Positions 1-64,000 of a stretch of 64,000 bases of DNA are shown in pieces. Under the pieces are notes generated by a model. That model searched no databases. It was not told the DNA's origin and saw only the letters and a list, made by a program, of their open reading frames with translations. How positions within the stretch are numbered: position 1 is the first letter of the stretch; every line of letters starts with the position of its first letter. Origin of the DNA: a virus (lineage: Duplodnaviria; Caudoviricetes); the IMG/VR virus record IMGVR_UViG_3300042545_000821, positions 36,770 to 100,769 of that record; one strand, given 5' to 3'. The position numbers were made by a program, and so were the translations under genes.

Positions 1-70
1 TTAGGAAAAGAAACTTTGTACGAATTGTACTCAGCGCTAGATTCCCAAGGAAAAAATTTTCTAGGGCCAT
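1..70 (-). CDS. 5' fragment of next baseplate/tail gene (runs off window)
   Basis: ATG at 70 overlaps the stop of the upstream ORF (TAATG); frame open to the window edge (MALENFFPWESSAEY...). Confidence 0.55.
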   Translation of the reverse strand, partial: MALENFFLGNLALSTIRTKFLFL

Positions 71-351
71 TACTTAGCATATGGCATCCTTATTACTGTA
101 CCGGGTTCTATGGAAAAAGGGTCAGAAATTAGTTGATTAATCTCTAAAATTTGCCACCAATATTTAGAGTGACCTATGAAGTTTTTAGCAAGCTCTCCTA
201 ACGAGTCTCCGTCTTTCCATACGTAGTCAACATACTTATAGGTAACGTCGTCTGGAAAATTTCTAAATACGGCAATAGTGTATTCTTTTGTGTACTTATG
301 TTTAACCTGGGCAAGAGGTCCATCGTAATACCTAGATACTCTATCAATCAT
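70..351 (-). CDS. LysM/tail-X-like baseplate protein
   Basis: Y-x-W-KDGDSL...LA...WWQI...N...DPFSI.PGTVIRMP LysM-like pattern; lies after tape measure and hub genes. Confidence 0.75.
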   Translation of the reverse strand: MIDRVSRYYDGPLAQVKHKYTKEYTIAVFRNFPDDVTYKYVDYVWKDGDSLGELAKNFIGHSKYWWQILEINQLISDPFSIEPGTVIRMPYAK

Positions 352-2153
352 GGCGTTGTCGTCCCTGTGCTTGCAGTTTTACTTGCGTTTGGATCAACTT
401 CAGGTATTGCAGCATCTTCTTTGTTTTTAGCCTTTAAGAACTCATCAACAGCCGCACCTGATGGGTATCTCAAGAAACTAATGCTGACTACTGAAAGCAT
501 CGGCACCATTTTGTCGGTAAAGACAACGTGGTCTACTGATATGTTTTGTAAAGAGCCATAATATCGCATATTATCGTGAAGAACAAACCAAAGAGGTACG
601 CCGGTTATGTAACCTTTATCTGCAGACTCTCCATCATAGGTAAGCAAAGAGTTACCCTTCATATCTCTATTTCCATTAACAGATCTATATAAAAACTCAA
701 GGTCGTACTCAGTACCGCGCAGTAAAATGCCCTCAACTTCTTCTTTAGATAGCTGTCTAGGGTAGTTTCTTGAGTGTAATGTTGGCGCTGCTTTTAGTGG
801 CATTAACTCAGTCATATCGGCAATTCTATTTAAATACAAAGTAAAATTGACGGCAATATTTCCAGCAATAAGGTTTGCGGGGTCTTGAGTAGATAAGGTC
901 CAGTCAATAGAGGTATTCATAGGAATGCTATAGTTAATGCTTTGAGGGTTGTACATAAATTTAAAGCCAAAAATAGGTACTTTACCCTTTGTTTGAGTGG
1001 CTACGTTTAAAGATTCTGCAGCTCCTTGGCTTTGAAAAATACGGCCAAGGTTATTTCTACTATCTACAAATTGACTAAATACCGAGTTTGCTTTAAAGGT
1101 ATCAATAACAATGCTTTTATTTTCACGCATGGCAGTTTCGTAATCAGCGACACGTATTCCATGGGATATACCCCTAGACACATAATGTGCAGGTGGGTTG
1201 TACGTAATACTATCTGTGCTGGGTATAGTTAATCCACCCTCTGGTGGTTCAGGGGTAGGGGCTACTGGCTCTTCACAGTTTGCAGAATTAGCTTTAAGAA
1301 GCAATTGTTTAGCGTATTTCTCACTAGGTTGTTTTACAGGTGAGCCAACTAATGTTCCGGCCGTGTCAAATCTGTATAAAATCCAACTACTAGCTGTTCC
1401 CGCTGGGTAACCCGCAACCTGCGTAAATAGTATTTTTAAAGCTAACCATTGTTTTTTACACGCATCGTAAACTATGTTATATTGATAATCTGGCACATTA
1501 GGTTTTTCAGAGTAGTCATAGTACGAAGTTCTAGTTCCTGCTAGAGGGGGGCTTGGGACTGCCCACGTAGTTCCAGGAAACATAGCATCAATAATTAATT
1601 TAAAAGGTTTAGTTGGCTTAGTTGCTGCGACAGTAAAGTTAACAGCTGGTACTTTTCCTTTACGGTCATAATTAACGGCATCAGCGGGCAGCGGCGTAGA
1701 TGATCCAACCTTAACACTTATTACTGGCTTAGCAGTAGTCTGTACGTCAGAAGTAACATTAAACCAAAATACTGTGCCAGAACCTCCACCTACGTTTCGT
1801 TCTGGTTCTTGTTTTATTCCAGTTATTTTTCCCTTAAAATTTGCGTTGGCAGTTGCAGTTACGTTAACGCCACCTTCTTCGTTATCGCCAAGAAAATTAA
1901 TAGCCAATTGGTTGCCTTGTTGGGGAGTTCTTTTATAGACCCTAATTCTATATTGAACAGTATTTCGTGTGTTTACCTGTTTTCCATCAGAAGGTATTAA
2001 AACCCACTCATTACTATAATAAAAGTCAACTGTTTCTCGGCCACCAGATGCCGTTGAGTTTGAGCCTGCTGCAGAAACAGAGTAGGTTATAGGACTTATA
2101 TCTGAGTACTCATACGCTTGAACTGTGTAATAAAAGTCAGCTGCTGAAGTCAT
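348..2153 (-). CDS. baseplate hub / tail tube initiator-like protein
   Basis: 601 aa directly after the tape measure; C-terminal F.FMYNP.SI...Y.G.LQNISVDH..F pattern typical of contractile-tail tube initiators. Confidence 0.55.
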   Translation of the reverse strand: MTSAADFYYTVQAYEYSDISPITYSVSAAGSNSTASGGRETVDFYYSNEWVLIPSDGKQVNTRNTVQYRIRVYKRTPQQGNQLAINFLGDNEEGGVNVTATANANFKGKITGIKQEPERNVGGGSGTVFWFNVTSDVQTTAKPVISVKVGSSTPLPADAVNYDRKGKVPAVNFTVAATKPTKPFKLIIDAMFPGTTWAVPSPPLAGTRTSYYDYSEKPNVPDYQYNIVYDACKKQWLALKILFTQVAGYPAGTASSWILYRFDTAGTLVGSPVKQPSEKYAKQLLLKANSANCEEPVAPTPEPPEGGLTIPSTDSITYNPPAHYVSRGISHGIRVADYETAMRENKSIVIDTFKANSVFSQFVDSRNNLGRIFQSQGAAESLNVATQTKGKVPIFGFKFMYNPQSINYSIPMNTSIDWTLSTQDPANLIAGNIAVNFTLYLNRIADMTELMPLKAAPTLHSRNYPRQLSKEEVEGILLRGTEYDLEFLYRSVNGNRDMKGNSLLTYDGESADKGYITGVPLWFVLHDNMRYYGSLQNISVDHVVFTDKMVPMLSVVSISFLRYPSGAAVDEFLKAKNKEDAAIPEVDPNASKTASTGTTTP

Positions 2154-5100
2154 TAGTATGTCCCTATTCCATTTAAGCGTAGTTCGTCTTCTAGCACTTT
2201 TTTAAATTTCCTAACCATAGCCTCAGCTTCAGCATTACTTGCTTGGGCTATTTGAACATGCATTGTTACGTTTATGTCTTGCTTTGAGGCTGTAGAGAAG
2301 CTAGACGTACTACGTGAGCTGTTAACAGCTTGTGCGCCAGTGGTTGCCCCAAGAGACATAGACTGCGCAGATCCAATATTCTCAGACCCACCAATACCAT
2401 TGTCTGCCCCACCAATACCTGCAGCTTTCTGTGTTGTTGCGGCATCATCTAAGAACTTAGTAAACGTGCCGCTAGTAAAGGTTGTCCAACCTTTCCAATG
2501 CTTTCCTTGGTTACTTTTTTCATAGCCAGCGGCAATATTATACTCTGCATTTTTTAATCTACTGCCGTCACGATAAGGGTCGTTATAAGCTTTCCAATCT
2601 TTTAAAGATCTAATTTGGAAAGCACCGTAGCTAGGGCCCCATTTTTTAGACACTAAATGCTTATCACCAACCGCGTCTGCCCTACCACCAGACTCAGCCA
2701 AAGCAACAGCAAAAGCAGTTTGAAGTGCCGCCCCTCGGAAACCTTGTGCATGAAGCATTCTCATTAACCCTTTGCGGCTTCCCCCGGTCATGCCGGCGCT
2801 ATCTCCTGAAACTGGGTTCTCTTCTGAGTTAAAGATTGCTGTTCCTCGTTTTTTACCTAAACCTACTTTACCGCCGCCCTTATCTAGGTAACTATTAACG
2901 TCGTCCCAACCTACCGGACTTCCAGAACTTATTTTGCTTTTTACTAAGGCGCCTAGCTCAGCGGAGTTTAGGTCAGATATTGAATTAAATGTAAAAGGCC
3001 TTCCGCTTCCCGATACATCTGAGTAAGGTAGCTCTTTATTAAATACCCTATTAATTACGCGCTTACCTATGTTAATTCCGCTAGTAACCATATTTTTAAT
3101 AAATTGAAATGCTTTGCCAAAGAATGATCTAGGGTCTTTTCTTCCTTGAGCACCTACACCACCATGGTCTCTAACCTCAAAGTGAAGGTGGGGACCAGTT
3201 GAGGTTCCTGCTCCTGAAGAGCCTTTAGCTCCACCAGACTTTGCAACTTCTTGCCCGCTAGTAACTTTGTCGCCTTTTTTAACAAGAATTTTACTAAGGT
3301 GAGCGTACATAGTTGACTTGCCGCCAGCATGTTTAATAATTAAATATCGTCCGTATTGACGGTGCATTCCTGTTTCAGAAACTGTTCCATCACCTGCAGC
3401 AGCAATAGATGTTCCTACAGGTACGCCGTAGTCAATACCTGAGTGGTTTGAACTAATTCCTGGGTTTCTTTTAGCTGCATCCGGTCTAGGACCATAAGGA
3501 GAAGTTACTTTTGTTCCAGGAGGAACAGGCATTTGTAGAATATTTCCTTTTGGTTTTACAGCAGTTGACGCAACGCTCCCACTTGTTGGCATTTCTGGGC
3601 CACCCATTCCGTGAGAACAGCCCATTGATCCGTGGGAACAACCTCCGTCCCCACCTCCCATGCCTCCGTCTTTAACGCCACCAGTTGCTAAGTTTCCAAC
3701 TCCACCTGCAGCCATTCCTGCAAATGCTCCCGGAACTCCACCAGCAGCTAATCCCGTAAGTCCGCCTTGACCAATATCAAATGCCATGTTGCCAAGCCAT
3801 TTAGCCCAACCAGGTAACTTATTACCTTTTTTATTTAACCACTGCTGTGCTTTTTCCAGTCCCGTGTAGATACCTGCAGCTAATCCAACACGCCCAAACT
3901 TTGCTGCTTTAGATCCTTTGGCAAGAATGCCAGTAGCTTTAAATTTACCTTTACCGGTAAGCATACTCATTAGACCTGCTCCAAGCCCTGTTGCCCCAGC
4001 AGCACCCGCAGCACCCGCACCACCACCACCAGCTGCAGCTGCAGCAGCGCCTGGCCCAATAATTCCAACACGTTTTGCTAAATTAGCGGCTAATAACATT
4101 TGACCTATGTTGGCTGCGCCGCCGGCTGCCATACCACCAAGATTAGATAGTGTTGCGCCAGTATTACCCGCCCCAGGAAAAGTTTGAAGGGCTCCTTTAA
4201 AAGTCATAAGTGCTTGAGTGACTGAGGGAAGAGCTTCAGCAAGAGAGCTAAATCCATCATTTACAGAGGCAGTAGTTCTAAGGGCTACGTTATAGCCGCC
4301 TACTAAACCAGATTCTGTAGCTTGTAACTTTCTAGCTTCGCTACTATTGTATCTAAACTGTGATCTAATAGGGCTGTCTTTAGCTACACCCATTAAATCT
4401 AATGCTTTATTTGAATTGTTTAGGTCGCCTTTTTTTAATCCCCCACCTTTTGACGCACGAGCAACAATTCCTGCTTGCAATATTCCTAGAAGATTAGGAT
4501 CTCCACCAGCAACAGCCATAAGAGATTGATATCCCTTACTGTTTGGGTTATAGACCATCTGCGCTTGTTCTGCGGTTATTTTCCTACCGCCATATAAAAA
4601 GTTATAGGTATCATTAATAACTTGATTCATTGGTCTTTGATTGCCTTTTGAATCACGAGTTCTTACGCCCATACGTAAGAAACTCATGCCATTCATACCA
4701 GCAATAGCGCCAGCTACTTGCTCGTTTGAGCCTCCGCTTATAGCGCTAAGTCCACCAACTTGACTCATAACGTTTTTAGAGCTTAAACTATTCGCTAAAT
4801 ATCCGCCTTGATACGCAAGAGCTGTGGCAGCCATAGTAGGGCCCATAGCGCTTGTAGCACCGTTTCCTACTTGTTTATTTGCAAGACCAAGAGCTTTACG
4901 TGTAGACATCCCACTTCTACCCGCGTAAGTATCCAACGCCATTCTCTGGGTAACAGCTGCCATAGTATCTGGGGCCATTGAGTACGCCAGACCACCAACA
5001 GCAGCTGTTGCTAAAGCAGCGCCGCCAACAATTTTTTCGGTGCGAGTAAAGCTGCCTAGGCCAAGTTTTTGACTTCCATCATATTTTCCACCAGTAGCGG

Positions 5101-5266
5101 CAGACATAGCTTTAGCGGCTTTTTCAAAATTTTTGGCAAATTTTTCAGACATGTCAACTAACGTCTTCATATCTTTTATAAAGCCTTTACCGGCTTTATC
5201 CATCTTACTTGTGGTGCCCGCAGCCTTTTTTTCGTCGTCAGGGGTCACCAGGTTTTGACCTGCCAT
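2153..5266 (-). CDS. tape measure protein with M23 peptidase and lysozyme-like (SLT) domains
   Basis: 1037 aa, Ala/Gly-rich; HSGIDY...YAHL...GPHLHFEVR (M23) and AVALAESGG...SYGAFQI (transglycosylase); follows tube and chaperone. Confidence 0.9.
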   Translation of the reverse strand: MAGQNLVTPDDEKKAAGTTSKMDKAGKGFIKDMKTLVDMSEKFAKNFEKAAKAMSAATGGKYDGSQKLGLGSFTRTEKIVGGAALATAAVGGLAYSMAPDTMAAVTQRMALDTYAGRSGMSTRKALGLANKQVGNGATSAMGPTMAATALAYQGGYLANSLSSKNVMSQVGGLSAISGGSNEQVAGAIAGMNGMSFLRMGVRTRDSKGNQRPMNQVINDTYNFLYGGRKITAEQAQMVYNPNSKGYQSLMAVAGGDPNLLGILQAGIVARASKGGGLKKGDLNNSNKALDLMGVAKDSPIRSQFRYNSSEARKLQATESGLVGGYNVALRTTASVNDGFSSLAEALPSVTQALMTFKGALQTFPGAGNTGATLSNLGGMAAGGAANIGQMLLAANLAKRVGIIGPGAAAAAAGGGGAGAAGAAGATGLGAGLMSMLTGKGKFKATGILAKGSKAAKFGRVGLAAGIYTGLEKAQQWLNKKGNKLPGWAKWLGNMAFDIGQGGLTGLAAGGVPGAFAGMAAGGVGNLATGGVKDGGMGGGDGGCSHGSMGCSHGMGGPEMPTSGSVASTAVKPKGNILQMPVPPGTKVTSPYGPRPDAAKRNPGISSNHSGIDYGVPVGTSIAAAGDGTVSETGMHRQYGRYLIIKHAGGKSTMYAHLSKILVKKGDKVTSGQEVAKSGGAKGSSGAGTSTGPHLHFEVRDHGGVGAQGRKDPRSFFGKAFQFIKNMVTSGINIGKRVINRVFNKELPYSDVSGSGRPFTFNSISDLNSAELGALVKSKISSGSPVGWDDVNSYLDKGGGKVGLGKKRGTAIFNSEENPVSGDSAGMTGGSRKGLMRMLHAQGFRGAALQTAFAVALAESGGRADAVGDKHLVSKKWGPSYGAFQIRSLKDWKAYNDPYRDGSRLKNAEYNIAAGYEKSNQGKHWKGWTTFTSGTFTKFLDDAATTQKAAGIGGADNGIGGSENIGSAQSMSLGATTGAQAVNSSRSTSSFSTASKQDINVTMHVQIAQASNAEAEAMVRKFKKVLEDELRLNGIGTY

Positions 5267-5268
5267 AT

Positions 5269-5427
5269 TTATCTCACCGCCTTAGGTTTCATTGCAGCTT
5301 TACTTAACCAAACCATTCTTTCTCTAAAAGAGAGGGAACGAATATCTGTTAACGTCCATCCTGGATAGTGCTGGGATATAAGATCGTAGCTATCTAGTAG
5401 TACGTCGTAACTTGATTCATTCTCGAA
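5269..5427 (-). CDS. tail assembly chaperone frameshift extension (G-T type), no own start codon
   Basis: Open +1 frame FENESSYDVLLDSYDLISQHYPGWTLTDIRSLSFRERMVWL...* fills the chaperone-TMP gap; begins at TTT CGA near the end of the chaperone. Confidence 0.7.
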   Translation of the reverse strand, partial: FENESSYDVLLDSYDLISQHYPGWTLTDIRSLSFRERMVWLSKAAMKPKAVR

Positions 5428-6232
5428 ACAAATCCGCTAACGTTAGCGGTAGCGACACCTCCTGCTCGCAACTTGAGCATGTTTTTTTAATCTCGCTTAG
5501 TTGTGGGCCAGGGTTGCGATTAGTTATTTCTTCAAGCAATGTTCGTCGATCTTTAATGCTTAAATCACGGATCTGTTGTACGCTCATTACTGGAACCCCA
5601 TTAATAGAAGCTATGCAGCCTTTGAGCAAGATAGTATCTAACTCAGCTGAGTTCTTATTAGTAGCGTTAACTAGTGCTTTTTGGGTTATTCCTGTAGGGA
5701 GGTTTAAGACTATTGTTCCAACCTTACAAGTAACTGTAAACTCTCGGTCTTCTTCATTTAACTTTTTAATTTCAACATCTTTTTCAAGGTCAATTTCAAA
5801 AGTCTTTGCTTCGCCACAACTAGGGCACATTGGGCCAACTTTTACGTCTGGGCCAAATGTAGCAATTCGAATAGCTAACAAAATCATTTCTCGATCTCCC
5901 GCAAGAAGAGAGTCTAAAGTCTCTTTGTCAGCAGGCTTATCGCCAATTTTTACTGTTGCTTTTTCTAGAATAGCTAGGAGCCCTTTACCAGCATCTGTAA
6001 TTCTGGCAAGTTGTTCCTCGTCTGCTCCAGTTAATTCTCTAATCTCTACCGTGGTAGTTAGACCATCAAAAGGGTCAAATAATCCACCTGGTAGTTCTAC
6101 CTGAGTATCAGGAGGTGATGGGATTTCTGTTTTTGACGCAGCTACCACCACCTCCTGCTCAGATAAAGCCTGGTTTACAAGCTTATTAGCAAGGGTTGGG
6201 TCGGATGATGCACTGATAGTTTCTGTAGACAT
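5417..6232 (-). CDS. tail assembly chaperone / baseplate hub assembly protein
   Basis: IRELTGADEE, LLAGDR..ILLAIR..TFG, CPSC and CSSC Zn knuckles; between tube and TMP. Confidence 0.75.
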   Translation of the reverse strand: MSTETISASSDPTLANKLVNQALSEQEVVVAASKTEIPSPPDTQVELPGGLFDPFDGLTTTVEIRELTGADEEQLARITDAGKGLLAILEKATVKIGDKPADKETLDSLLAGDREMILLAIRIATFGPDVKVGPMCPSCGEAKTFEIDLEKDVEIKKLNEEDREFTVTCKVGTIVLNLPTGITQKALVNATNKNSAELDTILLKGCIASINGVPVMSVQQIRDLSIKDRRTLLEEITNRNPGPQLSEIKKTCSSCEQEVSLPLTLADLFRE

Positions 6233-6253
6233 ATAGTTTTCCTATTCCTTTAA

Positions 6254-6889
6254 TTAAGAACCAAAGGTTCCGTTTGCGTTGAATTTCTTAGCTGAACCGC
6301 TTTCTGTGTAGTTTGACGCAAAAGTAACGTCAAACCCTTCATGAACTAGAGTCATTTCTTCAACCATAAGAGTTGAAGATCCTGCGTCTAGGTTGCTGTA
6401 TCCAAGAGAGGTAATCCATGCATTGTGTACACGAAAACGCATAGAAGCATGCTGATCGTATGCTGTTGCTGCTGCTGCAGTACTAGCAGATCCAGCGTAT
6501 GCTGCTGGGTTTGGATGGCTCAATACTGCGATATCAATATCGCAACGGAAGTTAGCACCAATGCCGCTTGTAGCATTTGGTGTTAGTACTGAAAATAGAC
6601 GGCGCATCCACTTAGCGTGAGCATCATTTCCCAACATTACGCCCTTTGAAAGGCTAATTGGTCCAAATGAGCTTTGGCCAGGGATCTGGTGCACGTTTGT
6701 GTTGTAGCCGCCTTCGCGGTATGCGATTGACTCTGTTGTAACGCTTAGGCCGGAGAGTGAAACAAACCCCATTTTTCCAAATGAAGTCCCCCACTTACCG
6801 TCAGCGCTTTCTGGCAGAAACTCAACCACAAACTTAAAATTACGTACTGGATCTGTTGCCAGAGTACTTAAGGGGTTAGTATAACTCAT
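6254..6889 (-). CDS. tail tube protein (T4 gp19-like)
   Basis: DPVRNFKF.VE, SGLSVTTE.IAYREGG, ISLSKG, NAW....SNLDA...VEEMTLVHEG. Confidence 0.92.
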   Translation of the reverse strand: MSYTNPLSTLATDPVRNFKFVVEFLPESADGKWGTSFGKMGFVSLSGLSVTTESIAYREGGYNTNVHQIPGQSSFGPISLSKGVMLGNDAHAKWMRRLFSVLTPNATSGIGANFRCDIDIAVLSHPNPAAYAGSASTAAAATAYDQHASMRFRVHNAWITSLGYSNLDAGSSTLMVEEMTLVHEGFDVTFASNYTESGSAKKFNANGTFGS

Positions 6890-6903
6890 TTCTTTTTATC
6901 TCC

Positions 6904-8469
6904 TTACGCCGTAGCGTTTCCTGTTAGCTGACCAAGTTTGATGACAATAAACTCTGCTGGGTACTCTAGGGCTACGCCAATTTCAATATTAACGCGACCT
7001 GAAGTAAGGTCAGAGGCACTGTTTGTTGATGCATCGCATCGTACATAGAAAGCCTTATCTGGGCTTGACCCACGAAGTCCACCCTGTTGCCAGTATGAAC
7101 GTAGGAAAGAGCCAAGAGTTACACGAAGCTGAGACCATAGACGTTCGTCATTGTTCTCAAAAATCGCAAATGAGCTTCTATCTGTCATTTCTTTCTTGAT
7201 GTATATGAGGGAGCGACGTACGTTAATGTAGCGGTCTCCCGGGGTGTTATTCATTGTACGTCCGCCCATTACAACAATTCCGGCACCAGGTACTTGACGG
7301 ATTACGTTAATTGGACGTGATGAGACGTTCAAAGCGTCTAGTTGAGCATTAGTCAATTGACGTTCTGCAGATACTGCAAGAGCTACGCGGTTTGTATAAC
7401 CAGCTGGGGTCTTGAATACTCCACGAGAAGCGTCAGTTGCTAAATACTGGCCTACCATCGCTGCACCAGGTGCTTGATTGCGAGTTGCAGTAGATGAGGC
7501 ACGAAGTGTGTCTGGAATTGCTACCCATGGGTAGTAGACCGCGGCACATCCACCATCAGATGCGGCAATAAATGCTGCAGTTACGTCGTTTGCGTATGTT
7601 TGAGCCTCAGTTGGGTTAAGGCCTGCTGGGGTATCTACAACTGCAAACGCATCTCCACGACCTTCGCAGTAAGCTACAAGATCTGACTGAATGTTAATAG
7701 AGAGTGTTCGCTCAGTAGTAGTTCCTGCAGTATTGTACAGGTAGGCAGCTTCTGGTACGTTAAATATCAGAGGATTTTCAATTGGATCAAATGTCTCAAG
7801 AGCTGTAGAGTACTCAGTTCTTGTTGGTGCAGATCCGTTAAGGCCTGATATAAGAGTTTTTACTCCGTCAACCTTAGGCATATCGTCCGGAGATACAGAA
7901 GCTGAGTTTAGATCAGAAACTATAATAACGCTAGACTGTGAGTTAATTACTGATACGACATAACGTGGGTCAGTAGTAACCATGCTTAAATCTGTATACT
8001 GCTCAAGAATATTAGAGGTTGCGTTTCCACCAATAGTTGGAGCCCCATATACTACAAGAGAGAACCGATTTACCGATCCCGCAGCTTTTATTTCTACAGA
8101 TATAGAATTTCCCCAAGTACCAGCGTTTGCAGCTTTTACTAGAAGGGTGTTTAGGGGGGTAGCCGCACGATCAGTCAAGGTTACTTGAGCTTGTGCAGCA
8201 CCTGTTCCTACTACACGCTTTACGTATAGTTGACGGCCGCCATTAGCAAAAAAGTTATAGGCAGCCCAAGTTGTTGAATAGGCGTCTTCTAAAGCTCCAA
8301 AAGTCTTGGTAAAATCTGTCCAAGAATTTAGAAGAACAGGGTTAACTGAAGGTCCTTTTGATAATGGACCCACAAATGCTCCAATAGCGTTTCCGCTATC
8401 TGCAAGAGTTACTGCCTGTGGAAGTTCAACTTCCTGAATGAAAACGCCAGGTCTACTGTATGTAGCCAT
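6904..8469 (-). CDS. contractile tail sheath protein
   Basis: Y.RPGVFIQE, FFANGG, YYPW, RGVFKTPAG, YINVRR, FENND..LW, PAEFI. Confidence 0.95.
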   Translation of the reverse strand: MATYSRPGVFIQEVELPQAVTLADSGNAIGAFVGPLSKGPSVNPVLLNSWTDFTKTFGALEDAYSTTWAAYNFFANGGRQLYVKRVVGTGAAQAQVTLTDRAATPLNTLLVKAANAGTWGNSISVEIKAAGSVNRFSLVVYGAPTIGGNATSNILEQYTDLSMVTTDPRYVVSVINSQSSVIIVSDLNSASVSPDDMPKVDGVKTLISGLNGSAPTRTEYSTALETFDPIENPLIFNVPEAAYLYNTAGTTTERTLSINIQSDLVAYCEGRGDAFAVVDTPAGLNPTEAQTYANDVTAAFIAASDGGCAAVYYPWVAIPDTLRASSTATRNQAPGAAMVGQYLATDASRGVFKTPAGYTNRVALAVSAERQLTNAQLDALNVSSRPINVIRQVPGAGIVVMGGRTMNNTPGDRYINVRRSLIYIKKEMTDRSSFAIFENNDERLWSQLRVTLGSFLRSYWQQGGLRGSSPDKAFYVRCDASTNSASDLTSGRVNIEIGVALEYPAEFIVIKLGQLTGNATA

Positions 8470-8517
8470 TCGGTTTTACTCCTTAATATGTTAGGTTGTT
8501 TACTGTGGGTTCCGAGT

Positions 8518-9117
8518 TTATTGACTGATTGGTGTGAAATCTGTAAATTGCTCTTGTAGTGTGATGTTTGGTGGTGTTAGCACTTCGTATAGCTGTACAA
8601 GCTGAGCTGGGAGGAACTCCGAGCTAACCTGGACGTTGTAGATATTTTTAAACAAGCGCTTGTCTTGTTCAGTCGTATCTCGTTTTACAAACCCCATCAT
8701 ATCTATCCTGCGTACAGTGCCATCTTCAGGAATTACTAGGAGTCCAAATCTTAACGGTAATCTCGTTGGAGCAAATAAAGCATTTATAATTTGTCGATCA
8801 TGTCTAGGTTGACGAGCATATGTAGTTATTTGATAGTCTAAATTTACTGGTATTGGGTACCAGGTTGCGTAATCTACGTTTGCACTACCACCTTCAGGAG
8901 TATACGGCAAATCTATGTAACCTCTATGAGCCCTGTCTAGCGACTCAGCAATTCCTACAAGATCGATTGTAATATATGGGTAGCTCTGCTGACGGATTTC
9001 ATTATCTGGTTGTCCAAACCACACCCCTACAGGGCGAGTTGCGTTACCAGAGTCAGAAACAGTAATGCCGCTTATTAAAGTTTTTAACGCCTTATCTTCA
9101 TTAATAATATAGGGCAT
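8518..9117 (-). CDS. tail completion / sheath terminator-like protein
   Basis: Immediately upstream of sheath; YPYITIDL...PVNLDYQITTYAR. Confidence 0.6.
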   Translation of the reverse strand: MPYIINEDKALKTLISGITVSDSGNATRPVGVWFGQPDNEIRQQSYPYITIDLVGIAESLDRAHRGYIDLPYTPEGGSANVDYATWYPIPVNLDYQITTYARQPRHDRQIINALFAPTRLPLRFGLLVIPEDGTVRRIDMMGFVKRDTTEQDKRLFKNIYNVQVSSEFLPAQLVQLYEVLTPPNITLQEQFTDFTPISQ

Positions 9118-9443
9118 TACATTATCCCCGCTTCCATAAGTTTATCGAACCACTCGTCGCCAAGATCTGGTTCCATTCCACGAATGAAGTCTCTAATAAC
9201 TGGATTTGGGGGAGTAGAGTCAGTACCGTATTCAAGGTCAATTACCTGACCATCTATAGCTTTAGGGTACTTTACAGACCACTTGCCATCGGCTCTATCA
9301 TTAGAAACAGATAGTTGCATGACAACGGCAATAGGCCATCCAGCCTGTTGTGCATATTGTCTAAGGTTAGCGGTTAATACTACTGCTTCTTTAACTGCTG
9401 CTTTTGCGTAAGAATCTAAGAGGACTTTAGTTACTGAGTTCAC
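9117..9443 (-). CDS. putative neck/tail completion protein
   Basis: DLEYGT...PPNPVIRDF motif; coupled to the downstream gene. Confidence 0.5.
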   Translation of the reverse strand: MNSVTKVLLDSYAKAAVKEAVVLTANLRQYAQQAGWPIAVVMQLSVSNDRADGKWSVKYPKAIDGQVIDLEYGTDSTPPNPVIRDFIRGMEPDLGDEWFDKLMEAGIM

Positions 9444-9601
9444 TTCTTCTTAACCGCCGCAGTCAATACATACCCCGCAACAAATCCAGCTAAGAATCTC
9501 TTCTTACCCTTTTTGTCGTCAAAAGCTGTAAGGCCGCGAACGAACTCTACTCGGTCTGCATCAGACTGAGCTTGGTATAGCCGTTTGGCTAGAAGTATCA
9601 T
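9440..9601 (-). CDS. small hypothetical protein (53 aa, not in ORF track)
   Basis: GGAGG RBS; MILLAKRLYQAQSDADRVEFVRG...; stop overlaps the next start (GTGA). Confidence 0.65.
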   Translation of the reverse strand: MILLAKRLYQAQSDADRVEFVRGLTAFDDKKGKKRFLAGFVAGYVLTAAVKKK

Positions 9602-9679
9602 AGTAAATCCTCCAATAGAAGGCGCAGGTTAAGCAGCAGGGTTCCGGGTTTCCCCGGCGTCACTTCAAAGGATAAATGA

Positions 9680-9702
9680 AAAAGGCCCCTTTCGGGGCCT
9701 AA
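9680..9702 (-). terminator. rho-independent terminator
   Basis: AGGCCCC-GAAA-GGGGCCT followed by a T run on the minus strand. Confidence 0.7.
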
Positions 9703-9731
9703 GTCATTATTTTTTTTAATAATTTTGGGGT

Positions 9732-9875
9732 TTACATGCCCTTTTTTCTGACCATATTGGACTTCTTAGCCTTACTTTTAGAGTCCTTCTTTTTGTCATA
9801 TTTTTTATTTGCGGCTTCTATAGTCTTTTGGCCATGCTTATTCTTAGGCATTCCGCAGCCACAAGTAGAGCACAT
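9732..9875 (-). CDS. small Lys-rich protein with CxxCGC (47 aa, not in ORF track)
   Basis: MCSTCGCGMPKNKHG...; TAATG coupling. Confidence 0.65.
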   Translation of the reverse strand: MCSTCGCGMPKNKHGQKTIEAANKKYDKKKDSKSKAKKSNMVRKKGM

Positions 9876-10036
9876 TACTTCTTCTTCTTTCGTAGGGCGG
9901 CAAAGTCAGATCCCTCTAGCTTGCCATCTTTGTCCGCGTCAAGCTTCTTCTGCTTAGGGGACATCTTCTTTGCAGACTTCTTTGCAGTCTTTTTGCACTT
10001 ACCTTTACAGCCTGGCTTTCCGCATACTTTACACAT
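9875..10036 (-). CDS. small Lys-rich protein with Cys cluster and EF-hand-like loop (53 aa, not in ORF track)
   Basis: MCKVCGKPGCKGKCKK...LDADKDGKLEGSDF; TAATG coupling. Confidence 0.65.
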   Translation of the reverse strand: MCKVCGKPGCKGKCKKTAKKSAKKMSPKQKKLDADKDGKLEGSDFAALRKKKK

Positions 10037-10170
10037 TATTTCTTACCTTTCTTAGGTTTAGCGACTTTGTCTTTTCCTTTACCTTCAGGCACACAGTTTG
10101 GCACCTTCTTACCGTTTTGATTCTTCATACCAACCTGTACGTATCCGTCCCAGCAAGGATTCTTAGCCAT
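10036..10170 (-). CDS. small basic protein (44 aa, not in ORF track)
   Basis: MAKNPCWDGYVQVGMK...GKKVPNCVP, a motif recurrent in aquatic phage small proteins. Confidence 0.7.
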   Translation of the reverse strand: MAKNPCWDGYVQVGMKNQNGKKVPNCVPEGKGKDKVAKPKKGKK

Positions 10171-10379
10171 TATTTACCTTTCTTATGGGGGTTCTTCTTA
10201 TGCCAGTCTTTGGTGGCCTTAACGCCTTCCTTGACTGTCTTAGCCCCAGCTTTCTTAGTTAGATTAATCTTATCGTACTTTCCAGCCTTAGCGCTAGCTT
10301 CGTGGTCAACAATAATGTCGCCTTTTTTATTCTTCTTTATTGTGTGGCCTGCGCCACCTACTTTAATCTTAGATGGCAT
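10170..10379 (-). CDS. small basic hypothetical protein
   Basis: Lys-rich ORF; start moved to the ATG at 10379 that has a GGAG RBS. Confidence 0.7.
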   Translation of the reverse strand: MPSKIKVGGAGHTIKKNKKGDIIVDHEASAKAGKYDKINLTKKAGAKTVKEGVKATKDWHKKNPHKKGK

Positions 10380-10944
10380 CTCTAGCTCCAAACGCGGTGT
10401 AGTTGGCATATTTCTGGAATTGAGGGTCGTTGATCATTTCTTCAGAGTTTACCTGATTACAATCAATACTAAAAATGGTGTAGTCATCTACGATAATTCC
10501 TTTAGCAAATACCTGCTTAGGGGTAAATACCTGATTACGGAATACAATTCTATCTCTTAAATAAGAGTCCGGGTTTGTAGGGAGGTGCTTTAATTTAGGA
10601 ATAATTTGAGAGCCCGGCCCAGATAAACTTGAGCCGTCAATAATGTCCATATTAAGAGTTACCCTTAAAACGTCAGTATTGTAGAAACCTCTATCTCCTT
10701 GGACAGTTACTCCCTGGAATAGGGAGGCATTGACTACGGGGACGCTGTTTGGCCCGTCCCATCTACGCCCACCGCTATTACTTCCTACGTCATATATGGG
10801 ATCTACTACGCTCGTAGAGCTGTTGTAAAACCACCACTCAATGCTGTATCCGACCGTACGCACTACTTCTTTTGAGGTAGCAGAGATAATGGAGCCACGC
10901 TCATGTTCTACGTTAAAACGGCCTACCACTCTCTCCCCGCGCAT
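10369..10944 (-). CDS. head-tail adaptor / head closure-like protein
   Basis: Position in neck region; YLRDRIVFRNQVF motif. Confidence 0.5.
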   Translation of the reverse strand: MRGERVVGRFNVEHERGSIISATSKEVVRTVGYSIEWWFYNSSTSVVDPIYDVGSNSGGRRWDGPNSVPVVNASLFQGVTVQGDRGFYNTDVLRVTLNMDIIDGSSLSGPGSQIIPKLKHLPTNPDSYLRDRIVFRNQVFTPKQVFAKGIIVDDYTIFSIDCNQVNSEEMINDPQFQKYANYTAFGARDAI

Positions 10945-11153
10945 TAGTCCTCCTGAGGAGCGGTAAAAGTACCGGTCTCTGGATTATAGGTGCTGCTAAT
11001 AAATACCCCATTCTCTATATCGGTTACGTCAACCATTAGAGGCTCGCTTAAAAATATAGCAGCTAGACGGTCATCTGTGTGGATGATGTCTACTACCTCA
11101 TTGTCGATAATAAATGCAACTTTATTTGGGGGCAGATTAGGTGCAGTAGTCAT
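10944..11153 (-). CDS. small fibre-assembly helper-like protein
   Basis: VAFIIDNEVVDII...STYNPETGTFTAP; start moved to the TAATG-coupled ATG at 11153. Confidence 0.6.
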   Translation of the reverse strand: MTTAPNLPPNKVAFIIDNEVVDIIHTDDRLAAIFLSEPLMVDVTDIENGVFISSTYNPETGTFTAPQED

Positions 11154-11395
11154 TAGATCTCTTTCTTGTACGATATTTGTATGGCTTCCCACTTATGAAG
11201 TGGACAAGAAGCATTAGGTAGCTTTGTTTTTAATTTCATTATGCATCCACACTCTTTGCATTGCGAAGTAGACTTGATGAACCTATCACATCCGCGGCAT
11301 ATATCTAGACGTGTTTCAGCTATATCTGTTTCTACTCGGCCTATGTTTTTATTGAAAAGGTCCCATGGCCTAGCAGGTCTTGTATTTTCAGTCAT
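11153..11395 (-). CDS. small Cys-rich metal-binding protein (DUF6171-like)
   Basis: RL.ICxxC...CxxCGC.M.LKT.L....CP..KW. Confidence 0.75.
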   Translation of the reverse strand: MTENTRPARPWDLFNKNIGRVETDIAETRLDICRGCDRFIKSTSQCKECGCIMKLKTKLPNASCPLHKWEAIQISYKKEI

Positions 11396-11403
11396 TGCTC
11401 TCC

Positions 11404-13149
11404 TTAAATTGTTCCTAAGAAATTATCAAGTGTTGATCCTTGAGACCCTGATGATGGGGCCTTAATTATACCTACTGAAGTTCCTTTTGTAGGACTGGTA
11501 GGCGTAATAACTATATTTGAGCCTAGCTGACTTGTCAATCCCGCAGAGGCGTAGGCTTTAGCGGTAATCTGGTTTCCAACAGTAGATACTATCAAAGATC
11601 CTACACTTGTGTAGCCAGAGTTTGTGTTGGTAGCTAAGCGGGTAGCAGATTGAGAAACCACGTTTCCAGACACCGAGCTAACAATAACAAGGTCTGTGTG
11701 GTAAGTAGTATCTCCACCAGAGTAAGATACGCCTGAACAGCAACCAGATGGTGTACATCCTGCCCCTGAACAAGTAGCCTGTCCTCCAGAGCAAGAGCTG
11801 CTAGTCCCTATTTGATTTTGGTTTAATCCTCCACACGCACCGCCGGTATAACAGTTAAACCCTGTGCAAGAAGCAGACCCTGTGCAGCTACTAGTCTGTT
11901 GCGTAGTTCCGCAATAGTATGTTGTTGGGGTGGTTGTAACTTGCGTATGACAATTATAATAATTAACAGATTCTTGGCGCGTACTTTGATTCCAGTTTCC
12001 AATACATTTTCCAGAGGTAACTGTTGAAGTTTCGCAGTTTTCCCAACAAAAAATAGTTTGAGTGCTGCAGTTGCCAACGCAGCTTGTGGTAACACTATCA
12101 CTAGTTCTACAGCAAACAAAAGCCGCGTTTTGAATACACTGGCTGCTAGTTGAGTTAGGTACTACTACGCTACCTGGAGAACAACCATCTCCGCCATATT
12201 GTGGGTTTTCTGCGGGGTAGTAAGAAAATCCGCTACCCGCACTAGTTACTGATCCAGAACATTGTGTACCACATGCAGGAATACTATAAGTAGTGTATTG
12301 CACACTTCCTGAGCACTGTGTTCCGCATTGAGGTATGACATAGCTAGTTGTAGTGCTCGTAGTTTGCTCGCGCAATGTGCCGGGGCAACAATTAGACGAA
12401 GGGGTGCCTGTCCAACCTAAATAAGTGTTTGTATAGTCACAAAAAGAGTTGTCTACAGACGAGGTAGAAGTATACGCAAATGTAGCCCCGCAACCTGAAG
12501 CGCATTGGCTAAGAAGAACACCATTTTGAAAGTTACTGCAGTTTGAGGTTCCTGGTACGGAAGTAACCGGAGAACAGCATCCTGAAGGAAGGCACCCGGT
12601 ACCGCCACCAGCGCAAGGACTAGAACTTCCATAACTTTGACTTCCAGTACAAGCAGACCCAACTTGAGTTGTATTCCAAGTAGAGTAGTAATAACTAAAA
12701 GATTGAGTGGTTGTGCAACTTCCTACAATAGCTGACGTAGACTGAGTATATTGAGGGTATGTGGCCCACCAAGACCCGGAGTCTGTTATCCAAAAAACAG
12801 CACCGGTTCCACCTGAAACATCTGCACTTACAGAAACATCCGTGCTACCTAAATTAGCTGAAGCGATCGGGTAAGAGCTTGCTGCATCATCTGATATTGC
12901 TGAGTTGGACCCACTAATACGCCAGTTTCCACGAAGTGCTGTCCATACTTGTCCGCTGTCCGCGGTGCCTAGGCCAGTAGCAGTTGACGCCCTATTAAAT
13001 GCGTCTTGAACTTTAGAGGCAAACCATTGTCTCCACACTCCGTTAATTTTAATGAATGCCGAAGTAACCGTTTTCCATTGACCGTTTACTTTTACTGAAA
13101 GACCAGATGCGGTCCTCCAGGCACCATTAACCTTGGAATTACCTGGCAT
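11404..13149 (-). CDS. Cys-rich tail fibre / receptor-binding-like protein
   Basis: N-terminal KVNG.W repeats typical of fibre tips; lectin-like flanks; central region with 36 Cys. Confidence 0.65.
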   Translation of the reverse strand: MPGNSKVNGAWRTASGLSVKVNGQWKTVTSAFIKINGVWRQWFASKVQDAFNRASTATGLGTADSGQVWTALRGNWRISGSNSAISDDAASSYPIASANLGSTDVSVSADVSGGTGAVFWITDSGSWWATYPQYTQSTSAIVGSCTTTQSFSYYYSTWNTTQVGSACTGSQSYGSSSPCAGGGTGCLPSGCCSPVTSVPGTSNCSNFQNGVLLSQCASGCGATFAYTSTSSVDNSFCDYTNTYLGWTGTPSSNCCPGTLREQTTSTTTSYVIPQCGTQCSGSVQYTTYSIPACGTQCSGSVTSAGSGFSYYPAENPQYGGDGCSPGSVVVPNSTSSQCIQNAAFVCCRTSDSVTTSCVGNCSTQTIFCWENCETSTVTSGKCIGNWNQSTRQESVNYYNCHTQVTTTPTTYYCGTTQQTSSCTGSASCTGFNCYTGGACGGLNQNQIGTSSSCSGGQATCSGAGCTPSGCCSGVSYSGGDTTYHTDLVIVSSVSGNVVSQSATRLATNTNSGYTSVGSLIVSTVGNQITAKAYASAGLTSQLGSNIVITPTSPTKGTSVGIIKAPSSGSQGSTLDNFLGTI

Positions 13150-13385
13150 TATACGTACTGCACCCAGATATCTCCATCAATGCCTTGACCTGAAGTCGGA
13201 GCATTTGCAGATGAATGAATGTTTCTAACTACTGCCAAAGAAGTAGATGCGGTAGTAACTGCTCCGTTTACAACGTTAACGGCCCCAATAGCTGCAGGAG
13301 TAATGCCTAAACTAGCTGGGTTTAATTGTGGGCTACCAAATGCTTCCCATTGTCCTGTAGATACGTCATAGCGCTTAATAGCCAT
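13149..13385 (-). CDS. small tail fibre component
   Basis: APTSGQGIDGDIWVQY fibre repeat motif. Confidence 0.6.
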   Translation of the reverse strand: MAIKRYDVSTGQWEAFGSPQLNPASLGITPAAIGAVNVVNGAVTTASTSLAVVRNIHSSANAPTSGQGIDGDIWVQYV

Positions 13386-13954
13386 TAGTTAACTCCATAC
13401 ACTAGTGCTGTACCACCAGAAAACGTTCCAGTGGATAAAGAGATTGTCATTTTTGTTAGGGCAGTAATTTGAGTGTATGCTTTTGTATCATCTAGCAAGG
13501 TTACTGCGTTAGAGTTATTGGTGTATACGCCCTTTAAATATCCCCAAGAAAAGCTTGCAGGATCTTGGGTATCAACAATATCTACTGTCCAATGGTTTGT
13601 CGTTACCGCTGGCTTAACGTTTGGAATAGTAAATAAAGCGGATCCGGTACTGTAGTTAGTAACGTCATCATTAAGAGTTATACTTACTGTTGCATTAACA
13701 GACGGCTGTACTCCTCGGAATACTACGTACACATCTTTGTACACAGTTAGGATAGATAAGTCAACAAAAGCCCCAGTCAAACTGACGCTAGAAATTAAGT
13801 TTTTACCCGCATTGTTAAACGGGTCAGAGTCAACCCAAATATCTCCGTCTATAGGAGACGCTGGAGTATTAGGGCCTACGAATATTCGTTTACCTTTACG
13901 ATCATCAGTAAATTGCAATGGGCCAAGGTGCTGGCCGTTATTTTGTACCGCCAT
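13385..13954 (-). CDS. tail fibre-associated protein
   Basis: PASPIDGDIWVD motif; C-terminal GTFSGGT.LVYGV. Confidence 0.6.
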   Translation of the reverse strand: MAVQNNGQHLGPLQFTDDRKGKRIFVGPNTPASPIDGDIWVDSDPFNNAGKNLISSVSLTGAFVDLSILTVYKDVYVVFRGVQPSVNATVSITLNDDVTNYSTGSALFTIPNVKPAVTTNHWTVDIVDTQDPASFSWGYLKGVYTNNSNAVTLLDDTKAYTQITALTKMTISLSTGTFSGGTALVYGVN

Positions 13955-14292
13955 TACGCACCAATTTCAGAGCCGAATGCTTGGAAGCTAAGGTTGGCTG
14001 TAGAAGCTACGACTGTTATTGAGTCGGTAGTTGAAAGGGTTACGCCGAGGGTAAAGGTGGTAGTAGTATTACCGGGGATAACTGCATCGTAAGCAAGATA
14101 CTGCTTATCCGCTAGGGTTGAATTATCTTCACGTATAGCTATACGGTAGGTTGCCGAAGATGAGCCTCGGTTGCATATAGCTATAGTTGAGACCACAGCG
14201 CTTCCTGTAGATCCCACAGCGTATAGCTGAGTTCCTCCGGAAACATTAGCTGCAGGCGCAACTTGGCCAAGAATTTTATATATTGTTGCCAA
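13954..14292 (-). CDS. virion structural protein
   Basis: YKILGQ..P....LY.V....VVSTI.ICN...FQAFGSEI family; TTG start with GGAG RBS. Confidence 0.6.
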   Translation of the reverse strand: MATIYKILGQVAPAANVSGGTQLYAVGSTGSAVVSTIAICNRGSSSATYRIAIREDNSTLADKQYLAYDAVIPGNTTTTFTLGVTLSTTDSITVVASTANLSFQAFGSEIGA

Positions 14293-14418
14293 GGGATGGC
14301 TCCTTTAAGTAGGACGGGTCAGTTGAGCTAAATTCTACAGCTTTAAGGCCCATATTGTGCTCTTTATCCTATGGGTGATTGGGGGACCTTCTAGGCCTGT
14401 GAGGGGGCTGCTAGATCC

Positions 14419-14934
14419 TCAGCCGTTAGGGCTAAATTTAGTAGATTCATCGCCAAAAACAAAGGTTGTTATTGAGTACCTTTCTCTTTCTAAAACTGGA
14501 AATACTTGATGCTTAAGGTGGGCTTTGTGAATAACCATGCTTCCTTGCCTTGGGGTAACGCTTAGACCAAGAGTTGGGTATATCAACTCTCCCCCAGTAA
14601 AGTCGTCATTTAAATAAATAGCAATACCAAAAACTATTTTTCTTGGGTCATCGGGGTTTCCGCCATCTTCATGCGGCCACATAAACTCTGAATTTCTTAA
14701 CCTTCGTAAATCTCTAGAATAGGTTATTGACTCTATATTAATAAAAAGTGTTTCAATAGTTTCATACACATTGTTCATTTTAAGCAATGACTCATCACTT
14801 ATAGATTTAACTGTATTTCCTACGTGCGTAGTATCCCAATCAATATCTAGTTGAGCCTCAGATACAAGGGTACTTCTCAGCTCTTCATCTAAAAACCCCT
14901 CAATTTCGTACACACCTTCTCCGTGCTTTATCAT
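14419..14934 (-). CDS. 2OG-Fe(II) oxygenase, prolyl-4-hydroxylase-like
   Basis: HED...YLNDDFTGGEL...HQV...RYS. Confidence 0.88.
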   Translation of the reverse strand: MIKHGEGVYEIEGFLDEELRSTLVSEAQLDIDWDTTHVGNTVKSISDESLLKMNNVYETIETLFINIESITYSRDLRRLRNSEFMWPHEDGGNPDDPRKIVFGIAIYLNDDFTGGELIYPTLGLSVTPRQGSMVIHKAHLKHQVFPVLERERYSITTFVFGDESTKFSPNG

Positions 14935-14936
14935 GA

Positions 14937-15605
14937 TTAGTTATACTTGCTACTGTTGATGTGGCAAATTTCAATTTCATTTATATTAACATGGTTTGGT
15001 AACGACCCTACCCAGTAGATAGCTTCTGCTAAATCCTCTGCAGTTAAGGCGTAGTCTCGTTTTTGCTCTTGGGTATCAATGGTCGCTGGACAAATTTCTG
15101 TAATTTTAATGCCAAATTGAGGAAACTCAAGCCTCATTGTGTCGATTAGGCCGCGCTCACCCCGCTTGGCGTTTGTGTAATTTCCACCGCCACGATAGGG
15201 CACCTTGCCTCCAAAAGAAGTAATAAAGACAATTGTTGGAGAATCTGACTTTTCCATGCAGGGTACAAATAGTTGGGAAAGGTACATAGGCCCAGATACG
15301 TTTATATCGTAGGCGCGTCTAAAGTTATCCATGGTTTCATTAATAATACTAGTTGGGTCAGAGCCACCACCAGCATTGTTAACTAAAAGGTCTAGGGTTA
15401 TGTCTTTGTACTGCTCATAGAAGATCTCTATTGCTTTAGAGTCTGTTACGTCTAAGCTATATACCTCAACGTTATCAGATACAAGCTCAGATACTTTGGA
15501 AAGATTTCTTGAAACAGCAATAACCTTATAGCCATTTTCAGATAGGCGTTTAACTGTTGCTAACCCCACACCTTTGCTTGCTCCAGTTACAATAGCTGTT
15601 TTCAT
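14937..15605 (-). CDS. short-chain dehydrogenase/reductase
   Basis: TGASKGVG, NNAGG, catalytic YTNAK. Confidence 0.93.
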   Translation of the reverse strand: MKTAIVTGASKGVGLATVKRLSENGYKVIAVSRNLSKVSELVSDNVEVYSLDVTDSKAIEIFYEQYKDITLDLLVNNAGGGSDPTSIINETMDNFRRAYDINVSGPMYLSQLFVPCMEKSDSPTIVFITSFGGKVPYRGGGNYTNAKRGERGLIDTMRLEFPQFGIKITEICPATIDTQEQKRDYALTAEDLAEAIYWVGSLPNHVNINEIEICHINSSKYN

Positions 15606-15606
15606 A

Positions 15607-16233
15607 TTAATGAATCCAGTGTTGGGGCACCATTATCTTTTCGCCACTCTTCACTAGGTGTGCAGTGTGGTGGTATGGTGGAGATGGTGGGAAAACAATA
15701 ATGCTTCCAGCTTTTGGTTTGATAGCAAAAGTATAGCTTTTGTCTTGTGTTGCAATTTCAAAGTCAGGGTTTGGGCTAGCTAGAGTTAGTATTCCTTCTG
15801 GGGAAGCAATAGTAAAAGATAGCTCTCCACCCTCATAGTCGTCATTTAAGTACATAACAAAAGATACTTTAAGACGGCCATCCCCCTCTTGTTGGTCAAA
15901 GTGGGCACCCATATATGTGCCTGCCTTATACTTTTTAATCGGATACATTGGAAATAGTTTAGGCTCATCTGTGATGCCGTGAGCTGCTGCATAATCTTTT
16001 GCTACATCATAAAAAGCTTTTTGTAATGTAGAGTAGATATAAGTCTTCTGGATATCTGACGGGTCTGCAAAAATACTTTTATCTGTTCCATAGACATACG
16101 CTTCCCCACTACACGCCATCCATTCGCCCCAAGGATTTTCGTTGTCCTGGTCAATTGCATCAACAAGCTTCTTTGGGTCTTCAATTACGTTTGTGTAGTA
16201 GTAAACTTTTTCTTCAAGTATTTCTCTGTCCAT
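15607..16233 (-). CDS. 2OG-Fe(II) oxygenase, prolyl-4-hydroxylase-like
   Basis: HFD...YLNDDYEGGEL...HTAH...K; start moved to MDREIL with AAGGA RBS. Confidence 0.88.
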   Translation of the reverse strand: MDREILEEKVYYYTNVIEDPKKLVDAIDQDNENPWGEWMACSGEAYVYGTDKSIFADPSDIQKTYIYSTLQKAFYDVAKDYAAAHGITDEPKLFPMYPIKKYKAGTYMGAHFDQQEGDGRLKVSFVMYLNDDYEGGELSFTIASPEGILTLASPNPDFEIATQDKSYTFAIKPKAGSIIVFPPSPPYHHTAHLVKSGEKIMVPQHWIH

Positions 16234-16243
16234 TTTGCGTCCT

Positions 16244-16903
16244 TTAGTACTTATTCTTTTGATAGTGGTCTTTTTCTTTAATGAATCCCACAAGAACATA
16301 TCTTATGGGCCCATCCCCTACATGCTTGACTCCGTGCTCATACTCTTCGTTACCTGGAAAAAATAACATAGTTCCTGGTTTAGGCTTTAACTGGATATCA
16401 AGGTTTGGAAAAAATAATTCGCCGTCTGCATAGTTATCATTAATATATACAATTGTAGCGTATTTTATAGATGGGTCTGTTTTTTGATCCGTATGCGCTT
16501 TTAACTCTACCCCTGGTTGCATCCGCTGAATTGTTGCAAAACCACTTAAAATTAATTCCGGGTCGGCTTTGACTACCATTGAGTTTACAACATCATATAG
16601 GGGCCTTTGAATCTCATGATGCAAAATATTAAAGTTTTTATCTTTCCAATTTTGAGTAATTTCAAACTTACCCTCAGCAACTAAGTTTTCTACATCATCT
16701 CTGCCAAATTTTTCCATGCAAAACCATTTTAAGTTTGCGTGGTACTCTACTTCCCAGTCTTCTTGGGGGGTGCTATGTATAATATCCCAAAAAGTATCTA
16801 TTTGATCTTGTGATAAAAAGTTGTCCACAGAAAATAGTTCTGAGGTAATGTCTGTAACTACGTACCCGCTATCTATTAGCTGTTGTTTAAAAGACTCAAT
16901 CAT
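16244..16903 (-). CDS. 2OG-Fe(II) oxygenase, prolyl-4-hydroxylase-like
   Basis: HTD...YINDNYADGELFF...HGV...RY; start moved to MIESF. Confidence 0.88.
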   Translation of the reverse strand: MIESFKQQLIDSGYVVTDITSELFSVDNFLSQDQIDTFWDIIHSTPQEDWEVEYHANLKWFCMEKFGRDDVENLVAEGKFEITQNWKDKNFNILHHEIQRPLYDVVNSMVVKADPELILSGFATIQRMQPGVELKAHTDQKTDPSIKYATIVYINDNYADGELFFPNLDIQLKPKPGTMLFFPGNEEYEHGVKHVGDGPIRYVLVGFIKEKDHYQKNKY

Positions 16904-17651
16904 TTGCAACATCCTCTATTTTGTATTTATTCCCGGCTGCGTCTAGCTTCCAGCCTTGCTTAAGGAGCTCTTGCCACTCTGCTCGTTCAATCTCTTGTTG
17001 CGCTCTAGTGGCCTTCATCTCTTCAGCCCATGCATCTCGCACCTCTTGTGGGTACGCTGACTCTTCTCGGTCATCCCAGAAAGAACCAATGGTGTATCTG
17101 ACACCACCTGTAATAAGAGATACTTCGTGCATATTGTTAAACCCGCCGTCAAATACAGCGAGCAGCCCAACTTCTGGTTTAATCTCTAGGTTTTGTGCTG
17201 GGAACCGTAAAAGTCCACCTTCAAAATCATCGTTTAAGTATAGAAACCCTGCGTAGCGGCTTCTTGTAAACGCACCTGAGTTTCCTTCAGCATCTGTGTT
17301 GTCAGAGTGAATTCTTGCGTATGCTCCTGGCTCCCACTTCTGTGTGTGGTAACCAATTTTACAGATTGTTTTTGGGTCAAGGTCGTGGACTGAAGCAATT
17401 GCTTCAGGCATTGCCTTTTCAATATCTGAAAATATAGTTGGGGATAAACCAGCGTCAATAACTTCTTGGTCGTTGTCTTGTGGCAAAACTGAAGAATATG
17501 ACTCATAAAATGAAATAGGCATCCAAGAAATTGCCCCATTGTCTGCCTGAGCATCTAAGGCCTGGATCATCTTTTTGCAGTCTTCTTTGCCTATAAAATT
17601 TTTATAAACAACTATATCTTTTGTTATTCTTGTTTTGTTTTCCAAGTTCAT
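16896..17651 (-). CDS. 2OG-Fe(II) oxygenase, prolyl-4-hydroxylase-like
   Basis: HSD...YLNDDFEGG...HEV...RYT. Confidence 0.88.
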   Translation of the reverse strand: MNLENKTRITKDIVVYKNFIGKEDCKKMIQALDAQADNGAISWMPISFYESYSSVLPQDNDQEVIDAGLSPTIFSDIEKAMPEAIASVHDLDPKTICKIGYHTQKWEPGAYARIHSDNTDAEGNSGAFTRSRYAGFLYLNDDFEGGLLRFPAQNLEIKPEVGLLAVFDGGFNNMHEVSLITGGVRYTIGSFWDDREESAYPQEVRDAWAEEMKATRAQQEIERAEWQELLKQGWKLDAAGNKYKIEDVAND

Positions 17652-17667
17652 TGTGCTTTTACTCCGT

Positions 17668-18441
17668 CTAGTTATTTATAAGGGATTTGTCTCCAGCAAG
17701 AAGTTTTTCTATCTCCTGTTGAACAAGGGCATACTCTTCATCAAACACTTCTGGGGTTCTTCCTTCTCCCATAGCGGCAGGGGTCCCTTTAGCTATTAAA
17801 TCTTCTTTTAGTGTCTTTTCAATATCATAATTTAACACTGTGCACTGAAACCAGTTGGCTACATACCCATCTTTATCAATAAGGTACTTTTCAAAGTTTC
17901 CGCCCTGCATTGCGCCGTTACCAAAAGGCTGATTTAACCAAGGTGACAAATAACCATCTCTGTCTGGAATGCCGAGTTCTCTTTGTTTTTCAGCAAACAC
18001 AAGCATTTGCTCGGCTATTTCTTTGTATAGCTCATGAGTTTCTTTTCGTGGTTGACCTAGGCCGTTTACAGAGCTATCGCCCTTGTGAGGGCTAAGCTCA
18101 GTAGCACTCTCATTTGGGTTTGACGACACCATCTCTGAGAACTTAAACGTGGTTCCGTAGACTTCTTGACCATACTCTTGTGAATCTAAGCCACAGGTAA
18201 TGCCTTCAGACCACTTGCCCTTAGTTACTCCTGGGCCACAATAGTCATTAGTAGGGATAGCAATAACTTGAAAATCATCTCCGCCGTACTTATCTTGAAG
18301 CCATTGAAGAACTTCCATTTGATTAGCGTTACCACAGCCTACGGTTGTATTAGCCAGTAGGGTGACTTTACCCTTAAATTGACTTAAGAAGTCAGGGGAT
18401 CCCTCAGCAGAGTTAAGCGGGATGTCGTAAATTGATTTCAT
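17668..18441 (-). CDS. glutathione peroxidase-like thiol peroxidase
   Basis: KGKV.L.ANT..GCG..NQ, F.VIAIPTND, NFEKYLIDKDG match GPx motifs. Confidence 0.85.
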   Translation of the reverse strand: MKSIYDIPLNSAEGSPDFLSQFKGKVTLLANTTVGCGNANQMEVLQWLQDKYGGDDFQVIAIPTNDYCGPGVTKGKWSEGITCGLDSQEYGQEVYGTTFKFSEMVSSNPNESATELSPHKGDSSVNGLGQPRKETHELYKEIAEQMLVFAEKQRELGIPDRDGYLSPWLNQPFGNGAMQGGNFEKYLIDKDGYVANWFQCTVLNYDIEKTLKEDLIAKGTPAAMGEGRTPEVFDEEYALVQQEIEKLLAGDKSLINN

Positions 18442-18462
18442 ATGTTTTATTGTACACCGTCA

Positions 18463-19149
18463 TTACGGCTTTCTATCCCCTGTATGCGCCGTAATTTCCC
18501 AAAAGAAGGGGCACGTAAATCTTAGGCCACTCTTGATCTCAGTAACCCCGTGAATGTAGTTTTTGTCGCCGGGGAAGAAGTAGGCGGCGCCCTTTTTAGG
18601 CTTAAACTGCACGCCCTGTAGCGGGAAGTACAGCTCCCCGCCCTCATAGTCGTCGTTTAGATAAAACAAACTTGATAGGTCGTAGTTTGGGAAGTCGTTA
18701 GGTGTTCCGGCGTCAGGGCCCTCGTGAAGCTCTTTATCAGCGTGTGGTTTTTGAAACTGCCCAGGAAGCCATTTAACAATAGTTGTACCAGTTGGTATAA
18801 CCTCTACCTTGTAGAACTCTTCAATAATTGGTCGTAGTCTTTGAAATAGCCCAGCAATTACTGGAGATATTTTTGGGTCATTTTTATCTAAAGTTGGCTG
18901 AGTTGCAACCCTATCTTTCCAATAATCTGAGTCGTAGGTAACGGTCCCATTCTCATTTGTATGGCTTTGCGTTACATCCCAAATTGTTAAAGACTTAGCG
19001 GCTTTCTCTAAAAACTCTATCTCTTCTTGGGTCATAAAGTTCTCTAGCTCAACAATCATGTCTTTGCTGTCCCCAAACCATCCTGAGGGAGTCATAGATG
19101 GCGTTCTTTTTGCTACAGTGTACGAGTCTTTATCTTGTTCCATATTCAT
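18463..19149 (-). CDS. 2OG-Fe(II) oxygenase, prolyl-4-hydroxylase-like
   Basis: HAD...YLNDDYEGGELYF...HGV...RFT. Confidence 0.88.
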   Translation of the reverse strand: MNMEQDKDSYTVAKRTPSMTPSGWFGDSKDMIVELENFMTQEEIEFLEKAAKSLTIWDVTQSHTNENGTVTYDSDYWKDRVATQPTLDKNDPKISPVIAGLFQRLRPIIEEFYKVEVIPTGTTIVKWLPGQFQKPHADKELHEGPDAGTPNDFPNYDLSSLFYLNDDYEGGELYFPLQGVQFKPKKGAAYFFPGDKNYIHGVTEIKSGLRFTCPFFWEITAHTGDRKP

Positions 19150-19862
19150 AGTATATCTCTTTTCGTTTTATCTATTACTCCTAATTTTAATGTTTTTACT
19201 TCGTGAGAGCCTTGAGATTCTTTTTTCTCATTTACAGCATCTCTATACCAGTCTGTCCATTTTCCAGACGAGTTTATTTCTTGTGCGGCAGATCCATAGG
19301 ACATGTTTGCATTTAGTCTTTTTCTATCTGGATCTTGGTACTCAACAATCTCAATATTTGTCCCATTTAAATTTGACAAAGATATGGGAATAATTGTGGC
19401 AACCGGAGTTCCCGCTTTAATAATTACCCGCTTATTGGCAACCTTTGCCTTAATAGCTAAGGGCAAAGGGTTGTCATAAAAAGAGGTACTAATTAAAGAC
19501 GACATTGTCTCAAATTCGTCACTAAAGTAATTTACTGGGTTAATGGTAAAAATACTAACATCCTGATCTGTTCTAAAAACTAACCCGGTATTTAGGCTTA
19601 TAGAGGACTGACCCCTTCCAGAGTAGGCCCCTTCTGGACTAAATACTTGTACACGATCTGGGGTTTGGTCATTTACCCCATCCCAAATAAACTCAATATC
19701 TTGTAGACAAGACAGGCTCCAGCCAATCACATTTGATTGGGTTACTGGAAAACACCTATAGGCATGGTTCTCTGATGTTGCATCCATCCAATCTCTTTTA
19801 ATCGACATAGGTTGAATGTCAAACAAAGCTCCTTGTGTCTTCTCAACTGAGATATTAAACAT
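19146..19862 (-). CDS. DUF6065-like protein
   Basis: RDWMD....HAYRCFP....N..GW signature. Confidence 0.65.
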   Translation of the reverse strand: MFNISVEKTQGALFDIQPMSIKRDWMDATSENHAYRCFPVTQSNVIGWSLSCLQDIEFIWDGVNDQTPDRVQVFSPEGAYSGRGQSSISLNTGLVFRTDQDVSIFTINPVNYFSDEFETMSSLISTSFYDNPLPLAIKAKVANKRVIIKAGTPVATIIPISLSNLNGTNIEIVEYQDPDRKRLNANMSYGSAAQEINSSGKWTDWYRDAVNEKKESQGSHEVKTLKLGVIDKTKRDIL

Positions 19863-20518
19863 TAATCTGCGTCTGCGCTATACATTTCTGGAGTATGAAA
19901 CTTTTTGCTGTAATCTAACATTGTAACAATAGAGTATTTAGTTCCAGAAGTTACCGGTAGCGCTTGATGTGGGTACATAAAATTTGATGGAAAAATAAAC
20001 AGGTCCCCAGCATCAGGCTTAACCTTTAAGTTTTGTAGTCTAAAGAAAAGCTCTCCACCCTCATAATCATCGTTTGGATACCCAACTAAAGAGACCGTAC
20101 AGTTATAGGAAAAGCCATGGTCGTGATGTTCCATAAAGTGCTGTCCTGGACCATACTTAATGAAGTTAAATGCTTCCCAGTACTTTAGGTTGTTAATGTT
20201 ATACATCCTTGAGTAGTCTTCAACTGCTGGCAGCTTTACGTCATAAAGATCTTGCCAAAGTGATTGAAGGTTTTGACTAACCTGGCTTTTATCATTTTCA
20301 AGATCAGTTTTCTTAAATTTAAAGTCGTTGCAATCTCTGTACTCTGGCATAAGCTGCTTATACCCAACATATGCAGGTTGCCAAGCGTACCCAGTAGTAT
20401 CCCCTTCTGGCTTAAGGTTTGCTTCAATTCGGCCCATAACATCAATGTCTTTATTGATTACGCCCTTATAGCAAAAAATGCCGCTGCCTAAATCAACTTT
20501 TTCTGTCCATGTCTGCAT
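19862..20518 (-). CDS. 2OG-Fe(II) oxygenase, prolyl-4-hydroxylase-like
   Basis: HHD...NDDYEGGELFF...FPSNFMYPH...GTKYS. Confidence 0.88.
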   Translation of the reverse strand: MQTWTEKVDLGSGIFCYKGVINKDIDVMGRIEANLKPEGDTTGYAWQPAYVGYKQLMPEYRDCNDFKFKKTDLENDKSQVSQNLQSLWQDLYDVKLPAVEDYSRMYNINNLKYWEAFNFIKYGPGQHFMEHHDHGFSYNCTVSLVGYPNDDYEGGELFFRLQNLKVKPDAGDLFIFPSNFMYPHQALPVTSGTKYSIVTMLDYSKKFHTPEMYSADAD

Positions 20519-20527
20519 TACATTCTC

Positions 20528-21295
20528 CTATTTGTATTCTCGTCTTGACCAAACACTATTTTGGTATACCCCGCCATCAGGCTGGCGATAAAACTGCATG
20601 TTATTAACTAGTTTATCATACATAGTAGATTGATCTGGGATCTCTATTTTATGTTCCCAGTTTTCTCTTTTAAACGGAAGAACCTGCATATACGGGGTTC
20701 CTTCCGGTAAGGTGCCTTCCCAGCCTTCTGGAAGAAAAAATGGAAAAGTTCCAAGTAAGTGAAGTTTATCTGAGTCCACAACGCCAGTAGTATTTAAAAA
20801 TGGTAAGTCAAACCTATTCATTGGTGTCATAAACAGTGCACTATACCCTTCTGGAAGCTCTAATCCCCAAGGAGAACTCCAGGCAAAGTGGGTTTGATAA
20901 TATCCTTTTGGGTGTTCAAACTGTGGCATTGGGGGCCTTTGTGTACAAAAATCTTGGTACTTAGGGTTATCAATTTTTACATCTATGACTCCCTGATCAT
21001 TTTTATAAAAAACTAGGTCGCATGGTGTTTTAAAAATGTACCCGGTTGTAAAGGCATCCATAATAGCGGGGCACGCTTTCCATGTCGGAATCTTTCCATA
21101 ATCATCAGTTGTGCCCTCTTTAGGAAACGGACAAACTTCTTTTGGCGCTTTGTAGTATTCCCCGTTTGGCATCTTTGCAAATCTGTCTGCATCTTTATAC
21201 CAGGCAGGAATTTGTGTTTGTGTTGGTACGGGAACAGAGATATGCTTTTTATCTATCCACGGCCTAAATGATCTAAATATGGCTACTAAAGACAT
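20528..21295 (-). CDS. DUF6065-related (dUTPase-fold-like) protein
   Basis: P.WYK...TWKACP...D....GY...PEGYS.LF..P.N...TGVVDSD...GTP.MQVLPFKRE.W. Confidence 0.55.
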   Translation of the reverse strand: MSLVAIFRSFRPWIDKKHISVPVPTQTQIPAWYKDADRFAKMPNGEYYKAPKEVCPFPKEGTTDDYGKIPTWKACPAIMDAFTTGYIFKTPCDLVFYKNDQGVIDVKIDNPKYQDFCTQRPPMPQFEHPKGYYQTHFAWSSPWGLELPEGYSALFMTPMNRFDLPFLNTTGVVDSDKLHLLGTFPFFLPEGWEGTLPEGTPYMQVLPFKRENWEHKIEIPDQSTMYDKLVNNMQFYRQPDGGVYQNSVWSRREYK

Positions 21296-22002
21296 TACTT
21301 GTGCCCCAATTCATTGATATCTGTCATAACAACCACGCAATATTTTGTCCCTGAAACCATTGGCAGGGATGCATGCTCATAGATATAGTTTGATGGGAAC
21401 ACCGCGATGTCCCCTACTTTTGGTTTATAAACTAGATTATCAAGTCTTGGGAACTTAAGGTCTCCACCCTCATAATCATCGTTAATATAAATAACCGCAG
21501 ATACTGTGCAGTTGTATGCAGGGCCGTGGTCTGCGTGAATGTTGAAGTGAGTCCCTGCCCCCTCATACTTTACAAAGTTAAAAGCTTCGTAATATACGAC
21601 GTTAATGCCCCAATACCTAGCATAGTCGTCTATACAGTACTTAAGCTTTTGGTATATCTCCTCATGCAAGTCTATAAGTTCAGCGTTTGACTCATCTTTT
21701 GGCCCAAGGTTTTCCTGCTTATACTTAAAATCTACACAGTCTCTTGCCCGCTTAACTGGGACATCAGACTGCGTAACTTGCGCCTCTGACCACTTGTATT
21801 TGTTGCCTGGTGATAGGTTGGATTCAAGAGTGTTAATGTATCTTGCAGCATCTTCACTGGAAAAAGTGTTTTGGTAAACGTGTAGTCCCAAACCTAAATT
21901 TTTAACACTTACTTTATCGTCTAGAGCTCTTTCAGGAACTCTATTTGATGCAGTCTCTGACCTATCTTTTGTAAACCAGATGTTTTCATTTTCATTGTGC
22001 AT
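21295..22002 (-). CDS. 2OG-Fe(II) oxygenase, prolyl-4-hydroxylase-like
   Basis: HAD...YINDDYEGG...FPSNYIYEH...GTKY; close paralogue of 19862-20518. Confidence 0.88.
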   Translation of the reverse strand: MHNENENIWFTKDRSETASNRVPERALDDKVSVKNLGLGLHVYQNTFSSEDAARYINTLESNLSPGNKYKWSEAQVTQSDVPVKRARDCVDFKYKQENLGPKDESNAELIDLHEEIYQKLKYCIDDYARYWGINVVYYEAFNFVKYEGAGTHFNIHADHGPAYNCTVSAVIYINDDYEGGDLKFPRLDNLVYKPKVGDIAVFPSNYIYEHASLPMVSGTKYCVVVMTDINELGHK

Positions 22003-22020
22003 TTTTTGCCCTCCTATAAT

Positions 22021-22266
22021 CTAATTAAGTGGCTGTCTTTTCCATTTTCCAATAGGACACTCTGCATCCGCAAGCGTTGTTTTTAACGGCATAATGCATC
22101 CGCATAGCTTACAGCTTTTTGTAACCTTAATAAGGTTTTCACAAGACATGCATTCATCAAGTCTTTTTTTAATAATTTCCTGGTCATCAATTCTTTTGCC
22201 AGAATCAATTAAGTGCCAAGGCCTTGAGTCTCCAAGAGCCTCTTTCCATTCACTCCATTTAGACAT
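22021..22266 (-). CDS. small Cys-rich metal-binding protein (DUF6171-like), paralogue of 11153-11395
   Basis: RPW.L...RLDECMSC...CKLCGCIMPLKT.L...ECPIGKW. Confidence 0.75.
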   Translation of the reverse strand: MSKWSEWKEALGDSRPWHLIDSGKRIDDQEIIKKRLDECMSCENLIKVTKSCKLCGCIMPLKTTLADAECPIGKWKRQPLN

Positions 22267-22269
22267 AGG

Positions 22270-22701
22270 TTACTCTGGAGACGTAAAGGTTGTGCCGTCC
22301 CAGATAGAGCCACGATTAACTGTTTGGCCTTCTGGTACCTTAATGACAATAACTTCTTGAGCAAAAGCAGCGGCGTTCATTAAATCTGTGTGACCACCTT
22401 TTGGAGATACCGTAGTTAAGAACACGGTGTTGTCCACTAGGAAAGAGTATCTTCCCCAATCAGGGGTATCGTTGAACCTTTCAGGTATTTCTCCTCCCGT
22501 AAAAGATTCACCGTCCCAAACTGATCCAGGATAGACATTTGGGATATCTGTTGTAACCAGTGTTGTTATTGGCAGGCCGCTATTTAGCGCATTATCAATT
22601 CGCTGAATTAAAATGTCTGCTTGAGGGCTCTCAAGGTGTAGCATATTAAAAACTTCGTAAGAGTTTTCAGATACTTTTGTTGCATACGCATACGTACTCA
22701 T
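22270..22701 (-). CDS. fibre-assembly helper-like protein
   Basis: Two GS(V/I)WDG.(S/T)FT repeats. Confidence 0.6.
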   Translation of the reverse strand: MSTYAYATKVSENSYEVFNMLHLESPQADILIQRIDNALNSGLPITTLVTTDIPNVYPGSVWDGESFTGGEIPERFNDTPDWGRYSFLVDNTVFLTTVSPKGGHTDLMNAAAFAQEVIVIKVPEGQTVNRGSIWDGTTFTSPE

Positions 22702-22742
22702 TAAGTTCTCCTTTTGTAATTACTTAATAAATATACCATATC

Positions 22743-23681
22743 TTAGTAAGCGCACTGACAACCGCACCCTGCGCCAAAGTCATACGCACAGAAGTAGCAA
22801 GCTGATCCACAGCCACCAAAGGATGGGAAGCTAGGTGGGAAGAAAGGAGGGAAGAACGGAGGGAAGAACGGGAAGAACGGTGGAAAGAATGGTGGAAAGA
22901 ACGGGAAGAATGGGAAGAATGGCGGGAAAAATGGTGGGAAGAAGGGAAAGAATGGCGGGAAAAATGGTGGGAAGAAAGGAAAGAATGGAAAGAATGGTGG
23001 GAAGAAAGGAGGAAAGAATGGGAAAAATGGTGGAAAGAATGGTGGGAAGAAAGGAAAAAACGGTGGGAAGAATGGCGGGAAGAATGGGGATAACGTAGTA
23101 ATAGAGCCAGACGCAGCAGAAGCAACACTTGTTCCATTAGCGTTAGTTGCGGTGACTGTGTATGTCTGTGACGTTCCACCAGTATCAGCGATAGTAATTG
23201 GGGAAGTCGCACCTGTTCCAGTAGTGGCATCGGAGCCTGTTACGGTAAAGCCAGTAATTGCGCTACCACCAGTTGCTGGTGCTGTAAAAGCAATAGAGTT
23301 TTGATTAACTCCAGCAGTTGGGGTTGGGGCAGACATAGTTGCAGGAACTGTTGTTGCGGTAATAGAAGATGATGCTGCAGATGCCTGAGAGGTTCCCGCA
23401 GCGTTAGTAGCTGTTACAGTAAATGTGTAGGCTGTGTCAGACTGAAGTCCAGCTACCGTAATTGGGGAAGATGATCCAGTTCCAGTATATCCGCCAGGCG
23501 ATGAGGTTACAGTAAACGATGTAGCAGCAGGGGACAGCGCAGGCAAAGAAAATGTAACTGTAGCTGCGCCATTGTTAAACGCTCTTCCTGTTCCAACATT
23601 TGTAGCAGATACGCTTGTTGGAGCTAATGGCTCTAAAAAGTCATTTGAAGCCTGTGACTTTTTTCCAACTCTTTTACCCAT
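22743..23681 (-). CDS. fibronectin-III-like protein with (P)PFF repeat and Cys-rich C-terminus
   Basis: Two FN3-like units (GL...TAYTFTVTATNAAGTS), 90-aa Pro/Phe repeat, then GGCGSACYFCAYDFGAGCGCQCAY. Confidence 0.8.
   Translation of the reverse strand: MGKRVGKKSQASNDFLEPLAPTSVSATNVGTGRAFNNGAATVTFSLPALSPAATSFTVTSSPGGYTGTGSSSPITVAGLQSDTAYTFTVTATNAAGTSQASAASSSITATTVPATMSAPTPTAGVNQNSIAFTAPATGGSAITGFTVTGSDATTGTGATSPITIADTGGTSQTYTVTATNANGTSVASAASGSITTLSPFFPPFFPPFFPFFPPFFPPFFPFFPPFFPPFFPFFPFFPPFFPPFFPFFPPFFPPFFPFFPFFPPFFPPFFPFFPPFFPPFFPPSFPSFGGCGSACYFCAYDFGAGCGCQCAY
22818..23087 (-). repeat. coding low-complexity repeat encoding (PFF/PPFF)n, about 23 FF units
   Basis: Visible GGGAAGAA/GGAAAGAA-type iterations with synonymous variation. 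Confidence 0.95.
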
Positions 23682-23702
23682 TTAATTCTCCTGTATATTT
23701 TC

Positions 23703-25352
23703 TTAAGCTGTCAAGTCGCCGAAGACAACCCAGGTATTTTCTGCTCTTTTGAAAAGGGTGCATGAAGACCATTGGGTTCTCAGTTTTAATCCTGGTGTTG
23801 CGTTTACTGTTACTCCAGCAGCTCCAGCGATTGTTACCTGCCCTGTAGAAGTTTGAAGAATATCAATTGATGTTCCTACTGGGAAGGCTACTGCCGAGTT
23901 TAAAGGTATTGTGAGCGTCATGGCGGATGATGAAGCCATTTCAATTAAATCATCTCTTTCAGTCAATGCTGAAAGTGTGTAAGAGGCTGTCTTTTGAATA
24001 ATAGGGGTACGTGATGGGACGCCTTCAAGGGCCTGTGTTCCATCTGAAAAGACAATTCCTGCAGCAGGAAGAGTTACAGTGCCAGTAAATGTGGGAGAAG
24101 CAAGCGGGGCTTTTAATCCAAGATTAGTTGTTACTGTTGATGCAAAGTTTGCATCGTCACCAAGTGCTGCTGCAAGCTCGTCAAGTGTGTTTAAAGCTGC
24201 TGGTGCTCCTGAAAGCAATGCATTTACTTGTGATGTTGCGTCTGCAATTGCTTCTGATTTAGCAGTTGCAATTGCTGAAGCCTGCGCTGTTGATACCGGC
24301 TTTGCTGAATCTGCTGTGTCGTCAACGTTTCCAAGACCAACCATAGACTTGGTAATGCCAGAAACGGTTCCTGTAAATGTAGGGCCTGAAAGGTTGGCTT
24401 TTAAATCAAGAGCGGTCTGTTGCGCTGTTGATACCGGCTTACTTGCGTCTGCTGTGTTATCTACGTTACCTAGCCCTACGTGAGATTTAGTTACGCCTGA
24501 GACTGTTCCTGTGAAAGTTGGGTTAGCCAAGGGTGCATATGTAGAAGCCGCTGTTGCAGAGGCAAGTTTTAAATCAAGTGCTGTTTGTGTTGCTGTGGAA
24601 ATTGGCTTGTTAGCATCTGTTGTATTATCTACACTGCCTAGGCCTACATCTGATTTAACTAGTCCAGATGGAGTGGTAATTGTTTTATTTGTAAGGGTCT
24701 GAGTTCCAGTAGTTGTTACAAGAAGGCTAGTGTCTGTAATTCCATGAACATTTAATGTATCTGCTTCGTGAGTACCCAGTGACGTAGAGACTGCGTTAGA
24801 GGCTGCTGTATCAGCGTATGCTTTAGTTGCAAGTTCTGCTGTATCTGCAATCCCATGTACGGCCGTTGTGTCTGAGCTATGTGTGCTTACAGCCGTGTCT
24901 GCGTATGACTTTGTTGCAAGATCGGCGGTATCGGCTATTCCATGAACAGAGGTTGTATCTGAGCTATGTGTTCCTATCGCATTTGTTGCATATTCTTGAG
25001 TAGCAATTGTTCCTGTTGAATCTGGAAGAGTTAATGTTCTGTCTGCTGTAGGGTCTGCTACTGCAAAGGTAGTCTCAAAAGCATTTGCAGTTGTGCCCTC
25101 AAATACAAGGCTGGCACCAGTGTCAAGAGATACTGTGCCAGTAAAAGTCGGGGAAGCAATTGGTGCGTAAAGGCTGGCTGCAGCTGCTGGAGTTAGGGTG
25201 ATATAAGGTAGCGAAGCCCAAACTGTAAGTCCGTCTCCAACTTTAAGTTTCTTAGTGTCAGTCTCTACACCAACTTCACCTTCAAGAAGAATTGGGTTTG
25301 AGGCGGTCCACTCAGCCGCAGTTCCCCTGCGTAGTAGAATATTAACTGCCAT
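23703..25352 (-). CDS. tail fibre protein with Mtd-N/hyaluronidase-like N-terminus
   Basis: LRRGTAAEW...NPIL.EGE.G.ETDT.KLK.GDG; internal repeats DTT.VHGI.DT x3 and VGLG.VD.T.D..KP.STA x3. Confidence 0.85.
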   Translation of the reverse strand: MAVNILLRRGTAAEWTASNPILLEGEVGVETDTKKLKVGDGLTVWASLPYITLTPAAAASLYAPIASPTFTGTVSLDTGASLVFEGTTANAFETTFAVADPTADRTLTLPDSTGTIATQEYATNAIGTHSSDTTSVHGIADTADLATKSYADTAVSTHSSDTTAVHGIADTAELATKAYADTAASNAVSTSLGTHEADTLNVHGITDTSLLVTTTGTQTLTNKTITTPSGLVKSDVGLGSVDNTTDANKPISTATQTALDLKLASATAASTYAPLANPTFTGTVSGVTKSHVGLGNVDNTADASKPVSTAQQTALDLKANLSGPTFTGTVSGITKSMVGLGNVDDTADSAKPVSTAQASAIATAKSEAIADATSQVNALLSGAPAALNTLDELAAALGDDANFASTVTTNLGLKAPLASPTFTGTVTLPAAGIVFSDGTQALEGVPSRTPIIQKTASYTLSALTERDDLIEMASSSAMTLTIPLNSAVAFPVGTSIDILQTSTGQVTIAGAAGVTVNATPGLKLRTQWSSCTLFKRAENTWVVFGDLTA

Positions 25353-25636
25353 TACGAAACTCCTCCGTCATAAGACCCTGTGTAAGACCCTGCAAATGTG
25401 GATGATGAGACTCCGCCGTCTACATTTGGAGTTCCACCGTAGAAAGAGGCTGGTCTTCCACCATCTACGTTAAGTTGACCAGAGCCACCAGTACCGACAA
25501 TGTCAATCCAAAGTGTGCCATCGTATATTCTTAATTTTAATGTTGTAGTATCAAAGTATAAGTCACCCGCCCGTTGGCCAACAGGCTCGCTGCTTTTAGC
25601 CAGTACGTTTAGAGGTACTAGTGCTTTTGTACTCAT
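25352..25636 (-). CDS. small tail fibre-associated protein
   Basis: GDLYFDT....LRIYDG..W fibre motif; DGG repeats. Confidence 0.6.
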   Translation of the reverse strand: MSTKALVPLNVLAKSSEPVGQRAGDLYFDTTTLKLRIYDGTLWIDIVGTGGSGQLNVDGGRPASFYGGTPNVDGGVSSSTFAGSYTGSYDGGVS

Positions 25637-25641
25637 TTATA

Positions 25642-27006
25642 TTATCCGATTACCACTACTCTGTAGGCATTAGATGTCGGTGCGGACGCAAAACCAAGTG
25701 TTACAGTGGATGTTGACGCACGTATGTTATCTACAATAACTTCTTCTCCCGTGGCCACTTCATAAACTTGAACGTGAACGTCTAGTGTTCCTAGGTTGTG
25801 AGTTACTGTATACGAGGTAGCTGATGTAGAGAGTGTTGTTGAATACTTTCTAGCTACTACTGTTGCATCAACAGAGATGGTATTGGTTCCAACAACGATA
25901 CCGTTGCCGGCACCAATTGCAAAACCGTTAGCGTCTGTAGCGGCACCAGAGTTAGTAGCAAGCTTGATAGATCCGCCACCCGCAGCTGTCTGCAAACCAC
26001 CTGTGGAAAGTGGGGCAAATGTGAAGTTAGTTCCTGTAAGAAGAACGCCGTTAGAGGCTGTGTATGTTCCAGCACCTGAGAACTGTGCAAAAGTAAGGGC
26101 AGTAGTTCCTAGTGTAATAGGGTTGTCAGTTGTTAATACCCAGCCGCTATTTCCGTTTATAGTTCCTTGTTCTACAAATGTAAACATTCCCGAAGTAACG
26201 TCTGCATTAGAGTTTGCGTCCAAAGCACGGTCTGGAGCTCCAGAGGCCTTAACTACGTAAATACCGTTTTCAGAACCATCTGCCTGATGCTTAACAAGAA
26301 TGCGGTCACCAGTAGCAAGAGTTACTCCATCAAGAGTATCTCCATTCTCAAGGTCTGTAGCTAAAGTTACTGCGGCAGTAGTTGCTGCACGAACAGAGGC
26401 TTTGACATCAAGGCCTTGTGCAACAGAGTCTACATAGTTTTTAGTTGCAGCATCCTGTGCGCTTACTGGGTCTGCTACGTTTGTGATTAGCTGGCTGTTC
26501 ATTGAGAACGAGCTGGTTGGTGCTGTTAAATCTGTTACCTTATTTGTAGTAAGGATTACTGTTCCGCTAGCATCGGGGAGAGTGATTGCGCGGTCAGCGG
26601 TTGGGTCAGTTGCAGTAAGTGTGGTTTCGTTACCGTCTGCTGTAGAGCCTTCAAATACGATTGTGGAGTCTAGCGAAACCGTACCTGTAAAGGTCGGGTT
26701 AGCAAGAGGGGCCTTTAGGTCAAGTTGACCTTGAATACCTGAGGTAACTCCGTCAACGTAGTTAAGCTCTGTGGTAGTAAGCGTTGCTCCGTCAAGAATG
26801 TTGATTTCTGCAGCATCTGCAGTTACGCCATTGAGTCCAACAGCTTCCCAGATCGTGCCATTATAAACACGCATTTCATTAGAAGCAGTGTTGTAGTAAA
26901 TCTGACCTGTTACAGGGCTCGCCGGGTCAGTGGCTAAGTTTTGAATACGGGCATTTTGTAATTCTAATTTGCCTAAATCAATTGGGGTTAAAAATTTACG
27001 TGCCAT
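25642..27006 (-). CDS. tail fibre / collar protein
   Basis: DAATKNYVD..AQGLD.K.SVRAATT, GDRILVK.Q...ENGIY, THNLGT motifs. Confidence 0.8.
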   Translation of the reverse strand: MARKFLTPIDLGKLELQNARIQNLATDPASPVTGQIYYNTASNEMRVYNGTIWEAVGLNGVTADAAEINILDGATLTTTELNYVDGVTSGIQGQLDLKAPLANPTFTGTVSLDSTIVFEGSTADGNETTLTATDPTADRAITLPDASGTVILTTNKVTDLTAPTSSFSMNSQLITNVADPVSAQDAATKNYVDSVAQGLDVKASVRAATTAAVTLATDLENGDTLDGVTLATGDRILVKHQADGSENGIYVVKASGAPDRALDANSNADVTSGMFTFVEQGTINGNSGWVLTTDNPITLGTTALTFAQFSGAGTYTASNGVLLTGTNFTFAPLSTGGLQTAAGGGSIKLATNSGAATDANGFAIGAGNGIVVGTNTISVDATVVARKYSTTLSTSATSYTVTHNLGTLDVHVQVYEVATGEEVIVDNIRASTSTVTLGFASAPTSNAYRVVVIG

Positions 27007-27017
27007 TTACTATCTCC

Positions 27018-27305
27018 TTATGATAGGTAAGCTTTTCCGCTAAAGCCAGACCTAAACGTTAGCAGTACTGTAGTAGGGGTTGGATAAGAAATCTCTCCTT
27101 CAACAACACTACCCCCAGAGTCTACTACGGTAACATTTGGGTGAAAGGTTAAATTGTGAGAGATGGTCCAAGTATCGGAGGGGGTATTTTGGGCATAAAC
27201 GAATCCCAGTTGCGGTACGCCCATACTAAGGTCTGAAAGTACTATGTCTGGTGAATTTATAATGCCAATTATGTCTGGAGGGTGATCATGCCAAAGTGGG
27301 GTCAA
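27018..27305 (-). CDS. small structural protein
   Basis: W.I.HNL...P.VTVVDS.G..VEGEI.Y...F...FSGKAYLS. Confidence 0.65.
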   Translation of the reverse strand: MTPLWHDHPPDIIGIINSPDIVLSDLSMGVPQLGFVYAQNTPSDTWTISHNLTFHPNVTVVDSGGSVVEGEISYPTPTTVLLTFRSGFSGKAYLS

Positions 27306-28375
27306 GTTGTCACCTGTTTTTCTGTAAAGACCTTTCCTTTGGCATACGTTTTAATGTTTCCAGAAGAATCAGTCATTTGAATGTCGTAATAGGATGTTTT
27401 TGGTAGGTTAGCAGTAGTAGCTGCGGGAAGTGTGATAATCAACCCATCTACGACACTGTTGTTGTTTACAGAGTATTTTGTAATAACAAAGTCTGCAAGT
27501 AATATGGGGCCAATCTGTGCGAAGCCTCCTTGGGTATACAGACGAATCTGTCCCTTAGGGGTAAAGCCAGTAAGATCAAAGCCAAACTGGTATCGCATAG
27601 AAAAGTCATCTCCAGAGTACATTGAGATGTCTCGTGAAAGAATTGTTGATGGGGGGGTAATATCCCCATAGTCTGGCATAGGTAGGTAAACTCTTTGTGG
27701 CAAAGAGTGGTCATCAATCTCTTGTGGGCGATAAATAGGTACGTAATGGTTAGTACGTCGGCTGATCTTGCGAAGCGTAAAGACTTCAATTCGGTGCATA
27801 CCTAAGCCAAGCAAAACACACAGTTCTCTGTATTGCTCTTTACGAGTAGTTACTATCTCCATTAGCTGCCTAAAGCGCTCAGATCGTGGAATGGATACGC
27901 CATCTGGGGAGATAATGTCAATGTCAAAAGCTGAGTCAGTAGCTAGAGTGTATAAAGCCATGCTGGCAGCTAATAGTACCAGAGGGTACTCATCAATAAC
28001 AGGAAGTGTGAGTAATGTAGCCCGACTACCATTTGAATCTGTAGTGCTTCGAGCATGCTCCACAAAGGCAGTATTTATGTAATATTGAATTTCTGTGTCG
28101 GTAAAGTATTTAAATGTAGTTCCTGAAACAGTTATTACTGCCCCATTTGATGGAGCAACAGCTAGCTGTATCATCCCGGTAACTTCTTCTATTATTGCGG
28201 TAGAGGCTACGCTAGTGCTGCCAACATTAATTGTTAAATTTGTCCCCTTTATTGGGGCGTAGGTAAGTTGAAAACGTTTATTAGAACCGTCTCCTGTAAA
28301 GGTCTCTACGAAAGAACGACCCATGTCTCCGATTTCGGCACGAAGTCTATCTGAAAGAGCTGAAAGCGTTGCCAC
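27302..28375 (-). CDS. head-tail connector / neck protein
   Basis: Follows capsid genes; DI.SPDGVSIPRSER motif; C-terminal Ig-like YYDIQ.TD. Confidence 0.55.
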   Translation of the reverse strand: MATLSALSDRLRAEIGDMGRSFVETFTGDGSNKRFQLTYAPIKGTNLTINVGSTSVASTAIIEEVTGMIQLAVAPSNGAVITVSGTTFKYFTDTEIQYYINTAFVEHARSTTDSNGSRATLLTLPVIDEYPLVLLAASMALYTLATDSAFDIDIISPDGVSIPRSERFRQLMEIVTTRKEQYRELCVLLGLGMHRIEVFTLRKISRRTNHYVPIYRPQEIDDHSLPQRVYLPMPDYGDITPPSTILSRDISMYSGDDFSMRYQFGFDLTGFTPKGQIRLYTQGGFAQIGPILLADFVITKYSVNNNSVVDGLIITLPAATTANLPKTSYYDIQMTDSSGNIKTYAKGKVFTEKQVTT

Positions 28376-28445
28376 TAATCCTCCGACTTATCTGTAAATC
28401 TAATCATCCAATAATTTTAGATGTTAGTCAGGGTAAACAATAAGA

Positions 28446-28482
28446 AGCCCACTCTGACAGGAGGGCGTTAGTCAGAGTGGGC
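28446..28482. terminator. stem-loop (terminator or processing site)
   Basis: GCCCACTCTGAC...GTCAGAGTGGGC perfect 12-bp inverted repeat between genes. Confidence 0.6.
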
Positions 28483-28496
28483 AACCTAGTGGAGGC

Positions 28497-28862
28497 TTAG
28501 AGCCTGTCGTAAAGGTAGCCTTTTTCCTGAAGGTGTTGGGCCACTGCCTTAGACACTTTGTACTTCTGACCGGATTTAAAAGAGTAATGATTACCCACAC
28601 CGATAGTTACAAAGTCCAAATCTTCCGCTACTCGAATAACTGTTGAGTCGTCAGCTGAGGTAACCCCAACATTTTCAACTTCATCAATAACAGTAGGTTC
28701 GCCCGGAACTGTCAAATCGACAACTTCTGTCTCCATGCGTACTGCATCAATTGCAGTTGCAATGGACATCTCTTCTGATCTCTTTGCTAGAGCTTCAGCA
28801 TTTTGCTTAATTAGCTCTTCGCGTTGACGTCCTGTGACGTCTGTTACTTTTGCTTTTGCCAC
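28497..28862 (-). CDS. hypothetical virion-associated protein
   Basis: GTG start with AGGAG RBS directly after major capsid gene. Confidence 0.75.
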   Translation of the reverse strand: MAKAKVTDVTGRQREELIKQNAEALAKRSEEMSIATAIDAVRMETEVVDLTVPGEPTVIDEVENVGVTSADDSTVIRVAEDLDFVTIGVGNHYSFKSGQKYKVSKAVAQHLQEKGYLYDRL

Positions 28863-28890
28863 GATTATTATTCTCCTGTAAGTTTGTGTT

Positions 28891-28916
28891 GGGGGCGGAT
28901 TTTAAGGCCCGCCCCC
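28891..28916 (-). terminator. GC-rich hairpin after the major capsid gene
   Basis: GGGGGCGG...CCGCCCCC; no U-tract; followed by CAACACAAAC. Confidence 0.55.
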
Positions 28917-28928
28917 TAACGGGTTAAA

Positions 28929-30005
28929 TTAGTTGGTTTCTGCTAGAACTACAGACTGATCTGTGATTAGACCTAGACCGTAGATTGCGTACCAAGCAAG
29001 TGCATGCTCACGACCGAAGTCAAGGATACCGCCATCGCGGAGCTCAACTGGTAGAGAGATTGCGTGACCAAATGCATTGTCACCAATAAAGATAGCTGTG
29101 TAGCGATCCTTATTACCGTTACCGGTCTTTGTGACTGGTGTAGTGTAACCTCCACCAGTTGGGTATGCAATGCTGCCAGCAGCAACTGCGGTGTCAGCAG
29201 AGTATCCTGAACCTGCACCGTTTGTTACCTTCTGGATCTGTGTGGTCTCGATAAATACTGTGTCGTATAGACGACCAATTTCACCAAGCATGAAGTTACC
29301 TGGAGCTGCGTACTTTGTTACTTCGATAAACTCTGGGTTGTCACGAAGCTTGCGGCTCTGGTGTGGGTGAATGAATGCAACATATGTCTCACCTAGGCGA
29401 GGAATGTTCTTTGTTGCAAGTGTCTCTACTGCGTCCTTAACAACACCTGTAGTGAGGTCAAATGCGCCAGTTAGAGATGCACGGTTTGTACCAGCGGTAC
29501 CTGTTCCGTACCAGTCATTTGCAGCTGTAAGACCTGTGCGGTCATAGCCGTAGATAACTGAAGATGCGGCCATGAGTGTGTCACGAGCCTGACCATCAAG
29601 GTATAGGGCCATGTTACGGCCAAGTAGACGTGAAGCTGAAGCCATTACGTCATCGAATGATGCGTTAAGTAGGAGTTCAGAAACAGCAATCGCATAACCG
29701 TGTTCAGCAACTGTAATTGAGAATTGCTGAGCTGTTAGTGCCTTAGTTTCCATACGAACGCCTTCAACAAGCGTACCGGCAAAGCCGAGGTTGTTGTAAC
29801 GCATAAAGTTGATCTGAAGACCTGGTGCAACTCCTAGTTCTGTCTTCTTAACAGCGAACTGTTCGAAGCGAAGAATAGGCATTGACTGGAAAAGAATTTC
29901 CTTTGACCAGATGGTCTGAATTGCTTGTGTAAGCTGGCTGTTAGCGCCAGAATACGCTGTTGGGGCAGCGGCTAGATTGCCGGTACCAGTTACGGCTGAT
30001 GCCAT
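28929..30005 (-). CDS. major capsid protein (N4-gp56-like)
   Basis: I.FMRYNNL, TVAEHGYA..VSE, Y.AFIHPHQ, GEIGRL..TVFIETT, DFGRE..LAWY; strongly biased codons; after scaffold. Confidence 0.92.
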   Translation of the reverse strand: MASAVTGTGNLAAAPTAYSGANSQLTQAIQTIWSKEILFQSMPILRFEQFAVKKTELGVAPGLQINFMRYNNLGFAGTLVEGVRMETKALTAQQFSITVAEHGYAIAVSELLLNASFDDVMASASRLLGRNMALYLDGQARDTLMAASSVIYGYDRTGLTAANDWYGTGTAGTNRASLTGAFDLTTGVVKDAVETLATKNIPRLGETYVAFIHPHQSRKLRDNPEFIEVTKYAAPGNFMLGEIGRLYDTVFIETTQIQKVTNGAGSGYSADTAVAAGSIAYPTGGGYTTPVTKTGNGNKDRYTAIFIGDNAFGHAISLPVELRDGGILDFGREHALAWYAIYGLGLITDQSVVLAETN

Positions 30006-30061
30006 GTCGGTGTTACTCCTTAGTTAATTAATTAATTAATTGGTAGGTAATGTCTTTAGAA

Positions 30062-30835
30062 CTACCCGAATATTCCCTTGCCACGATCAGTTGCTGCTTG
30101 TCCTAACAACTTACCGCGATATTTTGCGTATTCAGTAACCGACATAGCGGCAATTTGATCCGCTGTGAACTGTTGTTGATCCGAATTAGTGTCGAGGGGT
30201 CCGGTTGGCGGCGCGGTTACCCGGCTGCCTGTCATTTCTTTACGAGCAGACTGCATAGCCTGCTGTGCAGATTCAAGGATACGGGATGACCGATCCTTTA
30301 GTCCCGTGATGCTCTCCTCAATTTCTTCCTTACTGTTTCCAGCAATTAGGTCGAGAAGTTCCGGGATTATTTCATTTTCTTCTTGACGTAGGCGGCTAGT
30401 GCGGTACTCATTGAGTTCCGTATACTCGCGCTCGCGTTCTAGAAGTTTAAAAGCTCTTTCACGTTCATTGCGCTCCTGCTCAAGACTTTTTGCCCATTCT
30501 TGTTCTTTTGTTTCCAAAAGTTGACGGACATCCATCTCAGCCTCTGCCTTTTTACGGGTATCAGCTTCCTGTTCTGCACGAAGCTTTTCAGCTTCTGCTT
30601 GACGCTCTTCGCGCTCCTTCTTCAGAATATTAAGTTCTTCTTTCAAAGAATCTATCTGAGGATAGAGTTTGGACTTTTCCTGCTCTCTAACCCGACGAAG
30701 ATCTTCTTCGGAGTAGGACTTATCAGGAGTCTGAGATTGCATTGGTGTTACTAAAGCTTCTGTTGCTACTGGCACGTCTTGGAAGAATGCTTCCTGGGCT
30801 GCCGGTGTATCAACAATATTTGTTGTTTCTGACAT
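30062..30835 (-). CDS. capsid scaffolding protein
   Basis: Coiled-coil, Glu/Lys-rich; C-terminal IAAMS..EYAKYR; between portal and MCP. Confidence 0.8.
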   Translation of the reverse strand: MSETTNIVDTPAAQEAFFQDVPVATEALVTPMQSQTPDKSYSEEDLRRVREQEKSKLYPQIDSLKEELNILKKEREERQAEAEKLRAEQEADTRKKAEAEMDVRQLLETKEQEWAKSLEQERNERERAFKLLEREREYTELNEYRTSRLRQEENEIIPELLDLIAGNSKEEIEESITGLKDRSSRILESAQQAMQSARKEMTGSRVTAPPTGPLDTNSDQQQFTADQIAAMSVTEYAKYRGKLLGQAATDRGKGIFG

Positions 30836-30943
30836 ATTTATTCCTTAGGTTTAAGAGGTCGTTGTCCGAATAAGTGCCACGATGACCTGCGGATATCGTT
30901 TGGAGTAGGTTGACAAATTTCTTAGGTTTTGTCAGCCTAAACT

Positions 30944-32650
30944 TTATTCTTCTCCGTATGTCGAGTCGCTTTTAGGTCCTCGACGTTGTGGGAGCTTAGT
31001 ACCGTATGCTTTTGTTACTAAGTCTGTTTGCATCTGCTCAATTGTTTGAGCTTCAAATGGGGTAACTATTCCTGGTTGACCAGCAGGTCCAGGCCCAACG
31101 CCCGCTCCAGCCTCTTGTCCAGGGGCTAATTCGCCCTGTCCTTCAGGTAGTATTCCAGTAAGTGATGCAATAGCTGAGTTGATCTGTGACTTGATGAGGT
31201 TCAAGGCCCCATCGGCCTTGGCGTCTTCTATAAGCTCTGAACGGATTTCTTCTAGCTTCTCGTCTGGGAAGTCTTCGCCTAGGGTACGTAATGCCCCTTC
31301 TCGGCTTTCTAAGTTCATACTCATTTTTGTTTGAATTTCATTCAAAAGAATTAGCTTGTCTAGTGGGAGAGGCTGTGGGAAGTGCACAGTAGTCTCATAC
31401 GTTAGTGGATCATTAGGGTCGCATACCTGTAGTTGATCCGCTTTAATTGGGCCGTTAAAGTCGGGATTATACATAAACATCTCTGGTTCTTTAACTGCAA
31501 GAGTTAAAAGAATAAGCTCATTAATTCTTTTTAAACCTTCGCTGTATTGAACAATCTTTTGGTTGTATCGGTTCATAAGTGGCTGATACTGGATAGCCAA
31601 AGCAACGCCGGAAGTATTAGAAATTTGCTGTACTTGACCAAGAGCAGACTCAGGAACACCAATCATCTCGTGCATGGATGTCTTAATAATCTTTAGGTAC
31701 TCCATAGCACCTACAAGACCTTGTCCGCCACCTTCGAGGTTAAATACTTGAGCGTCTTTTGGTAGCCCGCCCCAGACCTTTTTAGGTCCCTTTTCTAGGG
31801 ACGAGGCCTTAGCACCTGTAATAACAGTAACTGGTGCCGCATGGTAGTTAACAATATCTGAGATATCAGTAGCAATTTCGTTGTAGCTACGGTTTAAAAC
31901 AATAATGTCGTGGCCATCTGAAAGGCCCCAGGGAGAACCAGAAACACGTACGTTAGGTATATGAATAACCGGAACAGTTCCTAGTGGGTTTGGTCGTGAA
32001 TCAATAAGCTCATCATTAATATATTCTTCAATACGGTCATCTGTAAGGATTTCAGTGTATGTGTATACCTGACGTGTTCCTTCAAGGGAAGTACCCCAGA
32101 ATCGATACTTAAGCTTAAATCGTATTAAACGTGAACGATCGTGTGGGTGAAACTCTGGAAAACAAAATGAGGAGTTAAGCGGAAGTATTCGCACACGTCC
32201 TGGATGATTGCGGCCTACACTATCCGTAAAAGCTTCTTCATAGGCGACCTTTACAAAACAGTCCCCAGAAACTCCGCCTTGTTGGCCCATTTCCCACATA
32301 ACGCCATGCTTATCGTTATCTGTTTCCCACACTCTTTTTAAGACATCGGGGATGATTGCTTCTGTTGAGTAAGGGCTACGGAATGAGGCTCCGCGACCAA
32401 AACTAAAATTTACTATGTAATCTGTAAAAGCTCTATAATAGTTAAATACCATTTGTGCTTCGCCAATTTCACGGCGGTAAGCCCAATGGTGCCCAAGGTA
32501 CATTGCCCAGTTAAGAGAGTATCTATTTAAGCGTGGGCCGTGTACTTCAAACTCTTCATCAGCAAGTTCTACAAGACCTAGTGGTGAAATGGAAATCGTT
32601 AAGTCAGATGAGGCTGCCCTATAACTAGGTGGGCTAAAGTCAATGCTCAC
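30944..32650 (-). CDS. portal protein
   Basis: NPLG.VPVIHIPN, WG.SD, SNTSGVAL.I.YQPL (SPP1 gp6-like). Confidence 0.9.
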   Translation of the reverse strand: MSIDFSPPSYRAASSDLTISISPLGLVELADEEFEVHGPRLNRYSLNWAMYLGHHWAYRREIGEAQMVFNYYRAFTDYIVNFSFGRGASFRSPYSTEAIIPDVLKRVWETDNDKHGVMWEMGQQGGVSGDCFVKVAYEEAFTDSVGRNHPGRVRILPLNSSFCFPEFHPHDRSRLIRFKLKYRFWGTSLEGTRQVYTYTEILTDDRIEEYINDELIDSRPNPLGTVPVIHIPNVRVSGSPWGLSDGHDIIVLNRSYNEIATDISDIVNYHAAPVTVITGAKASSLEKGPKKVWGGLPKDAQVFNLEGGGQGLVGAMEYLKIIKTSMHEMIGVPESALGQVQQISNTSGVALAIQYQPLMNRYNQKIVQYSEGLKRINELILLTLAVKEPEMFMYNPDFNGPIKADQLQVCDPNDPLTYETTVHFPQPLPLDKLILLNEIQTKMSMNLESREGALRTLGEDFPDEKLEEIRSELIEDAKADGALNLIKSQINSAIASLTGILPEGQGELAPGQEAGAGVGPGPAGQPGIVTPFEAQTIEQMQTDLVTKAYGTKLPQRRGPKSDSTYGEE

Positions 32651-32692
32651 TTGCCGTCACTCTCCATAAATCTATGTCGCCCTTTCATTTGA

Positions 32693-32962
32693 TTACAGTA
32701 TGTTCCGCTCTTTTTTCTCTTTTTTAATCCTTGAAATTTTTGCTTTTTTCTTATCTTCTAATTCTTTTTTAGGATCTCGTAATTTTGGATCTACTTCTCG
32801 TATAGAGCTTACCCAATCGCCGCCTTGTCTAGCGTACTCTTGACTAGCCCATTTATTAGCTGCCCTGTTAGTGCCAGCACCTGGACGTTTTGTTGGATAC
32901 TTAGCTTTCGCTTGTCGCATCAAGCTATTCCATAGCTTTTGATTCGCTGCTACTTTAGCCAT
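32693..32962 (-). CDS. small basic hypothetical protein
   Basis: LW......AKAKY....A..W....Y...GG.W. Confidence 0.7.
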   Translation of the reverse strand: MAKVAANQKLWNSLMRQAKAKYPTKRPGAGTNRAANKWASQEYARQGGDWVSSIREVDPKLRDPKKELEDKKKAKISRIKKEKKERNIL

Positions 32963-33038
32963 TTATCTCCTAAATAATTACAGGTGCCCGACTTCGGAGA
33001 AAGAGTACGAAGCCGGGTACCTGTAAAGTATATCTTAT

Positions 33039-33443
33039 TTAGTCTGTAACAGCTGCAGGGTTCATGCGTCCATAGCGTGATCCTGAGCGAATTACTTCTT
33101 CGATCTTAATTTCTGCATAGTCACCGAAAGTTCCGCTTGAGAACTCCCCAACATATGTAGGTGCCTCTACCCAAGCAGCAGATCCAACGTGAGCGCGAGC
33201 TCGCATGGTCTCTTCTGGGTATTTTTCCATAACATTAACGTTATGGTTTGGGCGACCAGCTGGTGTGTCGTAACCTTGGTTAAGACCGAGCTGGAAGTCA
33301 TTTGGAACGTCTGTATCAGTAGCTACGCCTTCTTCAAAACGAAGTGGACCACGAAGTCCTGCCTGTGCTGCTGACATTTTACGCTCATAGACTGTTCCCA
33401 CGCGCTCTGGGAACGATGGAACTGGCGCAATGTTTTCTGCCAT
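33039..33443 (-). CDS. conserved hypothetical structural protein
   Basis: GPLRFEEG.ATDTDVP, RAHVGSAAWVEAP; capsid-like codon bias; AGGAG RBS. Confidence 0.75.
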   Translation of the reverse strand: MAENIAPVPSFPERVGTVYERKMSAAQAGLRGPLRFEEGVATDTDVPNDFQLGLNQGYDTPAGRPNHNVNVMEKYPEETMRARAHVGSAAWVEAPTYVGEFSSGTFGDYAEIKIEEVIRSGSRYGRMNPAAVTD

Positions 33444-33528
33444 TTATATTTTCTCCTATAGGTTTAAGGATCCTTAAGTAAGAGTTTGGTACTAATACTT
33501 AAACTTTTCTGCCTAAACTCAAAAATCT

Positions 33529-35184
33529 TTACTTAAAGAAAGGAGATGCACTTACCTCTACGGTAGGCATAACCATCTCTTGAGTTAAAGAACAAGCTAG
33601 GGCCAATGCGTCCACAAAGTCATCGTGAGCATGCGCCTCTTCAGGAGCCGCCACTAAGAAGTTAGGACCCTTATATTGTACTTCCGCATCGGTCATTTGT
33701 TGGTAGAAACGCTTCCACATACGTAATCTTCTAGTTTTGGCGTGAGCTGGCCAAGATATCATCTGGCGTTGAATTAGGGCTTGAAGGTGCTTCCAACGCT
33801 TTGACTGCTCGGTAGGGCTAGAAAGGGAAGAAATTACTTGCGCCCTGGGTAGCAAAATCTTTAGTCTTTGAGCTACGGCATCTCCTACTCCGTTAGAGTC
33901 CACCGCAACAGCCATGACGTCATAATTACCTAAAAAGTTTACTATTTGAAAATACTGCTCTTCCCAGTCATCTCCCTGGATTTCCATCCAGTTTAAGATG
34001 CGATGATCGTAGTAGCCAAACTCATCTGGACGATCCCAGTCAACCCAAACAACTGTAACGACTGTAGAGTCCATTTTTCTAGCCGGGTCGATACCAACTA
34101 CTACAGGAGATCTATGCCAGCTTTTTACAACTTCTTGAGAAGTATCGCCAAGATCATCCATAACAGAGGAAGTAACGAACATTCCACGTTCTAATAGCCA
34201 TTTGCAGTTATAAGATAGTTGAAACTCATCAGAGTCTTCGCCAATACGTAGCATCTCTTTTCTAATGAACTTCTCATAATTAGGGTTAAATTTAGCTACA
34301 TCTTTCCAGTCCCATTGAAAATGGTTTTGTCTGGAGGATCTACCGGTCTGCCTACGCTTGTTTAATTGAATAGACCTATAAAAGTTATTTTTATGCGTGG
34401 TGGGTGTCCCTGTCTTAACCATAGTTGCGTTGTAGTACGCACCCATAGGAGCAATAGACTTAGAAACAATAAAGTCATCTGCTTCTTGACACTCATCAAT
34501 AACCATCAAATGAAAAGACTTAGACTCAATCTTTGCACGTGGGTTAGCGGTCATCATCATAAGAGATGACCCCGAGTTCTTTAATTTGATATTTCTTGTT
34601 ACTCCTGGAGTTTTGACGGTCATGTCATCAATTTCAGCGTCCCCTAGGACTTCTAGCGCACGCTCACTTGTTAGACGAGACACGGTTCTAGAAAACAAAG
34701 TTTCTGCTTGAGCTTGAATAGGAGCAAACATTCCCACCCATATACCGTCTGCAAACTTACTTAATAGTTCTGGATACATTTTTGCTAAACGGGGCAGCAA
34801 AACCATCAGGGTAGCAACAGTATCAGCTACAGTTTCTGACTTACCTGACTGACGTGAGGCTAAAGCGGTTACTTCTTCGCCATCGTTAACAATTACAGAT
34901 TCAATAATGCGTCTAGCTAAAGGTTTTTGATATGGGTGTAGATCATGTCCTACTAATATGACCATAAAATCCATAATTTTATTTACAAGTAGGTCGACAA
35001 ACTCTTTAGATAATTCATCAAGCTCGTCTTCTTTATGAAGTTTTTCAAATTCTTCTACATCGTCATAATCATAATCTTCATTAGGCGCGTGGTCTATTAC
35101 ATCTAAATCGTCAAGTTCACTTTCGTCGTCTTCAAATTCTTCTTCGTCTTCCTCAAGGTCTTCAAAATCAAAATCTTCTTTCAT
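33529..35184 (-). CDS. terL: terminase large subunit
   Basis: Walker A SRQSGKS, Walker B VIDECQ, TGTP coupling motif, nuclease GIDPA and HDDFVDAL. Confidence 0.95.
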   Translation of the reverse strand: MKEDFDFEDLEEDEEEFEDDESELDDLDVIDHAPNEDYDYDDVEEFEKLHKEDELDELSKEFVDLLVNKIMDFMVILVGHDLHPYQKPLARRIIESVIVNDGEEVTALASRQSGKSETVADTVATLMVLLPRLAKMYPELLSKFADGIWVGMFAPIQAQAETLFSRTVSRLTSERALEVLGDAEIDDMTVKTPGVTRNIKLKNSGSSLMMMTANPRAKIESKSFHLMVIDECQEADDFIVSKSIAPMGAYYNATMVKTGTPTTHKNNFYRSIQLNKRRQTGRSSRQNHFQWDWKDVAKFNPNYEKFIRKEMLRIGEDSDEFQLSYNCKWLLERGMFVTSSVMDDLGDTSQEVVKSWHRSPVVVGIDPARKMDSTVVTVVWVDWDRPDEFGYYDHRILNWMEIQGDDWEEQYFQIVNFLGNYDVMAVAVDSNGVGDAVAQRLKILLPRAQVISSLSSPTEQSKRWKHLQALIQRQMISWPAHAKTRRLRMWKRFYQQMTDAEVQYKGPNFLVAAPEEAHAHDDFVDALALACSLTQEMVMPTVEVSASPFFK

Positions 35185-35408
35185 TGGGACCTTTCACGTA
35201 GGGTATCAACTATAGCTTTAAGGGCTTCTATACCCACGTTTGCTTCTTCTAGATAAAAAGTGTCCCCACTTTTTTGCCAAGTGGCTAAGTTACGACTAAC
35301 TGAATAGAGCGCGTTTTCTGACCAACCTACTAGTTCAGCACTAGGTAAGCTAGCAACTCTCTTTTCAAGCTTTGTTTTCTCTCTTTGTTCTTTCTTCTTT
35401 TTGAACAT
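35181..35408 (-). CDS. hypothetical protein
   Basis: ATGA-coupled to terL. Confidence 0.7.
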   Translation of the reverse strand: MFKKKKEQREKTKLEKRVASLPSAELVGWSENALYSVSRNLATWQKSGDTFYLEEANVGIEALKAIVDTLRERSQ

Positions 35409-35700
35409 TTAGTTCGTTCTCCAAATCCATAGACCTAATAAAATCCCAATCAACCTCATCTTTTTTCAAACCCCTACCATTTATAGCGTAGGTTAGCGCT
35501 TGATTTTCTGAGTAACCAGTTTCTTTCCAGTGCCCTATAACTATAGCTTTACAGGTAAAGGGTACCCTAATTGCTAACCCATGGCCTCTTCTGAATGGCT
35601 CGTCAATTTCTTGCGTATCTGCGGGTTCCCATAAACCTTTAGGCTTATACGGATAAGTAAGGTTGTGCCAGTAAAAATTACCAAAGTCTCGTGTTCTCAT
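35365..35700 (-). CDS. hypothetical protein
   Basis: In operon; TQEIDEPFRRG. Confidence 0.7.
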   Translation of the reverse strand: MRTRDFGNFYWHNLTYPYKPKGLWEPADTQEIDEPFRRGHGLAIRVPFTCKAIVIGHWKETGYSENQALTYAINGRGLKKDEVDWDFIRSMDLENELNVQKEERTKRENKA

Positions 35701-36317
35701 GTGTTCTTCTTTATTTGAAGGGCTCTTGCGCCTCTATAGGCTAGATACCGTAGTTTAGGTGGTAGGTCTGAAGTACTTGCGGGACCTCTAGGTTTAAAGT
35801 TTAAGTGGTCTGATATATACGCCCACTTAGTGGTTAAACGTTTGAAATCTCTCCATTCGTCAATACTAACATCGTAATAGTTATAAATTGTTGAGTCCCT
35901 AAATACAAGCGTTAAGACAGATCTTTCTGGCGAGTAAGATGCCGCAACAGTTCGTGGCCTATCAATTTGGCTAGTTTGTGTTGGGACCTCTGTAAACTCC
36001 TCATCATCAAAAGGTGCGGGGCCATAGGCGGGGTCGTCTTCTGGATAGATGGCAAGAGCATCATCACCAGATCTATACGGACCAGTCTGGTCAATATTAT
36101 ACCCAGCGCCTCTAACGTCAATGTCTTTGTCTATATCTGACCCAAAGGTTTCTAAAACCTCTGTAAAGTCATATCGACCTTTTTCGTAAGCACTACGAAC
36201 ATTTGCTGGCAAGCCCTCTAAATACTTTTGCTGGTCTACTTGATTTCTTACGCTACCAATTGCAGACCTTGCTTTTCTGGCAGCTATTTGCGCTGGAGTT
36301 AGTTTTCTTTCTGCCAC
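35697..36317 (-). CDS. KTSC-domain protein
   Basis: ASY.PE...L.LVFR...IYNYYDV....W..F. Confidence 0.7.
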   Translation of the reverse strand: MAERKLTPAQIAARKARSAIGSVRNQVDQQKYLEGLPANVRSAYEKGRYDFTEVLETFGSDIDKDIDVRGAGYNIDQTGPYRSGDDALAIYPEDDPAYGPAPFDDEEFTEVPTQTSQIDRPRTVAASYSPERSVLTLVFRDSTIYNYYDVSIDEWRDFKRLTTKWAYISDHLNFKPRGPASTSDLPPKLRYLAYRGARALQIKKNT

Positions 36318-36321
36318 TTAG

Positions 36322-36585
36322 TTACTCCTCGCAAATATGTGTTTCAGTTTGAGAATCAGCTATTACTAGGTCACAAGAGTTACAACTAAACCATTTTGAC
36401 TCTTTAAAGTTATTTTGTGCAGTTCCTTCAACGGGGAGATCTTCTTCCCCACTATCTGACTGACGACCATATTCATATATGATTTTTGGTTCAGCTAATA
36501 GCTCCGGTGGAAAAGGGCCCCTAGGTTCAGTTACCCTACCGGGTACTGGGTGCCCTTGACGAGTTATGATCCGTTCAATTCTCAT
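36322..36585 (-). CDS. hypothetical Zn-finger protein
   Basis: CNSC...H.C. Confidence 0.6.
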   Translation of the reverse strand: MRIERIITRQGHPVPGRVTEPRGPFPPELLAEPKIIYEYGRQSDSGEEDLPVEGTAQNNFKESKWFSCNSCDLVIADSQTETHICEE

Positions 36586-36764
36586 TCAGCTGATGGTGCT
36601 TCAGGCTCTGCCGGTGCTTTTTTCTTTACTGGCTTAGCTTCTTCTTCTTTTACTTCCTCTTTAATTGCTTCTTCAATTGAAGGCGCTGGAGGTGGTGTAA
36701 CTACCGGTAGCTCGCTAACGGCATCAGTAATAGAGTTTTTATACTCTTCCCAAGATAATTTCAT
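36582..36764 (-). CDS. hypothetical protein
   Basis: AAGGAG RBS; ATGA coupling. Confidence 0.65.
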   Translation of the reverse strand: MKLSWEEYKNSITDAVSELPVVTPPPAPSIEEAIKEEVKEEEAKPVKKKAPAEPEAPSAE

Positions 36765-36824
36765 ATGTAGCTCCTTTTCGACCCTAGTTTACACGTAGTC
36801 TATGTTTTTTATCACACTCAACGG

Positions 36825-36854
36825 TTGCGTGACCCCTGTATTTACTGCTACGGT
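36825..36854 (+). promoter_or_regulatory. putative sigma-A-type promoter for the transglycosylase gene
   Basis: TTGCGT-18 nt-TACGGT with TG extension upstream of a structured leader. Confidence 0.4.
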
Positions 36855-36995
36855 ATATCCATGGCCTGGGCAACTGGGCCATCACTAACTACGTAACAAA
36901 AGGGTTGCAGTACGAACTTAACAGACAGACGTTGAGTTGCCTCATGTGAGTGACACACATAGGGTCAGAACTGGCCTTCTAGCCTAGGAGATAGT

Positions 36996-37514
36996 GTGCA
37001 AGGTAATGCTAAACAGAAAATTGGAATACTCGTACTATGTGCCGCACTTCCGTGGATACCTCCAGCTCTAGCAGCTGAAGAAGAACCTACTGTAACTGTG
37101 GCCGTGCCAGTAAAAACTGGCCTAGACCTATACAGAGACGCTACCGAGCTCTCAGACCAAAACCTTAAAGACCTTCTCATTCAGGTAGGTTTTAAAGGAC
37201 AAGCCCTCAGGATTGCCTGGGCGGTTGCCAAGAAAGAATCTAACGGTCGTCCAAAAGCCCATAACGGAGACACAAGCACTGGAGATAATTCCTATGGAAT
37301 TTTCCAGATAAACATGCTTGGTAGCCTAGGGGAAGCTAGGCGGGAGAAATTCAACCTAGAAAGTGACAAGGATCTATTTGATCCAGTTAAGAACGCTCAA
37401 ATTGCTTACCACATGACAAATGGTGGCAAAGACTGGTCTTCTTGGAAGATATACCCAGGACAACGTAACGGAGAACGATACGAGGACTTTTTACAAAAGT
37501 TCCCTCAGAAGTAA
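36996..37514 (+). CDS. secreted lytic transglycosylase (SLT/Rpf-like)
   Basis: Signal peptide (ALA-A); AVAKKESNG...SYGIFQIN..N...A...W; only plus-strand gene in the late arm. Confidence 0.85.
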   Translation: MQGNAKQKIGILVLCAALPWIPPALAAEEEPTVTVAVPVKTGLDLYRDATELSDQNLKDLLIQVGFKGQALRIAWAVAKKESNGRPKAHNGDTSTGDNSYGIFQINMLGSLGEARREKFNLESDKDLFDPVKNAQIAYHMTNGGKDWSSWKIYPGQRNGERYEDFLQKFPQK

Positions 37515-37515
37515 T

Positions 37516-37548
37516 AAAAAACCCCCGGTTATTAGCCGGGGGTTTTTT
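37516..37548. terminator. bidirectional terminator
   Basis: A6-CCCCCGG...CCGGGGG-T6 between convergent genes. Confidence 0.88.
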
Positions 37549-37549
37549 A

Positions 37550-38131
37550 CTATACGTTACTATTTAGATTATCTATTAAGAGTCCTGCTCTAGGACCATC
37601 GCACCAAACTTCATGTGAATTTTCAAGGGGTAGGTAAAGCATATCCCCGGGGTTTAACGTATGGGTAATGTCCCCATCTATTTTCCAAAAAGATGTTCCT
37701 AGTATTTGCCAATAGAATATGTCATGTGGGTCGTGGTGATCTGAAACAAGCCTATTAGAAAGAGATACTCGTATACCTTGAAAATGCCAATCAAGGTCGC
37801 AAGTATGTGACATGGTTTTATAGTAGCCGCACGAAGTGTCCTCTTGCCCGTTGTTTAAACCGGATAGAAGTTCTGATACCCCTTTAAACTCTTTGAATAT
37901 GTCAGACGTTTGAGGGGCAAGCCAAAACTTGCTTTGTATTTGTACATTACCGATTGATATAAAGTCATCATTACCGTGTTCTTTTACTCTTTTTGCTAAC
38001 TCATGGTTCGTAGTAGTTGACTCTTTGTATAAAAAGTTTAAAACTTCTTCCCAAGTAATGTTTGGGGTTTGGTAGTTTTCAAATACAATGCCGTGGCTAT
38101 TTTGCTTAGCTTCTTTAATTTTATCTAACAT
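37550..38131 (-). CDS. JmjC/cupin 2OG-dependent hydroxylase
   Basis: HHDPHDIFYWQILG...W...LNPGDMLYLP....HEV. Confidence 0.75.
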   Translation of the reverse strand: MLDKIKEAKQNSHGIVFENYQTPNITWEEVLNFLYKESTTTNHELAKRVKEHGNDDFISIGNVQIQSKFWLAPQTSDIFKEFKGVSELLSGLNNGQEDTSCGYYKTMSHTCDLDWHFQGIRVSLSNRLVSDHHDPHDIFYWQILGTSFWKIDGDITHTLNPGDMLYLPLENSHEVWCDGPRAGLLIDNLNSNV

Positions 38132-38138
38132 CGATCAA

Positions 38139-38687
38139 TTACTTACCGCAAGTTGGGCACTTAGCTGCTGGAGCTGCCGACCCCGCTGCTTTAAACTTTG
38201 GGCGACCAAAGCCTACAATTGAAATCATTTCACCGGCCTTGTTCTTCTTGAAAGCACGAAGTTTCTTAGATACTTGACCGCCATTGCGTTGTGAGCCCTT
38301 TTTATCTGGACTAGTGTTTCCTTCGATACACCAAACAGTTCCGTCTTCATTGTCCTTAATAACAATGCCTACGTGAGAAATCCTATCTACGCCATCTGAG
38401 GGAAAATCAAAATAGGCAATATCCCCTGGTTCTGGATCCGCAATGTCACCATCAATCCATGAGCCAGCTTTTTTAAACGCCTGTGCTCCACCTGGAGTGT
38501 AAACAGTATTAGGGATCTTTACCCCAGCCTCGTTTCCACACCAGTTAACGAAGCTTCCGCACCATGGTTGGAAGTTAGCTTTTGTATAAGCTCCGTACTT
38601 TGTTTCGTTGTCCTTAGGACCTTCGATAGTACCTAGCTCTGCTGTAGCAACTTCAATAAGACGAGCCGCTGTTCCTTGATCTGCCAT
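38139..38687 (-). CDS. CHAP-domain endolysin/amidase
   Basis: PWCGSFV.W, GDIAYFD, SHVGIV, IEGNT. Confidence 0.88.
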   Translation of the reverse strand: MADQGTAARLIEVATAELGTIEGPKDNETKYGAYTKANFQPWCGSFVNWCGNEAGVKIPNTVYTPGGAQAFKKAGSWIDGDIADPEPGDIAYFDFPSDGVDRISHVGIVIKDNEDGTVWCIEGNTSPDKKGSQRNGGQVSKKLRAFKKNKAGEMISIVGFGRPKFKAAGSAAPAAKCPTCGK

Positions 38688-39097
38688 TATTCTTTATCCC
38701 AATCTGTATCAACTGGCTGTGCCTCTGGCATTGCGCCATCTGGCTTTGCTGCCAAACGTGCTGCTGTAGCATCAATCTCTGCTTCAAGTTTCTTGTCAGC
38801 TTGTGTGTTTTTTGCGTCCATCTCTTTATTTGACAACTGTGCTGCCATAACATCTTTAGCACCAGACTGTCCAATTAGAATACCTGCAAGCGTTCCTGTA
38901 ATAAAAGTAGCAATGCTTCCTAGAACATTGAAGAACATCTTGTCATTCTCTGACTGTGCTCCAATAGGCTGTGTTACAAACAAAAGGCCGTATAGGATTC
39001 CTAGAGATGTGCACAAAAGAATAGTTCCTAAGGTGATACCTAGAATAAATTTTAATCTAGCATCTAGATCTTGTGGTGTTAGCTTTTCTTTAAACAT
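38687..39097 (-). CDS. holin-like membrane protein
   Basis: Two hydrophobic helices; adjacent to endolysin. Confidence 0.6.
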   Translation of the reverse strand: MFKEKLTPQDLDARLKFILGITLGTILLCTSLGILYGLLFVTQPIGAQSENDKMFFNVLGSIATFITGTLAGILIGQSGAKDVMAAQLSNKEMDAKNTQADKKLEAEIDATAARLAAKPDGAMPEAQPVDTDWDKE

Positions 39098-39290
39098 TTG
39101 GTGTTCCTTCTGGTTGCGGGGTTTTAACTAAGTCTACAGGACAAGTCTGTGTAGCAGTACAGATAGGCGGCTTACATTCTGGTGTTTCCCAGTTTTTTGG
39201 GTCTTGGCAAGGATATCTAAAAAAGCCGTTATACCCACAGCTAGTTAACGATAGAGCTAAAAGTAAAGCTAATAAACCTCTTTTAATCAT
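39090..39290 (-). CDS. small Cys/Pro-rich lipoprotein
   Basis: Lipobox LTSC; RYPCQDP.NW...EC.PPIC.....CP. Confidence 0.75.
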   Translation of the reverse strand: MIKRGLLALLLALSLTSCGYNGFFRYPCQDPKNWETPECKPPICTATQTCPVDLVKTPQPEGTPNV

Positions 39291-39457
39291 TCGTCATCCT
39301 TTGGGTTACGTAATGGGTAAGTCACCGCCCACGCAAATAGTGTTCCTACAATCGCATAGCCTACAATGGTTTTAGCTGACCCGTCTAGAACAACCCAGGC
39401 AATAAACATGCCTAGTAGTGTCCATAGCTGGTCGATCATATCTCTTAGTATTCTCAC
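39287..39457 (-). CDS. small two-TM membrane protein (56 aa, not in ORF track)
   Basis: [50 protein letters not shown]...; GTGA and ATGA coupling on both sides. Confidence 0.7.
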
Positions 39458-41322
39458 GGTTTTCTCCTATATCCTGATGGGCCAGAAGCGCCTCCGCCTC
39501 CAGTACTTCCTCCTGTTGAGCCACTTGCAGCACCTGCAGCAGCACCAACAGCATTTATTGCAGCACCTGCCGCAATAACTGTTGCAACAACAGCTTTTGT
39601 TGATTCTTCGCGCTCTTCAGTAGACATATCAGCACCAATACTTGCAAATGCTTGTAGTGCCTCACCTGGGTCGCTAAATATTGCGCCAATTAATTCGGAT
39701 GGATTCTCTAGTAAAACTAGAGCCGCAGCTACGTCTGCTGTAATTATAACTTCATTACCTTCTTCATCCTGCCTAACCTCAACAGGGGTCTCTTCAGGAA
39801 GGTCCTTATACTCAATACCAGCATCTTGAATTTGCTCTTTTGTAAGAGTTTCTCCAGGGGCTACTGATTCAATAAGCGCTTCCGCAACTAATTCTTTTTC
39901 AGCGGTAGTTAGCTTTCCATCTTCAGATAAAGCTTCAGATAGGGCAGACACTTCTGCAGCAGTAACTTCTCCGTCTGCGGTTAAAGCATCCATAACGGCT
40001 TCAGAATCAGCGGCAGAAAGAGTGCCGTCAGATAAAACATCTTCTACAGCACTGGCGACTTCTTCAGCTTCTGTGGTAGGATCTGGTTCAGGTTCTACTA
40101 TAGGAGGTTCAGGTGCAGGCTCAGGTGCAGGCTCAGGCTGTGGCTCAGGTTCAGGCTCAGGCTCAACGGGTGGCTCAGGCTTTGGCTCAGGCTCAGGACT
40201 TGGTTCAGGTTCGAGCTCAGGAACAGGTTCAGGCTCTGGGGCTGGCTCTGGCTCAGGTTGAGGCCCTGGCTCAGGCTCTGGGAGAGGCTCTGGGAGAGGC
40301 TCAGGCCCTGGCTCAGGCTCAACGGGTGGCTCAGGAATGGGATCTACAGGGACAGGCTCGACCGGCGGCTCAGAAGGCTGTTCGGGAGTTATTGGAGGAA
40401 TACCAGGCTCGGGTTCTGGAATCGCCGGAGTCGGCTCAGGAGTTGGCTCAGGTTGAGGAACAGGTTGAGGTTCTGGAACCGTGGGAGAGACCACAGGTGG
40501 TTCGGGAATTGGAATTGGGGTAGGTTCTGGTGTTGGTTCTGGTGTTGGGGTTGGTGTCGGTGTTGGTTCCACTGCTGGTGGGATTGTTGGTATGGGCGTT
40601 GGTTCAACGGGAACAGGAGTAGGCGATGGAGTTGGTTCTGGTGTTTGTGGGGTTGTTGATGGGGTCGGTTCTGGGCTACTGGTCGGTGTTGCTTCGGGTG
40701 TGGCGCTTGGAGAAGGAGTTGGCTCAGGCGTTACTACAGGTGTCGGAGTTGGAGTCGGTTCCGGAGTTGAAACCGGAGTGGGTGTGGGTTCAGAAGTCGG
40801 AGTGGGAGTCGGTGAAGGTAAGGCAGTCGGACTTGGAGATGGCGTTGGACTCGGCTCGGGCGAAACTGATGATTCGGGAGTAGGTGTTGGGCTAGGGGTT
40901 GGATCTACTGTTGCTGTTGGTGTATCTGATGGCGAAGGGCTTGGAGTCGGAGTTGTTGCAGTAGATGTATCAGAAGGTGTTGGTGAAGGTGTTGGAGTAG
41001 GCGTTGGTTCAATCGGTGTTGGAACTACTCCGTTGTAATAGCGAAGAGGCCCATCAGGAACAGTTGTTGAAACAAAAATTGGAAACCCGTTAGAAAACCC
41101 GCCTGTGCAGAAAAGCGCAGCAATATCACCTTTACCATTAAAAAAGGCTTGTGAATTATCCCAACCAACATTAAAAACTTTTTGAGTGCCGTCATCTTTG
41201 GCGCAGGTAATTGTTGTTCCTGCAGGGGTCATCTCTGCATAAGCAGGGTTTGGGAATAATAAGGGAAAGAAGGCTCCGGATGTTAAAACGAATAGTGCTG
41301 CGAATAGGCGCAAGCGCTTCAT
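39454..41322 (-). CDS. membrane-anchored surface protein with long Pro-Thr/Pro-Glu stalk
   Basis: Signal peptide (AYA-E), about 310-aa PT/PE repeat, acidic domain, C-terminal hydrophobic helix plus RRK. Confidence 0.85.
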
Positions 41323-41352
41323 AGGTAAAACTAATATATCATTTTAAAATGC

Positions 41353-41381
41353 AAAAAGCCCGCCAAACTGGCGGGCCTTTT
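41353..41381 (-). terminator. rho-independent terminator
   Basis: GCCCGCCA-GTT-TGGCGGGC followed by TTTTT on the minus strand. Confidence 0.8.
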
Positions 41382-41394
41382 GTTTGTGTTGAGT

Positions 41395-42450
41395 TTATGA
41401 AAGTGTTGCGTGAGGTGTAATTGTGATTGTAGCTGTTGAGGCAACTGAAGCTGCTCCTGCTGCAACTGACTGAGTCTTGATTGTTCCAGCAACACCTGAA
41501 AGACCAGCAACAGAAAGACCTGTTGTTGATAGCGCTCCTGTAGTTGTGGTTGTGTAAGAAACAGTGTTTGTAGCAACTGCTGTAACTGTAAATGTACCGT
41601 TAAGCGCTGTATCTGGTGCTACAAGTGACGCAACAGTGATCTTTGTGCCTACTGGGTACTTAGCGCCAGCACCTGCTGAGGTGATTGTTGCTGTTGTACC
41701 TGTGCGTGATACTGCTGTGATTGTTGAGACTGCGTTTGTAGCTGCTGTAGCTGTAGTGATGTTAGCTGCTTCGTAACCAGCATCCTTAAGGGTATCAAGG
41801 GCTACCGCTGTGGTGTTACCAAGTACGCTAGGTACTACGATGTAACCAATTCCAGCACCATCAGATGCAGAAAGGGCAGTTGTTGATTCTACCTTGCCGT
41901 ACCACTGTCCTGTAATTTCACCAGCGTTAGCTGCGTTAGTTACTGTGAACTGTAGCTTGTTAGCTGTAGCAACTGTTGCTGCTGAAAGATTGTAAGCTGA
42001 AGCTGTAAGACCTGTAATGTTTACAACGTCTCCTGGTTGAAGTTGGTTTAGTGAGGTGTAAGTAACTGTTGTTCCGTTGCCTGAAGCTGCTGTAACCTTG
42101 TAGTTACCTGCGCTAGGAATAAATCCTGGAAAACCTGACCACTCAGCTTCAATGTCTGAGTGATTTCCAAGTGCTGGATTTAGGCGTGCACTAGGAACTG
42201 TAGTTGTAGTTGTCCACTGTGCATTTTGCGCATCTCCGTATGCAACTGTTGCTGCTGGAGTTCCATCAGCACGCTCATCATTTGGTAGAGGTGGGCGGGA
42301 TCCCCATACAAAGTCAATCTGTAGGTTTCCTGCTGAGTCTGTAAGATTACCATTGTTGTTAAGCGTAGCTGCAGTTGCTGCAATAGCTACGGATTCTGCT
42401 CCTGTAGCGTTGTCAGACCCAACTGCTGCGGGTGAATTATAACTTGACAT
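41395..42450 (-). CDS. abundant Thr/Ala-rich virion protein (Ig/PASTA-like)
   Basis: Capsid-like codon bias; VPSVLG PASTA-like segment; beta-rich repeats. Confidence 0.6.
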   Translation of the reverse strand: MSSYNSPAAVGSDNATGAESVAIAATAATLNNNGNLTDSAGNLQIDFVWGSRPPLPNDERADGTPAATVAYGDAQNAQWTTTTTVPSARLNPALGNHSDIEAEWSGFPGFIPSAGNYKVTAASGNGTTVTYTSLNQLQPGDVVNITGLTASAYNLSAATVATANKLQFTVTNAANAGEITGQWYGKVESTTALSASDGAGIGYIVVPSVLGNTTAVALDTLKDAGYEAANITTATAATNAVSTITAVSRTGTTATITSAGAGAKYPVGTKITVASLVAPDTALNGTFTVTAVATNTVSYTTTTTGALSTTGLSVAGLSGVAGTIKTQSVAAGAASVASTATITITPHATLS

Positions 42451-42512
42451 TATGTCCTTTTTCTCTAGAGGGATTTACAGCGCCTGATCGGGGCACCTAG
42501 ATTAAGTATCTC

Positions 42513-42776
42513 TTAGCAATCCCAGGCTCGTCTGGCTTTATTCAAACGACTATTTGGATCTTTAGCTGCCTTAGGAAACATTTTAGCTTGGCCTGCAGAT
42601 CGAGCACAGTATGACTTACGACGTGCGGCAGACTTCTTTGACTTGGCAGCTTCAGCTTTCTTTACAGGAGGCTTTAGATTGTGGCCTTCTTTTTTAGCTG
42701 AGGCGCGTCCTTTGGCGTTTAGTCCGCCATTAGGATTTTGGCCTTCTTTTCTAGTCCATGCTGGTGACTTAGGCAT
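42513..42776 (-). CDS. basic phage protein (DUF6321-like)
   Basis: AWTRKEGQNP.GGLNAKGRAS...RRKSYCAR...DPNSRLNKA.R.WDC. Confidence 0.75.
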   Translation of the reverse strand: MPKSPAWTRKEGQNPNGGLNAKGRASAKKEGHNLKPPVKKAEAAKSKKSAARRKSYCARSAGQAKMFPKAAKDPNSRLNKARRAWDC

Positions 42777-42920
42777 AAGGGTCTATGTCCTCTTGTTTCT
42801 CTATTTTTTTCTTACTTTTCTTTAACTCTTTTCTTGCAAGAGCTTCAAAAGAAGACCAGTCTATTTTACCGTTTTTTTGAGGCAAATTGTCTAAATTATC
42901 AAACTGACCTGGCTCTGTCT

Positions 42921-43238
42921 TCATTTGTTACCTAAACCTGTTCTTAGTTCCCCTGCTCGACTTGCTAAACCACGCACAGCGCTTCTTCCTCTCCGCGCAA
43001 CTTTTCCACCAACTTCTTTAGCCTTAGCTTGTACTTTTGGATCTTTAGCGGTATCTATTCCTTTTTGCACAACTTTGGAAACACCTTTTTTAATAAGAGG
43101 TGCGGCTAAAGTTCCGGCAATAGGGTGTGCGGCAATAGCGGCACCTGCAGCAACAGCTCCTGCTTTATCAGCTGGGTTATCTGATTTAGCTACATCAGAA
43201 ACAATACTGGCAACCCTAGCTATTTTGCCTGGTTTCAT
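42921..43238 (-). CDS. basic hypothetical protein
   Basis: ATGA-coupled in operon. Confidence 0.65.
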   Translation of the reverse strand: MKPGKIARVASIVSDVAKSDNPADKAGAVAAGAAIAAHPIAGTLAAPLIKKGVSKVVQKGIDTAKDPKVQAKAKEVGGKVARRGRSAVRGLASRAGELRTGLGNK

Positions 43239-43519
43239 TTGCTCTTCTTTCCGGCTCTGCGCTTGTTCTCTTTGCCTACGTTCTTGCTGTGAGACATAGC
43301 GCGTAGGTTACCCTTTGAGTCATTCTTCTTATTATTATCTTTATGGTCAACGTCAGTATTTCGAGGTAGCTTTCCGTTTTTTGATTCATAATCAGCACGG
43401 GCTTTGTTCTTAGATGTAGTAACCCACTTACCGCCTACCTTTTTCTTGTAGACGTAGATAGGGCGACCGCCATTAGCGTCAGAGCCCTTGTATGGGCCAA
43501 ACTTCTTTGTCTCAGCCAT
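43235..43519 (-). CDS. small HNH-motif protein
   Basis: DVDHKDNN..ND..GNL......N. Confidence 0.7.
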   Translation of the reverse strand: MAETKKFGPYKGSDANGGRPIYVYKKKVGGKWVTTSKNKARADYESKNGKLPRNTDVDHKDNNKKNDSKGNLRAMSHSKNVGKENKRRAGKKSK

Positions 43520-43851
43520 TAGAAGAGTAGCCCCTGTTCACCGTGGTTATGTTTGCCATCTTTACGCGCTACGTTACATCCAGGACCATCGCAGGATATG
43601 CGATCTTCTGGATGCAAAATATTTTTTCTAATTAAAGCGTTTTCGTACTGCTGTACATCAGCCATGCTTTTAAACCCCCGAATGCCGTAAGTTTGCCCAG
43701 CAACAAGCACACTGTGCTCATTCCATGGGCGAGCTTCTTTAGACTCTCTAGGTATATTAGCTGGATCTGGATACATGTTATGTGGGCCTACGTGGGGACC
43801 TAACAGAAGTAAATCCTGCTTTTTTGTATACCGTTGGTGTTGTGCCTGCAT
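43519..43851 (-). CDS. hypothetical protein
   Basis: TAATG-coupled downstream; start uncertain because it overlaps the upstream ORF. Confidence 0.5.
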   Translation of the reverse strand: MQAQHQRYTKKQDLLLLGPHVGPHNMYPDPANIPRESKEARPWNEHSVLVAGQTYGIRGFKSMADVQQYENALIRKNILHPEDRISCDGPGCNVARKDGKHNHGEQGLLF

Positions 43852-45613
43852 TTTCAGCTATTGCAACAGAGCCACCGCTTCCCTTAGGAGGAACAAAGCC
43901 TTTAGGCTTTGCTTGAGGTTTTGAAACTCTTTGAGCTTTTCCAGCAACTTTCTTGTAATCAAAAGTTTCTCCTTGAGGAGTATGAACTGTAACAGCTCCG
44001 TGAGTCATCACATCCGAAAGTATTGAGTCGGTAATTGGATGAGAGCCACGTTTACGAGAAGTACTCTTTTGAGTTGGGCTTTCCTCAGAGTAGTTAGTAA
44101 TTTGTAGTTTTTCGTAATCGTGATGGGCAAGACTTCCTGCAGGACCTCCTGTAGGGGTTGTCACATCAACTGTTCTATTTTCAAGCCCCTTACGGCGCCG
44201 TGCGCGAACAGTTCCGCTTTTACGTGATGTTGAGGGCGCATACGGACGCTTAGGATCTCCAGTAGGTGTCCAGTGAGTAAGTTTACCTTCACCACGAATA
44301 TTAGAAATAATTTTATCTCTATACTCTTTCATGCCGCCAGGTACTCTATCTCTTACATATCTTTGAATTACTGATGCTGGATGACCTAAGTGATTAGATA
44401 ATTCATGCGCCATAGCTAAATCGCTACCTACGTACTTATCAGTAGTAGGCACTAAACGATCTGCAGCATAATCAGCACTAATGTGCATCGCATCAGTTTC
44501 TGTAATATGGCCAGCTTTTAATGCAGCCTCTGTGTCTTCCTTAGAACCCTGTATACCAAGATTAATAGGATTCTGAACTTTAACTCTAGAACCTCTTAGC
44601 AAATCTTCAGCTTCAGCTTTCTTTATTTTTTTAGACTTTAGCGCTGCTGCAACATCTTCTGGTTTAGCAGCTTTACTAGTAGTAGTTCCTGCTCTTTTCA
44701 TTGCTTCTGCAATTTGTCGGCTTTGTATGTTAGAAGATACGTTTTGCACGTCAGACTCACGAGCTTTCATTGCGTAATAAATATGTCGTTCAGATGCAGT
44801 TGTTGGAACTACTGAATCAGGGTTAGCAGTTTTATTATCGCCTTGATATGCGCCGTCAGCTCTTTCTTGAGCAGTAGGTATCTGCGCTGAAGTTAACTTA
44901 TTAAACTTAGCTGCGCCACGTCTACGAGTGTTTGTAGTACCTGAAGTTGATTTAAGTGCTGCAGAGGACACAGCACGACGGTCACCACTTCTTGATCTTC
45001 CTGGTTTTACTGCAGGACTTCGACCCTTAGCAGCTCTACGGTCAGCTGATATTTCCGCACGGTCACGGATCTCAATCATATCTCCAGATCCTGCTGAATC
45101 TGGCGCTCCTACTGAGCCTCTGCCTTTTCTTGTGCGCCGTACGTTTACTAATTTACCGGGCGCAGTAGATACTACGGGTGATGGTGCAGATCCTGCACCT
45201 GTTCCTGAAACAGGGACACTTGCCTCAGCAACTCCGGCAGCTAATGCTCCGGGAGTAGAAGGTTGACGCATAACAACAGTCTGCCCTGCAGGAAGTTCTG
45301 CCATTTGCGCTGCTCGCTTTTTGCGGGTAGCTAAACGTCCTTGAGTTTGCTGAGCAGTTTCTTCAGTAACAACTGTCTTTTTTCCACGAGTGGTTTTAGT
45401 AACGCGAGGAATTGGGCCAATTTCATCTGTTTGCTGAGCAGCAAAAGCATCTTGTGCAAGAGCACGTGCTTCATCTACTGCTTTAGTAGAAGAAGGCTTA
45501 GACGCGCCGCCCACATTAACCATACGCACTCCGCCTTTATTAGTTTTGCGGTCAGCTTTTACAGCTACGCGATTAGGCTTAGCAGCAACTTTACGACTTT
45601 TAGTCTTTGCCAT
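43778..45613 (-). CDS. large Lys/Arg-rich, probably disordered protein
   Basis: 611-aa ORF, very basic, low complexity. Confidence 0.8.
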   Translation of the reverse strand: MAKTKSRKVAAKPNRVAVKADRKTNKGGVRMVNVGGASKPSSTKAVDEARALAQDAFAAQQTDEIGPIPRVTKTTRGKKTVVTEETAQQTQGRLATRKKRAAQMAELPAGQTVVMRQPSTPGALAAGVAEASVPVSGTGAGSAPSPVVSTAPGKLVNVRRTRKGRGSVGAPDSAGSGDMIEIRDRAEISADRRAAKGRSPAVKPGRSRSGDRRAVSSAALKSTSGTTNTRRRGAAKFNKLTSAQIPTAQERADGAYQGDNKTANPDSVVPTTASERHIYYAMKARESDVQNVSSNIQSRQIAEAMKRAGTTTSKAAKPEDVAAALKSKKIKKAEAEDLLRGSRVKVQNPINLGIQGSKEDTEAALKAGHITETDAMHISADYAADRLVPTTDKYVGSDLAMAHELSNHLGHPASVIQRYVRDRVPGGMKEYRDKIISNIRGEGKLTHWTPTGDPKRPYAPSTSRKSGTVRARRRKGLENRTVDVTTPTGGPAGSLAHHDYEKLQITNYSEESPTQKSTSRKRGSHPITDSILSDVMTHGAVTVHTPQGETFDYKKVAGKAQRVSKPQAKPKGFVPPKGSGGSVAIAENAGTTPTVYKKAGFTSVRSPRRPT

Positions 45614-46392
45614 TATTTCTTATTTCCGTTTCCTTTGGGGGCAGTAAAAAATACTCCCTGAGCAGCTTTTGCTAAATCTGGATCTTCTTTACTTGGGTCT
45701 GCTTTTTTGCGCCTCGTTCCAGTTGCAGCTGGTTTTGCAGCTGTTGGTTTTGCAGTTTGTGTTGCAGCACCGCCACCGCCTGGAGGTGGAGGAGGTGGAT
45801 CATTTGGCTTATCTGGTTTTGTACGTTTGCGTCTACCGCTTGGCGTAAATTGATTTAAATATGATTCTTGATTTCCACCTGCAGTTACGTGCGCACCAAA
45901 GTCTGCGCCTAGTTTAGGACTAATGCCTGCTTCGGTACCAAACTCGCCGCCAGTTGCTTGTTCAAAGTCAATGTTTCCAGACTTAACTGCGCTAACAGTT
46001 GCTGCAATACTTCCACCCTTAGTACGCTTGCCTGTTCCTTTTGGTTTTTTTGGTGGTGTTCCAGGAGTATCTCCGGTTGGGGTTGGTGTTGGCTTGTACC
46101 CAGACGTGTAACGAACACCAAAAGCTTGTTCTATTCCTTCACCATCTCGACGGCGCCTCTGTAAATCATTTAAAGTCTCTGTTTGGAATTCACGCGTATT
46201 ATCTTTACGTGTTTTATCTCCAGCAGAACGAATAATTTCTCGCTGGTATTCCATTGATAATTGGTTTTGACTTCTTAAAGTTTGAGTGAAAGCACCAGAA
46301 ACCATAGCACCTAGTTTATCTAGAAATCCGCTACCACCGCGTGTAGCTTGCGGTACATTGCGACCTTGTCCTTGTGGTTGATCAAGATTCAT
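45613..46392 (-). CDS. basic Gly/Pro-rich hypothetical protein
   Basis: 259-aa ORF, TAATG-coupled. Confidence 0.75.
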   Translation of the reverse strand: MNLDQPQGQGRNVPQATRGGSGFLDKLGAMVSGAFTQTLRSQNQLSMEYQREIIRSAGDKTRKDNTREFQTETLNDLQRRRRDGEGIEQAFGVRYTSGYKPTPTPTGDTPGTPPKKPKGTGKRTKGGSIAATVSAVKSGNIDFEQATGGEFGTEAGISPKLGADFGAHVTAGGNQESYLNQFTPSGRRKRTKPDKPNDPPPPPPGGGGAATQTAKPTAAKPAATGTRRKKADPSKEDPDLAKAAQGVFFTAPKGNGNKK

Positions 46393-46396
46393 AATA

Positions 46397-46627
46397 TTAT
46401 ATTCCTATCTCGACTAGGGGAGTTGATACTGCGCCCTTGTCGTTTAGTGCCTTAGAAAGTTTATTGTAGTGATGCAAGCAGAAATATAAAGTGCCAAAGC
46501 CAAAAGAAGATTGGAATAAAGCTCTTACTCCGCAGGAATCACACAATTGCCCCTGCTGAGGCGTCTCCTCCAGCTGCTGCTTCTCCGGTGCCTGTACCTG
46601 CGTCATCCGTATCCTTTCCAAAATCAT
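46397..46627 (-). CDS. small Zn-finger protein
   Basis: CDSC...FC.HH; start uncertain. Confidence 0.6.
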   Translation of the reverse strand: MILERIRMTQVQAPEKQQLEETPQQGQLCDSCGVRALFQSSFGFGTLYFCLHHYNKLSKALNDKGAVSTPLVEIGI

Positions 46628-46793
46628 TCTGGGCAGTTTGGTTTTGTCCGCCTGGAGTTCCGTAAGGGGCCATCATGCTGCCTCCGCCGTACCACAAATA
46701 ATAGTAGGGTAAAACATATGAGGGGAGGTTAACACCACTTGCCGCATAGTTGCGCGGTCCTGGAGCAGCCAGTTGATGTTTCTTTTTATGCAT
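46539..46793 (-). CDS. hypothetical protein
   Basis: ORF after an AT-rich promoter-like gap; overlaps the next ORF. Confidence 0.45.
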   Translation of the reverse strand: MHKKKHQLAAPGPRNYAASGVNLPSYVLPYYYLWYGGGSMMAPYGTPGGQNQTAQNDFGKDTDDAGTGTGEAAAGGDASAGAIV

Positions 46794-46853
46794 GACTAAT
46801 ACTCTCAGAATATGAAATATTAATACTAGTCAAAACCGGCGGGAATTTTGTAA

Positions 46854-47420
46854 TTACGCCTCTTGTATATATGTGTGAATTTCTCCGCCTGAATAGATGT
46901 CGTGCTTTATAGCTATTTCAATTGCACGCTGCAAAGCCTTTTCGGCGGCCTGGGGTGTACTGATCTTTGAATAGTTGAGAGCCTCGAGGGCTCCAAGTGC
47001 AATGTCTCCACCACTACCAGCGTAGTAGACTCGACGGGCTTCTCTATCCCAAGAGTAATCATTAAAGATCGGGTAGATAGTTCCTCTTATAGATACGATG
47101 AGGTTAGAGTCTTGGAACGCTGCATCACCATCTTCTTTACCTTCATAGCCTGCTTCTTGAAAAGCTTTACGCATACTAGGTATGAAGCGCTTAGTCATAA
47201 AGATATCTAGATCTTCTGCGCTACGAGGCTTAGGTGGCTTCCAACCAAACTGAGTAATGTTTCCACCACGAGATGCTCCGGATACTGCAATGAGTACTCC
47301 GTTGTTGTTGACAACCTTTGATGTAGCAAGTTCCATGTAACGTCCGTCTTCATCGGATGCACGAGAGTCGCAACCAATTACTGACCAACCGTCTCCTTGT
47401 ATTGCTACAAGTGTTGTCAT
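46854..47420 (-). CDS. Ntn-hydrolase protease (HslV / proteasome beta-like)
   Basis: N-terminal M-TTLVA....W.VIGCDSR, SK, AGSGG..ALGAL, D.YSGG. Confidence 0.85.
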   Translation of the reverse strand: MTTLVAIQGDGWSVIGCDSRASDEDGRYMELATSKVVNNNGVLIAVSGASRGGNITQFGWKPPKPRSAEDLDIFMTKRFIPSMRKAFQEAGYEGKEDGDAAFQDSNLIVSIRGTIYPIFNDYSWDREARRVYYAGSGGDIALGALEALNYSKISTPQAAEKALQRAIEIAIKHDIYSGGEIHTYIQEA

Positions 47421-47602
47421 TGAAACCCTCTCTTAGATCTATACTTTAGTAGAATAAAATTAAGTACCTTACGAAATACTCCGACTTCAAACATATAGTC
47501 ATGAGTATGAGAGTCATCATGCTTATGATGCTCTTTATGTGCACTAATACCGTTATTAATAAAGTAAGGACCACCATGTCTTGAGAAGTGATTTCTTCCC
47601 AT
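47417..47602 (-). CDS. small His-rich hypothetical protein
   Basis: GGGAG RBS; ATGA coupling. Confidence 0.55.
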   Translation of the reverse strand: MGRNHFSRHGGPYFINNGISAHKEHHKHDDSHTHDYMFEVGVFRKVLNFILLKYRSKRGFQ

Positions 47603-47725
47603 TTAAGAAACTCCCTTTAAAGTTATAGATGCCCGTCGCGTACTGCTGCCCAAGAGACTAACAGAAGGACTTATTAGCAAGTACCACGGGCTTTCAGCAT
47701 ATCCCATGCTGAAGTAAGACTTAGT

Positions 47726-48274
47726 CTACCGTAGATCTTCCTTTATTTTAGTACGTTTGATGATTGGTTCGTCCCATTGTTCATGAGGACGTTTCCAGTC
47801 TTTATCAATCTGCTTCTTGAGAGGTAATGTAGGTGTATCGCCCTTAATCGTGATCTTCTTGACCCTCTGCTCCTCAGGAAGCTCCCTGGAGAGTGATACC
47901 GTCAAGATACCGTCTTTGAACGATGCTCCGTCCACAACCACATACTCTGCTAATGCGAAGTTCTGTTTGAACGCCCGTCCACCGATTCCTCGATGTAGGA
48001 ACTCATTATTGGACTCTTCTCCACGATTACCCTCGATTACCAGGGTTGATGGTGGTTGGACCTCGACTGTTATGTCTTTTAGTGTAAATCCAGCTAGAGC
48101 GACCTCAATTTTAAACTTATCTTCATTTACCTTGATAATGTTATATGGAGGATAGCTAGTAGATCTTCCGCTCATATTCTCGAGCATTTCCATTTGTCGA
48201 TCAAAACCGACCATCCACGCCCTAAATGGGAATAGATCCTTGTTATTACCTGTATTTGCGGCATAGGCCATCAT
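47726..48274 (-). CDS. small heat shock protein (Hsp20/IbpA-like)
   Basis: YPPYNI, IEVALAGF, FLHRGI..R.F...F.LAE, A...DGIL; start moved to the ATG after AAGGAG. Confidence 0.93.
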   Translation of the reverse strand: MMAYAANTGNNKDLFPFRAWMVGFDRQMEMLENMSGRSTSYPPYNIIKVNEDKFKIEVALAGFTLKDITVEVQPPSTLVIEGNRGEESNNEFLHRGIGGRAFKQNFALAEYVVVDGASFKDGILTVSLSRELPEEQRVKKITIKGDTPTLPLKKQIDKDWKRPHEQWDEPIIKRTKIKEDLR

Positions 48275-48739
48275 TGTACTTCTCCTTAGTTTCAGCGAGT
48301 TAAAAGCACTCCCAATCGGCAAGTGCACCCAAAGTGTAGCAGCCACTGCCAAAGATTTTATAATCTAAGTATTCCCCGATTTTTCCTCCCAAAATAACAA
48401 ATTGTGACATGCATGACACAGGCCGGGCCACTGCCTAGCTCAATATGGTCTTGGTAGTCAATCTCACCTGGCGGCCAACTGAGGCGAAAAGGCTTAAAGG
48501 TGCGGGGGGGTCGAAAGAAGCACTGAACTGAAATTAGTTAGAATTAAGGTGAGAGCGAGTGCTCGTGGCACTCGTAAGAAATGAGTAGGGCGGTAGCCTG
48601 TCTGTTAGACAGTCTATCGCCTTTTTTCGTGCCTTCCTTGTGATGTGGATAGGGCGGGGTCAAACCCGCCCTATTCGCCATGCCCATAACAATGGGCAGT
48701 CGGTAGATACCTGTCTGCCGTGTAACAAAGGAGCAATAA

Positions 48740-49288
48740 ATGACTACTCAGTCAATGTTCGACCAGTCCGTAGTGGCTGCTGCCAATGTCCGTGGTGCTC
48801 GTGGTGAAGAGCGTGAGTTAGAGCGCCTCACCACAGAGGCTATTGCCAATGGGTGGGATGCCCCTATCCCTGCCAGTATCTACAGTGATCTTGCTGTAGT
48901 TGCCAAGAAGGACGGCACTGAAGCGGTAGAAGTAACACCGCTTCAGTTTGCCCACTCCTTCTACTTGGTTCGTACCTACGGGTACAAGCCTCGTGATGCC
49001 CGCCGTATCGCCAAGCGATTCGGTATGGAGTTGGATGGTGTGTATACATCCGACACAGCACAAGTGGTACTTCGTATCACCGCTATGGAAGAGCAATTCG
49101 TTGACGATAAGGAAGCCGTCCTTATCCCAACCAGCATTGCTGCTATCAAGTCCCGTGTCGCTGTCCTCAAGAAGCGTATGAAAGACGGGGCTGTATCAGA
49201 TGCCGACCTTCAGCAGTTGGCATCTCTAAGCGAAGAGATCCGTGATCTCTCCGTTGCCACCACCCCATCACTGGTGGTAAGCGCGTAA
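48740..49288 (+). CDS. first early-arm hypothetical protein
   Basis: AAGGAG RBS; 182 aa; biased codon use. Confidence 0.8.
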   Translation: MTTQSMFDQSVVAAANVRGARGEERELERLTTEAIANGWDAPIPASIYSDLAVVAKKDGTEAVEVTPLQFAHSFYLVRTYGYKPRDARRIAKRFGMELDGVYTSDTAQVVLRITAMEEQFVDDKEAVLIPTSIAAIKSRVAVLKKRMKDGAVSDADLQQLASLSEEIRDLSVATTPSLVVSA

Positions 49289-49763
49289 TACTCTAGGCTA
49301 CTGCCTCCCTAGCCGTATCGCCTGCGTCAGTCCGACCAGGTTATCGGCTAGGGGGTAGGGCTGTTATCAGGGTATTAGGGGAAGTCAAGGGCTAAGCCAA
49401 TAGTCCTTGGCCTCTCAACTCTACACGGTGCTACCTTCCCCGTACCGTGTAGGGCTGAGGGGTTCATACCCCTTACATCAGAGGATACGGCGATACCTGT
49501 GGGAATCAGGAGACTGTTAGGCAATCCCGAAGTACACCCTAACCGCTAATGGCACGAAGATAACTACTCTGTTCTGCCTTCCACAATGGGGGGTGGGTAT
49601 GCCTATGTGTTTCGACACAAACCGTATGCCCGCCCCCCATTTCTCCACCCAGTTAGGTGGTGGAAGGTACATAGGTCGTGTAGAGCACCAACAGCAGAAC
49701 ACATAAAAGCATTCCTATGTGCCTCTCACTCTCTACCTGAGAGTATCTACCAAGGAGGTTGCT

Positions 49764-49961
49764 ATGTCCCACATAGTTTCAGACGATACAACAGCCCGCC
49801 TTATTCCGGGCACAATCGGTACGAAGACAGTCACCATTCCTACCGAAACTTTCTACGAGGTAGTCAATGCTCTCCGCGATGGTTGCGGATGTGCTAAGTG
49901 CTTGGACAATGCCAACACTCTCCTTGTCCACGGCTATACACCTAGAAGGGAGATGCTATGA
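49764..49961 (+). CDS. hypothetical protein
   Basis: AAGGAGG RBS; CGCAKC. Confidence 0.7.
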   Translation: MSHIVSDDTTARLIPGTIGTKTVTIPTETFYEVVNALRDGCGCAKCLDNANTLLVHGYTPRREML

Positions 49962-50194
49962 GGACTGTGTATGTCGTCAAAGAGCTAGACGCAGATACAA
50001 GCAATGTATCTGTTACTTGCGTGTATGCCTCCAAGAAAGAGGCACGCAAGGCAATAAGAGAAGAGAACCGCAGTAACTATTGTTTCTACTGCGGTGTTAA
50101 TAAGTGTACGCGTTTCGGAGATTGTGAAGACAATCGTATGGGGCATGTACCTGCCTATGAGTACTGGTATCAGCCAGTACCTATGCTCCCTTAG
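49958..50194 (+). CDS. hypothetical protein
   Basis: GGGAG RBS; ATGA coupling. Confidence 0.65.
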   Translation: MRTVYVVKELDADTSNVSVTCVYASKKEARKAIREENRSNYCFYCGVNKCTRFGDCEDNRMGHVPAYEYWYQPVPMLP

Positions 50195-50206
50195 AAAGGA
50201 GATGCT

Positions 50207-50410
50207 ATGAACTGCACCGTCTGCGGTACCCCCGTTTTACCTGAGAGGTGGGAGATAGGTAAACATACCTGCCCACCTTGTGGAAGTAACATAGCAAACG
50301 AAGAAGTTGCCAGAGACTTCAGGCTTGTTCTTAATCCCAAGCAAGGCTTTGGCATTGTATACAAAGACTCCCCCGATCTTTTGAATGGCAAGTCATCAGG
50401 TAGACAGTGA
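50207..50410 (+). CDS. Zn-finger protein (TraR/DksA C4-like)
   Basis: CTVCG..V.PERW.....TCPPC. Confidence 0.6.
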   Translation: MNCTVCGTPVLPERWEIGKHTCPPCGSNIANEEVARDFRLVLNPKQGFGIVYKDSPDLLNGKSSGRQ

Positions 50411-50509
50411 AAGGCGCACCTGTCCTATGAGGAGGGTCTTCATAGTATTGAGTGCTAAGCAGGTGCGCCTCTCACCCTCTATCTGAGGGTAATAACTAGG
50501 AGGAATGAA

Positions 50510-50674
50510 ATGCAAAAAGAATGTGCAGTAGTTCATTGCACCAATACCGATCTCGTGTACAGCGGTACTGATGCTCTTCAATTAGGCGGTATCCCCACCG
50601 AAACTTATTGCCGCCGTTGTGCGATTGCTTACACAGTAATCAAGCAAGAGCAGAAAGAACGCTTCGGTGTTTAA
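50510..50674 (+). CDS. small Cys protein (54 aa, not in ORF track)
   Basis: AGGAGG RBS; MQKECAVVHC...YCRRC. Confidence 0.65.
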   Translation: MQKECAVVHCTNTDLVYSGTDALQLGGIPTETYCRRCAIAYTVIKQEQKERFGV

Positions 50675-50984
50675 CAACACCAAGCCTGCCAACACAAACA
50701 CCGCCACCACCTATGCCAACATCTGCGCTCGACTGCGCTATGTACGGCAACTCAAGGGGTGGACACTTGATGAGGCAGCAGCTAAATCCAATGGCAAGCA
50801 CAAAGCCAATGTAATCGGTTCTTATGAACGCGGACAGCGGTCAATCTCAGTGAAGAAACTCATTGAGTTGGCCCGCCTGTACGATGTGCCTATTACCGAA
50901 TTCTTTGGCATCCCCGATCAAAATGATAAGTCACAGGCACTCATTGACCTGTTGATTGACCGCCTACACGCACAGAAGGGATAA
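50667..50984 (+). CDS. XRE helix-turn-helix regulator, BldD N-terminal domain-like
   Basis: LRYVR...KSNG..KA.VIGSYERG.R.ISV.KL.ELA.LY.VPI.E resembles the Streptomyces BldD DNA-binding domain. Confidence 0.8.
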   Translation: MFNNTKPANTNTATTYANICARLRYVRQLKGWTLDEAAAKSNGKHKANVIGSYERGQRSISVKKLIELARLYDVPITEFFGIPDQNDKSQALIDLLIDRLHAQKG

Positions 50985-50986
50985 CA

Positions 50987-51370
50987 ATGGACAGACCAGT
51001 ACAGATTGGCAGAGATCAAGTCAATCATTACAACATCTCCACCATATTTCTAGGTGAAGAGTACAAACCACGCCCATACGAGACTATGGTCTTTGAGAAT
51101 GACGAGGCTATCTATGAAGCCCGCTATGAACTTGAATGGGAAGCAAAGATTGGGCACATGCACGCTATACATCTAGCGCGTAATGACAAGTTCCCTCCCC
51201 GCGAATCGCGTGAGATATTCGGCTGGCATATTGAGGACGGAGTTATCTGTCCTAAGTGTGGCGAGTCCGAAACAGAGAAAGAGGAAGCAGATGTCGACGG
51301 GTATCCCGACGGCTATACCTGCCTACTCTGCGGAGATACCGTAGGTGCTGAGAATTACAAGGGTGAGTAA
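50987..51370 (+). CDS. hypothetical protein with C-terminal Zn ribbon
   Basis: ISTIFLG...YETMVF; CPKC...CLLC. Confidence 0.7.
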   Translation: MDRPVQIGRDQVNHYNISTIFLGEEYKPRPYETMVFENDEAIYEARYELEWEAKIGHMHAIHLARNDKFPPRESREIFGWHIEDGVICPKCGESETEKEEADVDGYPDGYTCLLCGDTVGAENYKGE

Positions 51371-51388
51371 TGACTGAACGACAGTTTT

Positions 51389-51632
51389 AAATGGACAGAG
51401 GAAGGCAGAGATAGGGTCTGAACATCACTACCTAGTTCTGCAAGCTGCGTTCTGGGTTCTCCGCCGCGTATGTAATCAATTGGAGAGTGAGCCCTGTGGG
51501 TAAATGTTAGAGAGAATGTGCCTACTTGCGTGTGTGACTCCTTGAGAAGGTTACTGCAATGCATTGCGGTCTACTTCTTTGATGCGTGAAACCGATTCGT
51601 TACAGCCTATCTCTGTCTTCCCCTGCCCATTT
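51389..51632 (+). ncRNA. candidate structured non-coding RNA
   Basis: 27-position terminal helix (24 WC, 1 G-U, 2 A-C) enclosing about 190 nt of intergenic sequence. Confidence 0.55.
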
Positions 51633-51657
51633 GGACAGGACAACAAAGGAGGGTAAA

Positions 51658-51885
51658 ATGACAACAGAAACCTTAACGATTACCATCGCTAAGACTGTTT
51701 TCTACAAGCATGAGGATACTCATGTAAAAACAGATGGCAAGTATAGTTGGATTCGATTCAGCGATACATCTAGCTGCCCATTCTGTATCGCAAAGGCAAT
51801 CCCAATGATTGAGGATAAGAATGACACTCTCTCATTGGCCCACTACATCAGTGCTAATGCAAAAGCATTAGTCGCTGCTAACTAA
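51658..51885 (+). CDS. hypothetical protein
   Basis: AAGGAGG RBS; start moved to MTTETL. Confidence 0.7.
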   Translation: MTTETLTITIAKTVFYKHEDTHVKTDGKYSWIRFSDTSSCPFCIAKAIPMIEDKNDTLSLAHYISANAKALVAAN

Positions 51886-51896
51886 GGAGGCAAATC

Positions 51897-52157
51897 ATGG
51901 AAGGTGAGATCATTTTCTACAACGGGTTCAACCTATTGGTTGACCTTATCATCGCGGGTGCTGTGTTCTACTTCACCCGTCGCTTTATGTACCGAGCAGG
52001 TTGGCACGATGGATACACCGATGGCTTGTCTGATGTTCAAGACGGCCTTGTATACCTGGAAGAACGAGATGGTGTGCTTGAATGGATACCAAACATCGCA
52101 CCAACACAAACAACCCCCGACCGCCCCGCTTTATTCGTAGTGCCTGAGGCTAACTAA
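51897..52157 (+). CDS. membrane-anchored hypothetical protein
   Basis: AAGGAGG RBS; N-terminal TM; Y..GW.DGY.DG. Confidence 0.7.
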   Translation: MEGEIIFYNGFNLLVDLIIAGAVFYFTRRFMYRAGWHDGYTDGLSDVQDGLVYLEERDGVLEWIPNIAPTQTTPDRPALFVVPEAN

Positions 52158-52399
52158 TGATTAGCAAGAATGGCATACCAGATGACGAGCTCTATGTCAT
52201 CAAAGTGTATGAAGACGGTACCAACGGCAAGGCAGGCTATTTCGAGTATAACAATGCTCTAGATGCAGTCAATGCGTTCAATAAGTTCGTTGATCTTGGC
52301 GATGCCCTAGAGACACGGGCTGTGTATTTAATCGAGCCCAATGAAAAGATTCACACACGAATGTTCATGCGTGGTGAGAAAGGAGTCCTAAAATCATGA
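52157..52399 (+). CDS. hypothetical protein
   Basis: TAATG coupling. Confidence 0.7.
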   Translation: MISKNGIPDDELYVIKVYEDGTNGKAGYFEYNNALDAVNAFNKFVDLGDALETRAVYLIEPNEKIHTRMFMRGEKGVLKS

Positions 52400-52530
52400 T
52401 ACTTGAAACTACAGACATCATAGCCATCATTATTGCACTAGCAAGTGCGTGCTTTGTAATGATTTGGTCAATACAAGACAATCGCAACCTGCGTAAATAC
52501 ATCGCAAAACTAAAGCAAGAGAGGAAGTAA
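52396..52530 (+). CDS. small TM protein (44 aa, not in ORF track)
   Basis: AGGAG RBS; MILETTDIIAIIIALASACFVM... Confidence 0.6.
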   Translation: MILETTDIIAIIIALASACFVMIWSIQDNRNLRKYIAKLKQERK

Positions 52531-52534
52531 TGTT

Positions 52535-52774
52535 ATGTTAAAGCGTAAAACTATACTCGTATCAATCTATTACTACAATGACGAACCAAAGTTAGAACTA
52601 GAAGACGATTGGCATCCCGATTGGTTGTTTCTCAATGACGGCATTGAAAGCCTACTCACCGAGCACAATCCAAATACAGAAATCTTTGATGTCTGTATTG
52701 ATCAAACAAAGCCTTGGTTATTCCGTCATAGCAAATGGTGGACTAAATGGCTATTTAAGTTACTAAGAGCATAA
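52535..52774 (+). CDS. hypothetical protein
   Basis: In operon. Confidence 0.6.
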   Translation: MLKRKTILVSIYYYNDEPKLELEDDWHPDWLFLNDGIESLLTEHNPNTEIFDVCIDQTKPWLFRHSKWWTKWLFKLLRA

Positions 52775-53028
52775 TGACTATGCAACGCATCGGTCGTTAT
52801 GAATTTAACGACAAAGGCACAGCAGTGTGGGTAGAGACAGATATAGATGTACCAGAGGGGCAAATCATTGTATTTGATCAATTCCCAACAGGTGCTTGGG
52901 CTGACCCTAAGTTCTTATCTAACATACTAGACATAATGAACAAAGCGGTAGATGAAAACAAAGACGATATAAAAGACATTCTTATGGATGTAGAATTAGA
53001 AAAACTTATCTACGATACCAAGAACTAG
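52774..53028 (+). CDS. hypothetical protein
   Basis: TAATG coupling. Confidence 0.65.
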   Translation: MTMQRIGRYEFNDKGTAVWVETDIDVPEGQIIVFDQFPTGAWADPKFLSNILDIMNKAVDENKDDIKDILMDVELEKLIYDTKN

Positions 53029-53033
53029 GTAAG

Positions 53034-53107
53034 GCGCTGTTAGCTCAGTTGGTTAGAGCCCCGAACTCATAATTCGGTCGTCGTAGGTTCAAGTCCTACA
53101 CAGCGCA
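53034..53107 (+). tRNA. tRNA with CAT anticodon (elongator Met or Ile2); CCA not encoded
   Basis: GCGCTGT/ACAGCGC acceptor, GCTC/GAGC D arm, CCGAA-CTCATAA-TTCGG, GTAGG-TTCAAGT-CCTAC. Confidence 0.93.
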
Positions 53108-53259
53108 CGACACACTTCAAGAGGAGGGAGTGTCTTTGGTCTGACAAGACCTAAGGTAAAACATGGCCCGTGAGCAACGGGGTATACCTGCTACCTGTCC
53201 TGAGCACGACAAGGATAAACTGCTCAACACAAACAAACCCGCACACAGAAAGGCAAACC

Positions 53260-53757
53260 ATGGGAGCAAAAACAAACCCTCTCAAAATCAGGCGACTTGA
53301 CCTCCTTGAAACACTTGAGGAACGCTATGCCGCGTTGACAAAACAAAAAGATGAGTATGAAAAGTTAGACAAAGAGTATAACCTCGCAGCTACTAAATAC
53401 GACAAAGATATGAAAGCATACGAAAAGCGAAAGGATGACTTCTTACGCGGCTGTTCAGTAGGTGGAGAAGTTAACTGGTCTGCAAGCAGTCGTAGATGGG
53501 GTCCTGACGAGTATTACTACAGAGTAGTTTCTGAGGTGCATGTTCTCCACAAAGATGTGGTTAAAGCTATTGGGCCTGAACCTGAACGTCCAACAAGCAT
53601 ACCGACTCCTTACTTTCTACGATCACGCATGGGTAGAGGCTATTCACCAGAGCCTTCACTCTATGAGTCTGTTTACCAAGCAATCCAGTTGCTACATATG
53701 TCAGATGATGAGACCGTCGGAGCATCTATGTACCAATTAGCATTAGAGGTACTCTAA
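53260..53757 (+). CDS. hypothetical coiled-coil protein
   Basis: GAAAGG RBS; start moved to MGAKTN. Confidence 0.75.
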   Translation: MGAKTNPLKIRRLDLLETLEERYAALTKQKDEYEKLDKEYNLAATKYDKDMKAYEKRKDDFLRGCSVGGEVNWSASSRRWGPDEYYYRVVSEVHVLHKDVVKAIGPEPERPTSIPTPYFLRSRMGRGYSPEPSLYESVYQAIQLLHMSDDETVGASMYQLALEVL

Positions 53758-54299
53758 TGGAGATCAGCATAGACAGCATGCATACTTACTCAACCTTAAA
53801 CCTTAAACTAAGGTTCAAGAAGTGGGTAATAGTAGGCAAGCACAAGGGAGAAGACAGGCCATTTAGAGTAGACACTCTAGATGTTCACTTCAGTCCCAAT
53901 CAAGACCTAGCATACATACCAGATCGATTGAGCATAACTGGTGTGTGGGCACAGAAAGGCGGATACAAGTGGGGAACACGCGGAAGTTATTTTCCAGGGT
54001 GGTACCACGGAGGCAATGCAGAGTCTTTAACGTTTGAGACTCTACCACCAAGCATCAAGATATTTATTTATGACACAGTCATAAAAGAAACCTTAAGTTT
54101 TGCAGGAAATCTGGCACAACAACTAACAGAACTAACTTGCAACAAGCAGTTTGTACTAAAGCCAGATGCTAATCAAGAAGCTATAGATGGTGGTGGGGCA
54201 TTTCTCCCATCTGTAAATCAAACATCACTAACAACACCATCAAAGTGGGAGAATATGGATGTATCTAGATGGTCTGTAGCACGAAAAGAAATAAAGTAA
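53757..54299 (+). CDS. hypothetical protein
   Basis: TAATG coupling; 180 aa. Confidence 0.7.
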   Translation: MEISIDSMHTYSTLNLKLRFKKWVIVGKHKGEDRPFRVDTLDVHFSPNQDLAYIPDRLSITGVWAQKGGYKWGTRGSYFPGWYHGGNAESLTFETLPPSIKIFIYDTVIKETLSFAGNLAQQLTELTCNKQFVLKPDANQEAIDGGGAFLPSVNQTSLTTPSKWENMDVSRWSVARKEIK

Positions 54300-54429
54300 T
54301 TCCCCCTCCGTTGAATACGACGGGGATACCCAAAGTTCATATGTGATTGGCCGGTGGGGCCTTTATACAGGTCCGGTAACGGAGCATGCTGTACGAGTAT
54401 GCCTTGAGAAACGTAGCGCATATGAACAT

Positions 54430-54528
54430 GCCTGTGGAAGGACCAGGAGTTACACGATAGGTATACTGTTCGACGAACTATGCAACTTATCCTCGTAATT
54501 CTGGAGGGTGCAAATCCCTTCACAGGCG
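54430..54528 (+). ncRNA. tRNA-like RNA (acceptor stem + T arm, non-canonical core)
   Basis: GCCTGTG/CACAGGC with GAGGG-TGCAAAT-CCCTT directly 5' of the 3' strand. Confidence 0.5.
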
Positions 54529-54799
54529 CGTTGGGGCAGAAGCATAATGATTAGCCAATCTGCGTAGGTATCCCATGGGGAAACTATTCCTACTGAGTAA
54601 CTAATCAAAACTATTGAACCAGATCCAACTTCTTGAATCGGTACTGCTGGTGTTGCAGCGCTCCACAAGAGCTAAGTCGGAGACGGATTCGTACAGCATG
54701 ACTGTGCATCCAATGTCAAAGAGAGATTCTAACTACAGGTGCGGTGATGTAGGCGCTTCTGTCTCAACACAAACAAACTAAATCAACATAGGAGGTTAT

Positions 54800-55093
54800 A
54801 TGCCAGTACCAGCAGCGTTACCTAAACCAATCATGGATAACTGGAAATGGCAAGAGGAAGGCCTGTGTCGCTTTGAAAGCCCTGACCTTTTCTTTTACGA
54901 TGACAATGAGCGTGGAGAAACACGTTCGTCACGAGACCAAGAAGCAGTAGCTGTATGTAATAAATGTCCAGTAATTGCTACCTGTCTTGAACACGCAATC
55001 ACAGTGCCAGAAAGACACGGCATCTGGGGCGGTAAGACACAGAACGAACTAGAGATATTGATTCGTAAGCGGAAACGTTCAGCGAATCGATAG
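54800..55093 (+). CDS. whiB: WhiB family transcription regulator
   Basis: W...GLC....PDLFF...A.AVC..CPV...CL..A......GIWGG. Confidence 0.95.
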   Translation: MPVPAALPKPIMDNWKWQEEGLCRFESPDLFFYDDNERGETRSSRDQEAVAVCNKCPVIATCLEHAITVPERHGIWGGKTQNELEILIRKRKRSANR

Positions 55094-55429
55094 TAAACAC
55101 GGGAGTGGGATGACCTATGCGTCAGAAAAGTCCCCTCGTTTGCTTGAGGCACGGCAGAACGCAGTAGGTTTATTATTTGACCGCTATATTGCTGTAACTT
55201 AATAGAAAAAGTATTATCACTGTGCGTTATGTGATCTTCTTGTTCAGAGTTATATAAGTAAAACGAAAGTGCACGCTAGCGTAAGCCAAAAAACGTTTTA
55301 AGTATATATACACCTGTCCGAAGATGGACGACAATACCACATAAGAAATTTTGAGGGTCCTAGATGTATATCGATGTGCATCGACGCGTATATGTCCTAT
55401 TCAATAAATAACTGTGTTCTGTTCTCAAT

Positions 55430-55475
55430 CCCTCAAGCCATAGCATGTCAGACTAACGGTGCTATGGCTTGAGGG
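55430..55475. repeat. perfect 16-bp inverted repeat
   Basis: CCCTCAAGCCATAGCA-14 nt-TGCTATGGCTTGAGGG. Confidence 0.85.
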
Positions 55476-55496
55476 CTCATAACTATAGGAGGAACA

Positions 55497-55688
55497 ATGG
55501 CTGATCCATTTGAAGAAGCAGAGAAAATAAAGTACATTGAAGAACAATGTGACGCAGCAAAGCAAGTGATTGAAGCAGCATCAGAAGACACAGTGCTGTA
55601 CGAATTAATATCAGAGTGGACTAAAGCAAAGATAACTTCATACGAGATGACTGTTATAGCACGTAATAACTATCTAGACGACGATTGA
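55497..55688 (+). CDS. hypothetical protein
   Basis: AGGAGG RBS. Confidence 0.7.
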   Translation: MADPFEEAEKIKYIEEQCDAAKQVIEAASEDTVLYELISEWTKAKITSYEMTVIARNNYLDDD

Positions 55689-55795
55689 CCTTCCCAGCGT
55701 GAGTGGCACACATTGAGGTTCGAGTCCTCTACACGCACGGCGGGCGACTACATCGGGTAGTTGCCTTAGCTATAAAGAAAGTGGAAGGACAGATT

Positions 55796-57205
55796 ATGAA
55801 AATAGCTGTTTTCGTAGAAACGTATACGCCGACTATGGGAGCTGATCATCGTCAAGTAATGATGATTCCTCATAACGATACAGTACGTGTCTTTACTCGT
55901 TTAAGCGATGGCAATAAAGGTTATGGCAATCGCTGGGATGAATCAGACATCGAAACTGTAGTCAATGCTATGGACGCAAGTGAATCCATCACGTGTATTC
56001 CATCAGGTGTTCGACTCACTGCTAAGGACATTGAGGCGCTTGACCTTAAAGGTTATGCTCCGGTACTAATGACCAAAGCAGTCAACGCACATCTAAAAGC
56101 GCTACCGTTTAATGAAGAGACAGACGCTGCAGAGCGTATCTGTGCTCTTTATCAAGACGTATCTGTTCAGAGTTCTAGCCTCGAAGATCTAATCATTGAC
56201 CTTCGTAGCCAGGCTCCGGCATCACCGTTCCTTCCGCAGTCTGCTCCAACACAAACATCCACGGCCAATAACCTTGATGAACTACCTCGCGTAGCACTCG
56301 CAAGTATCCCCCCAATGGATCGCGCAAAAGCCTATATCAGTCGTGACATCGTAGGTATTCAAGACCTAGAAGTGTACGACAAGGCTCGCGCTAACAAGTT
56401 TGATGTTCTTATCTATGGTCCAACCGGTCCAGGTAAGACATCATCCGTAGTTGCATGGGCTGCATCACGGAAGCTACGTATGGCAACTGTATCTGGTAAC
56501 GCTGCACTCGAACCAAGCCAGCTCATCGGTAAGTATATTCCCGATGGCAAAGGTGGCTTTGTATGGATTGACGGCCCAGTAACAGATGTTGTACGTAATG
56601 GCGGTGTTCTATGTCTTGATGAGGTTAACTTCATCAGCCCTAAAATCTATACCGTCCTGTATTCGTTGCTTGATGACCGCCGTTGTTTAATTCTACTCGA
56701 CCATATGGGCGAGACTGTAGAGGCTCATCCAGACCTCACAATCTTTGCAACCATGAATCCAAACTACATTGGCACTACGCCTTTGAACTTTGCATTCCGC
56801 AATCGCTATGTCGTACAAATCCCTTGGGACTATGACGATAAGGTCGAGGACAAGCTTGTGAAGTCTCAAGCACTCAAGGTTCTAAAGAACCAGTTGCGTG
56901 CTGAAGCTAACAAGGGTGAGTTCGAGACACCAATCTCAACTAACATGCTGATGGAGTTTGAAAAGCTCGTCAAGGTGTTCAGCTTTGAGTTTGCCGTTGA
57001 GAACTTCATTGCTCACTTTGAGCTAGAAGAACAAGACAAGGTGCGACTTGTATTCACTACACATGAATACAATCTGAAGTCTGATTTTGATCTAGTTGAA
57101 GTACTTGATCAAGATAAGGGTGAAGACAGTGAAGGTCTCGGAGAGAAAATTGCAACCGAGGCTGAGAACTGGCTATCATCAAACAACACTCCAACTAATC
57201 CATAA
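55796..57205 (+). CDS. MoxR-family AAA+ ATPase (CbbQ/NorQ/CobS-like)
   Basis: GPTGPGKT, W.DGP, LCLDEVN, ATMNP.Y.GT..LN.AF..R; start moved to MKIAVF. Confidence 0.9.
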   Translation: MKIAVFVETYTPTMGADHRQVMMIPHNDTVRVFTRLSDGNKGYGNRWDESDIETVVNAMDASESITCIPSGVRLTAKDIEALDLKGYAPVLMTKAVNAHLKALPFNEETDAAERICALYQDVSVQSSSLEDLIIDLRSQAPASPFLPQSAPTQTSTANNLDELPRVALASIPPMDRAKAYISRDIVGIQDLEVYDKARANKFDVLIYGPTGPGKTSSVVAWAASRKLRMATVSGNAALEPSQLIGKYIPDGKGGFVWIDGPVTDVVRNGGVLCLDEVNFISPKIYTVLYSLLDDRRCLILLDHMGETVEAHPDLTIFATMNPNYIGTTPLNFAFRNRYVVQIPWDYDDKVEDKLVKSQALKVLKNQLRAEANKGEFETPISTNMLMEFEKLVKVFSFEFAVENFIAHFELEEQDKVRLVFTTHEYNLKSDFDLVEVLDQDKGEDSEGLGEKIATEAENWLSSNNTPTNP

Positions 57206-57214
57206 GGAGTAATC

Positions 57215-59179
57215 ATGGGATACCACGATAGTATAGATAATGGGTATCACAGTGAGGCTCGTACAGAAGAGAAACAAAAGCGTGCTCTACGTCTAGGCAC
57301 ACTCGCAAGAGTGTATCAAGGCGCAGACCGCATTCTTACTGGCGACCCACTAGTGGTAAACATAGTTGACAGCGGACCAGCACCTGCTTGGTCTGACGGC
57401 GCATCCATAACTCTCAATGCTGAATACATCAATGAGATGGACTTGGAAACGCTAGTACAAATTAACGGCCTCAATTACCATGAGCTAGCCCATCATTTGT
57501 ACACACCACGCAAAGGTACTCCGCTAGTACAGTGGGTTATCGAGAATGATCTATTCCAAGCATTCAATATCTTGGAGGATCAACGCATCGATACTCTGCT
57601 GTGTGCACGTTATCCATCAATCATGCCATTCTTGGAAGCTACAGTCTTACGGTATCTAGCCGATAAGCCTGAAGAAGCCATTGGTAATTACTTGGTGGTG
57701 CGTGGTCGTAAGTATCTACCAGTTGAGGTACGGCAAGGCTTTAGAGATATATTTATAAGGCCTGATCTAATACCAGCCATCTGCAGAATAGTTGATGAGT
57801 ACAGAGTTCTCGCATTCCCTAGGGACTATGCGCGAGCGCAAGAACTTATCAAGCAACTCTATGATGAAGTGTTAGTTCACTTGCCTATACCTTGCTCTGG
57901 TGGCGTATCACAATGTGGTCATAGGTCTCCAATTCAAAAAGGCAGACCAGAACCTGGCAAGATGCAGGAGTATGACTCAAAGCGAGCTAAGGGAATGGGT
58001 GTTGATGAAGCACCTTATGTACCTATGACCGCTGAAGAAAAGCAAGCAGCTGACGAGATGCTAGATAGCATAGACAGAATGTCTAATGCTCCTGGCAATG
58101 TTAATGATGGTGAAGAAGAGGAATCAAAACCACTTGGTGAAGATCCATTGGCTGATCTACTAGATCAGATCCAATCTTCTGAACAAGCATTAGCAAAGCG
58201 TGAGCAAAGCATATACACAACACCATCTGTTGGACAAGGCCATGTAGATAGTGTGGGAGGAATCCCAGATGATCTACAAATTACGTTGAACAATGCCCTG
58301 AACAAGGTGCATGAACGTAAGGATGTATTGGCTGATGTTAAGCGCAAGCAAAGCATCGTTATTGGTGGTGATGATAAGAACGCTGAAACAGGCAGAGCTG
58401 GCAAGTTTGACAAGGCCGATGTGCCTAGTGCAGCAATGGTTGCCTATCGTAAGTTCGCACACGAGCTTCAAAAGCTTCGTGATGACGCAGAACCATTCTG
58501 GGTTAAAGAGATGCCTTCCGGCAAACTCAATGTACCTAGACTGATGCGTGGCGAAGTTGAGATAGACAAAGCGTTCGACCGCTGGACAGAACAAGACGAC
58601 AGCACAGATATCGAAGCAATCATCTGCGTTGACCGCTCAGGTTCTATGGGCAGTGGTAACAACGATCAGATGGCATCTATTGCATGCTGGACTATTAAAC
58701 GTGCTCTCGAGCATATCAATTGTCCAGTCACAGTGTATGCCTTCGACGACAAGACTGAGGTTGCCTACACTCGAACAGAGAAAGCAGACAAAACTCAGTT
58801 CAAATTCATCTACGGCAACGGTGGTACTGAGCCATACGAATCACTAATCCTAGCGGAGAAGACTCTTATGGCATCCACTCGTAGCAATAAGATGTTGTTC
58901 ATCATTACAGATGGTGTGTTCAACACAAACAAAAATGATGAAGTCATAGCACGTATGGCAAAACGAGGAATCTTAACCTCTCTTGTACTAATTATGAGAA
59001 CTAAAGACTACTTAGATGCTAAACGATCTAACGAAGAGGCCATTAAAGAAGGTAGGTCAGCACGTTGGGAGCTAAGACATGGGGCGGAAATATTCGGCAA
59101 TGTTAATAGTGCTGCTGACTTAGTTCCCCTAGCCCGTGCAATCGTAACCGGAGCAATCCGCAAGAAATCAAGGAGGTAG
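57215..59179 (+). CDS. vWA-domain partner protein with N-terminal HExxH (CobT-like)
   Basis: HELAH...N.LED.RI; MIDAS DRSGSM...GGT...ITDG. Confidence 0.88.
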   Translation: MGYHDSIDNGYHSEARTEEKQKRALRLGTLARVYQGADRILTGDPLVVNIVDSGPAPAWSDGASITLNAEYINEMDLETLVQINGLNYHELAHHLYTPRKGTPLVQWVIENDLFQAFNILEDQRIDTLLCARYPSIMPFLEATVLRYLADKPEEAIGNYLVVRGRKYLPVEVRQGFRDIFIRPDLIPAICRIVDEYRVLAFPRDYARAQELIKQLYDEVLVHLPIPCSGGVSQCGHRSPIQKGRPEPGKMQEYDSKRAKGMGVDEAPYVPMTAEEKQAADEMLDSIDRMSNAPGNVNDGEEEESKPLGEDPLADLLDQIQSSEQALAKREQSIYTTPSVGQGHVDSVGGIPDDLQITLNNALNKVHERKDVLADVKRKQSIVIGGDDKNAETGRAGKFDKADVPSAAMVAYRKFAHELQKLRDDAEPFWVKEMPSGKLNVPRLMRGEVEIDKAFDRWTEQDDSTDIEAIICVDRSGSMGSGNNDQMASIACWTIKRALEHINCPVTVYAFDDKTEVAYTRTEKADKTQFKFIYGNGGTEPYESLILAEKTLMASTRSNKMLFIITDGVFNTNKNDEVIARMAKRGILTSLVLIMRTKDYLDAKRSNEEAIKEGRSARWELRHGAEIFGNVNSAADLVPLARAIVTGAIRKKSRR

Positions 59180-59183
59180 AATC

Positions 59184-59642
59184 ATGACATACTCTAAACT
59201 CATACTGGATGCGTTAGTTCAGAATCCAGACGATAAAGACGTATCACGCATGGTAGTGATTATAAACGAGAGCGCTGTCTATCAAGACTTCGCTGACTTT
59301 CATAAGCACGATCCAGAATGGTGGGAAGCCCTTGCTAACAAAGTGTATGAGACATCTGCATACCCAAAGATGGCGTTAGCCCCACTTACAATAGCCGCAA
59401 GTCAATACCTCTGTGATCCAGAGAACGACCTTGAGGATAAAATTGTTCCCCTAATCTCAAAAGCAATGGCAATAAACGACGATCATCAACCAACTCAACG
59501 TCTTGCCAAAATCACTCTCGCACTCAAAATGGGTGGAATGGAACGACCAGATGTCACTCAAATTCGTGACAGCGTTCTACCTAAAGTTCTCTCCCTAGTT
59601 AAGCAACTAGACGAAAAGTTAGCACTAGCTAAGGAGGAATAA
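59184..59642 (+). CDS. hypothetical protein
   Basis: GGAGG RBS. Confidence 0.7.
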   Translation: MTYSKLILDALVQNPDDKDVSRMVVIINESAVYQDFADFHKHDPEWWEALANKVYETSAYPKMALAPLTIAASQYLCDPENDLEDKIVPLISKAMAINDDHQPTQRLAKITLALKMGGMERPDVTQIRDSVLPKVLSLVKQLDEKLALAKEE

Positions 59643-60367
59643 TGATAGAGTGGCGAGAACCGTCAGTACTCTATCGTCGATGGGCCCGTGTTCGTAACTG
59701 GCAAGAAGCAACGAAGTGGATAGGGGGCGGTCGAAGTACTGAACACCGCCCCTTGTACCATCACTCGTTAAGCGTAGCTTATGCAGTTCCAGGCGACTAC
59801 GACTCAGACATAGTAATAAACTGGCGATACAAACATATAAATCCAGCCTATAAAGACCTCAATAGATACATAGTCAGATTCACCAAAGATGGAAGAACAT
59901 TCATCAGCGGTGATGGTGGCTATGGCAGGTCAGGCAGACGGGTAATGGAAGAATACGCAAATCTGGTTAGCATTAGATGGGACTACTACAGTAAGTCTTT
60001 AATCATACGACAGCCAGACGACAAGATATCCAGCAAAAAAGGCTTACAAAAATGCCGTAGATGTGCTGGAGCCAAGAAAGAAATCTATACCTGCAGTCAA
60101 GGGTACTGGTCTAGACCAGCACATATACGAGCATCGTATAACCAATCCTTTGAGTGTACGCATTACGAACTAGGTGATCTACGACGTGATGCCCCACACC
60201 TCACTACAGCAGACTGCCAACGCTGTGAAGGTAACGGCCAAACAATACCTCTATCAAGAATACAAAGCTTTAAGTGGCGTAGGAATGAATTAGGAAACTT
60301 TGATCCTATAGAGGTAAACCCATTAACCAGTAAACTACTAGTACCGGAGGAATTATGTACGTTGTAA
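59642..60367 (+). CDS. hypothetical protein with DnaJ-type Zn motifs
   Basis: CRRCAG...CQRCEGNG. Confidence 0.7.
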   Translation: MIEWREPSVLYRRWARVRNWQEATKWIGGGRSTEHRPLYHHSLSVAYAVPGDYDSDIVINWRYKHINPAYKDLNRYIVRFTKDGRTFISGDGGYGRSGRRVMEEYANLVSIRWDYYSKSLIIRQPDDKISSKKGLQKCRRCAGAKKEIYTCSQGYWSRPAHIRASYNQSFECTHYELGDLRRDAPHLTTADCQRCEGNGQTIPLSRIQSFKWRRNELGNFDPIEVNPLTSKLLVPEELCTL

Positions 60368-60561
60368 AAGATGTCATAACAGAGACATTGATCGGACCGT
60401 TTGATACAGAACAAGATGCGGTTGACTTCCAACTGCATGCTTCTGACTTACTGTCCGATGTAGATGCAGGCTCTGAGTTAGAAATCCACGAGCTATTCAC
60501 TGCACAAGACTGGGCATTCCAGAACCTTGATGAAGAGGTAGCTTCTACCGTATCAATCTAG
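60355..60561 (+). CDS. small acidic hypothetical protein
   Basis: GGAGG RBS; IGPF.T..DA. Confidence 0.7.
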   Translation: MYVVKDVITETLIGPFDTEQDAVDFQLHASDLLSDVDAGSELEIHELFTAQDWAFQNLDEEVASTVSI

Positions 60562-60569
60562 GAGGAATC

Positions 60570-61115
60570 ATGGGTCTAGACAATATACCCAGAGTATTGC
60601 CCTGCAAAAAAGCAGGAACAGCGATACTAACAATATCACAAAACCCAGCTAAGACAGATAGGGTTGACTGTGATGCTACACAAGAAGCAGATCGATGCCC
60701 GTATGTAACAGAGCGCAGGAAAGCTATTGTTAACACGGGAGTCACAGGCATAATGGGTACCGACTGTTGGTACAGAGGTAAGTATGGAAACTATCTTCTG
60801 GAACAACTAGGCCTCGACACAAACACCTGGCACTTCTACGGAGATCTAGATGATGATGAGGGTCTAAGCGAAGACTACTGTCGTAATCTAGCCTCTCGCA
60901 TACGTGAAGAGCTAAACAAAATGAATAGAGTAAAAACCTACAAAGATAATGCCCCTAAGACTCTTGCGGAACCATTCTCTGGTGCTGTAGGGTGGCCAGG
61001 AGCATATGAGCCGCAAGAGGAGCAGAAGAAAGAGTTCGAGGAAGACCTCGAATATGCTGCTTGGTGGCTTGACTTTGTAGCAGATAACGCAGATGGATCG
61101 TCCGTCTGGTATTAA
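60570..61115 (+). CDS. hypothetical protein (MGLD-start phage family)
   Basis: MGLDN...CWYRGK. Confidence 0.75.
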   Translation: MGLDNIPRVLPCKKAGTAILTISQNPAKTDRVDCDATQEADRCPYVTERRKAIVNTGVTGIMGTDCWYRGKYGNYLLEQLGLDTNTWHFYGDLDDDEGLSEDYCRNLASRIREELNKMNRVKTYKDNAPKTLAEPFSGAVGWPGAYEPQEEQKKEFEEDLEYAAWWLDFVADNADGSSVWY

Positions 61116-61126
61116 GGGAGGCAATC

Positions 61127-61753
61127 ATGGCAAAAGTATGTAGAAACGTAGTAACTATGTACTCGTCTGTTGAAAGAATAAACGAAATCTTAGACTCAAT
61201 TAAAACTGATGACAAGGTTGTTTCTTTCAACAAGTTTCTACCGACTCCTCCAGAGTTGGTTGAGGCATCTAAAACATTAACCCTAACACCATCGTTAGTT
61301 GAACGATTTGGTGCTATGGATGTAGGTACCTGGCGCTTGAAGAAGTGGGGTTGCCCTATAGACACACTAAAGTCTGAGATCGTAGACGAAGCAGAGCTTG
61401 ACTTTGCTTCTAAACTTCCTCAGGAAATGTTTGATAAGTTGACGCCTGAAGAAAAGGCAGAAGCAAAATCATTCGAGAAAGCTGTTGCGGTAGCATTTGA
61501 AACAACAGAAACTCCAAATGCTTTCGTTATGGCCCTGTCAGAAAAGTTTCCGGACATGCGTATGCACTACTCGTACGATAGTGAACCGGAAGATGTCTCG
61601 GGATGGCTCGTCGCCTCAAACGGCGAAGTGCATAGTCACGAGCATTACAATAATTGCCTTGCGGCAATTAAGCTACACATCGAGCCATTTAGAGAAGGTC
61701 ACAGCAGCCTGCTGTCATCAGTTCTAGGTGGGGAAGATGAAGACTCAAACTAG
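61127..61753 (+). CDS. DUF1281/YubB-like protein
   Basis: SFNKFLP.P.EL...W....WG...F.T......LS..FPD. Confidence 0.55.
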   Translation: MAKVCRNVVTMYSSVERINEILDSIKTDDKVVSFNKFLPTPPELVEASKTLTLTPSLVERFGAMDVGTWRLKKWGCPIDTLKSEIVDEAELDFASKLPQEMFDKLTPEEKAEAKSFEKAVAVAFETTETPNAFVMALSEKFPDMRMHYSYDSEPEDVSGWLVASNGEVHSHEHYNNCLAAIKLHIEPFREGHSSLLSSVLGGEDEDSN

Positions 61754-61773
61754 TAGAAGGGGAAGTACAACCA

Positions 61774-61977
61774 ATGTCACAGCAAGACCCTTTCATCTCA
61801 ATCCAGGTAACGTTCGAATGTCGCCTGTATCACGGCAGATTAAAAACTCCACTAAGCCTGGAGAATAACTTCCTGCTATACATACGCGACCAATTCACTA
61901 CAGGCTGGCTTGACAGAAACCAATTGCGACCCGGGGAAGATATTTGTATCATTGATGCAAAAATTATTTCCGAATAG
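61774..61977 (+). CDS. hypothetical protein
   Basis: In operon. Confidence 0.55.
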   Translation: MSQQDPFISIQVTFECRLYHGRLKTPLSLENNFLLYIRDQFTTGWLDRNQLRPGEDICIIDAKIISE

Positions 61978-62075
61978 TTTGACATATTGACGGGCCCCTA
62001 GGCAATGCAGCCGTGCCGTATTGCCTAGGGGACTTAAGAACCCTAGTAGAGGAAGGAGTTCAAGGAAAGTATATC

Positions 62076-62597
62076 ATGGTGAATACATTCCTGCCTTACG
62101 CCGACGAAATAAAGACGGCTAGGGCATTAGACGATAAACGCCTAGGTAAGCAACGTGTAGAAAGCCTACAAATATTAAAAGCTAATCTAGGTATGACACT
62201 TGGATGGAGAAACCATCCAGCAGCTGTAATGTGGAGAGGACACGAAGGTCTTCTCTGCGTATACAATCTTCGTATATGCGAAGAATGGAAAGATCGTGGC
62301 TATCAAGACACGGTCTCAACACAAACACAGGACATCATGAACACCTTAGAACCAACCGCATTCAAGCGACCTTGGTGGTGGGGTAATATTGATTTCCACA
62401 GGAGTCATCAATCAAACCTGAACAGAAAAGATCCTCATCACTACAACTTTGATGTTCCGGATGACTTGCCATATCTATGGCCAAAAGAACAAGGAATACT
62501 ACTAACAAAGGAAGAATCAAATGCGATCAAAGCTCAATTACTCATTCAAGCTCGCAAAAAATCAAGAGAAGAGCGGAGCTTGGCTGGCAACAGTTGA
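62076..62597 (+). CDS. pyrimidine-dimer DNA glycosylase / endonuclease V family (MSMEG_6728-like)
   Basis: TFLPY....TA..LD.KRLGKQRVE..QI...W.NHPA..MW.G...H.SHQSNL.RKDP; start moved to MVNTF. Confidence 0.85.
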   Translation: MVNTFLPYADEIKTARALDDKRLGKQRVESLQILKANLGMTLGWRNHPAAVMWRGHEGLLCVYNLRICEEWKDRGYQDTVSTQTQDIMNTLEPTAFKRPWWWGNIDFHRSHQSNLNRKDPHHYNFDVPDDLPYLWPKEQGILLTKEESNAIKAQLLIQARKKSREERSLAGNS

Positions 62598-62769
62598 GAT
62601 AACTGGAGACTCAGATGCAGTCCCTGAGGAATCAGTTATTCATTCTGCCTGGACAAGCGTTGCGCCAGCAAAGCGTTGGTGTGCTCAAATGGTTAACCGT
62701 AAATCTATCCGCTGGACAGCTGATGAAGAAAGCAAAGTCTTTACAGCTACCGTAGAGGTAAAACTATGA
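62521..62769 (+). CDS. hypothetical protein
   Basis: AAGGA RBS; overlaps the tail of the previous ORF. Confidence 0.6.
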   Translation: MRSKLNYSFKLAKNQEKSGAWLATVEITGDSDAVPEESVIHSAWTSVAPAKRWCAQMVNRKSIRWTADEESKVFTATVEVKL

Positions 62770-62900
62770 AAAACGTTTGGGAGTCATCAATAACTACAGA
62801 GATGGTCAAAGATCTTAACCCTAACGAAGTAGAGGTCTTGATAGCTGACCTAGACGATGCGGTAATGCTTGTATGCCAGGACTTCGGTATAGAAGGTTAA
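62766..62900 (+). CDS. small acidic protein (44 aa, not in ORF track)
   Basis: GAGG RBS; MKNVWESSITTEMV...LDDAV. Confidence 0.6.
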   Translation: MKNVWESSITTEMVKDLNPNEVEVLIADLDDAVMLVCQDFGIEG

Positions 62901-62991
62901 ATGTCCACAAGCAAAGATGCAATACAGAAACAAGCAGAAGAATCTATCGATCGAATAAAGCAAATAGTAACAATAGAGAAGGAGTATATGC

Positions 62992-63213
62992 ATGAGTTCT
63001 ATCGAGAGGGAGATTCTTATACAGAGTCAGATCTTGGAGCACATGAACTTGACTATCTCAAAGATTAATCAGCACTTTGCTGAGTATCTAGAGCGCCAAA
63101 CAAAGATAACCGAATGCACCTTATGTTATGGTCAGGGAGTTATTTACTACGGCAATGAGGAGGACTATACACTTGAGTCCTGCCCCGACTGCAACTACAA
63201 AGAAAAAGAATAA
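62992..63213 (+). CDS. small Zn-finger protein
   Basis: AAGGAG RBS; CTLCYGQG...CPDC. Confidence 0.7.
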   Translation: MSSIEREILIQSQILEHMNLTISKINQHFAEYLERQTKITECTLCYGQGVIYYGNEEDYTLESCPDCNYKEKE

Positions 63214-63216
63214 AAG

Positions 63217-63266
63217 ACAAATCCCAAGTTAGAGACCTATTGGCTGGTTTCTAACTTGGGATTTGT
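63217..63266. terminator. bidirectional terminator at the convergence of the early and replication blocks
   Basis: About 21-bp stem ACAAATCCCAAGTTAGAGACC / GGTTTCTAACTTGGGATTTGT. Confidence 0.8.
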
Positions 63267-63297
63267 TTGTGTTGGGACCGGGACCGGTGACGTGTGA

Positions 63298-63477
63298 TTA
63301 GATGCAGTCGCAGTCTTGACCATCACAGTCGCAGGGGGTATCCCCCATACCGTCATCTATGTCCTCGTCTTCTAGCAAATAGTCTTCCAATTCTTCAAAA
63401 TCTTCATCGTCTAACTCTTCCAATATAGCGTCCTCAATATCGTCTATATCTTCTTCTACGAACTTCTCTTCTGTCAT
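63298..63477 (-). CDS. very acidic 59-aa protein (not in ORF track)
   Basis: GAGGA RBS; MTEEKFVEEDIDDIED...PCDCDGQDCDCI. Confidence 0.7.
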   Translation of the reverse strand: MTEEKFVEEDIDDIEDAILEELDDEDFEELEDYLLEDEDIDDGMGDTPCDCDGQDCDCI

Positions 63478-63503
63478 ATGTATTCCTCTCTTTAGGTTAA
63501 TTT

Positions 63504-64000
63504 TTAAGCAAACTTGATTTCACATATATCAGTTGTACAGTATTCCTCACCAACAGCATCTAAAGCATTTCCGTTGTAGATAGGCGATAGGTCTATTGGC
63601 TTAAGTTTACCGACGTAATTATTATACTCTGCTTCGCTAATTTCAGTGTATGGTTGCTGAGGATATACGTCGTTACCCTTTGGTAAGAATGAGACGGTCT
63701 TCAGACGTCCTTCGTACATGTGTAGGATCGTACCTATATGCTGTGACTCCGTATCGGTATTAAACGAAAGAGTAACTGAGACTGAATTATCCGCCCAGTA
63801 TGCTTGGGCTAAAGCTGCCAAGTTAGCCTTCTCAAAAATAGATACAGATTGCTCTGGGCGTACCGGAACCGATTTAATTGGGAAGTAAACGACTGAAGTG
63901 TTGTTTGGATCCGTGACAGAGTCCTCGACTAGGTACTTTGCCTTTGTAAAGAGTTTTAACATTGGGTCAGACTTAGCGAATCTAATTGAGCGTAGGATGT
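63504..64000 (-). CDS. nrdJ: class II (B12-dependent) ribonucleotide reductase, 3' part
   Basis: YWADNSVSVT, LKTVSFLP, YPQ.PY.EI...EY and C-terminal YCTTD.CE cysteine pair; frame continues beyond the window. Confidence 0.9.
   Translation of the reverse strand, partial: ILRSIRFAKSDPMLKLFTKAKYLVEDSVTDPNNTSVVYFPIKSVPVRPEQSVSIFEKANLAALAQAYWADNSVSVTLSFNTDTESQHIGTILHMYEGRLKTVSFLPKGNDVYPQQPYTEISEAEYNNYVGKLKPIDLSPIYNGNALDAVGEEYCTTDICEIKFA

What the first reader, a model, noticed from the sequence alone, without database searches (positions are those of the whole stretch)
6695..63274. Asymmetric 10-mer CAACACAAAC repeated at least 16 times, always co-oriented with transcription
Seen (by eye, may be incomplete): minus-strand copies (GTTTGTGTTG on +) start at 6695, 11620, 21216, 24583, 28882, 35974, 41382, 45755 and 63265. 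Plus-strand copies start at 50690, 52102, 53225, 54765, 56247, 58921 and 62317. One-mismatch CGACACAAAC copies lie at about 49613 and 60815. Orientation flips where transcription flips (about 48.5 kb and 63.25 kb), and copies are denser in the early arm. Five are intergenic: three abut terminator-like hairpins (28882, 41382, 63265) and two sit shortly upstream of an RBS (53225, 54765). A uniform model predicts about 0.1 copies in both strands of 64 kb. Established: mycobacteriophage L5 stoperators are asymmetric, transcription-oriented repressor sites, and Chi/KOPS are polar DNA motifs. Inference: a genome-wide polar signal, such as a stoperator-like site, an antitermination or RNA-binding element, or a Chi-like protection or translocation motif.
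Basis: partly seen in the sequence, partly recalled or inferred. Interest (0 to 1): 0.78.

Follow-up and report, generated by a model that had tools for sequence, protein, structure and literature searches.

The report
Exact polar 10-mer array in actinophage
A ten-letter DNA word is kept, letter for letter and evenly spaced, in one part of the genome of a family of uncultured freshwater phages, so something reads it, but what reads it and why is still unknown.

Summary
CAACACAAAC occurs 16 times in the window at the stated places (0.18 expected). The excess survives a synonymous-codon shuffle (12 in-ORF copies against 1.59). The word is conserved in relatives: all 15 further large contigs carry it, and 80 capsid loci have 65 copies on the gene strand against 1.

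- It is not genome-wide. The 100.8-kb contig has no copy in 44 kb (tail tape-measure to replication and lysis genes), and the homologous zone is empty in 11 of 11 complete genomes.
- Base composition alone predicts a 2-5:1 bias towards the transcribed orientation. Only the short arm is stricter, at 99:0. One sub-lineage has the word reversed.
- Spacing in the short arm is even, about 1.1-1.8 kb. Copies are embedded in otherwise divergent coding linkers. Diverged relatives use variant words.

No host-wide enrichment was found in 406 genomes. No reader protein was identified.

Best reading, with modest confidence: a transcription-linked DNA control site. Serious rivals are tf/T5-type nick sites, an RNA element, and an end-directed polar signal. 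This scan has reported similar oriented arrays in other phages.

The parts
6695..6704 (-). exact copy inside ORF 6254-6889 (tail-tube homologue), the last copy before the motif-free zone
11620..11629 (-). exact copy inside ORF 11404-13149 (581 aa, no family)
21216..21225 (-). exact copy inside ORF 20528-21295
24583..24592 (-). exact copy inside ORF 23703-25352 (tail-fibre-like)
28882..28891 (-). intergenic copy directly after the GC hairpin downstream of the major capsid gene and 19 nt before the GTG of the next gene. The same place is occupied in 28 of 76 related loci.
28891..28916 (-). GC-rich hairpin after the capsid gene (-21.3 kcal/mol for the 69-nt stretch folded); its stem varies by paired changes among relatives
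35974..35983 (-). exact copy inside ORF 35697-36317, upstream of the terminase-portal-capsid block
41382..41391 (-). intergenic copy 3 nt after the stop of ORF 41395-42450 and 4 nt before a terminator hairpin. The orthologous place is occupied in G001, G002, G004 and G005.
41353..41377 (-). intrinsic-terminator-like hairpin with T run
45755..45764 (-). exact copy inside ORF 45613-46392, in an Ala/Thr/Lys/Pro-rich stretch
49613..49622 (+). one-mismatch copy CGACACAAAC; this spelling is the main variant in relative L110
50690..50699 (+). exact copy at the 5' end of the HTH_3 ORF 50667-50984
52102..52111 (+). exact copy near the 3' end of ORF 51897-52157, 45 nt before the next ATG
53225..53234 (+). 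copy 25 nt before ATG 53260, downstream of tRNA-Met 53034-53108
54765..54774 (+). intergenic copy 25 nt before the ATG of the WhiB gene 54800-55093; homology with G006 resumes 7 nt before it
56247..56256 (+). copy in the linker of the AAA_5 ATPase gene 55703-57205. It is kept at the same place in 23 of 25 related loci, in 18 distinct flanking contexts.
58921..58930 (+). copy inside the vWA gene 57215-59179; same place in G001, G003, G006, G007
60815..60824 (+). one-mismatch copy CGACACAAAC inside ORF 60570-61115
62317..62326 (+). copy inside the pyrimidine-dimer glycosylase-like gene 62013-62597
63265..63274 (-). copy at the convergent junction. On the plus strand its complement is the T/G-rich tail of the short arm's last terminator. 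A copy, or the lineage's variant, sits at this junction in most relatives.
63218..63265 (.). 20-pair hairpin of the bidirectional terminator at the convergent junction

Best explanation
CAACACAAAC (fully Y-CAACACAAAC-A) is a cis-acting recognition word on the phage DNA. An unidentified, lineage-specific factor reads it and acts on RNA polymerase moving in the direction of the word. The copies form a transcription-control array along the two divergent arms.

It would be the lytic-phage counterpart of a stoperator array (a bound factor that blocks or pauses elongation). Alternatively it is a minimal class-specific promoter. I split the weight about evenly between these two.

Shown:
- The word is exact, strongly selected at the DNA level and conserved across the clade.
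- It is confined to the short arm plus the junction-proximal 40-45 kb of the long arm.
- In the short arm it is evenly spaced and strictly co-oriented.
- It is over-represented just upstream of ribosome-binding sites.
- Its spelling changes in diverged lineages.

Inferred:
- A protein binds it.
- The target process is transcription.
- The distal 40% of the genome needs no copies because it uses other signals or is reached by read-through.
For: 1. Selection is on the DNA word, not on a peptide.
- 12 in-ORF copies against 1.59 in synonymous-codon shuffles.
- Copies lie in two reading frames.
- The ATPase-linker copy is kept in 23 of 25 loci although the flanks differ, giving 18 distinct 70-nt contexts. 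The ATPases are 54-61% identical in 23 of these loci and 96% in two.

2. Orientation follows transcription where it can be separated from the arm.
- Copies inside locally reversed genes are themselves reversed (G001 81511 and G012 95414; G006 40191).
- ATPase-type short arms have 99 co-oriented copies and 0 anti-oriented in 17 loci. Composition predicts 2.9-4.8:1.

3. Position relative to genes.
- 42% of copies (67 of 159) lie outside ORFs of at least 100 aa.
- 27 of 101 short-arm copies end 15-45 nt before a Shine-Dalgarno plus start codon. The figure is 8% for random positions.
- Recurrent layouts are stop codon, word, spacer, ribosome-binding site, and terminator hairpin then word after the capsid gene.

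4. Spelling differs by lineage, as with stoperator and repressor pairs.
- CGACACAAAC in L110 and CAAC[G/A]TAAAC in L120, each including the junction copy.
- Passages read in PMC6550527 say stoperators are asymmetric, lie throughout the genome, are predominantly in one orientation relative to transcription, and have motifs that co-vary with the repressor.

5. The word is not a host genome-wide motif in the 406 genomes searched, and it is absent from the related Streptomyces phage LuckySocke.
Against: - No reader was found. The only HTH in the short arm occurs in 2 of 22 related sequences.
- 62 proteins were scanned once or more in Pfam or PHROGs. None gave a sigma factor, an RNA polymerase or a conserved repressor.
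- No integrase or resolvase was found, so a lysogeny-type immunity system is unlikely.
- No copy lies in the divergent intergenic region, where the primary operator or early promoters should be.
- The empty zone begins inside the tail module, not at a boundary between functional modules.
- Copies kept in the middle of long genes, and spacing more even than random in 10 of 10 short arms, are not needed by a promoter or operator.
- Several copies sit 4-7 nt before a terminator hairpin, which makes no sense for a promoter.
- One-mismatch variants are not enriched: 73 against roughly 94 expected. The 94 is my own scaling of the shuffles to 1.15 Mb. This is stricter than is usual for regulator sites.
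- In G004 and G005 the word is reversed relative to the short-arm genes.
- Much of the overall orientation bias is what composition predicts.
Confidence: 0.38

Rival explanations
1. The copies are recognition sites of a phage nickase. They would be localized single-strand interruptions of the virion DNA, as in Pseudomonas phage tf, the phiKMV-like phages and T5. A sequence-exact enzyme would nick the strand that carries the word late in infection.
For: Passages read in PMC3517423 describe the tf sites:
- a 9-bp asymmetric word in 14 copies;
- sites changed at positions 1, 3 or 4 are not nicked, and only 17 sites exist when any single substitution is counted;
- 11 of 14 lie in one half of the genome;
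- positions are similar in related phages, and the main spelling differs between tf and its relatives;
- sites lie wherever the word fits.

Here:
- near-variants are at background;
- a conserved empty zone covers about 40% of the genome;
- spelling varies by lineage;
- 58% of copies lie inside ORFs of at least 100 aa;
- homology breaks between relatives lie near copies 20 times in 388 boundaries, against 8.8 expected. This is weak and the pairs are not independent.
Against: - In tf, T5 and the phiKMV-like phages all sites lie on one strand (passages). Here the strand flips with the arm, 9 minus and 7 plus.
- No HNH domain was found in the contig, and no other nuclease candidate tied to the word was identified.
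- Enrichment just upstream of ribosome-binding sites is not predicted, although permissive intergenic DNA could explain it.
- Nothing physical was tested.
Confidence: 0.2
2. The word acts in the RNA. It would be a single-stranded A/C-rich site for a sequence-specific RNA-binding protein or endoribonuclease. This factor would punctuate the polycistronic transcripts or time their decay.
For: - Co-orientation is strict in the short arm, 99:0.
- Copies lie next to structured RNA elements: after the capsid-gene hairpin, before terminator hairpins, and downstream of a tRNA.
- Copies lie between a stop codon and the next ribosome-binding site.
- Copies inside long genes, and even spacing, would suit a decay signal.
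Against: - Copies reversed relative to the flanking genes are conserved within the repeated intergenic element of G004 and G005.
- About five independent anti-oriented in-gene copies exist in the long arms. One of them is explained by a conserved reductase peptide.
- No RNA-binding or RNase candidate is shared by the clade.
- The empty zone would leave 40% of the genes without the signal.
- Rfam matched only the tRNA in the window.
Confidence: 0.15
3. The copies form a polar DNA signal read relative to a genome end or a replication landmark. It could act like Chi (taming an end-entering helicase-nuclease) or like KOPS (steering a translocase). Read as its G/T-rich complement, the copies converge on the divergent junction from both sides.
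For: - The two opposed groups flank the divergent junction, about 42 kb on one side and 14 kb on the other.
- In the related phage LuckySocke the virion ends, a 345-bp direct repeat, lie at the equivalent junction.
- Sharp exactness and even spacing suit such signals.
- The contig encodes a RecA-like protein, a Cas4-family nuclease, an SNF2 helicase and a weak Mu Gam-like protein.
Against: - No genome among the 406 searched shows enrichment over the reversed-word control. The largest count was 22 copies against 15 for the control. The true host may not have been sampled.
- The ends of this phage are not known. Its contig ends, and those of related contigs, fall at various places.
- Copies inside locally reversed genes follow the gene, not the arm.
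- The G004/G005 short arms have the opposite polarity.
- Known signals of this kind are 5-8 bases long (recalled, no call).
Confidence: 0.12
4. There is no function. The word would be a by-product of base composition, of Thr/Pro/Gln-rich protein linkers, or of shared descent.
For: - An unrelated 321-kb phage contig (G421) has 21 copies, 20 of them in Thr/Pro-rich coding stretches.
- Some copies here lie in Pro/Thr/Ala-rich linkers.
- The anti-oriented copy in the reductase gene encodes a conserved peptide.
Against: - 16 copies against 0.18-0.25 expected.
- 12 against 1.59 with the proteins held fixed.
- 67 of 159 copies lie outside ORFs of at least 100 aa.
- The word is invariant within divergent flanks.
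- Spacing is even and spelling differs by lineage.
Confidence: 0.03

Closest known systems
Stoperators and operators of Cluster A mycobacteriophages (L5 and Bxb1 type immunity repressor sites); passages read in PMC6550527; PMC9283540 seen in the search listing only
   Same: Short asymmetric word in many copies per genome. It points mainly with transcription in two oppositely transcribed arms. The spelling differs between related phages.
   Different: - Here there is no repressor gene, no integrase or partition genes, and no copy in the early promoter region.
- 58% of copies lie inside ORFs of at least 100 aa.
- 40% of the genome is empty.
- One-mismatch variants are not enriched.
- The phage is a roughly 100-kb myovirus-type phage and is probably lytic.
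Localized nick (sci) sites of Pseudomonas putida phage tf and relatives, the phiKMV-like phages and T5; passages read in PMC3517423
   Same: Exact asymmetric word of about 9-10 bp in some 14-16 copies. Near-variants are not used. The copies crowd into one part of the genome. Positions are similar, and the spelling is altered, in related phages. Copies occur in coding DNA.
   Different: In those phages all sites lie on one strand; here the strand flips between the arms. No nick has been shown here and no nickase was found.
Chi and KOPS-type polar chromosome motifs (recalled, no call)
   Same: Exact, oriented words arranged in two opposed groups about a landmark.
   Different: Those are 5-8 bases long and are over-represented across the host chromosome. 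This word is 10-12 bases long and shows no excess in the 406 genomes searched.
Minimal class-specific phage promoters, such as T4 late promoters (recalled, no call)
   Same: A short, nearly invariant word. It is co-oriented with the genes, often lies just upstream of them or inside the preceding gene, and is limited to part of the genome.
   Different: - The word has no T and is not AT-rich.
- No phage sigma factor or polymerase was found.
- Some copies abut terminators.
- Copies are kept in the middle of long genes.
Start-associated sequences of Cluster K mycobacteriophages (PMC3203893, search listing only) and promoter-early stem-loops of T4-type phages (named in earlier scan notes; not read)
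   Same: Repeated oriented words at gene boundaries in early regions with variable gene content.
   Different: The distance to the start codon is not fixed here. Many copies are intragenic. Coincidence with mosaic joints is weak, 20 of 388 against 8.8 expected.

Membership tests
Cluster A-type stoperator system | Many copies of one short asymmetric word per genome | tested here: met
   16 copies in 100.8 kb against 0.18-0.25 expected
Cluster A-type stoperator system | Predominantly one orientation relative to transcription | tested here: inconclusive
   16 of 16 in the window. In the clade 81:11 inside ORFs, while composition predicts 1.9-5.1:1. The short arm is 99:0. The word is reversed in the G004/G005 short arms.
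Cluster A-type stoperator system | Cognate repressor gene conserved with the sites | tested here: not met
   The HTH_3 gene occurs in only 2 of 22 related sequences. No DNA-binding family was found among the conserved small proteins scanned.
Cluster A-type stoperator system | Temperate phage with integrase or partition genes, and an operator copy in the early lytic promoter | tested here: not met
   No Phage_integrase or Resolvase match in the contig. No copy lies in the divergent intergenic region 48353-48739. Partition genes were not searched.
Cluster A-type stoperator system | A bound protein stops elongating RNA polymerase | not testable with these tools
   Needs binding and transcription assays.
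Localized nick (sci) sites, tf/T5/phiKMV type | Exact asymmetric word; near-variants not used | tested here: met
   9 one-mismatch copies; the shuffles give 5.43 for zero-or-one mismatch in the window. 73 one-mismatch copies in 1.15 Mb against 159 exact. This is at the sequence level only.
Localized nick (sci) sites, tf/T5/phiKMV type | All sites on one DNA strand | tested here: not met
   9 minus and 7 plus in this contig. G004 has 10 of 11 on one strand.
Localized nick (sci) sites, tf/T5/phiKMV type | Uneven distribution along the genome, with positions shared and spelling altered among relatives | tested here: met
   Empty zone of 0.38-0.46 of the genome (0.72 and 0.94 in two genomes) in 11 of 11. 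Shared places. Variant spellings.
Localized nick (sci) sites, tf/T5/phiKMV type | Ligatable nicks present in virion DNA at the word | not testable with these tools
Host Chi/KOPS-like polar motif carried by a phage | Word over-represented in the host chromosome | tested here: inconclusive
   0-22 copies per genome in 401 genomes of one phylum and 0-3 in the 5 genomes reached through WhiB matches, one of which (G020) is also the centre of the 401. These counts are no higher than the reversed-word control. The host is unidentified. Seven of the 401 genomes are unpublished (G038, G068, G140, G194, G246, G259, G356), and the claim does not depend on them.
Host Chi/KOPS-like polar motif carried by a phage | Orientation set by DNA ends or by replication direction | tested here: inconclusive
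   The geometry fits if the ends lie at the divergent junction, as in LuckySocke. The ends of this phage are not known. Copies in reversed genes follow the gene.
Phage class-specific promoter | Lies upstream of transcription units | tested here: inconclusive
   27 of 101 short-arm copies end 15-45 nt before an SD plus start codon, against 8% for random positions. Others lie mid-gene or abut terminators.
Phage class-specific promoter | Phage-encoded polymerase or sigma factor | tested here: not met
   None among the 62 proteins scanned in Pfam or PHROGs. Small divergent sigma-like proteins could escape these scans.

The most novel reading that the evidence does not exclude
The word is not a transcription signal. 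It is a phage-owned polar DNA signal: either programmed strand-specific nicks or a Chi/KOPS-like steering word. It is laid out in two opposed, evenly spaced arrays that converge on the virion DNA ends, and a still unknown phage enzyme whose specificity drifts between lineages reads it. This would be the first such system in actinobacteriophages. It would also be the first in which the marked strand switches between the two genome arms.
Probability: 0.3. Interest if true: 0.78.

Novelty: new variant of a known kind. Interest (0 to 1): 0.55.

Why it matters
These roughly 100-kb phages are common in lake metagenomes. Fragments of this short arm occur in RNA libraries of three studies. The hosts and gene control of these phages are unknown.

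A ten-letter word that selection keeps exact must be read by something specific. It is kept even inside otherwise free-drifting protein linkers, at even intervals, and in only 55-60% of the genome.

- the first regulatory circuit for this phage group; or
- if the copies are nicks or end-directed signals, a new example of a poorly understood feature of phage DNA.

The report also gives a caution that applies to similar findings elsewhere. For an A/C-rich word, a 2-5:1 bias towards the transcribed orientation is expected from composition alone.

Tried and rejected
Negative searches and rejected ideas:
- Near-identical DNA in named phages: none found.
- Literature search for the word or its complement: 328 papers. 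The 15 listed were judged from titles and abstracts and concern unrelated subjects. I saw no paper on this word as a phage signal. Supplements were not opened.
It is present only in G006 and G007.
- ATPase plus vWA pair as the sole reader: rejected. G004 and G005 lack both genes yet carry 11 and 8 copies.
- Host genome-wide motif: not found in the genomes searched.
- Ribosomal-operon antitermination box: could not be tested. Five small genomes gave no 16S match. The word's places in four of them are unrelated stretches with no detectable similarity between the contigs compared.
- Unrelated phages sharing the word: 120 stretches held a 14-letter extension of it, and 8 of these have 3 or more copies. 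Three of the 8 belong to this clade. L232 and L233 have closely packed copies that look like tandem repeats. L188 and L199 belong to G421 and G422, whose copies lie almost all in Thr/Pro-rich coding stretches. L304 was not followed further.
- Word directly before a tRNA in G003 and L110: ARAGORN calls no tRNA there.
- Mosaic-joint idea: 20 of 388 homology breaks lie within 25 nt of a copy, against 8.8 expected. The pairs are not independent and both features favour gene boundaries, so this is weak.
- RNA evidence: contigs of four metatranscriptome runs from three studies cover parts of the short arm. Contigs show no strand, start or end, and DNA carry-over is not excluded. There were no places where many molecules begin or end, so no conclusion was drawn.
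- Sigma-70-type promoter scan of 47500-64000: 22 sites against 28.2 in shuffles, so uninformative.
- The anti-oriented copy beyond the convergent junction, first taken as support for an end-based polarity, encodes a conserved reductase peptide in 9 of 33 sequences.
- No structure prediction, complex prediction or large protein search was run, because no candidate reader justified one.

Full report
WHAT THE WINDOW IS

The window is bases 36770-100769 of a 100,769-bp virus contig whose two ends overlap.

It encodes a tail sheath, portal, large terminase and major capsid protein. The capsid protein is 71-73% identical to those of Streptomyces phages LuckySocke, Alone3, BRock and GiJojo. The long gene arm is colinear with LuckySocke. 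G+C is 43%.

Genes form two arms:
- a long minus-strand arm, from contig position 85,121 down through position 1 and round to about 100,270;
- a short plus-strand arm, 85,509-99,366 (window 48,740-62,597).

The short arm holds an HTH_3 gene, a WhiB gene, a tRNA-Met, an AAA_5 ATPase, a vWA protein and a pyrimidine-dimer glycosylase-like gene. No integrase, resolvase or HNH domain was found in the contig.

THE OBSERVATION

Dinucleotide shuffles give 0.18. An order-3 Markov model of the contig gives 0.25, and the word is the most enriched 10-mer.

A shuffle that keeps every protein and each gene's codon usage gives 1.59 sense copies in ORFs (largest 5 in 1000), against 12 observed.

In-ORF copies lie in two reading frames. 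One-mismatch copies number 9, and the shuffles give 5.43 for zero-or-one mismatch, so recognition is sharp. Over 65 copies from six genomes the word extends to Y-CAACACAAAC-A.

CONSERVATION

- In 80 loci around related capsid genes (874 kb) the word occurs 65 times on the capsid-gene strand and once on the other.
- 28 of 76 loci carry it directly after the GC hairpin that follows the capsid gene, behind 23 different spacer sequences.
- All 15 further large contigs examined carry 2-18 copies. The reversed-word control gives 0-2.
- A copy sits at the same place in the ATPase linker in 23 of 25 loci. The flanks differ (18 distinct 70-nt contexts), and the ATPases are 54-61% identical in 23 of these loci and 96% in two.
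- LuckySocke has no copy and no comparable word.

First, the word is regional. The contig has no copy between 100,034 and 43,464 going round the circle. That is 44,199 bp (P = 0.003 for 16 random points).

The homologous zone is the largest gap in all 11 complete genomes. It runs from the tail tape-measure gene through baseplate, replication, lysis and ribonucleotide-reductase genes. It covers 0.38-0.46 of the genome, and 0.72 and 0.94 in the two copy-poor genomes.

Second, the short arm is the consistent home of the word. It holds up to 11 copies in 12 kb. Spacing is more even than random in 10 of 10 arms tested: CV 0.23-0.45, P from below 0.00005 to 0.037, smallest spacing 579. The even spacing is kept by embedding copies inside the two long genes.

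Third, the spelling drifts. L110 mainly uses CGACACAAAC. L120 uses CAACGTAAAC and CAACATAAAC and has no copy of the original word. In both, the copy at the convergent junction follows the local spelling.

ORIENTATION

Across 12 genomes (1.15 Mb), copies inside ORFs of at least 100 aa are 81 co-oriented and 11 anti-oriented, and 67 lie outside such ORFs. With a coarse strand map the ratio is 132:27.

Markov models trained on sense-oriented sequence predict 1.9:1 (order 0) to 5.1:1 (order 4), simply because the coding strand is A-rich. Most of the bias is therefore what composition gives.

One anti-oriented copy, shared by 9 of 33 sequences, encodes a conserved peptide of the reductase.

Polarity beyond composition is seen in the ATPase-type short arms: 99 against 0 in 17 partly redundant loci, where 3-5:1 is expected. 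Copies inside locally reversed genes are themselves reversed.

Against a simple rule, G004 and G005 have a different short arm. There the word lies reversed between plus-strand genes, inside a repeated element made of a terminator, the complement of the word, a C-rich box and an AT-rich stretch.

CONTEXT

Of 101 short-arm copies, 27 end 15-45 nt before a Shine-Dalgarno plus start codon. The figure is 8% for random positions.

Recurrent layouts:
- stop codon, word, A/C-rich spacer, ribosome-binding site;
- hairpin then word, after the capsid gene;
- word, 4-7 nt, terminator hairpin.

At the convergent junction the complement of the word is the T/G-rich tail of the short arm's last terminator.

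None was found.
- The HTH_3 gene occurs only in the two closest relatives.
- G004 and G005 lack the ATPase and vWA genes.
- Small proteins that are conserved in the clade but have no LuckySocke match gave no DNA- or RNA-binding family. The exception is a DnaD/O-like replication protein with a weak winged-helix match.
- 401 genomes of the phylum reached through a WhiB match, and the 5 WhiB-hit genomes themselves (one of which, G020, is also the centre of the 401), show no excess over the reversed-word control. The host is unknown, so this says 'not found in those searched'.
- A search for unrelated phages with the word found only Thr/Pro-rich coding repeats.

READING

The facts require a sequence-exact reader whose specificity drifts with lineage. 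They also require a function that wants copies at intervals over the junction-proximal 55-60% of the genome.

I give 0.38 to a transcription-linked DNA site, split about evenly between a roadblock or pause site and a minimal promoter. The grounds are the gene-following orientation, the excess just upstream of ribosome-binding sites, and the likeness to stoperator arrays.

The missing reader, the missing operator copy, the mid-gene copies, the even spacing, the empty zone that starts inside the tail module and the sharp exactness all weigh against it.

Several of these same features are what the tf paper reports for nick sites, except that the strand flips here. I give 0.20 to nick sites.

An RNA element gets 0.15. 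An end- or replication-directed polar signal gets 0.12. The second would fit if the virion ends lie at the divergent junction, as in LuckySocke. A functionless by-product gets 0.03. The remainder is left for mechanisms I have not thought of.

COMPARISON AND NOVELTY

The kind is known: an oriented short word repeated through a phage genome. This scan has reported such arrays in other phages.

This case is not a member of the Cluster A system, because three defining features were tested and not met. It also fails the single-strand rule of the known nick systems.

Its combination of features is, as far as my two literature searches and the passages read show, not described:
- regional confinement;
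- even spacing kept up inside coding linkers;
- arm-dependent strand;
- drifting spelling.

I rate it a new variant of a known kind, with interest 0.55.

Noticed in passing
contig G000 1-43,463 (window 1-6694 and the 36.8 kb before the window): A motif-free zone of 44 kb runs from the tape-measure-like gene through baseplate, replication (DnaD/O-like, DnaC-like, DnaB, primase, SNF2 helicase, DNA polymerase, RecA-like, Cas4-like) and lysis genes to a class II ribonucleotide reductase gene. That gene spans the contig ends.
   Followed up: partly
window 39454-41322 (-): The 622-aa protein holds a long Pro-Glu-Pro-type repeat. This explains the second strand-biased word CCTGAGCC (15 copies on the minus strand, 1 on the plus strand) and the G+C and GC-skew peak at 40-42 kb.
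   Followed up: yes
G004 17,800-22,700 and G005 900-1,900 (loci L094-L095, L105): Six copies of a repeated intergenic element in a non-homologous short arm. Each is made of a terminator, the complement of the word, a C-rich box (GCCCRCCCNCCCC), then TAAGGGAAT-like, AT-repeat and GAGAG stretches. Two of the elements also carry DnaA-box-like TGTGGATAA words (consensus recalled). They may be promoters, small RNA genes or an origin.
   Followed up: partly
window 14419-22002 (-): A run of about ten consecutive ORFs of 171-257 aa has no LuckySocke counterpart. Earlier scan notes call seven of them 2OG-Fe(II) oxygenase-like. I did not check this.
   Followed up: no
window 46854-48352 (-): The first genes of the long arm include an Hsp20/alpha-crystallin protein and a protein with a proteasome-subunit match (Pfam E 7e-14 and 2.9e-7).
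   Followed up: no
window 50667-50984 (+): The HTH_3 protein, which an earlier scan note calls BldD-like, is found only in the two closest relatives (G006, G007). A copy of the word overlaps its first codons.
   Followed up: partly
contig ends (G000 1-190 and 100,580-100,769): The contig ends overlap by about 190 bases with at least one mismatch, inside the reductase gene. The break is an assembly cut, not a virion end.
   Followed up: partly
G421 (321-kb virus contig), 38-51 kb and 145-152 kb (loci L306, L307): An unrelated jumbo phage has 21 copies of the same 10-mer. Twenty of them lie in Thr/Pro/Gln-rich coding stretches of very large proteins. This shows how the word can arise without a DNA-level role.
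   Followed up: yes
L185:1397-1840 (-) and L185:7811-8698 (-): Weak Mu Gam-like match (Pfam E 7.5e-4). LuckySocke annotates the syntenic gene as a host nuclease inhibitor. There is also a DnaD/O-like replication initiator with a weak winged-helix match, so an origin may lie nearby inside the motif-free zone.
   Followed up: no

Follow-up and report, generated by a model that had tools for sequence, protein, structure and literature searches.

In the 64,000-nt stretch of viral DNA that we analysed (the window), one gene encodes a protein, P0001, in which two FN3 domains are followed by a long run of proline and phenylalanine and a short Cys-rich tip. P0001 would be a structural protein of the fibre type from a lake-water myophage of about 100 kb, and we put at about even the chance that it is a virion fibre whose Pro/Phe part, a shaft or an adhesive segment, is non-globular, tunable in length and topped by a swappable tip. 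The gene and its parts are as follows.

22743..23681, minus strand: Pro/Phe-repeat fibre-like protein P0001, whole CDS, 312 aa plus stop
23619..23681, minus strand: N-terminal peptide MGKRVGKKSQASNDFLEPLAPT, residues 1-21, conserved, with a predicted short helix at residues 7-15 (AF2)
23088..23618, minus strand: two tandem FN3 domains, residues about 22-198 (Pfam, AF2, Foldseek)
22839..23087, minus strand: block of Pro and Phe alone, residues 199-281, 83 aa, 14 PPFF and 9 PFF units
22818..22838, minus strand: degenerate final units PPSFPSF, shared with relatives L004, L012 and L014
22746..22817, minus strand: C-terminal tip GGCGSACYFCAYDFGAGCGCQCAY, 24 aa, 6 Cys, with an orthologous tip in L014

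Anatomy of P0001

An AGGAG motif lies 7 nt 5′ of the P0001 ATG. A first-pass annotation of this DNA had claimed that FN3-like domains are joined to a 6-Cys tip by the repeat, and this is confirmed, as Pfam fn3 scores 34.9 bits (cut-off 25; E 1.8e-8), the AF2 model has a pLDDT of 96-99 across residues 20-200, Foldseek matches tandem FN3 pairs, a beta-sandwich fold, with E 6e-10, and the repeat and tip can be read directly from the sequence. The N-terminal peptide, in which K3, S9, F15, L16 and P18 are near-invariant (alignment A1), is a candidate docking segment. The relatives agree at the N-terminus and diverge at the C-terminus; a PHROGs search with P0001 returned no family.

The span 22818..23087 given for the repeat in the same annotation corresponds exactly to residues 199-288 (90 aa), that is, the 83 Pro/Phe residues plus PPSFPSF, and its count of about 23 FF units in a mix of PPFF and PFF is likewise exact. 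The 83-residue block consists of 37 P and 46 F and parses into 23 units in the order 1-22-1-22-1-22-1-1-22-1-22-1-1-22-1-22 (1 = PFF, 2 = PPFF), on which TRF finds a higher-order period of 75 nt (25 aa; 3.3 copies, 82% matches). In the AF2 model the repeat has a pLDDT of 57-64 and no regular (DSSP) structure; a homotrimer model of residues 186-312, run without controls, scored 0.00 and speaks neither for nor against a trimer, and a Protein Atlas search with residues 190-312 gave no usable match. We picture the segment as non-globular, proline-stiffened and very aromatic; its stiffness, a PPII-like conformation and the aromatic zipper suggested in the same annotation are assumptions. A collagen-like triple helix finds no footing here, as there is no Gly in the repeat and no G-X-Y run of at least 6 units in the whole genome.

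Protein-level selection and integrity of the repeat

Codon usage in the repeat is mixed (TTC 34, TTT 12; CCA 21, CCG 8, CCT 7, CCC 1), with 28 minor third-position codons against 0 changes at 166 first and second positions, a pattern with P about 2e-30 under a crude model of equal per-site rate. Since the third codon positions alone vary, P0001 is a real gene and its repeat is under protein-level selection, as had been claimed from the synonymous variation between units.

This codon-position pattern, that of a coding sequence, bears directly on the possibility that the locus is an artefact of assembly or annotation, created by a low-complexity GGGAAGAA-type repeat in the DNA. Such an artefact could be suspected from runs X11 and X12, where tiled contigs cover the repeat and unitigs break within it, from 7 of the 79 related contigs, which end within the repeat, and from the other reading frames across it, which are open too. 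Contigs of two runs, however, bridge the repeat at equal length: a 2600-nt contig of X13, apparently an independent lake assembly, covers 22300-23649 with 3 substitutions and 0 gaps, and a contig of X1, possibly the source of the stretch itself, covers the whole locus with 0 differences. Contig variants of the repeat differ by 3, 3, 84 and 126 nt, every one in frame, and the P/F frame is intact in 72/72 complete relatives among the 79 loci, where it leads into diverse in-frame C-terminal domains. An artefact, which had been named as the outcome that would overturn the first reading, is thus not borne out at contig level, and we regard it as extremely improbable. No RNA run is among the 24 runs listed for the locus. 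As the repeat breaks short-read assemblies, genes of this kind are probably under-counted.

A family with an invariant unit-final Phe

All 79 of the related viral loci contain the same gene and carry this kind of repeat, which is also present in 105 of the best 120 database matches. The family unit is P(P)-x-F (PPFF 1097, PFF 1035, PPYF 355, PYF 243), and its last position is F in 3091/3091 units in a search that permitted Y and W too. The position before this last Phe is variable (F 69%, Y 19%, then S, G, R and H). Family-wide, the repeat can be as short as about 20 aa and as long as 182 aa, and the tunable length proposed earlier is upheld by the comparison of homologues, as the repeat varies from 47 to 167 aa among relatives that are 82-93% identical in their N-terminal part. 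The Pro/Phe segment is the constant core of the family and is selected at protein level. We propose that in-frame gain or loss of 3- and 4-residue units resets its length, and that this length would set the reach of the fibre and probably its stickiness.

Relatives of P0001 in databases are unnamed or bear generic names ('Fibronectin type III', 'PKD repeat protein', 'trimeric autotransporter adhesin'). Neither megablast of 20000-26000 nor tblastn of P0001 found a match in a phage collection of 50,697 records, searches in which the low-complexity filter hides the repeat. In prokaryote genomes no relative was confirmed among 600 pattern matches; a 44-nt degenerate Pro/Phe pattern hit 4 MAG contigs there, 3 of which translate to the same phage family, while the fourth has no ORF of at least 60 aa. 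A literature search found the motif 'PFFPPFF' in no paper, and no paper on Hint, FN3 and proline in phage or on BIL and phage tail fiber; a paper on phiCbK inteins is irrelevant to the family, as the inteins there are in the terminase.

Three kinds of C-terminal end

Beyond the repeat, members of the family end in one of three ways: in an even-numbered Cys-rich tip, in a Hint domain, or in almost nothing. The first-pass annotation had noticed neither these alternative ends nor the tip-linked gene and the oxygenases that lie downstream. The Cys tips are diverse, 10-48 aa long, and the number of Cys is even in 47/47 distinct tips (32 sequence clusters); Pfam searches at E up to 10 on 8 of them gave nothing credible and no family. 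We propose from this sequence pattern that the 6-Cys tip may be a disulfide-knotted mini-module. Hint domains of 155-170 aa directly follow the repeat in about 50 of the 105 repeat-bearing matches, and their profile matches a solved bacterial intein-like domain (2lwy_A, E 5.3e-9). The first residue of the Hint tails is Cys in 11/15 and Ser in 4/15. The block-B His is replaced by Gln in most of them, and their self-cleavage is for this reason not assured. Where Hint relatives occur in jumbo phages, their annotation is that of a tail or virion structural protein. P0001 itself has no Hint domain and ends in its 24-aa Cys tip.

The repeat is thus the sole C-terminal feature common to all members, and this raises the question of whether it is the working end itself, a sticky aromatic tentacle for a hydrophobic or glycan surface or for fibre bundling, with the Cys tip or Hint domain acting as a solubility cap until assembly. 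Several observations agree with this: 42 of the 90 distinct short tails, 2-37 aa long, have no Cys; Hint cleavage, if it occurs, would expose the repeat as the C-terminus of the mature protein; and the invariant Phe beside a variable position points to a specific contact face. Against it, Phe is a poor carbohydrate-stacking residue relative to Trp or Tyr, and diverse Cys tips with a linked downstream gene fit a recognition module better than a cap. We consider this arrangement possible but rather doubtful. Under the shaft-and-tip fibre that we favour, the end module would be optional and come in three forms, a 6-Cys module, putatively a disulfide knot, in P0001, in other members a Hint domain that may cleave itself and serve as a removable cap, and in others again nothing beyond the repeat.

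The earlier proposal of a multi-core RiPP-like precursor, which would release modified Pro/Phe peptides or the Cys-rich tail, fares worse. The composition does recall Pro-Pro-Phe-Phe cyclic plant peptides such as the flax orbitides, the subject of PMC5963108, and a Cys-rich C-terminus with tailoring-type oxygenases nearby would be compatible with it. Against it, about 200 of the 312 aa of P0001 form folded FN3 domains, there is no spacer, repeated flanking motif or cleavage site between the units, many members are tail-less or Hint-ended, and Pfam detects none of the RiPP maturase families (radical-SAM, YcaO, lanthipeptide, peptidase) in 19 neighbouring ORFs. We therefore judge a RiPP-like precursor very improbable.

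Genes downstream of P0001 are linked to the tip type

Two small genes lie between P0001 and the next conserved block.

22270..22701, minus strand: u143, 143 aa, 41 nt downstream of P0001, candidate tip-specific helper or chaperone
22021..22266, minus strand: DUF6171 protein, 81 aa, Cys-rich (CxxC...CxxCxC...C); Pfam DUF6171 E 5.6e-5 (below cut-off), phrog_13558 E 4.6e-15

Their presence follows the type of tip. Cys-tip loci mostly have a gap of 530-900 nt that contains an ORF of 102-150 aa, with or without DUF6171, whereas at true short-tail loci the distance from the stop to the next conserved gene is 55-127 nt (exceptions L047 and L079). A DUF6171 ORF lies within 2.5 kb downstream at 18/36 Cys-tip loci versus 0/31 other loci, and an ORF of u143 size is found solely behind Cys-tipped genes, where the match is one of size and need not mean homology to u143 in every case.

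u143 has no match in Pfam, PHROG or NCBIfam, and its 25 homologues are all without a name. Its AF2 model (pLDDT 92.5) is best matched by the fibre-binding N-domain of the Pam3 chaperone gp25, with 55 residues aligned at an rmsd of 3.5 and a Z of 5.6, which falls below the tool's caution line of 8 (next best 3.5); an entry of the phage Mu fibre plus chaperone is also among the structural matches. Against the PDB, Foldseek gave no match at E ≤0.001 and the sequence profile none. A cyclophilin fold was set aside, as its several rows (Z 3.0-3.5) are within noise. The predicted fold of u143 thus weakly resembles a tail-fibre chaperone domain, and the 6-Cys module may be accompanied by its own downstream helper gene or genes, much as tail-fibre tips are by chaperones.

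P0001 lies in a fibre module

Upstream of P0001 is a fibre gene whose conserved C-terminal end abuts the repeat gene.

23703..25352, minus strand: fibre gene with an Mtd_N N-terminal domain, 'minor tail protein' in actinophages, C-terminal ~120 aa conserved

A fibre gene directly precedes the repeat gene in 79/79 loci, and this one is adjacent in 75/79; all the loci come from one phage lineage, such that the conserved gene order may reflect descent and not function. In the genome, TerL, portal and major head protein are followed by two fibre genes and P0001, with the sheath later; the best PHROG of the second fibre protein is 'head decoration'. As the fibre genes directly follow the head genes, the attachment site could be head, neck or tail. 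A scan of 19500-27500 for promoters and terminators gave counts not above shuffles.

The gene order is informative as to whether P0001 belongs to the virion at all, or is a late intracellular or released protein, condensate-forming or envelope-active, that merely sits beside fibre genes. The presence of P0001 in the virion, like its orientation there, is something that we infer, its Pro/Phe segment is extremely hydrophobic and aromatic, and its gene is at the border of an island of auxiliary genes, the oxygenase block; all of this would suit a non-virion protein. The N-terminus, however, has no signal peptide or membrane helix in its sequence, both FN3 strings and the pairing of a conserved N-terminus with a variable C-terminus typify phage structural proteins, and P0001 is read in the direction of the fibre genes and sits close to its neighbours, with spacers of 21 nt and 41 nt. 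A protein of this non-virion kind is, in our estimate, improbable.

An oxygenase block downstream

14419..22002, minus strand: oxygenase block, six 2OG-FeII_Oxy_3 ORFs plus a weak Tet_JBP-like ORF, DUF6065, phrog_7084, a GSHPx-like ORF and SDR

The oxygenase block is kept downstream of the repeat gene in 69-71 of 79 loci. Its oxygenases (PF13640 above cut-off) have as nearest solved relatives Bacillus anthracis P4H and the collagen lysyl hydroxylase LH3, at E about 1e-4. Similar oxygenases are found in 113 cyanophage records, in which tblastn with P0001 matches nothing. The Pro/Phe repeat may be the dedicated substrate of these six or seven prolyl/lysyl-hydroxylase-type 2OG oxygenases, in which case the fibre would be rich in hydroxyproline, resemble extensin or collagen and bear aromatic side chains; we consider this idea unlikely.

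Comparison with known systems

The virion fibre that we prefer can be set beside known fibre systems. Like Mu S/U with Tfa and Pam3 gp24 with gp25 (PDB 7YPX), P0001 lies in a fibre module and has a conserved N-terminus and a variable distal end, and as in these fibre-chaperone cassettes the type of distal end travels with a small gene immediately downstream, the modelled fold of u143 having its best, though weak, match in the fibre-binding N-domain of gp25. In contrast to Mu and Pam3 fibres, its shaft consists of FN3 beads and a Pro/Phe run rather than a trimeric beta-helix, coiled coil or Gly-rich domain, and the family tip is a Cys-rich peptide of tens of residues at most; unlike gp25 and Tfa, u143 lacks a helical trimerisation domain and has no sequence similarity to either. 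The Hint domains that end roughly half of the family after the repeat recall the self-cleaving intramolecular C-terminal chaperones of K1F endosialidase and T5 pb1, and BIL/Hint domains; fibres with a C-terminal domain that can be removed are known (PMC9608196). Unlike in K1F and T5 pb1, the fold is Hint and not an endosialidase-type chaperone, and its cleavage is putative.

Strings of FN3/Ig beads on virion proteins are thought to provide weak surface adhesion, and the two confident FN3 beads of P0001 resemble T4 Hoc-type Ig/FN3 decoration or fibre proteins. None of these is known to carry a Pro/Phe repeat. Among the giant multi-FN3 proteins listed beyond the family by an all-representative HMMER search, 0/149 carry the repeat or the N-terminal motif. 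As in collagen, plant extensins and chlorovirus Pro-rich repeats, PPII structural repeats on which prolyl 4-hydroxylases act, the segment is Pro-rich, tandem and non-globular, and it adjoins P4H/lysyl-hydroxylase-type genes; unlike collagen and extensins it has no Gly-X-Y or Ser-Pro4, and every Pro is flanked by Phe. With self-assembling Phe-Phe and Pro-Phe-Phe peptides and the PPFF of the cyclolinopeptide type, P0001 shares identical residues in the same local order. These are free tri- to nonapeptides, whereas in P0001 the motif forms an 83-residue stretch within a 312-aa phage protein.

Taken as a whole, the family shows three interchangeable endings of the proposed fibre: a putative Cys-rich knot accompanied by a candidate helper gene, a Hint domain, or no end module. 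A polypeptide stretch made of only two kinds of residue, in which the unit-final Phe never changes and length is free to vary, amounts to a natural experiment in the design of non-globular proteins, and the Pro/Phe segment could be a fibre shaft or adhesive of a new type. The P0001 family is also a concrete candidate substrate for the hydroxylase-like genes common in aquatic phage genomes, for which an earlier account (PMC3037559) considers just two roles, DNA repair and 2-oxoglutarate balance. If the repeat is indeed their substrate, the long-unexplained 2OG-oxygenase clusters of aquatic phages would have a structural protein as their target.

A Pro/Phe repeat conserved at the protein level

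The window covers the last 64 kb, at the 3′ end, of a viral record of 100,769 bp whose completeness is rated 100%. The start codon (ATG) of the repeat gene is preceded by an AGGAG 7 nt upstream, and spacers of 21 nt and 41 nt separate the gene from the stop of the upstream fibre gene and from the start of the next gene, respectively. The gene and the parts of its product are:

22743..23681, minus strand: repeat gene, coding sequence for 312 aa (ORF call)
Residues 1-21 of the product: conserved N-terminal peptide
Residues ~22-198: two FN3 domains (Pfam, AF2, Foldseek)
Residues 199-281: Pro/Phe block of 37 Pro and 46 Phe, with no other residue
C-terminal to the block: PPSFPSF, followed by a tail of 24 residues that contains 6 Cys

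The coordinates and counts in the first-pass annotation, made from the sequence alone, proved exact. The block parses into 14 PPFF and 9 PFF units (super-periods of 11 and 25 residues). The same annotation had set the repeat between FN3-like domains and a 6-Cys tip, which agrees with the tail found here and with the FN3 assignment by Pfam (fn3, 34.9 bits against a cut-off of 25), AF2 (pLDDT 96-99 over these domains) and Foldseek (tandem FN3 pairs, E 6e-10). Of the 83 codons of the block 28 are minor synonymous forms, yet all 166 first and second positions conform to CC/TT (P ~2e-30 under a crude model of equal per-site rates), which bears out the earlier proposal that the repeat is kept at the protein level.

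The stretch is present in 24 lake-water sequencing runs, and we compared contigs from four of these (X1, X11, X12 and X13). A 2600-nt contig from X13, a run not flagged as a possible source of the record, crosses the repeat without gaps, and a contig from X1, a possible source, crosses it with 0 differences. Contigs from X11 and X12 tile the repeat with unitig breaks falling inside it, and 7 of 79 related contigs terminate within it, so that assemblies do break at the repeat; as far as contigs can show, it is no artefact. Variant contigs differ in length by 3, 3, 84 and 126 nt, each a multiple of three, and some of them, at 90% likeness, may come from related phages.

The repeat family

A word-indexed search with the window protein gave 2660 matches at E ≤0.001 among 8000 scored candidates, and by a composition-window criterion a Pro/aromatic repeat is present in 105 of the top 120. 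Scanning viral contigs yielded 253 confirmed relatives; we retained 79 loci, all 79 with the repeat and 72 as complete ORFs. Over 193 sequences (not de-duplicated) the units are PPFF (1097), PFF (1035), PPYF (355) and PYF (243), with PPSF, PSF, PPRF and others rarer. The final residue is Phe in 3091 of 3091 units, Tyr and Trp having also been permitted in the search, and the penultimate one is F in 69% and Y in 19%, followed by S, G, R and H. This pattern of an invariant last Phe beside a variable neighbour points to a defined contact or conformation, not simply to composition. The repeat is 62 aa long at the median and 182 aa at most, and its length ranges from 47 to 167 aa even among relatives 82-93% identical to the window over the N-terminal 204 residues; these differences lie mid-repeat, the first and last units being common to all.

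Among 185,579 prokaryote species (one genome each) just 4 contigs, all of them from MAGs, contain a 44-nt degenerate Pro/Phe pattern; three encode members of the same phage family and the fourth has no ORF of at least 60 aa. Of 149 large multi-FN3 proteins from an exhaustive search, none carries either the repeat or the N-terminal motif. Contigs with the repeat gene (L082-L085) have been placed in MAGs labelled Luteolibacter, Bacteroidetes and Acidimicrobiaceae, probably through mis-binning of phage contigs, so the labels give no host assignment.

Three C-terminal endings

After the repeat, family members end in a Cys-rich tip, a Hint domain or almost nothing. The Cys-rich tips (5-48 aa; 47 distinct sequences in 32 clusters) have an even number of Cys in all 47 cases (2 Cys, n=5; 4, n=10; 6, n=10; 8, n=17; 10, n=4; 12, n=1). 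Such even counts, 6 and 10 among them, point to tips whose Cys would all be paired in intrachain disulfides. Eight tips gave no family match in Pfam; that of the window has a clear orthologue in locus L014. The Hint domain (155-170 aa) ends ~50 of the 105 repeat-bearing matches, and a profile built from 15 Hint tails matches 2lwy_A, a bacterial intein-like domain of solved structure, over its full length (E 5.3e-9) as well as several inteins. These 15 tails begin with Cys (11) or Ser (4) and six end His-Asn; as the usual block-B His is mostly Gln, cleavage activity is only putative. In jumbo phages, relatives of the Hint part bear the annotation 'putative phage tail protein, contains intein domain' or else 'virion structural protein'. 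The near-absent endings comprise 42 distinct tails of 2-37 aa without Cys. Since the repeat would be the mature C-terminus in two of the three classes, it may itself be the adhesive element, a reading that we consider unlikely.

Genes linked to the Cys tip

In short-tail loci, a class that excludes the Hint loci L026, L032 and L043 sorted as short by script, the first oxygenase gene lies 55-127 nt past the repeat-gene stop (exceptions L047 and L079). In most Cys-tip loci this distance is 531-897 nt, with longer gaps in L058 and L080 and 32 nt in L060 and L071. Among the Cys-tip loci covered (all but four), the gap holds an ORF of 102-150 aa, 9-80 nt past the stop, with or without a DUF6171 gene. 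Of the 36 Cys-tip loci 18 have DUF6171 no more than 2.5 kb downstream, as do 0 of the 31 other loci. In the window these two genes are:

22270-22701, minus strand: u143, a 143-aa protein
22021-22266, minus strand: DUF6171 gene

The DUF6171 protein is small and Cys-rich (CxxC...CxxCxC...C) and is encoded directly downstream only behind Cys-tipped repeat genes (L003-L080). Our guess is that it folds or oxidises the tip.

The 25 homologues of u143 are all unnamed, and its AF2 model (pLDDT 92.5) has a duplicated beta-beta-alpha-beta unit, both halves of which end in G-x-(I/V)-W-D-G-x-x-F. Foldseek found no match to u143 in the PDB. Exhaustive structural alignment gave as its best match 7ypx_a (Z 5.6, rmsd 3.5, 55 residues aligned, 22% identity; chain residues 3-58), with the next best at Z 3.5 and a phage Mu fibre-plus-chaperone entry at Z 2.8. 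Several cyclophilin-fold chains (Z 3.0-3.5) are within noise. According to PMC9608196, the 162-residue chain of 7YPX is the chaperone gp25, in which a beta-sandwich (Met1-Ala55) binds the tip of the fibre and is similar to the Mu chaperone N-domain. At a Z below the caution level of the tool, the likeness of the u143 model to the gp25 N-domain is suggestive only, and the ORFs behind Cys tips are only in part recognisable as u143 homologues, three aligning at only 17-20% identity.

Some loci whose repeat proteins have Hint or different tips (L053, L058 and L061/L062) contain between one and three additional ORFs of 230-260 aa ahead of the oxygenase block, which by eye may be sulfotransferase-like.

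The oxygenase block and its candidate substrates

Two further features of the window are:

14419-22002, minus strand: oxygenase block, six P4H-type 2OG-Fe(II) oxygenase paralogues and one weak Tet_JBP-like ORF
39454-41322, minus strand: Pro-rich ORF of 622 aa, signal-peptide-like N-terminus, no Pfam family

Six ORFs within 15607-22002 pass the 2OG-FeII_Oxy_3 Pfam cut-off and the seventh is weakly Tet_JBP-like; interleaved are DUF6065, phrog_7084, a GSHPx-like ORF and an SDR (short-chain dehydrogenase). The block is present in conserved order in 69-71 of 79 loci, and is missing where the contig stops at the repeat gene or shortly behind it. Among proteins of solved structure, two of the oxygenases are closest to the prolyl 4-hydroxylase of Bacillus anthracis (E 2-3e-4) and to collagen lysyl hydroxylases (E 9e-5 to 9e-4), which places them in the protein-hydroxylase branch. 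As the genome contains no collagen-like run, the Pro/Phe protein is an obvious candidate substrate. The 622-aa protein, with ~330 aa of Pro-Thr/Pro-Ser/Pro-Glu repeats before an acidic Ala-rich C-terminal part, is a second candidate. The 79 loci form one lineage, so co-occurrence is no proof of a functional link. Homologous oxygenases (26-38% identity) occur in 113 cyanophage records, in which tblastn with the window protein (low-complexity filter on) gave no match, and among cultured phages the oxygenase matches are to cyanophages only. Such phage genes were earlier proposed to serve DNA repair or 2-oxoglutarate balance (PMC3037559).

Position among the virion genes and proposed role

The minus-strand order is large terminase, SPP1-type portal, major head protein, small ORFs, a second fibre gene (fibre 2), a 94-aa ORF, the upstream fibre gene with an Mtd_N domain (fibre 1, 23703-25352), repeat gene, u143, DUF6171 and oxygenase block, with a tail sheath and an M23/lysozyme protein later. 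The fibre genes and the repeat gene thus come straight after the head genes, and the best PHROG of fibre 2 is 'head decoration'. Among cultured phages the large terminase (33529-35184, minus strand) is nearest to ~113-kb Streptomyces phages (BRock, 52.7% aa identity), and the fibre matches are actinophage 'minor tail proteins'. On the plus strand, an AAA_5 ATPase gene followed by one for a VWA-domain protein (55703-59179) is reminiscent of the CobS/CobT-like pairs that many aquatic phages carry.

A match that extends to the extreme C-terminus of fibre 1 stops 8-109 nt before the repeat gene in 75 of the 79 loci, and the conserved part is often only the last ~120 aa (68-89% identity). This C-terminus is the best-conserved part of fibre 1 across loci and always abuts the repeat gene, the opposite of the usual variable fibre tip. 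Conservation and adjacency together suggest that it docks with the N-terminal peptide of the repeat protein.

Our favoured reading, at about even odds, is that the repeat-gene product is a virion fibre, which may sit on the head, neck or tail. In such a fibre the N-terminal peptide would dock, with fibre 1 as a possible site, both the FN3 beads and the Pro/Phe run would project outward, and the end module would make the specific contact. A Pro content of 45% excludes a helix or normal beta structure for the repeat, and AF2 gives it no regular structure (pLDDT 57-64, unsure); in line with Pro-rich repeats and aromatic-proline interactions elsewhere, the natural guess would be an extended PPII-like or aromatic-Pro-stacked form. 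Pro-Pro pairs make translation dependent on EF-P, and the 14 pairs here should make synthesis of the protein reliant on that of the host.

We did not find the Pro/Phe motif in the literature searched (from which ~1.7 million articles of PubMed Central and the bulk of the subscription journals are missing), nor, within the same scope, a paper matching the topic. The system fits a known kind, that of phage fibres whose tip is exchangeable and accompanied by a helper gene; what is new are the chemistry of the shaft, the alternative Hint and putative Cys-knot endings and the hydroxylase genes nearby.
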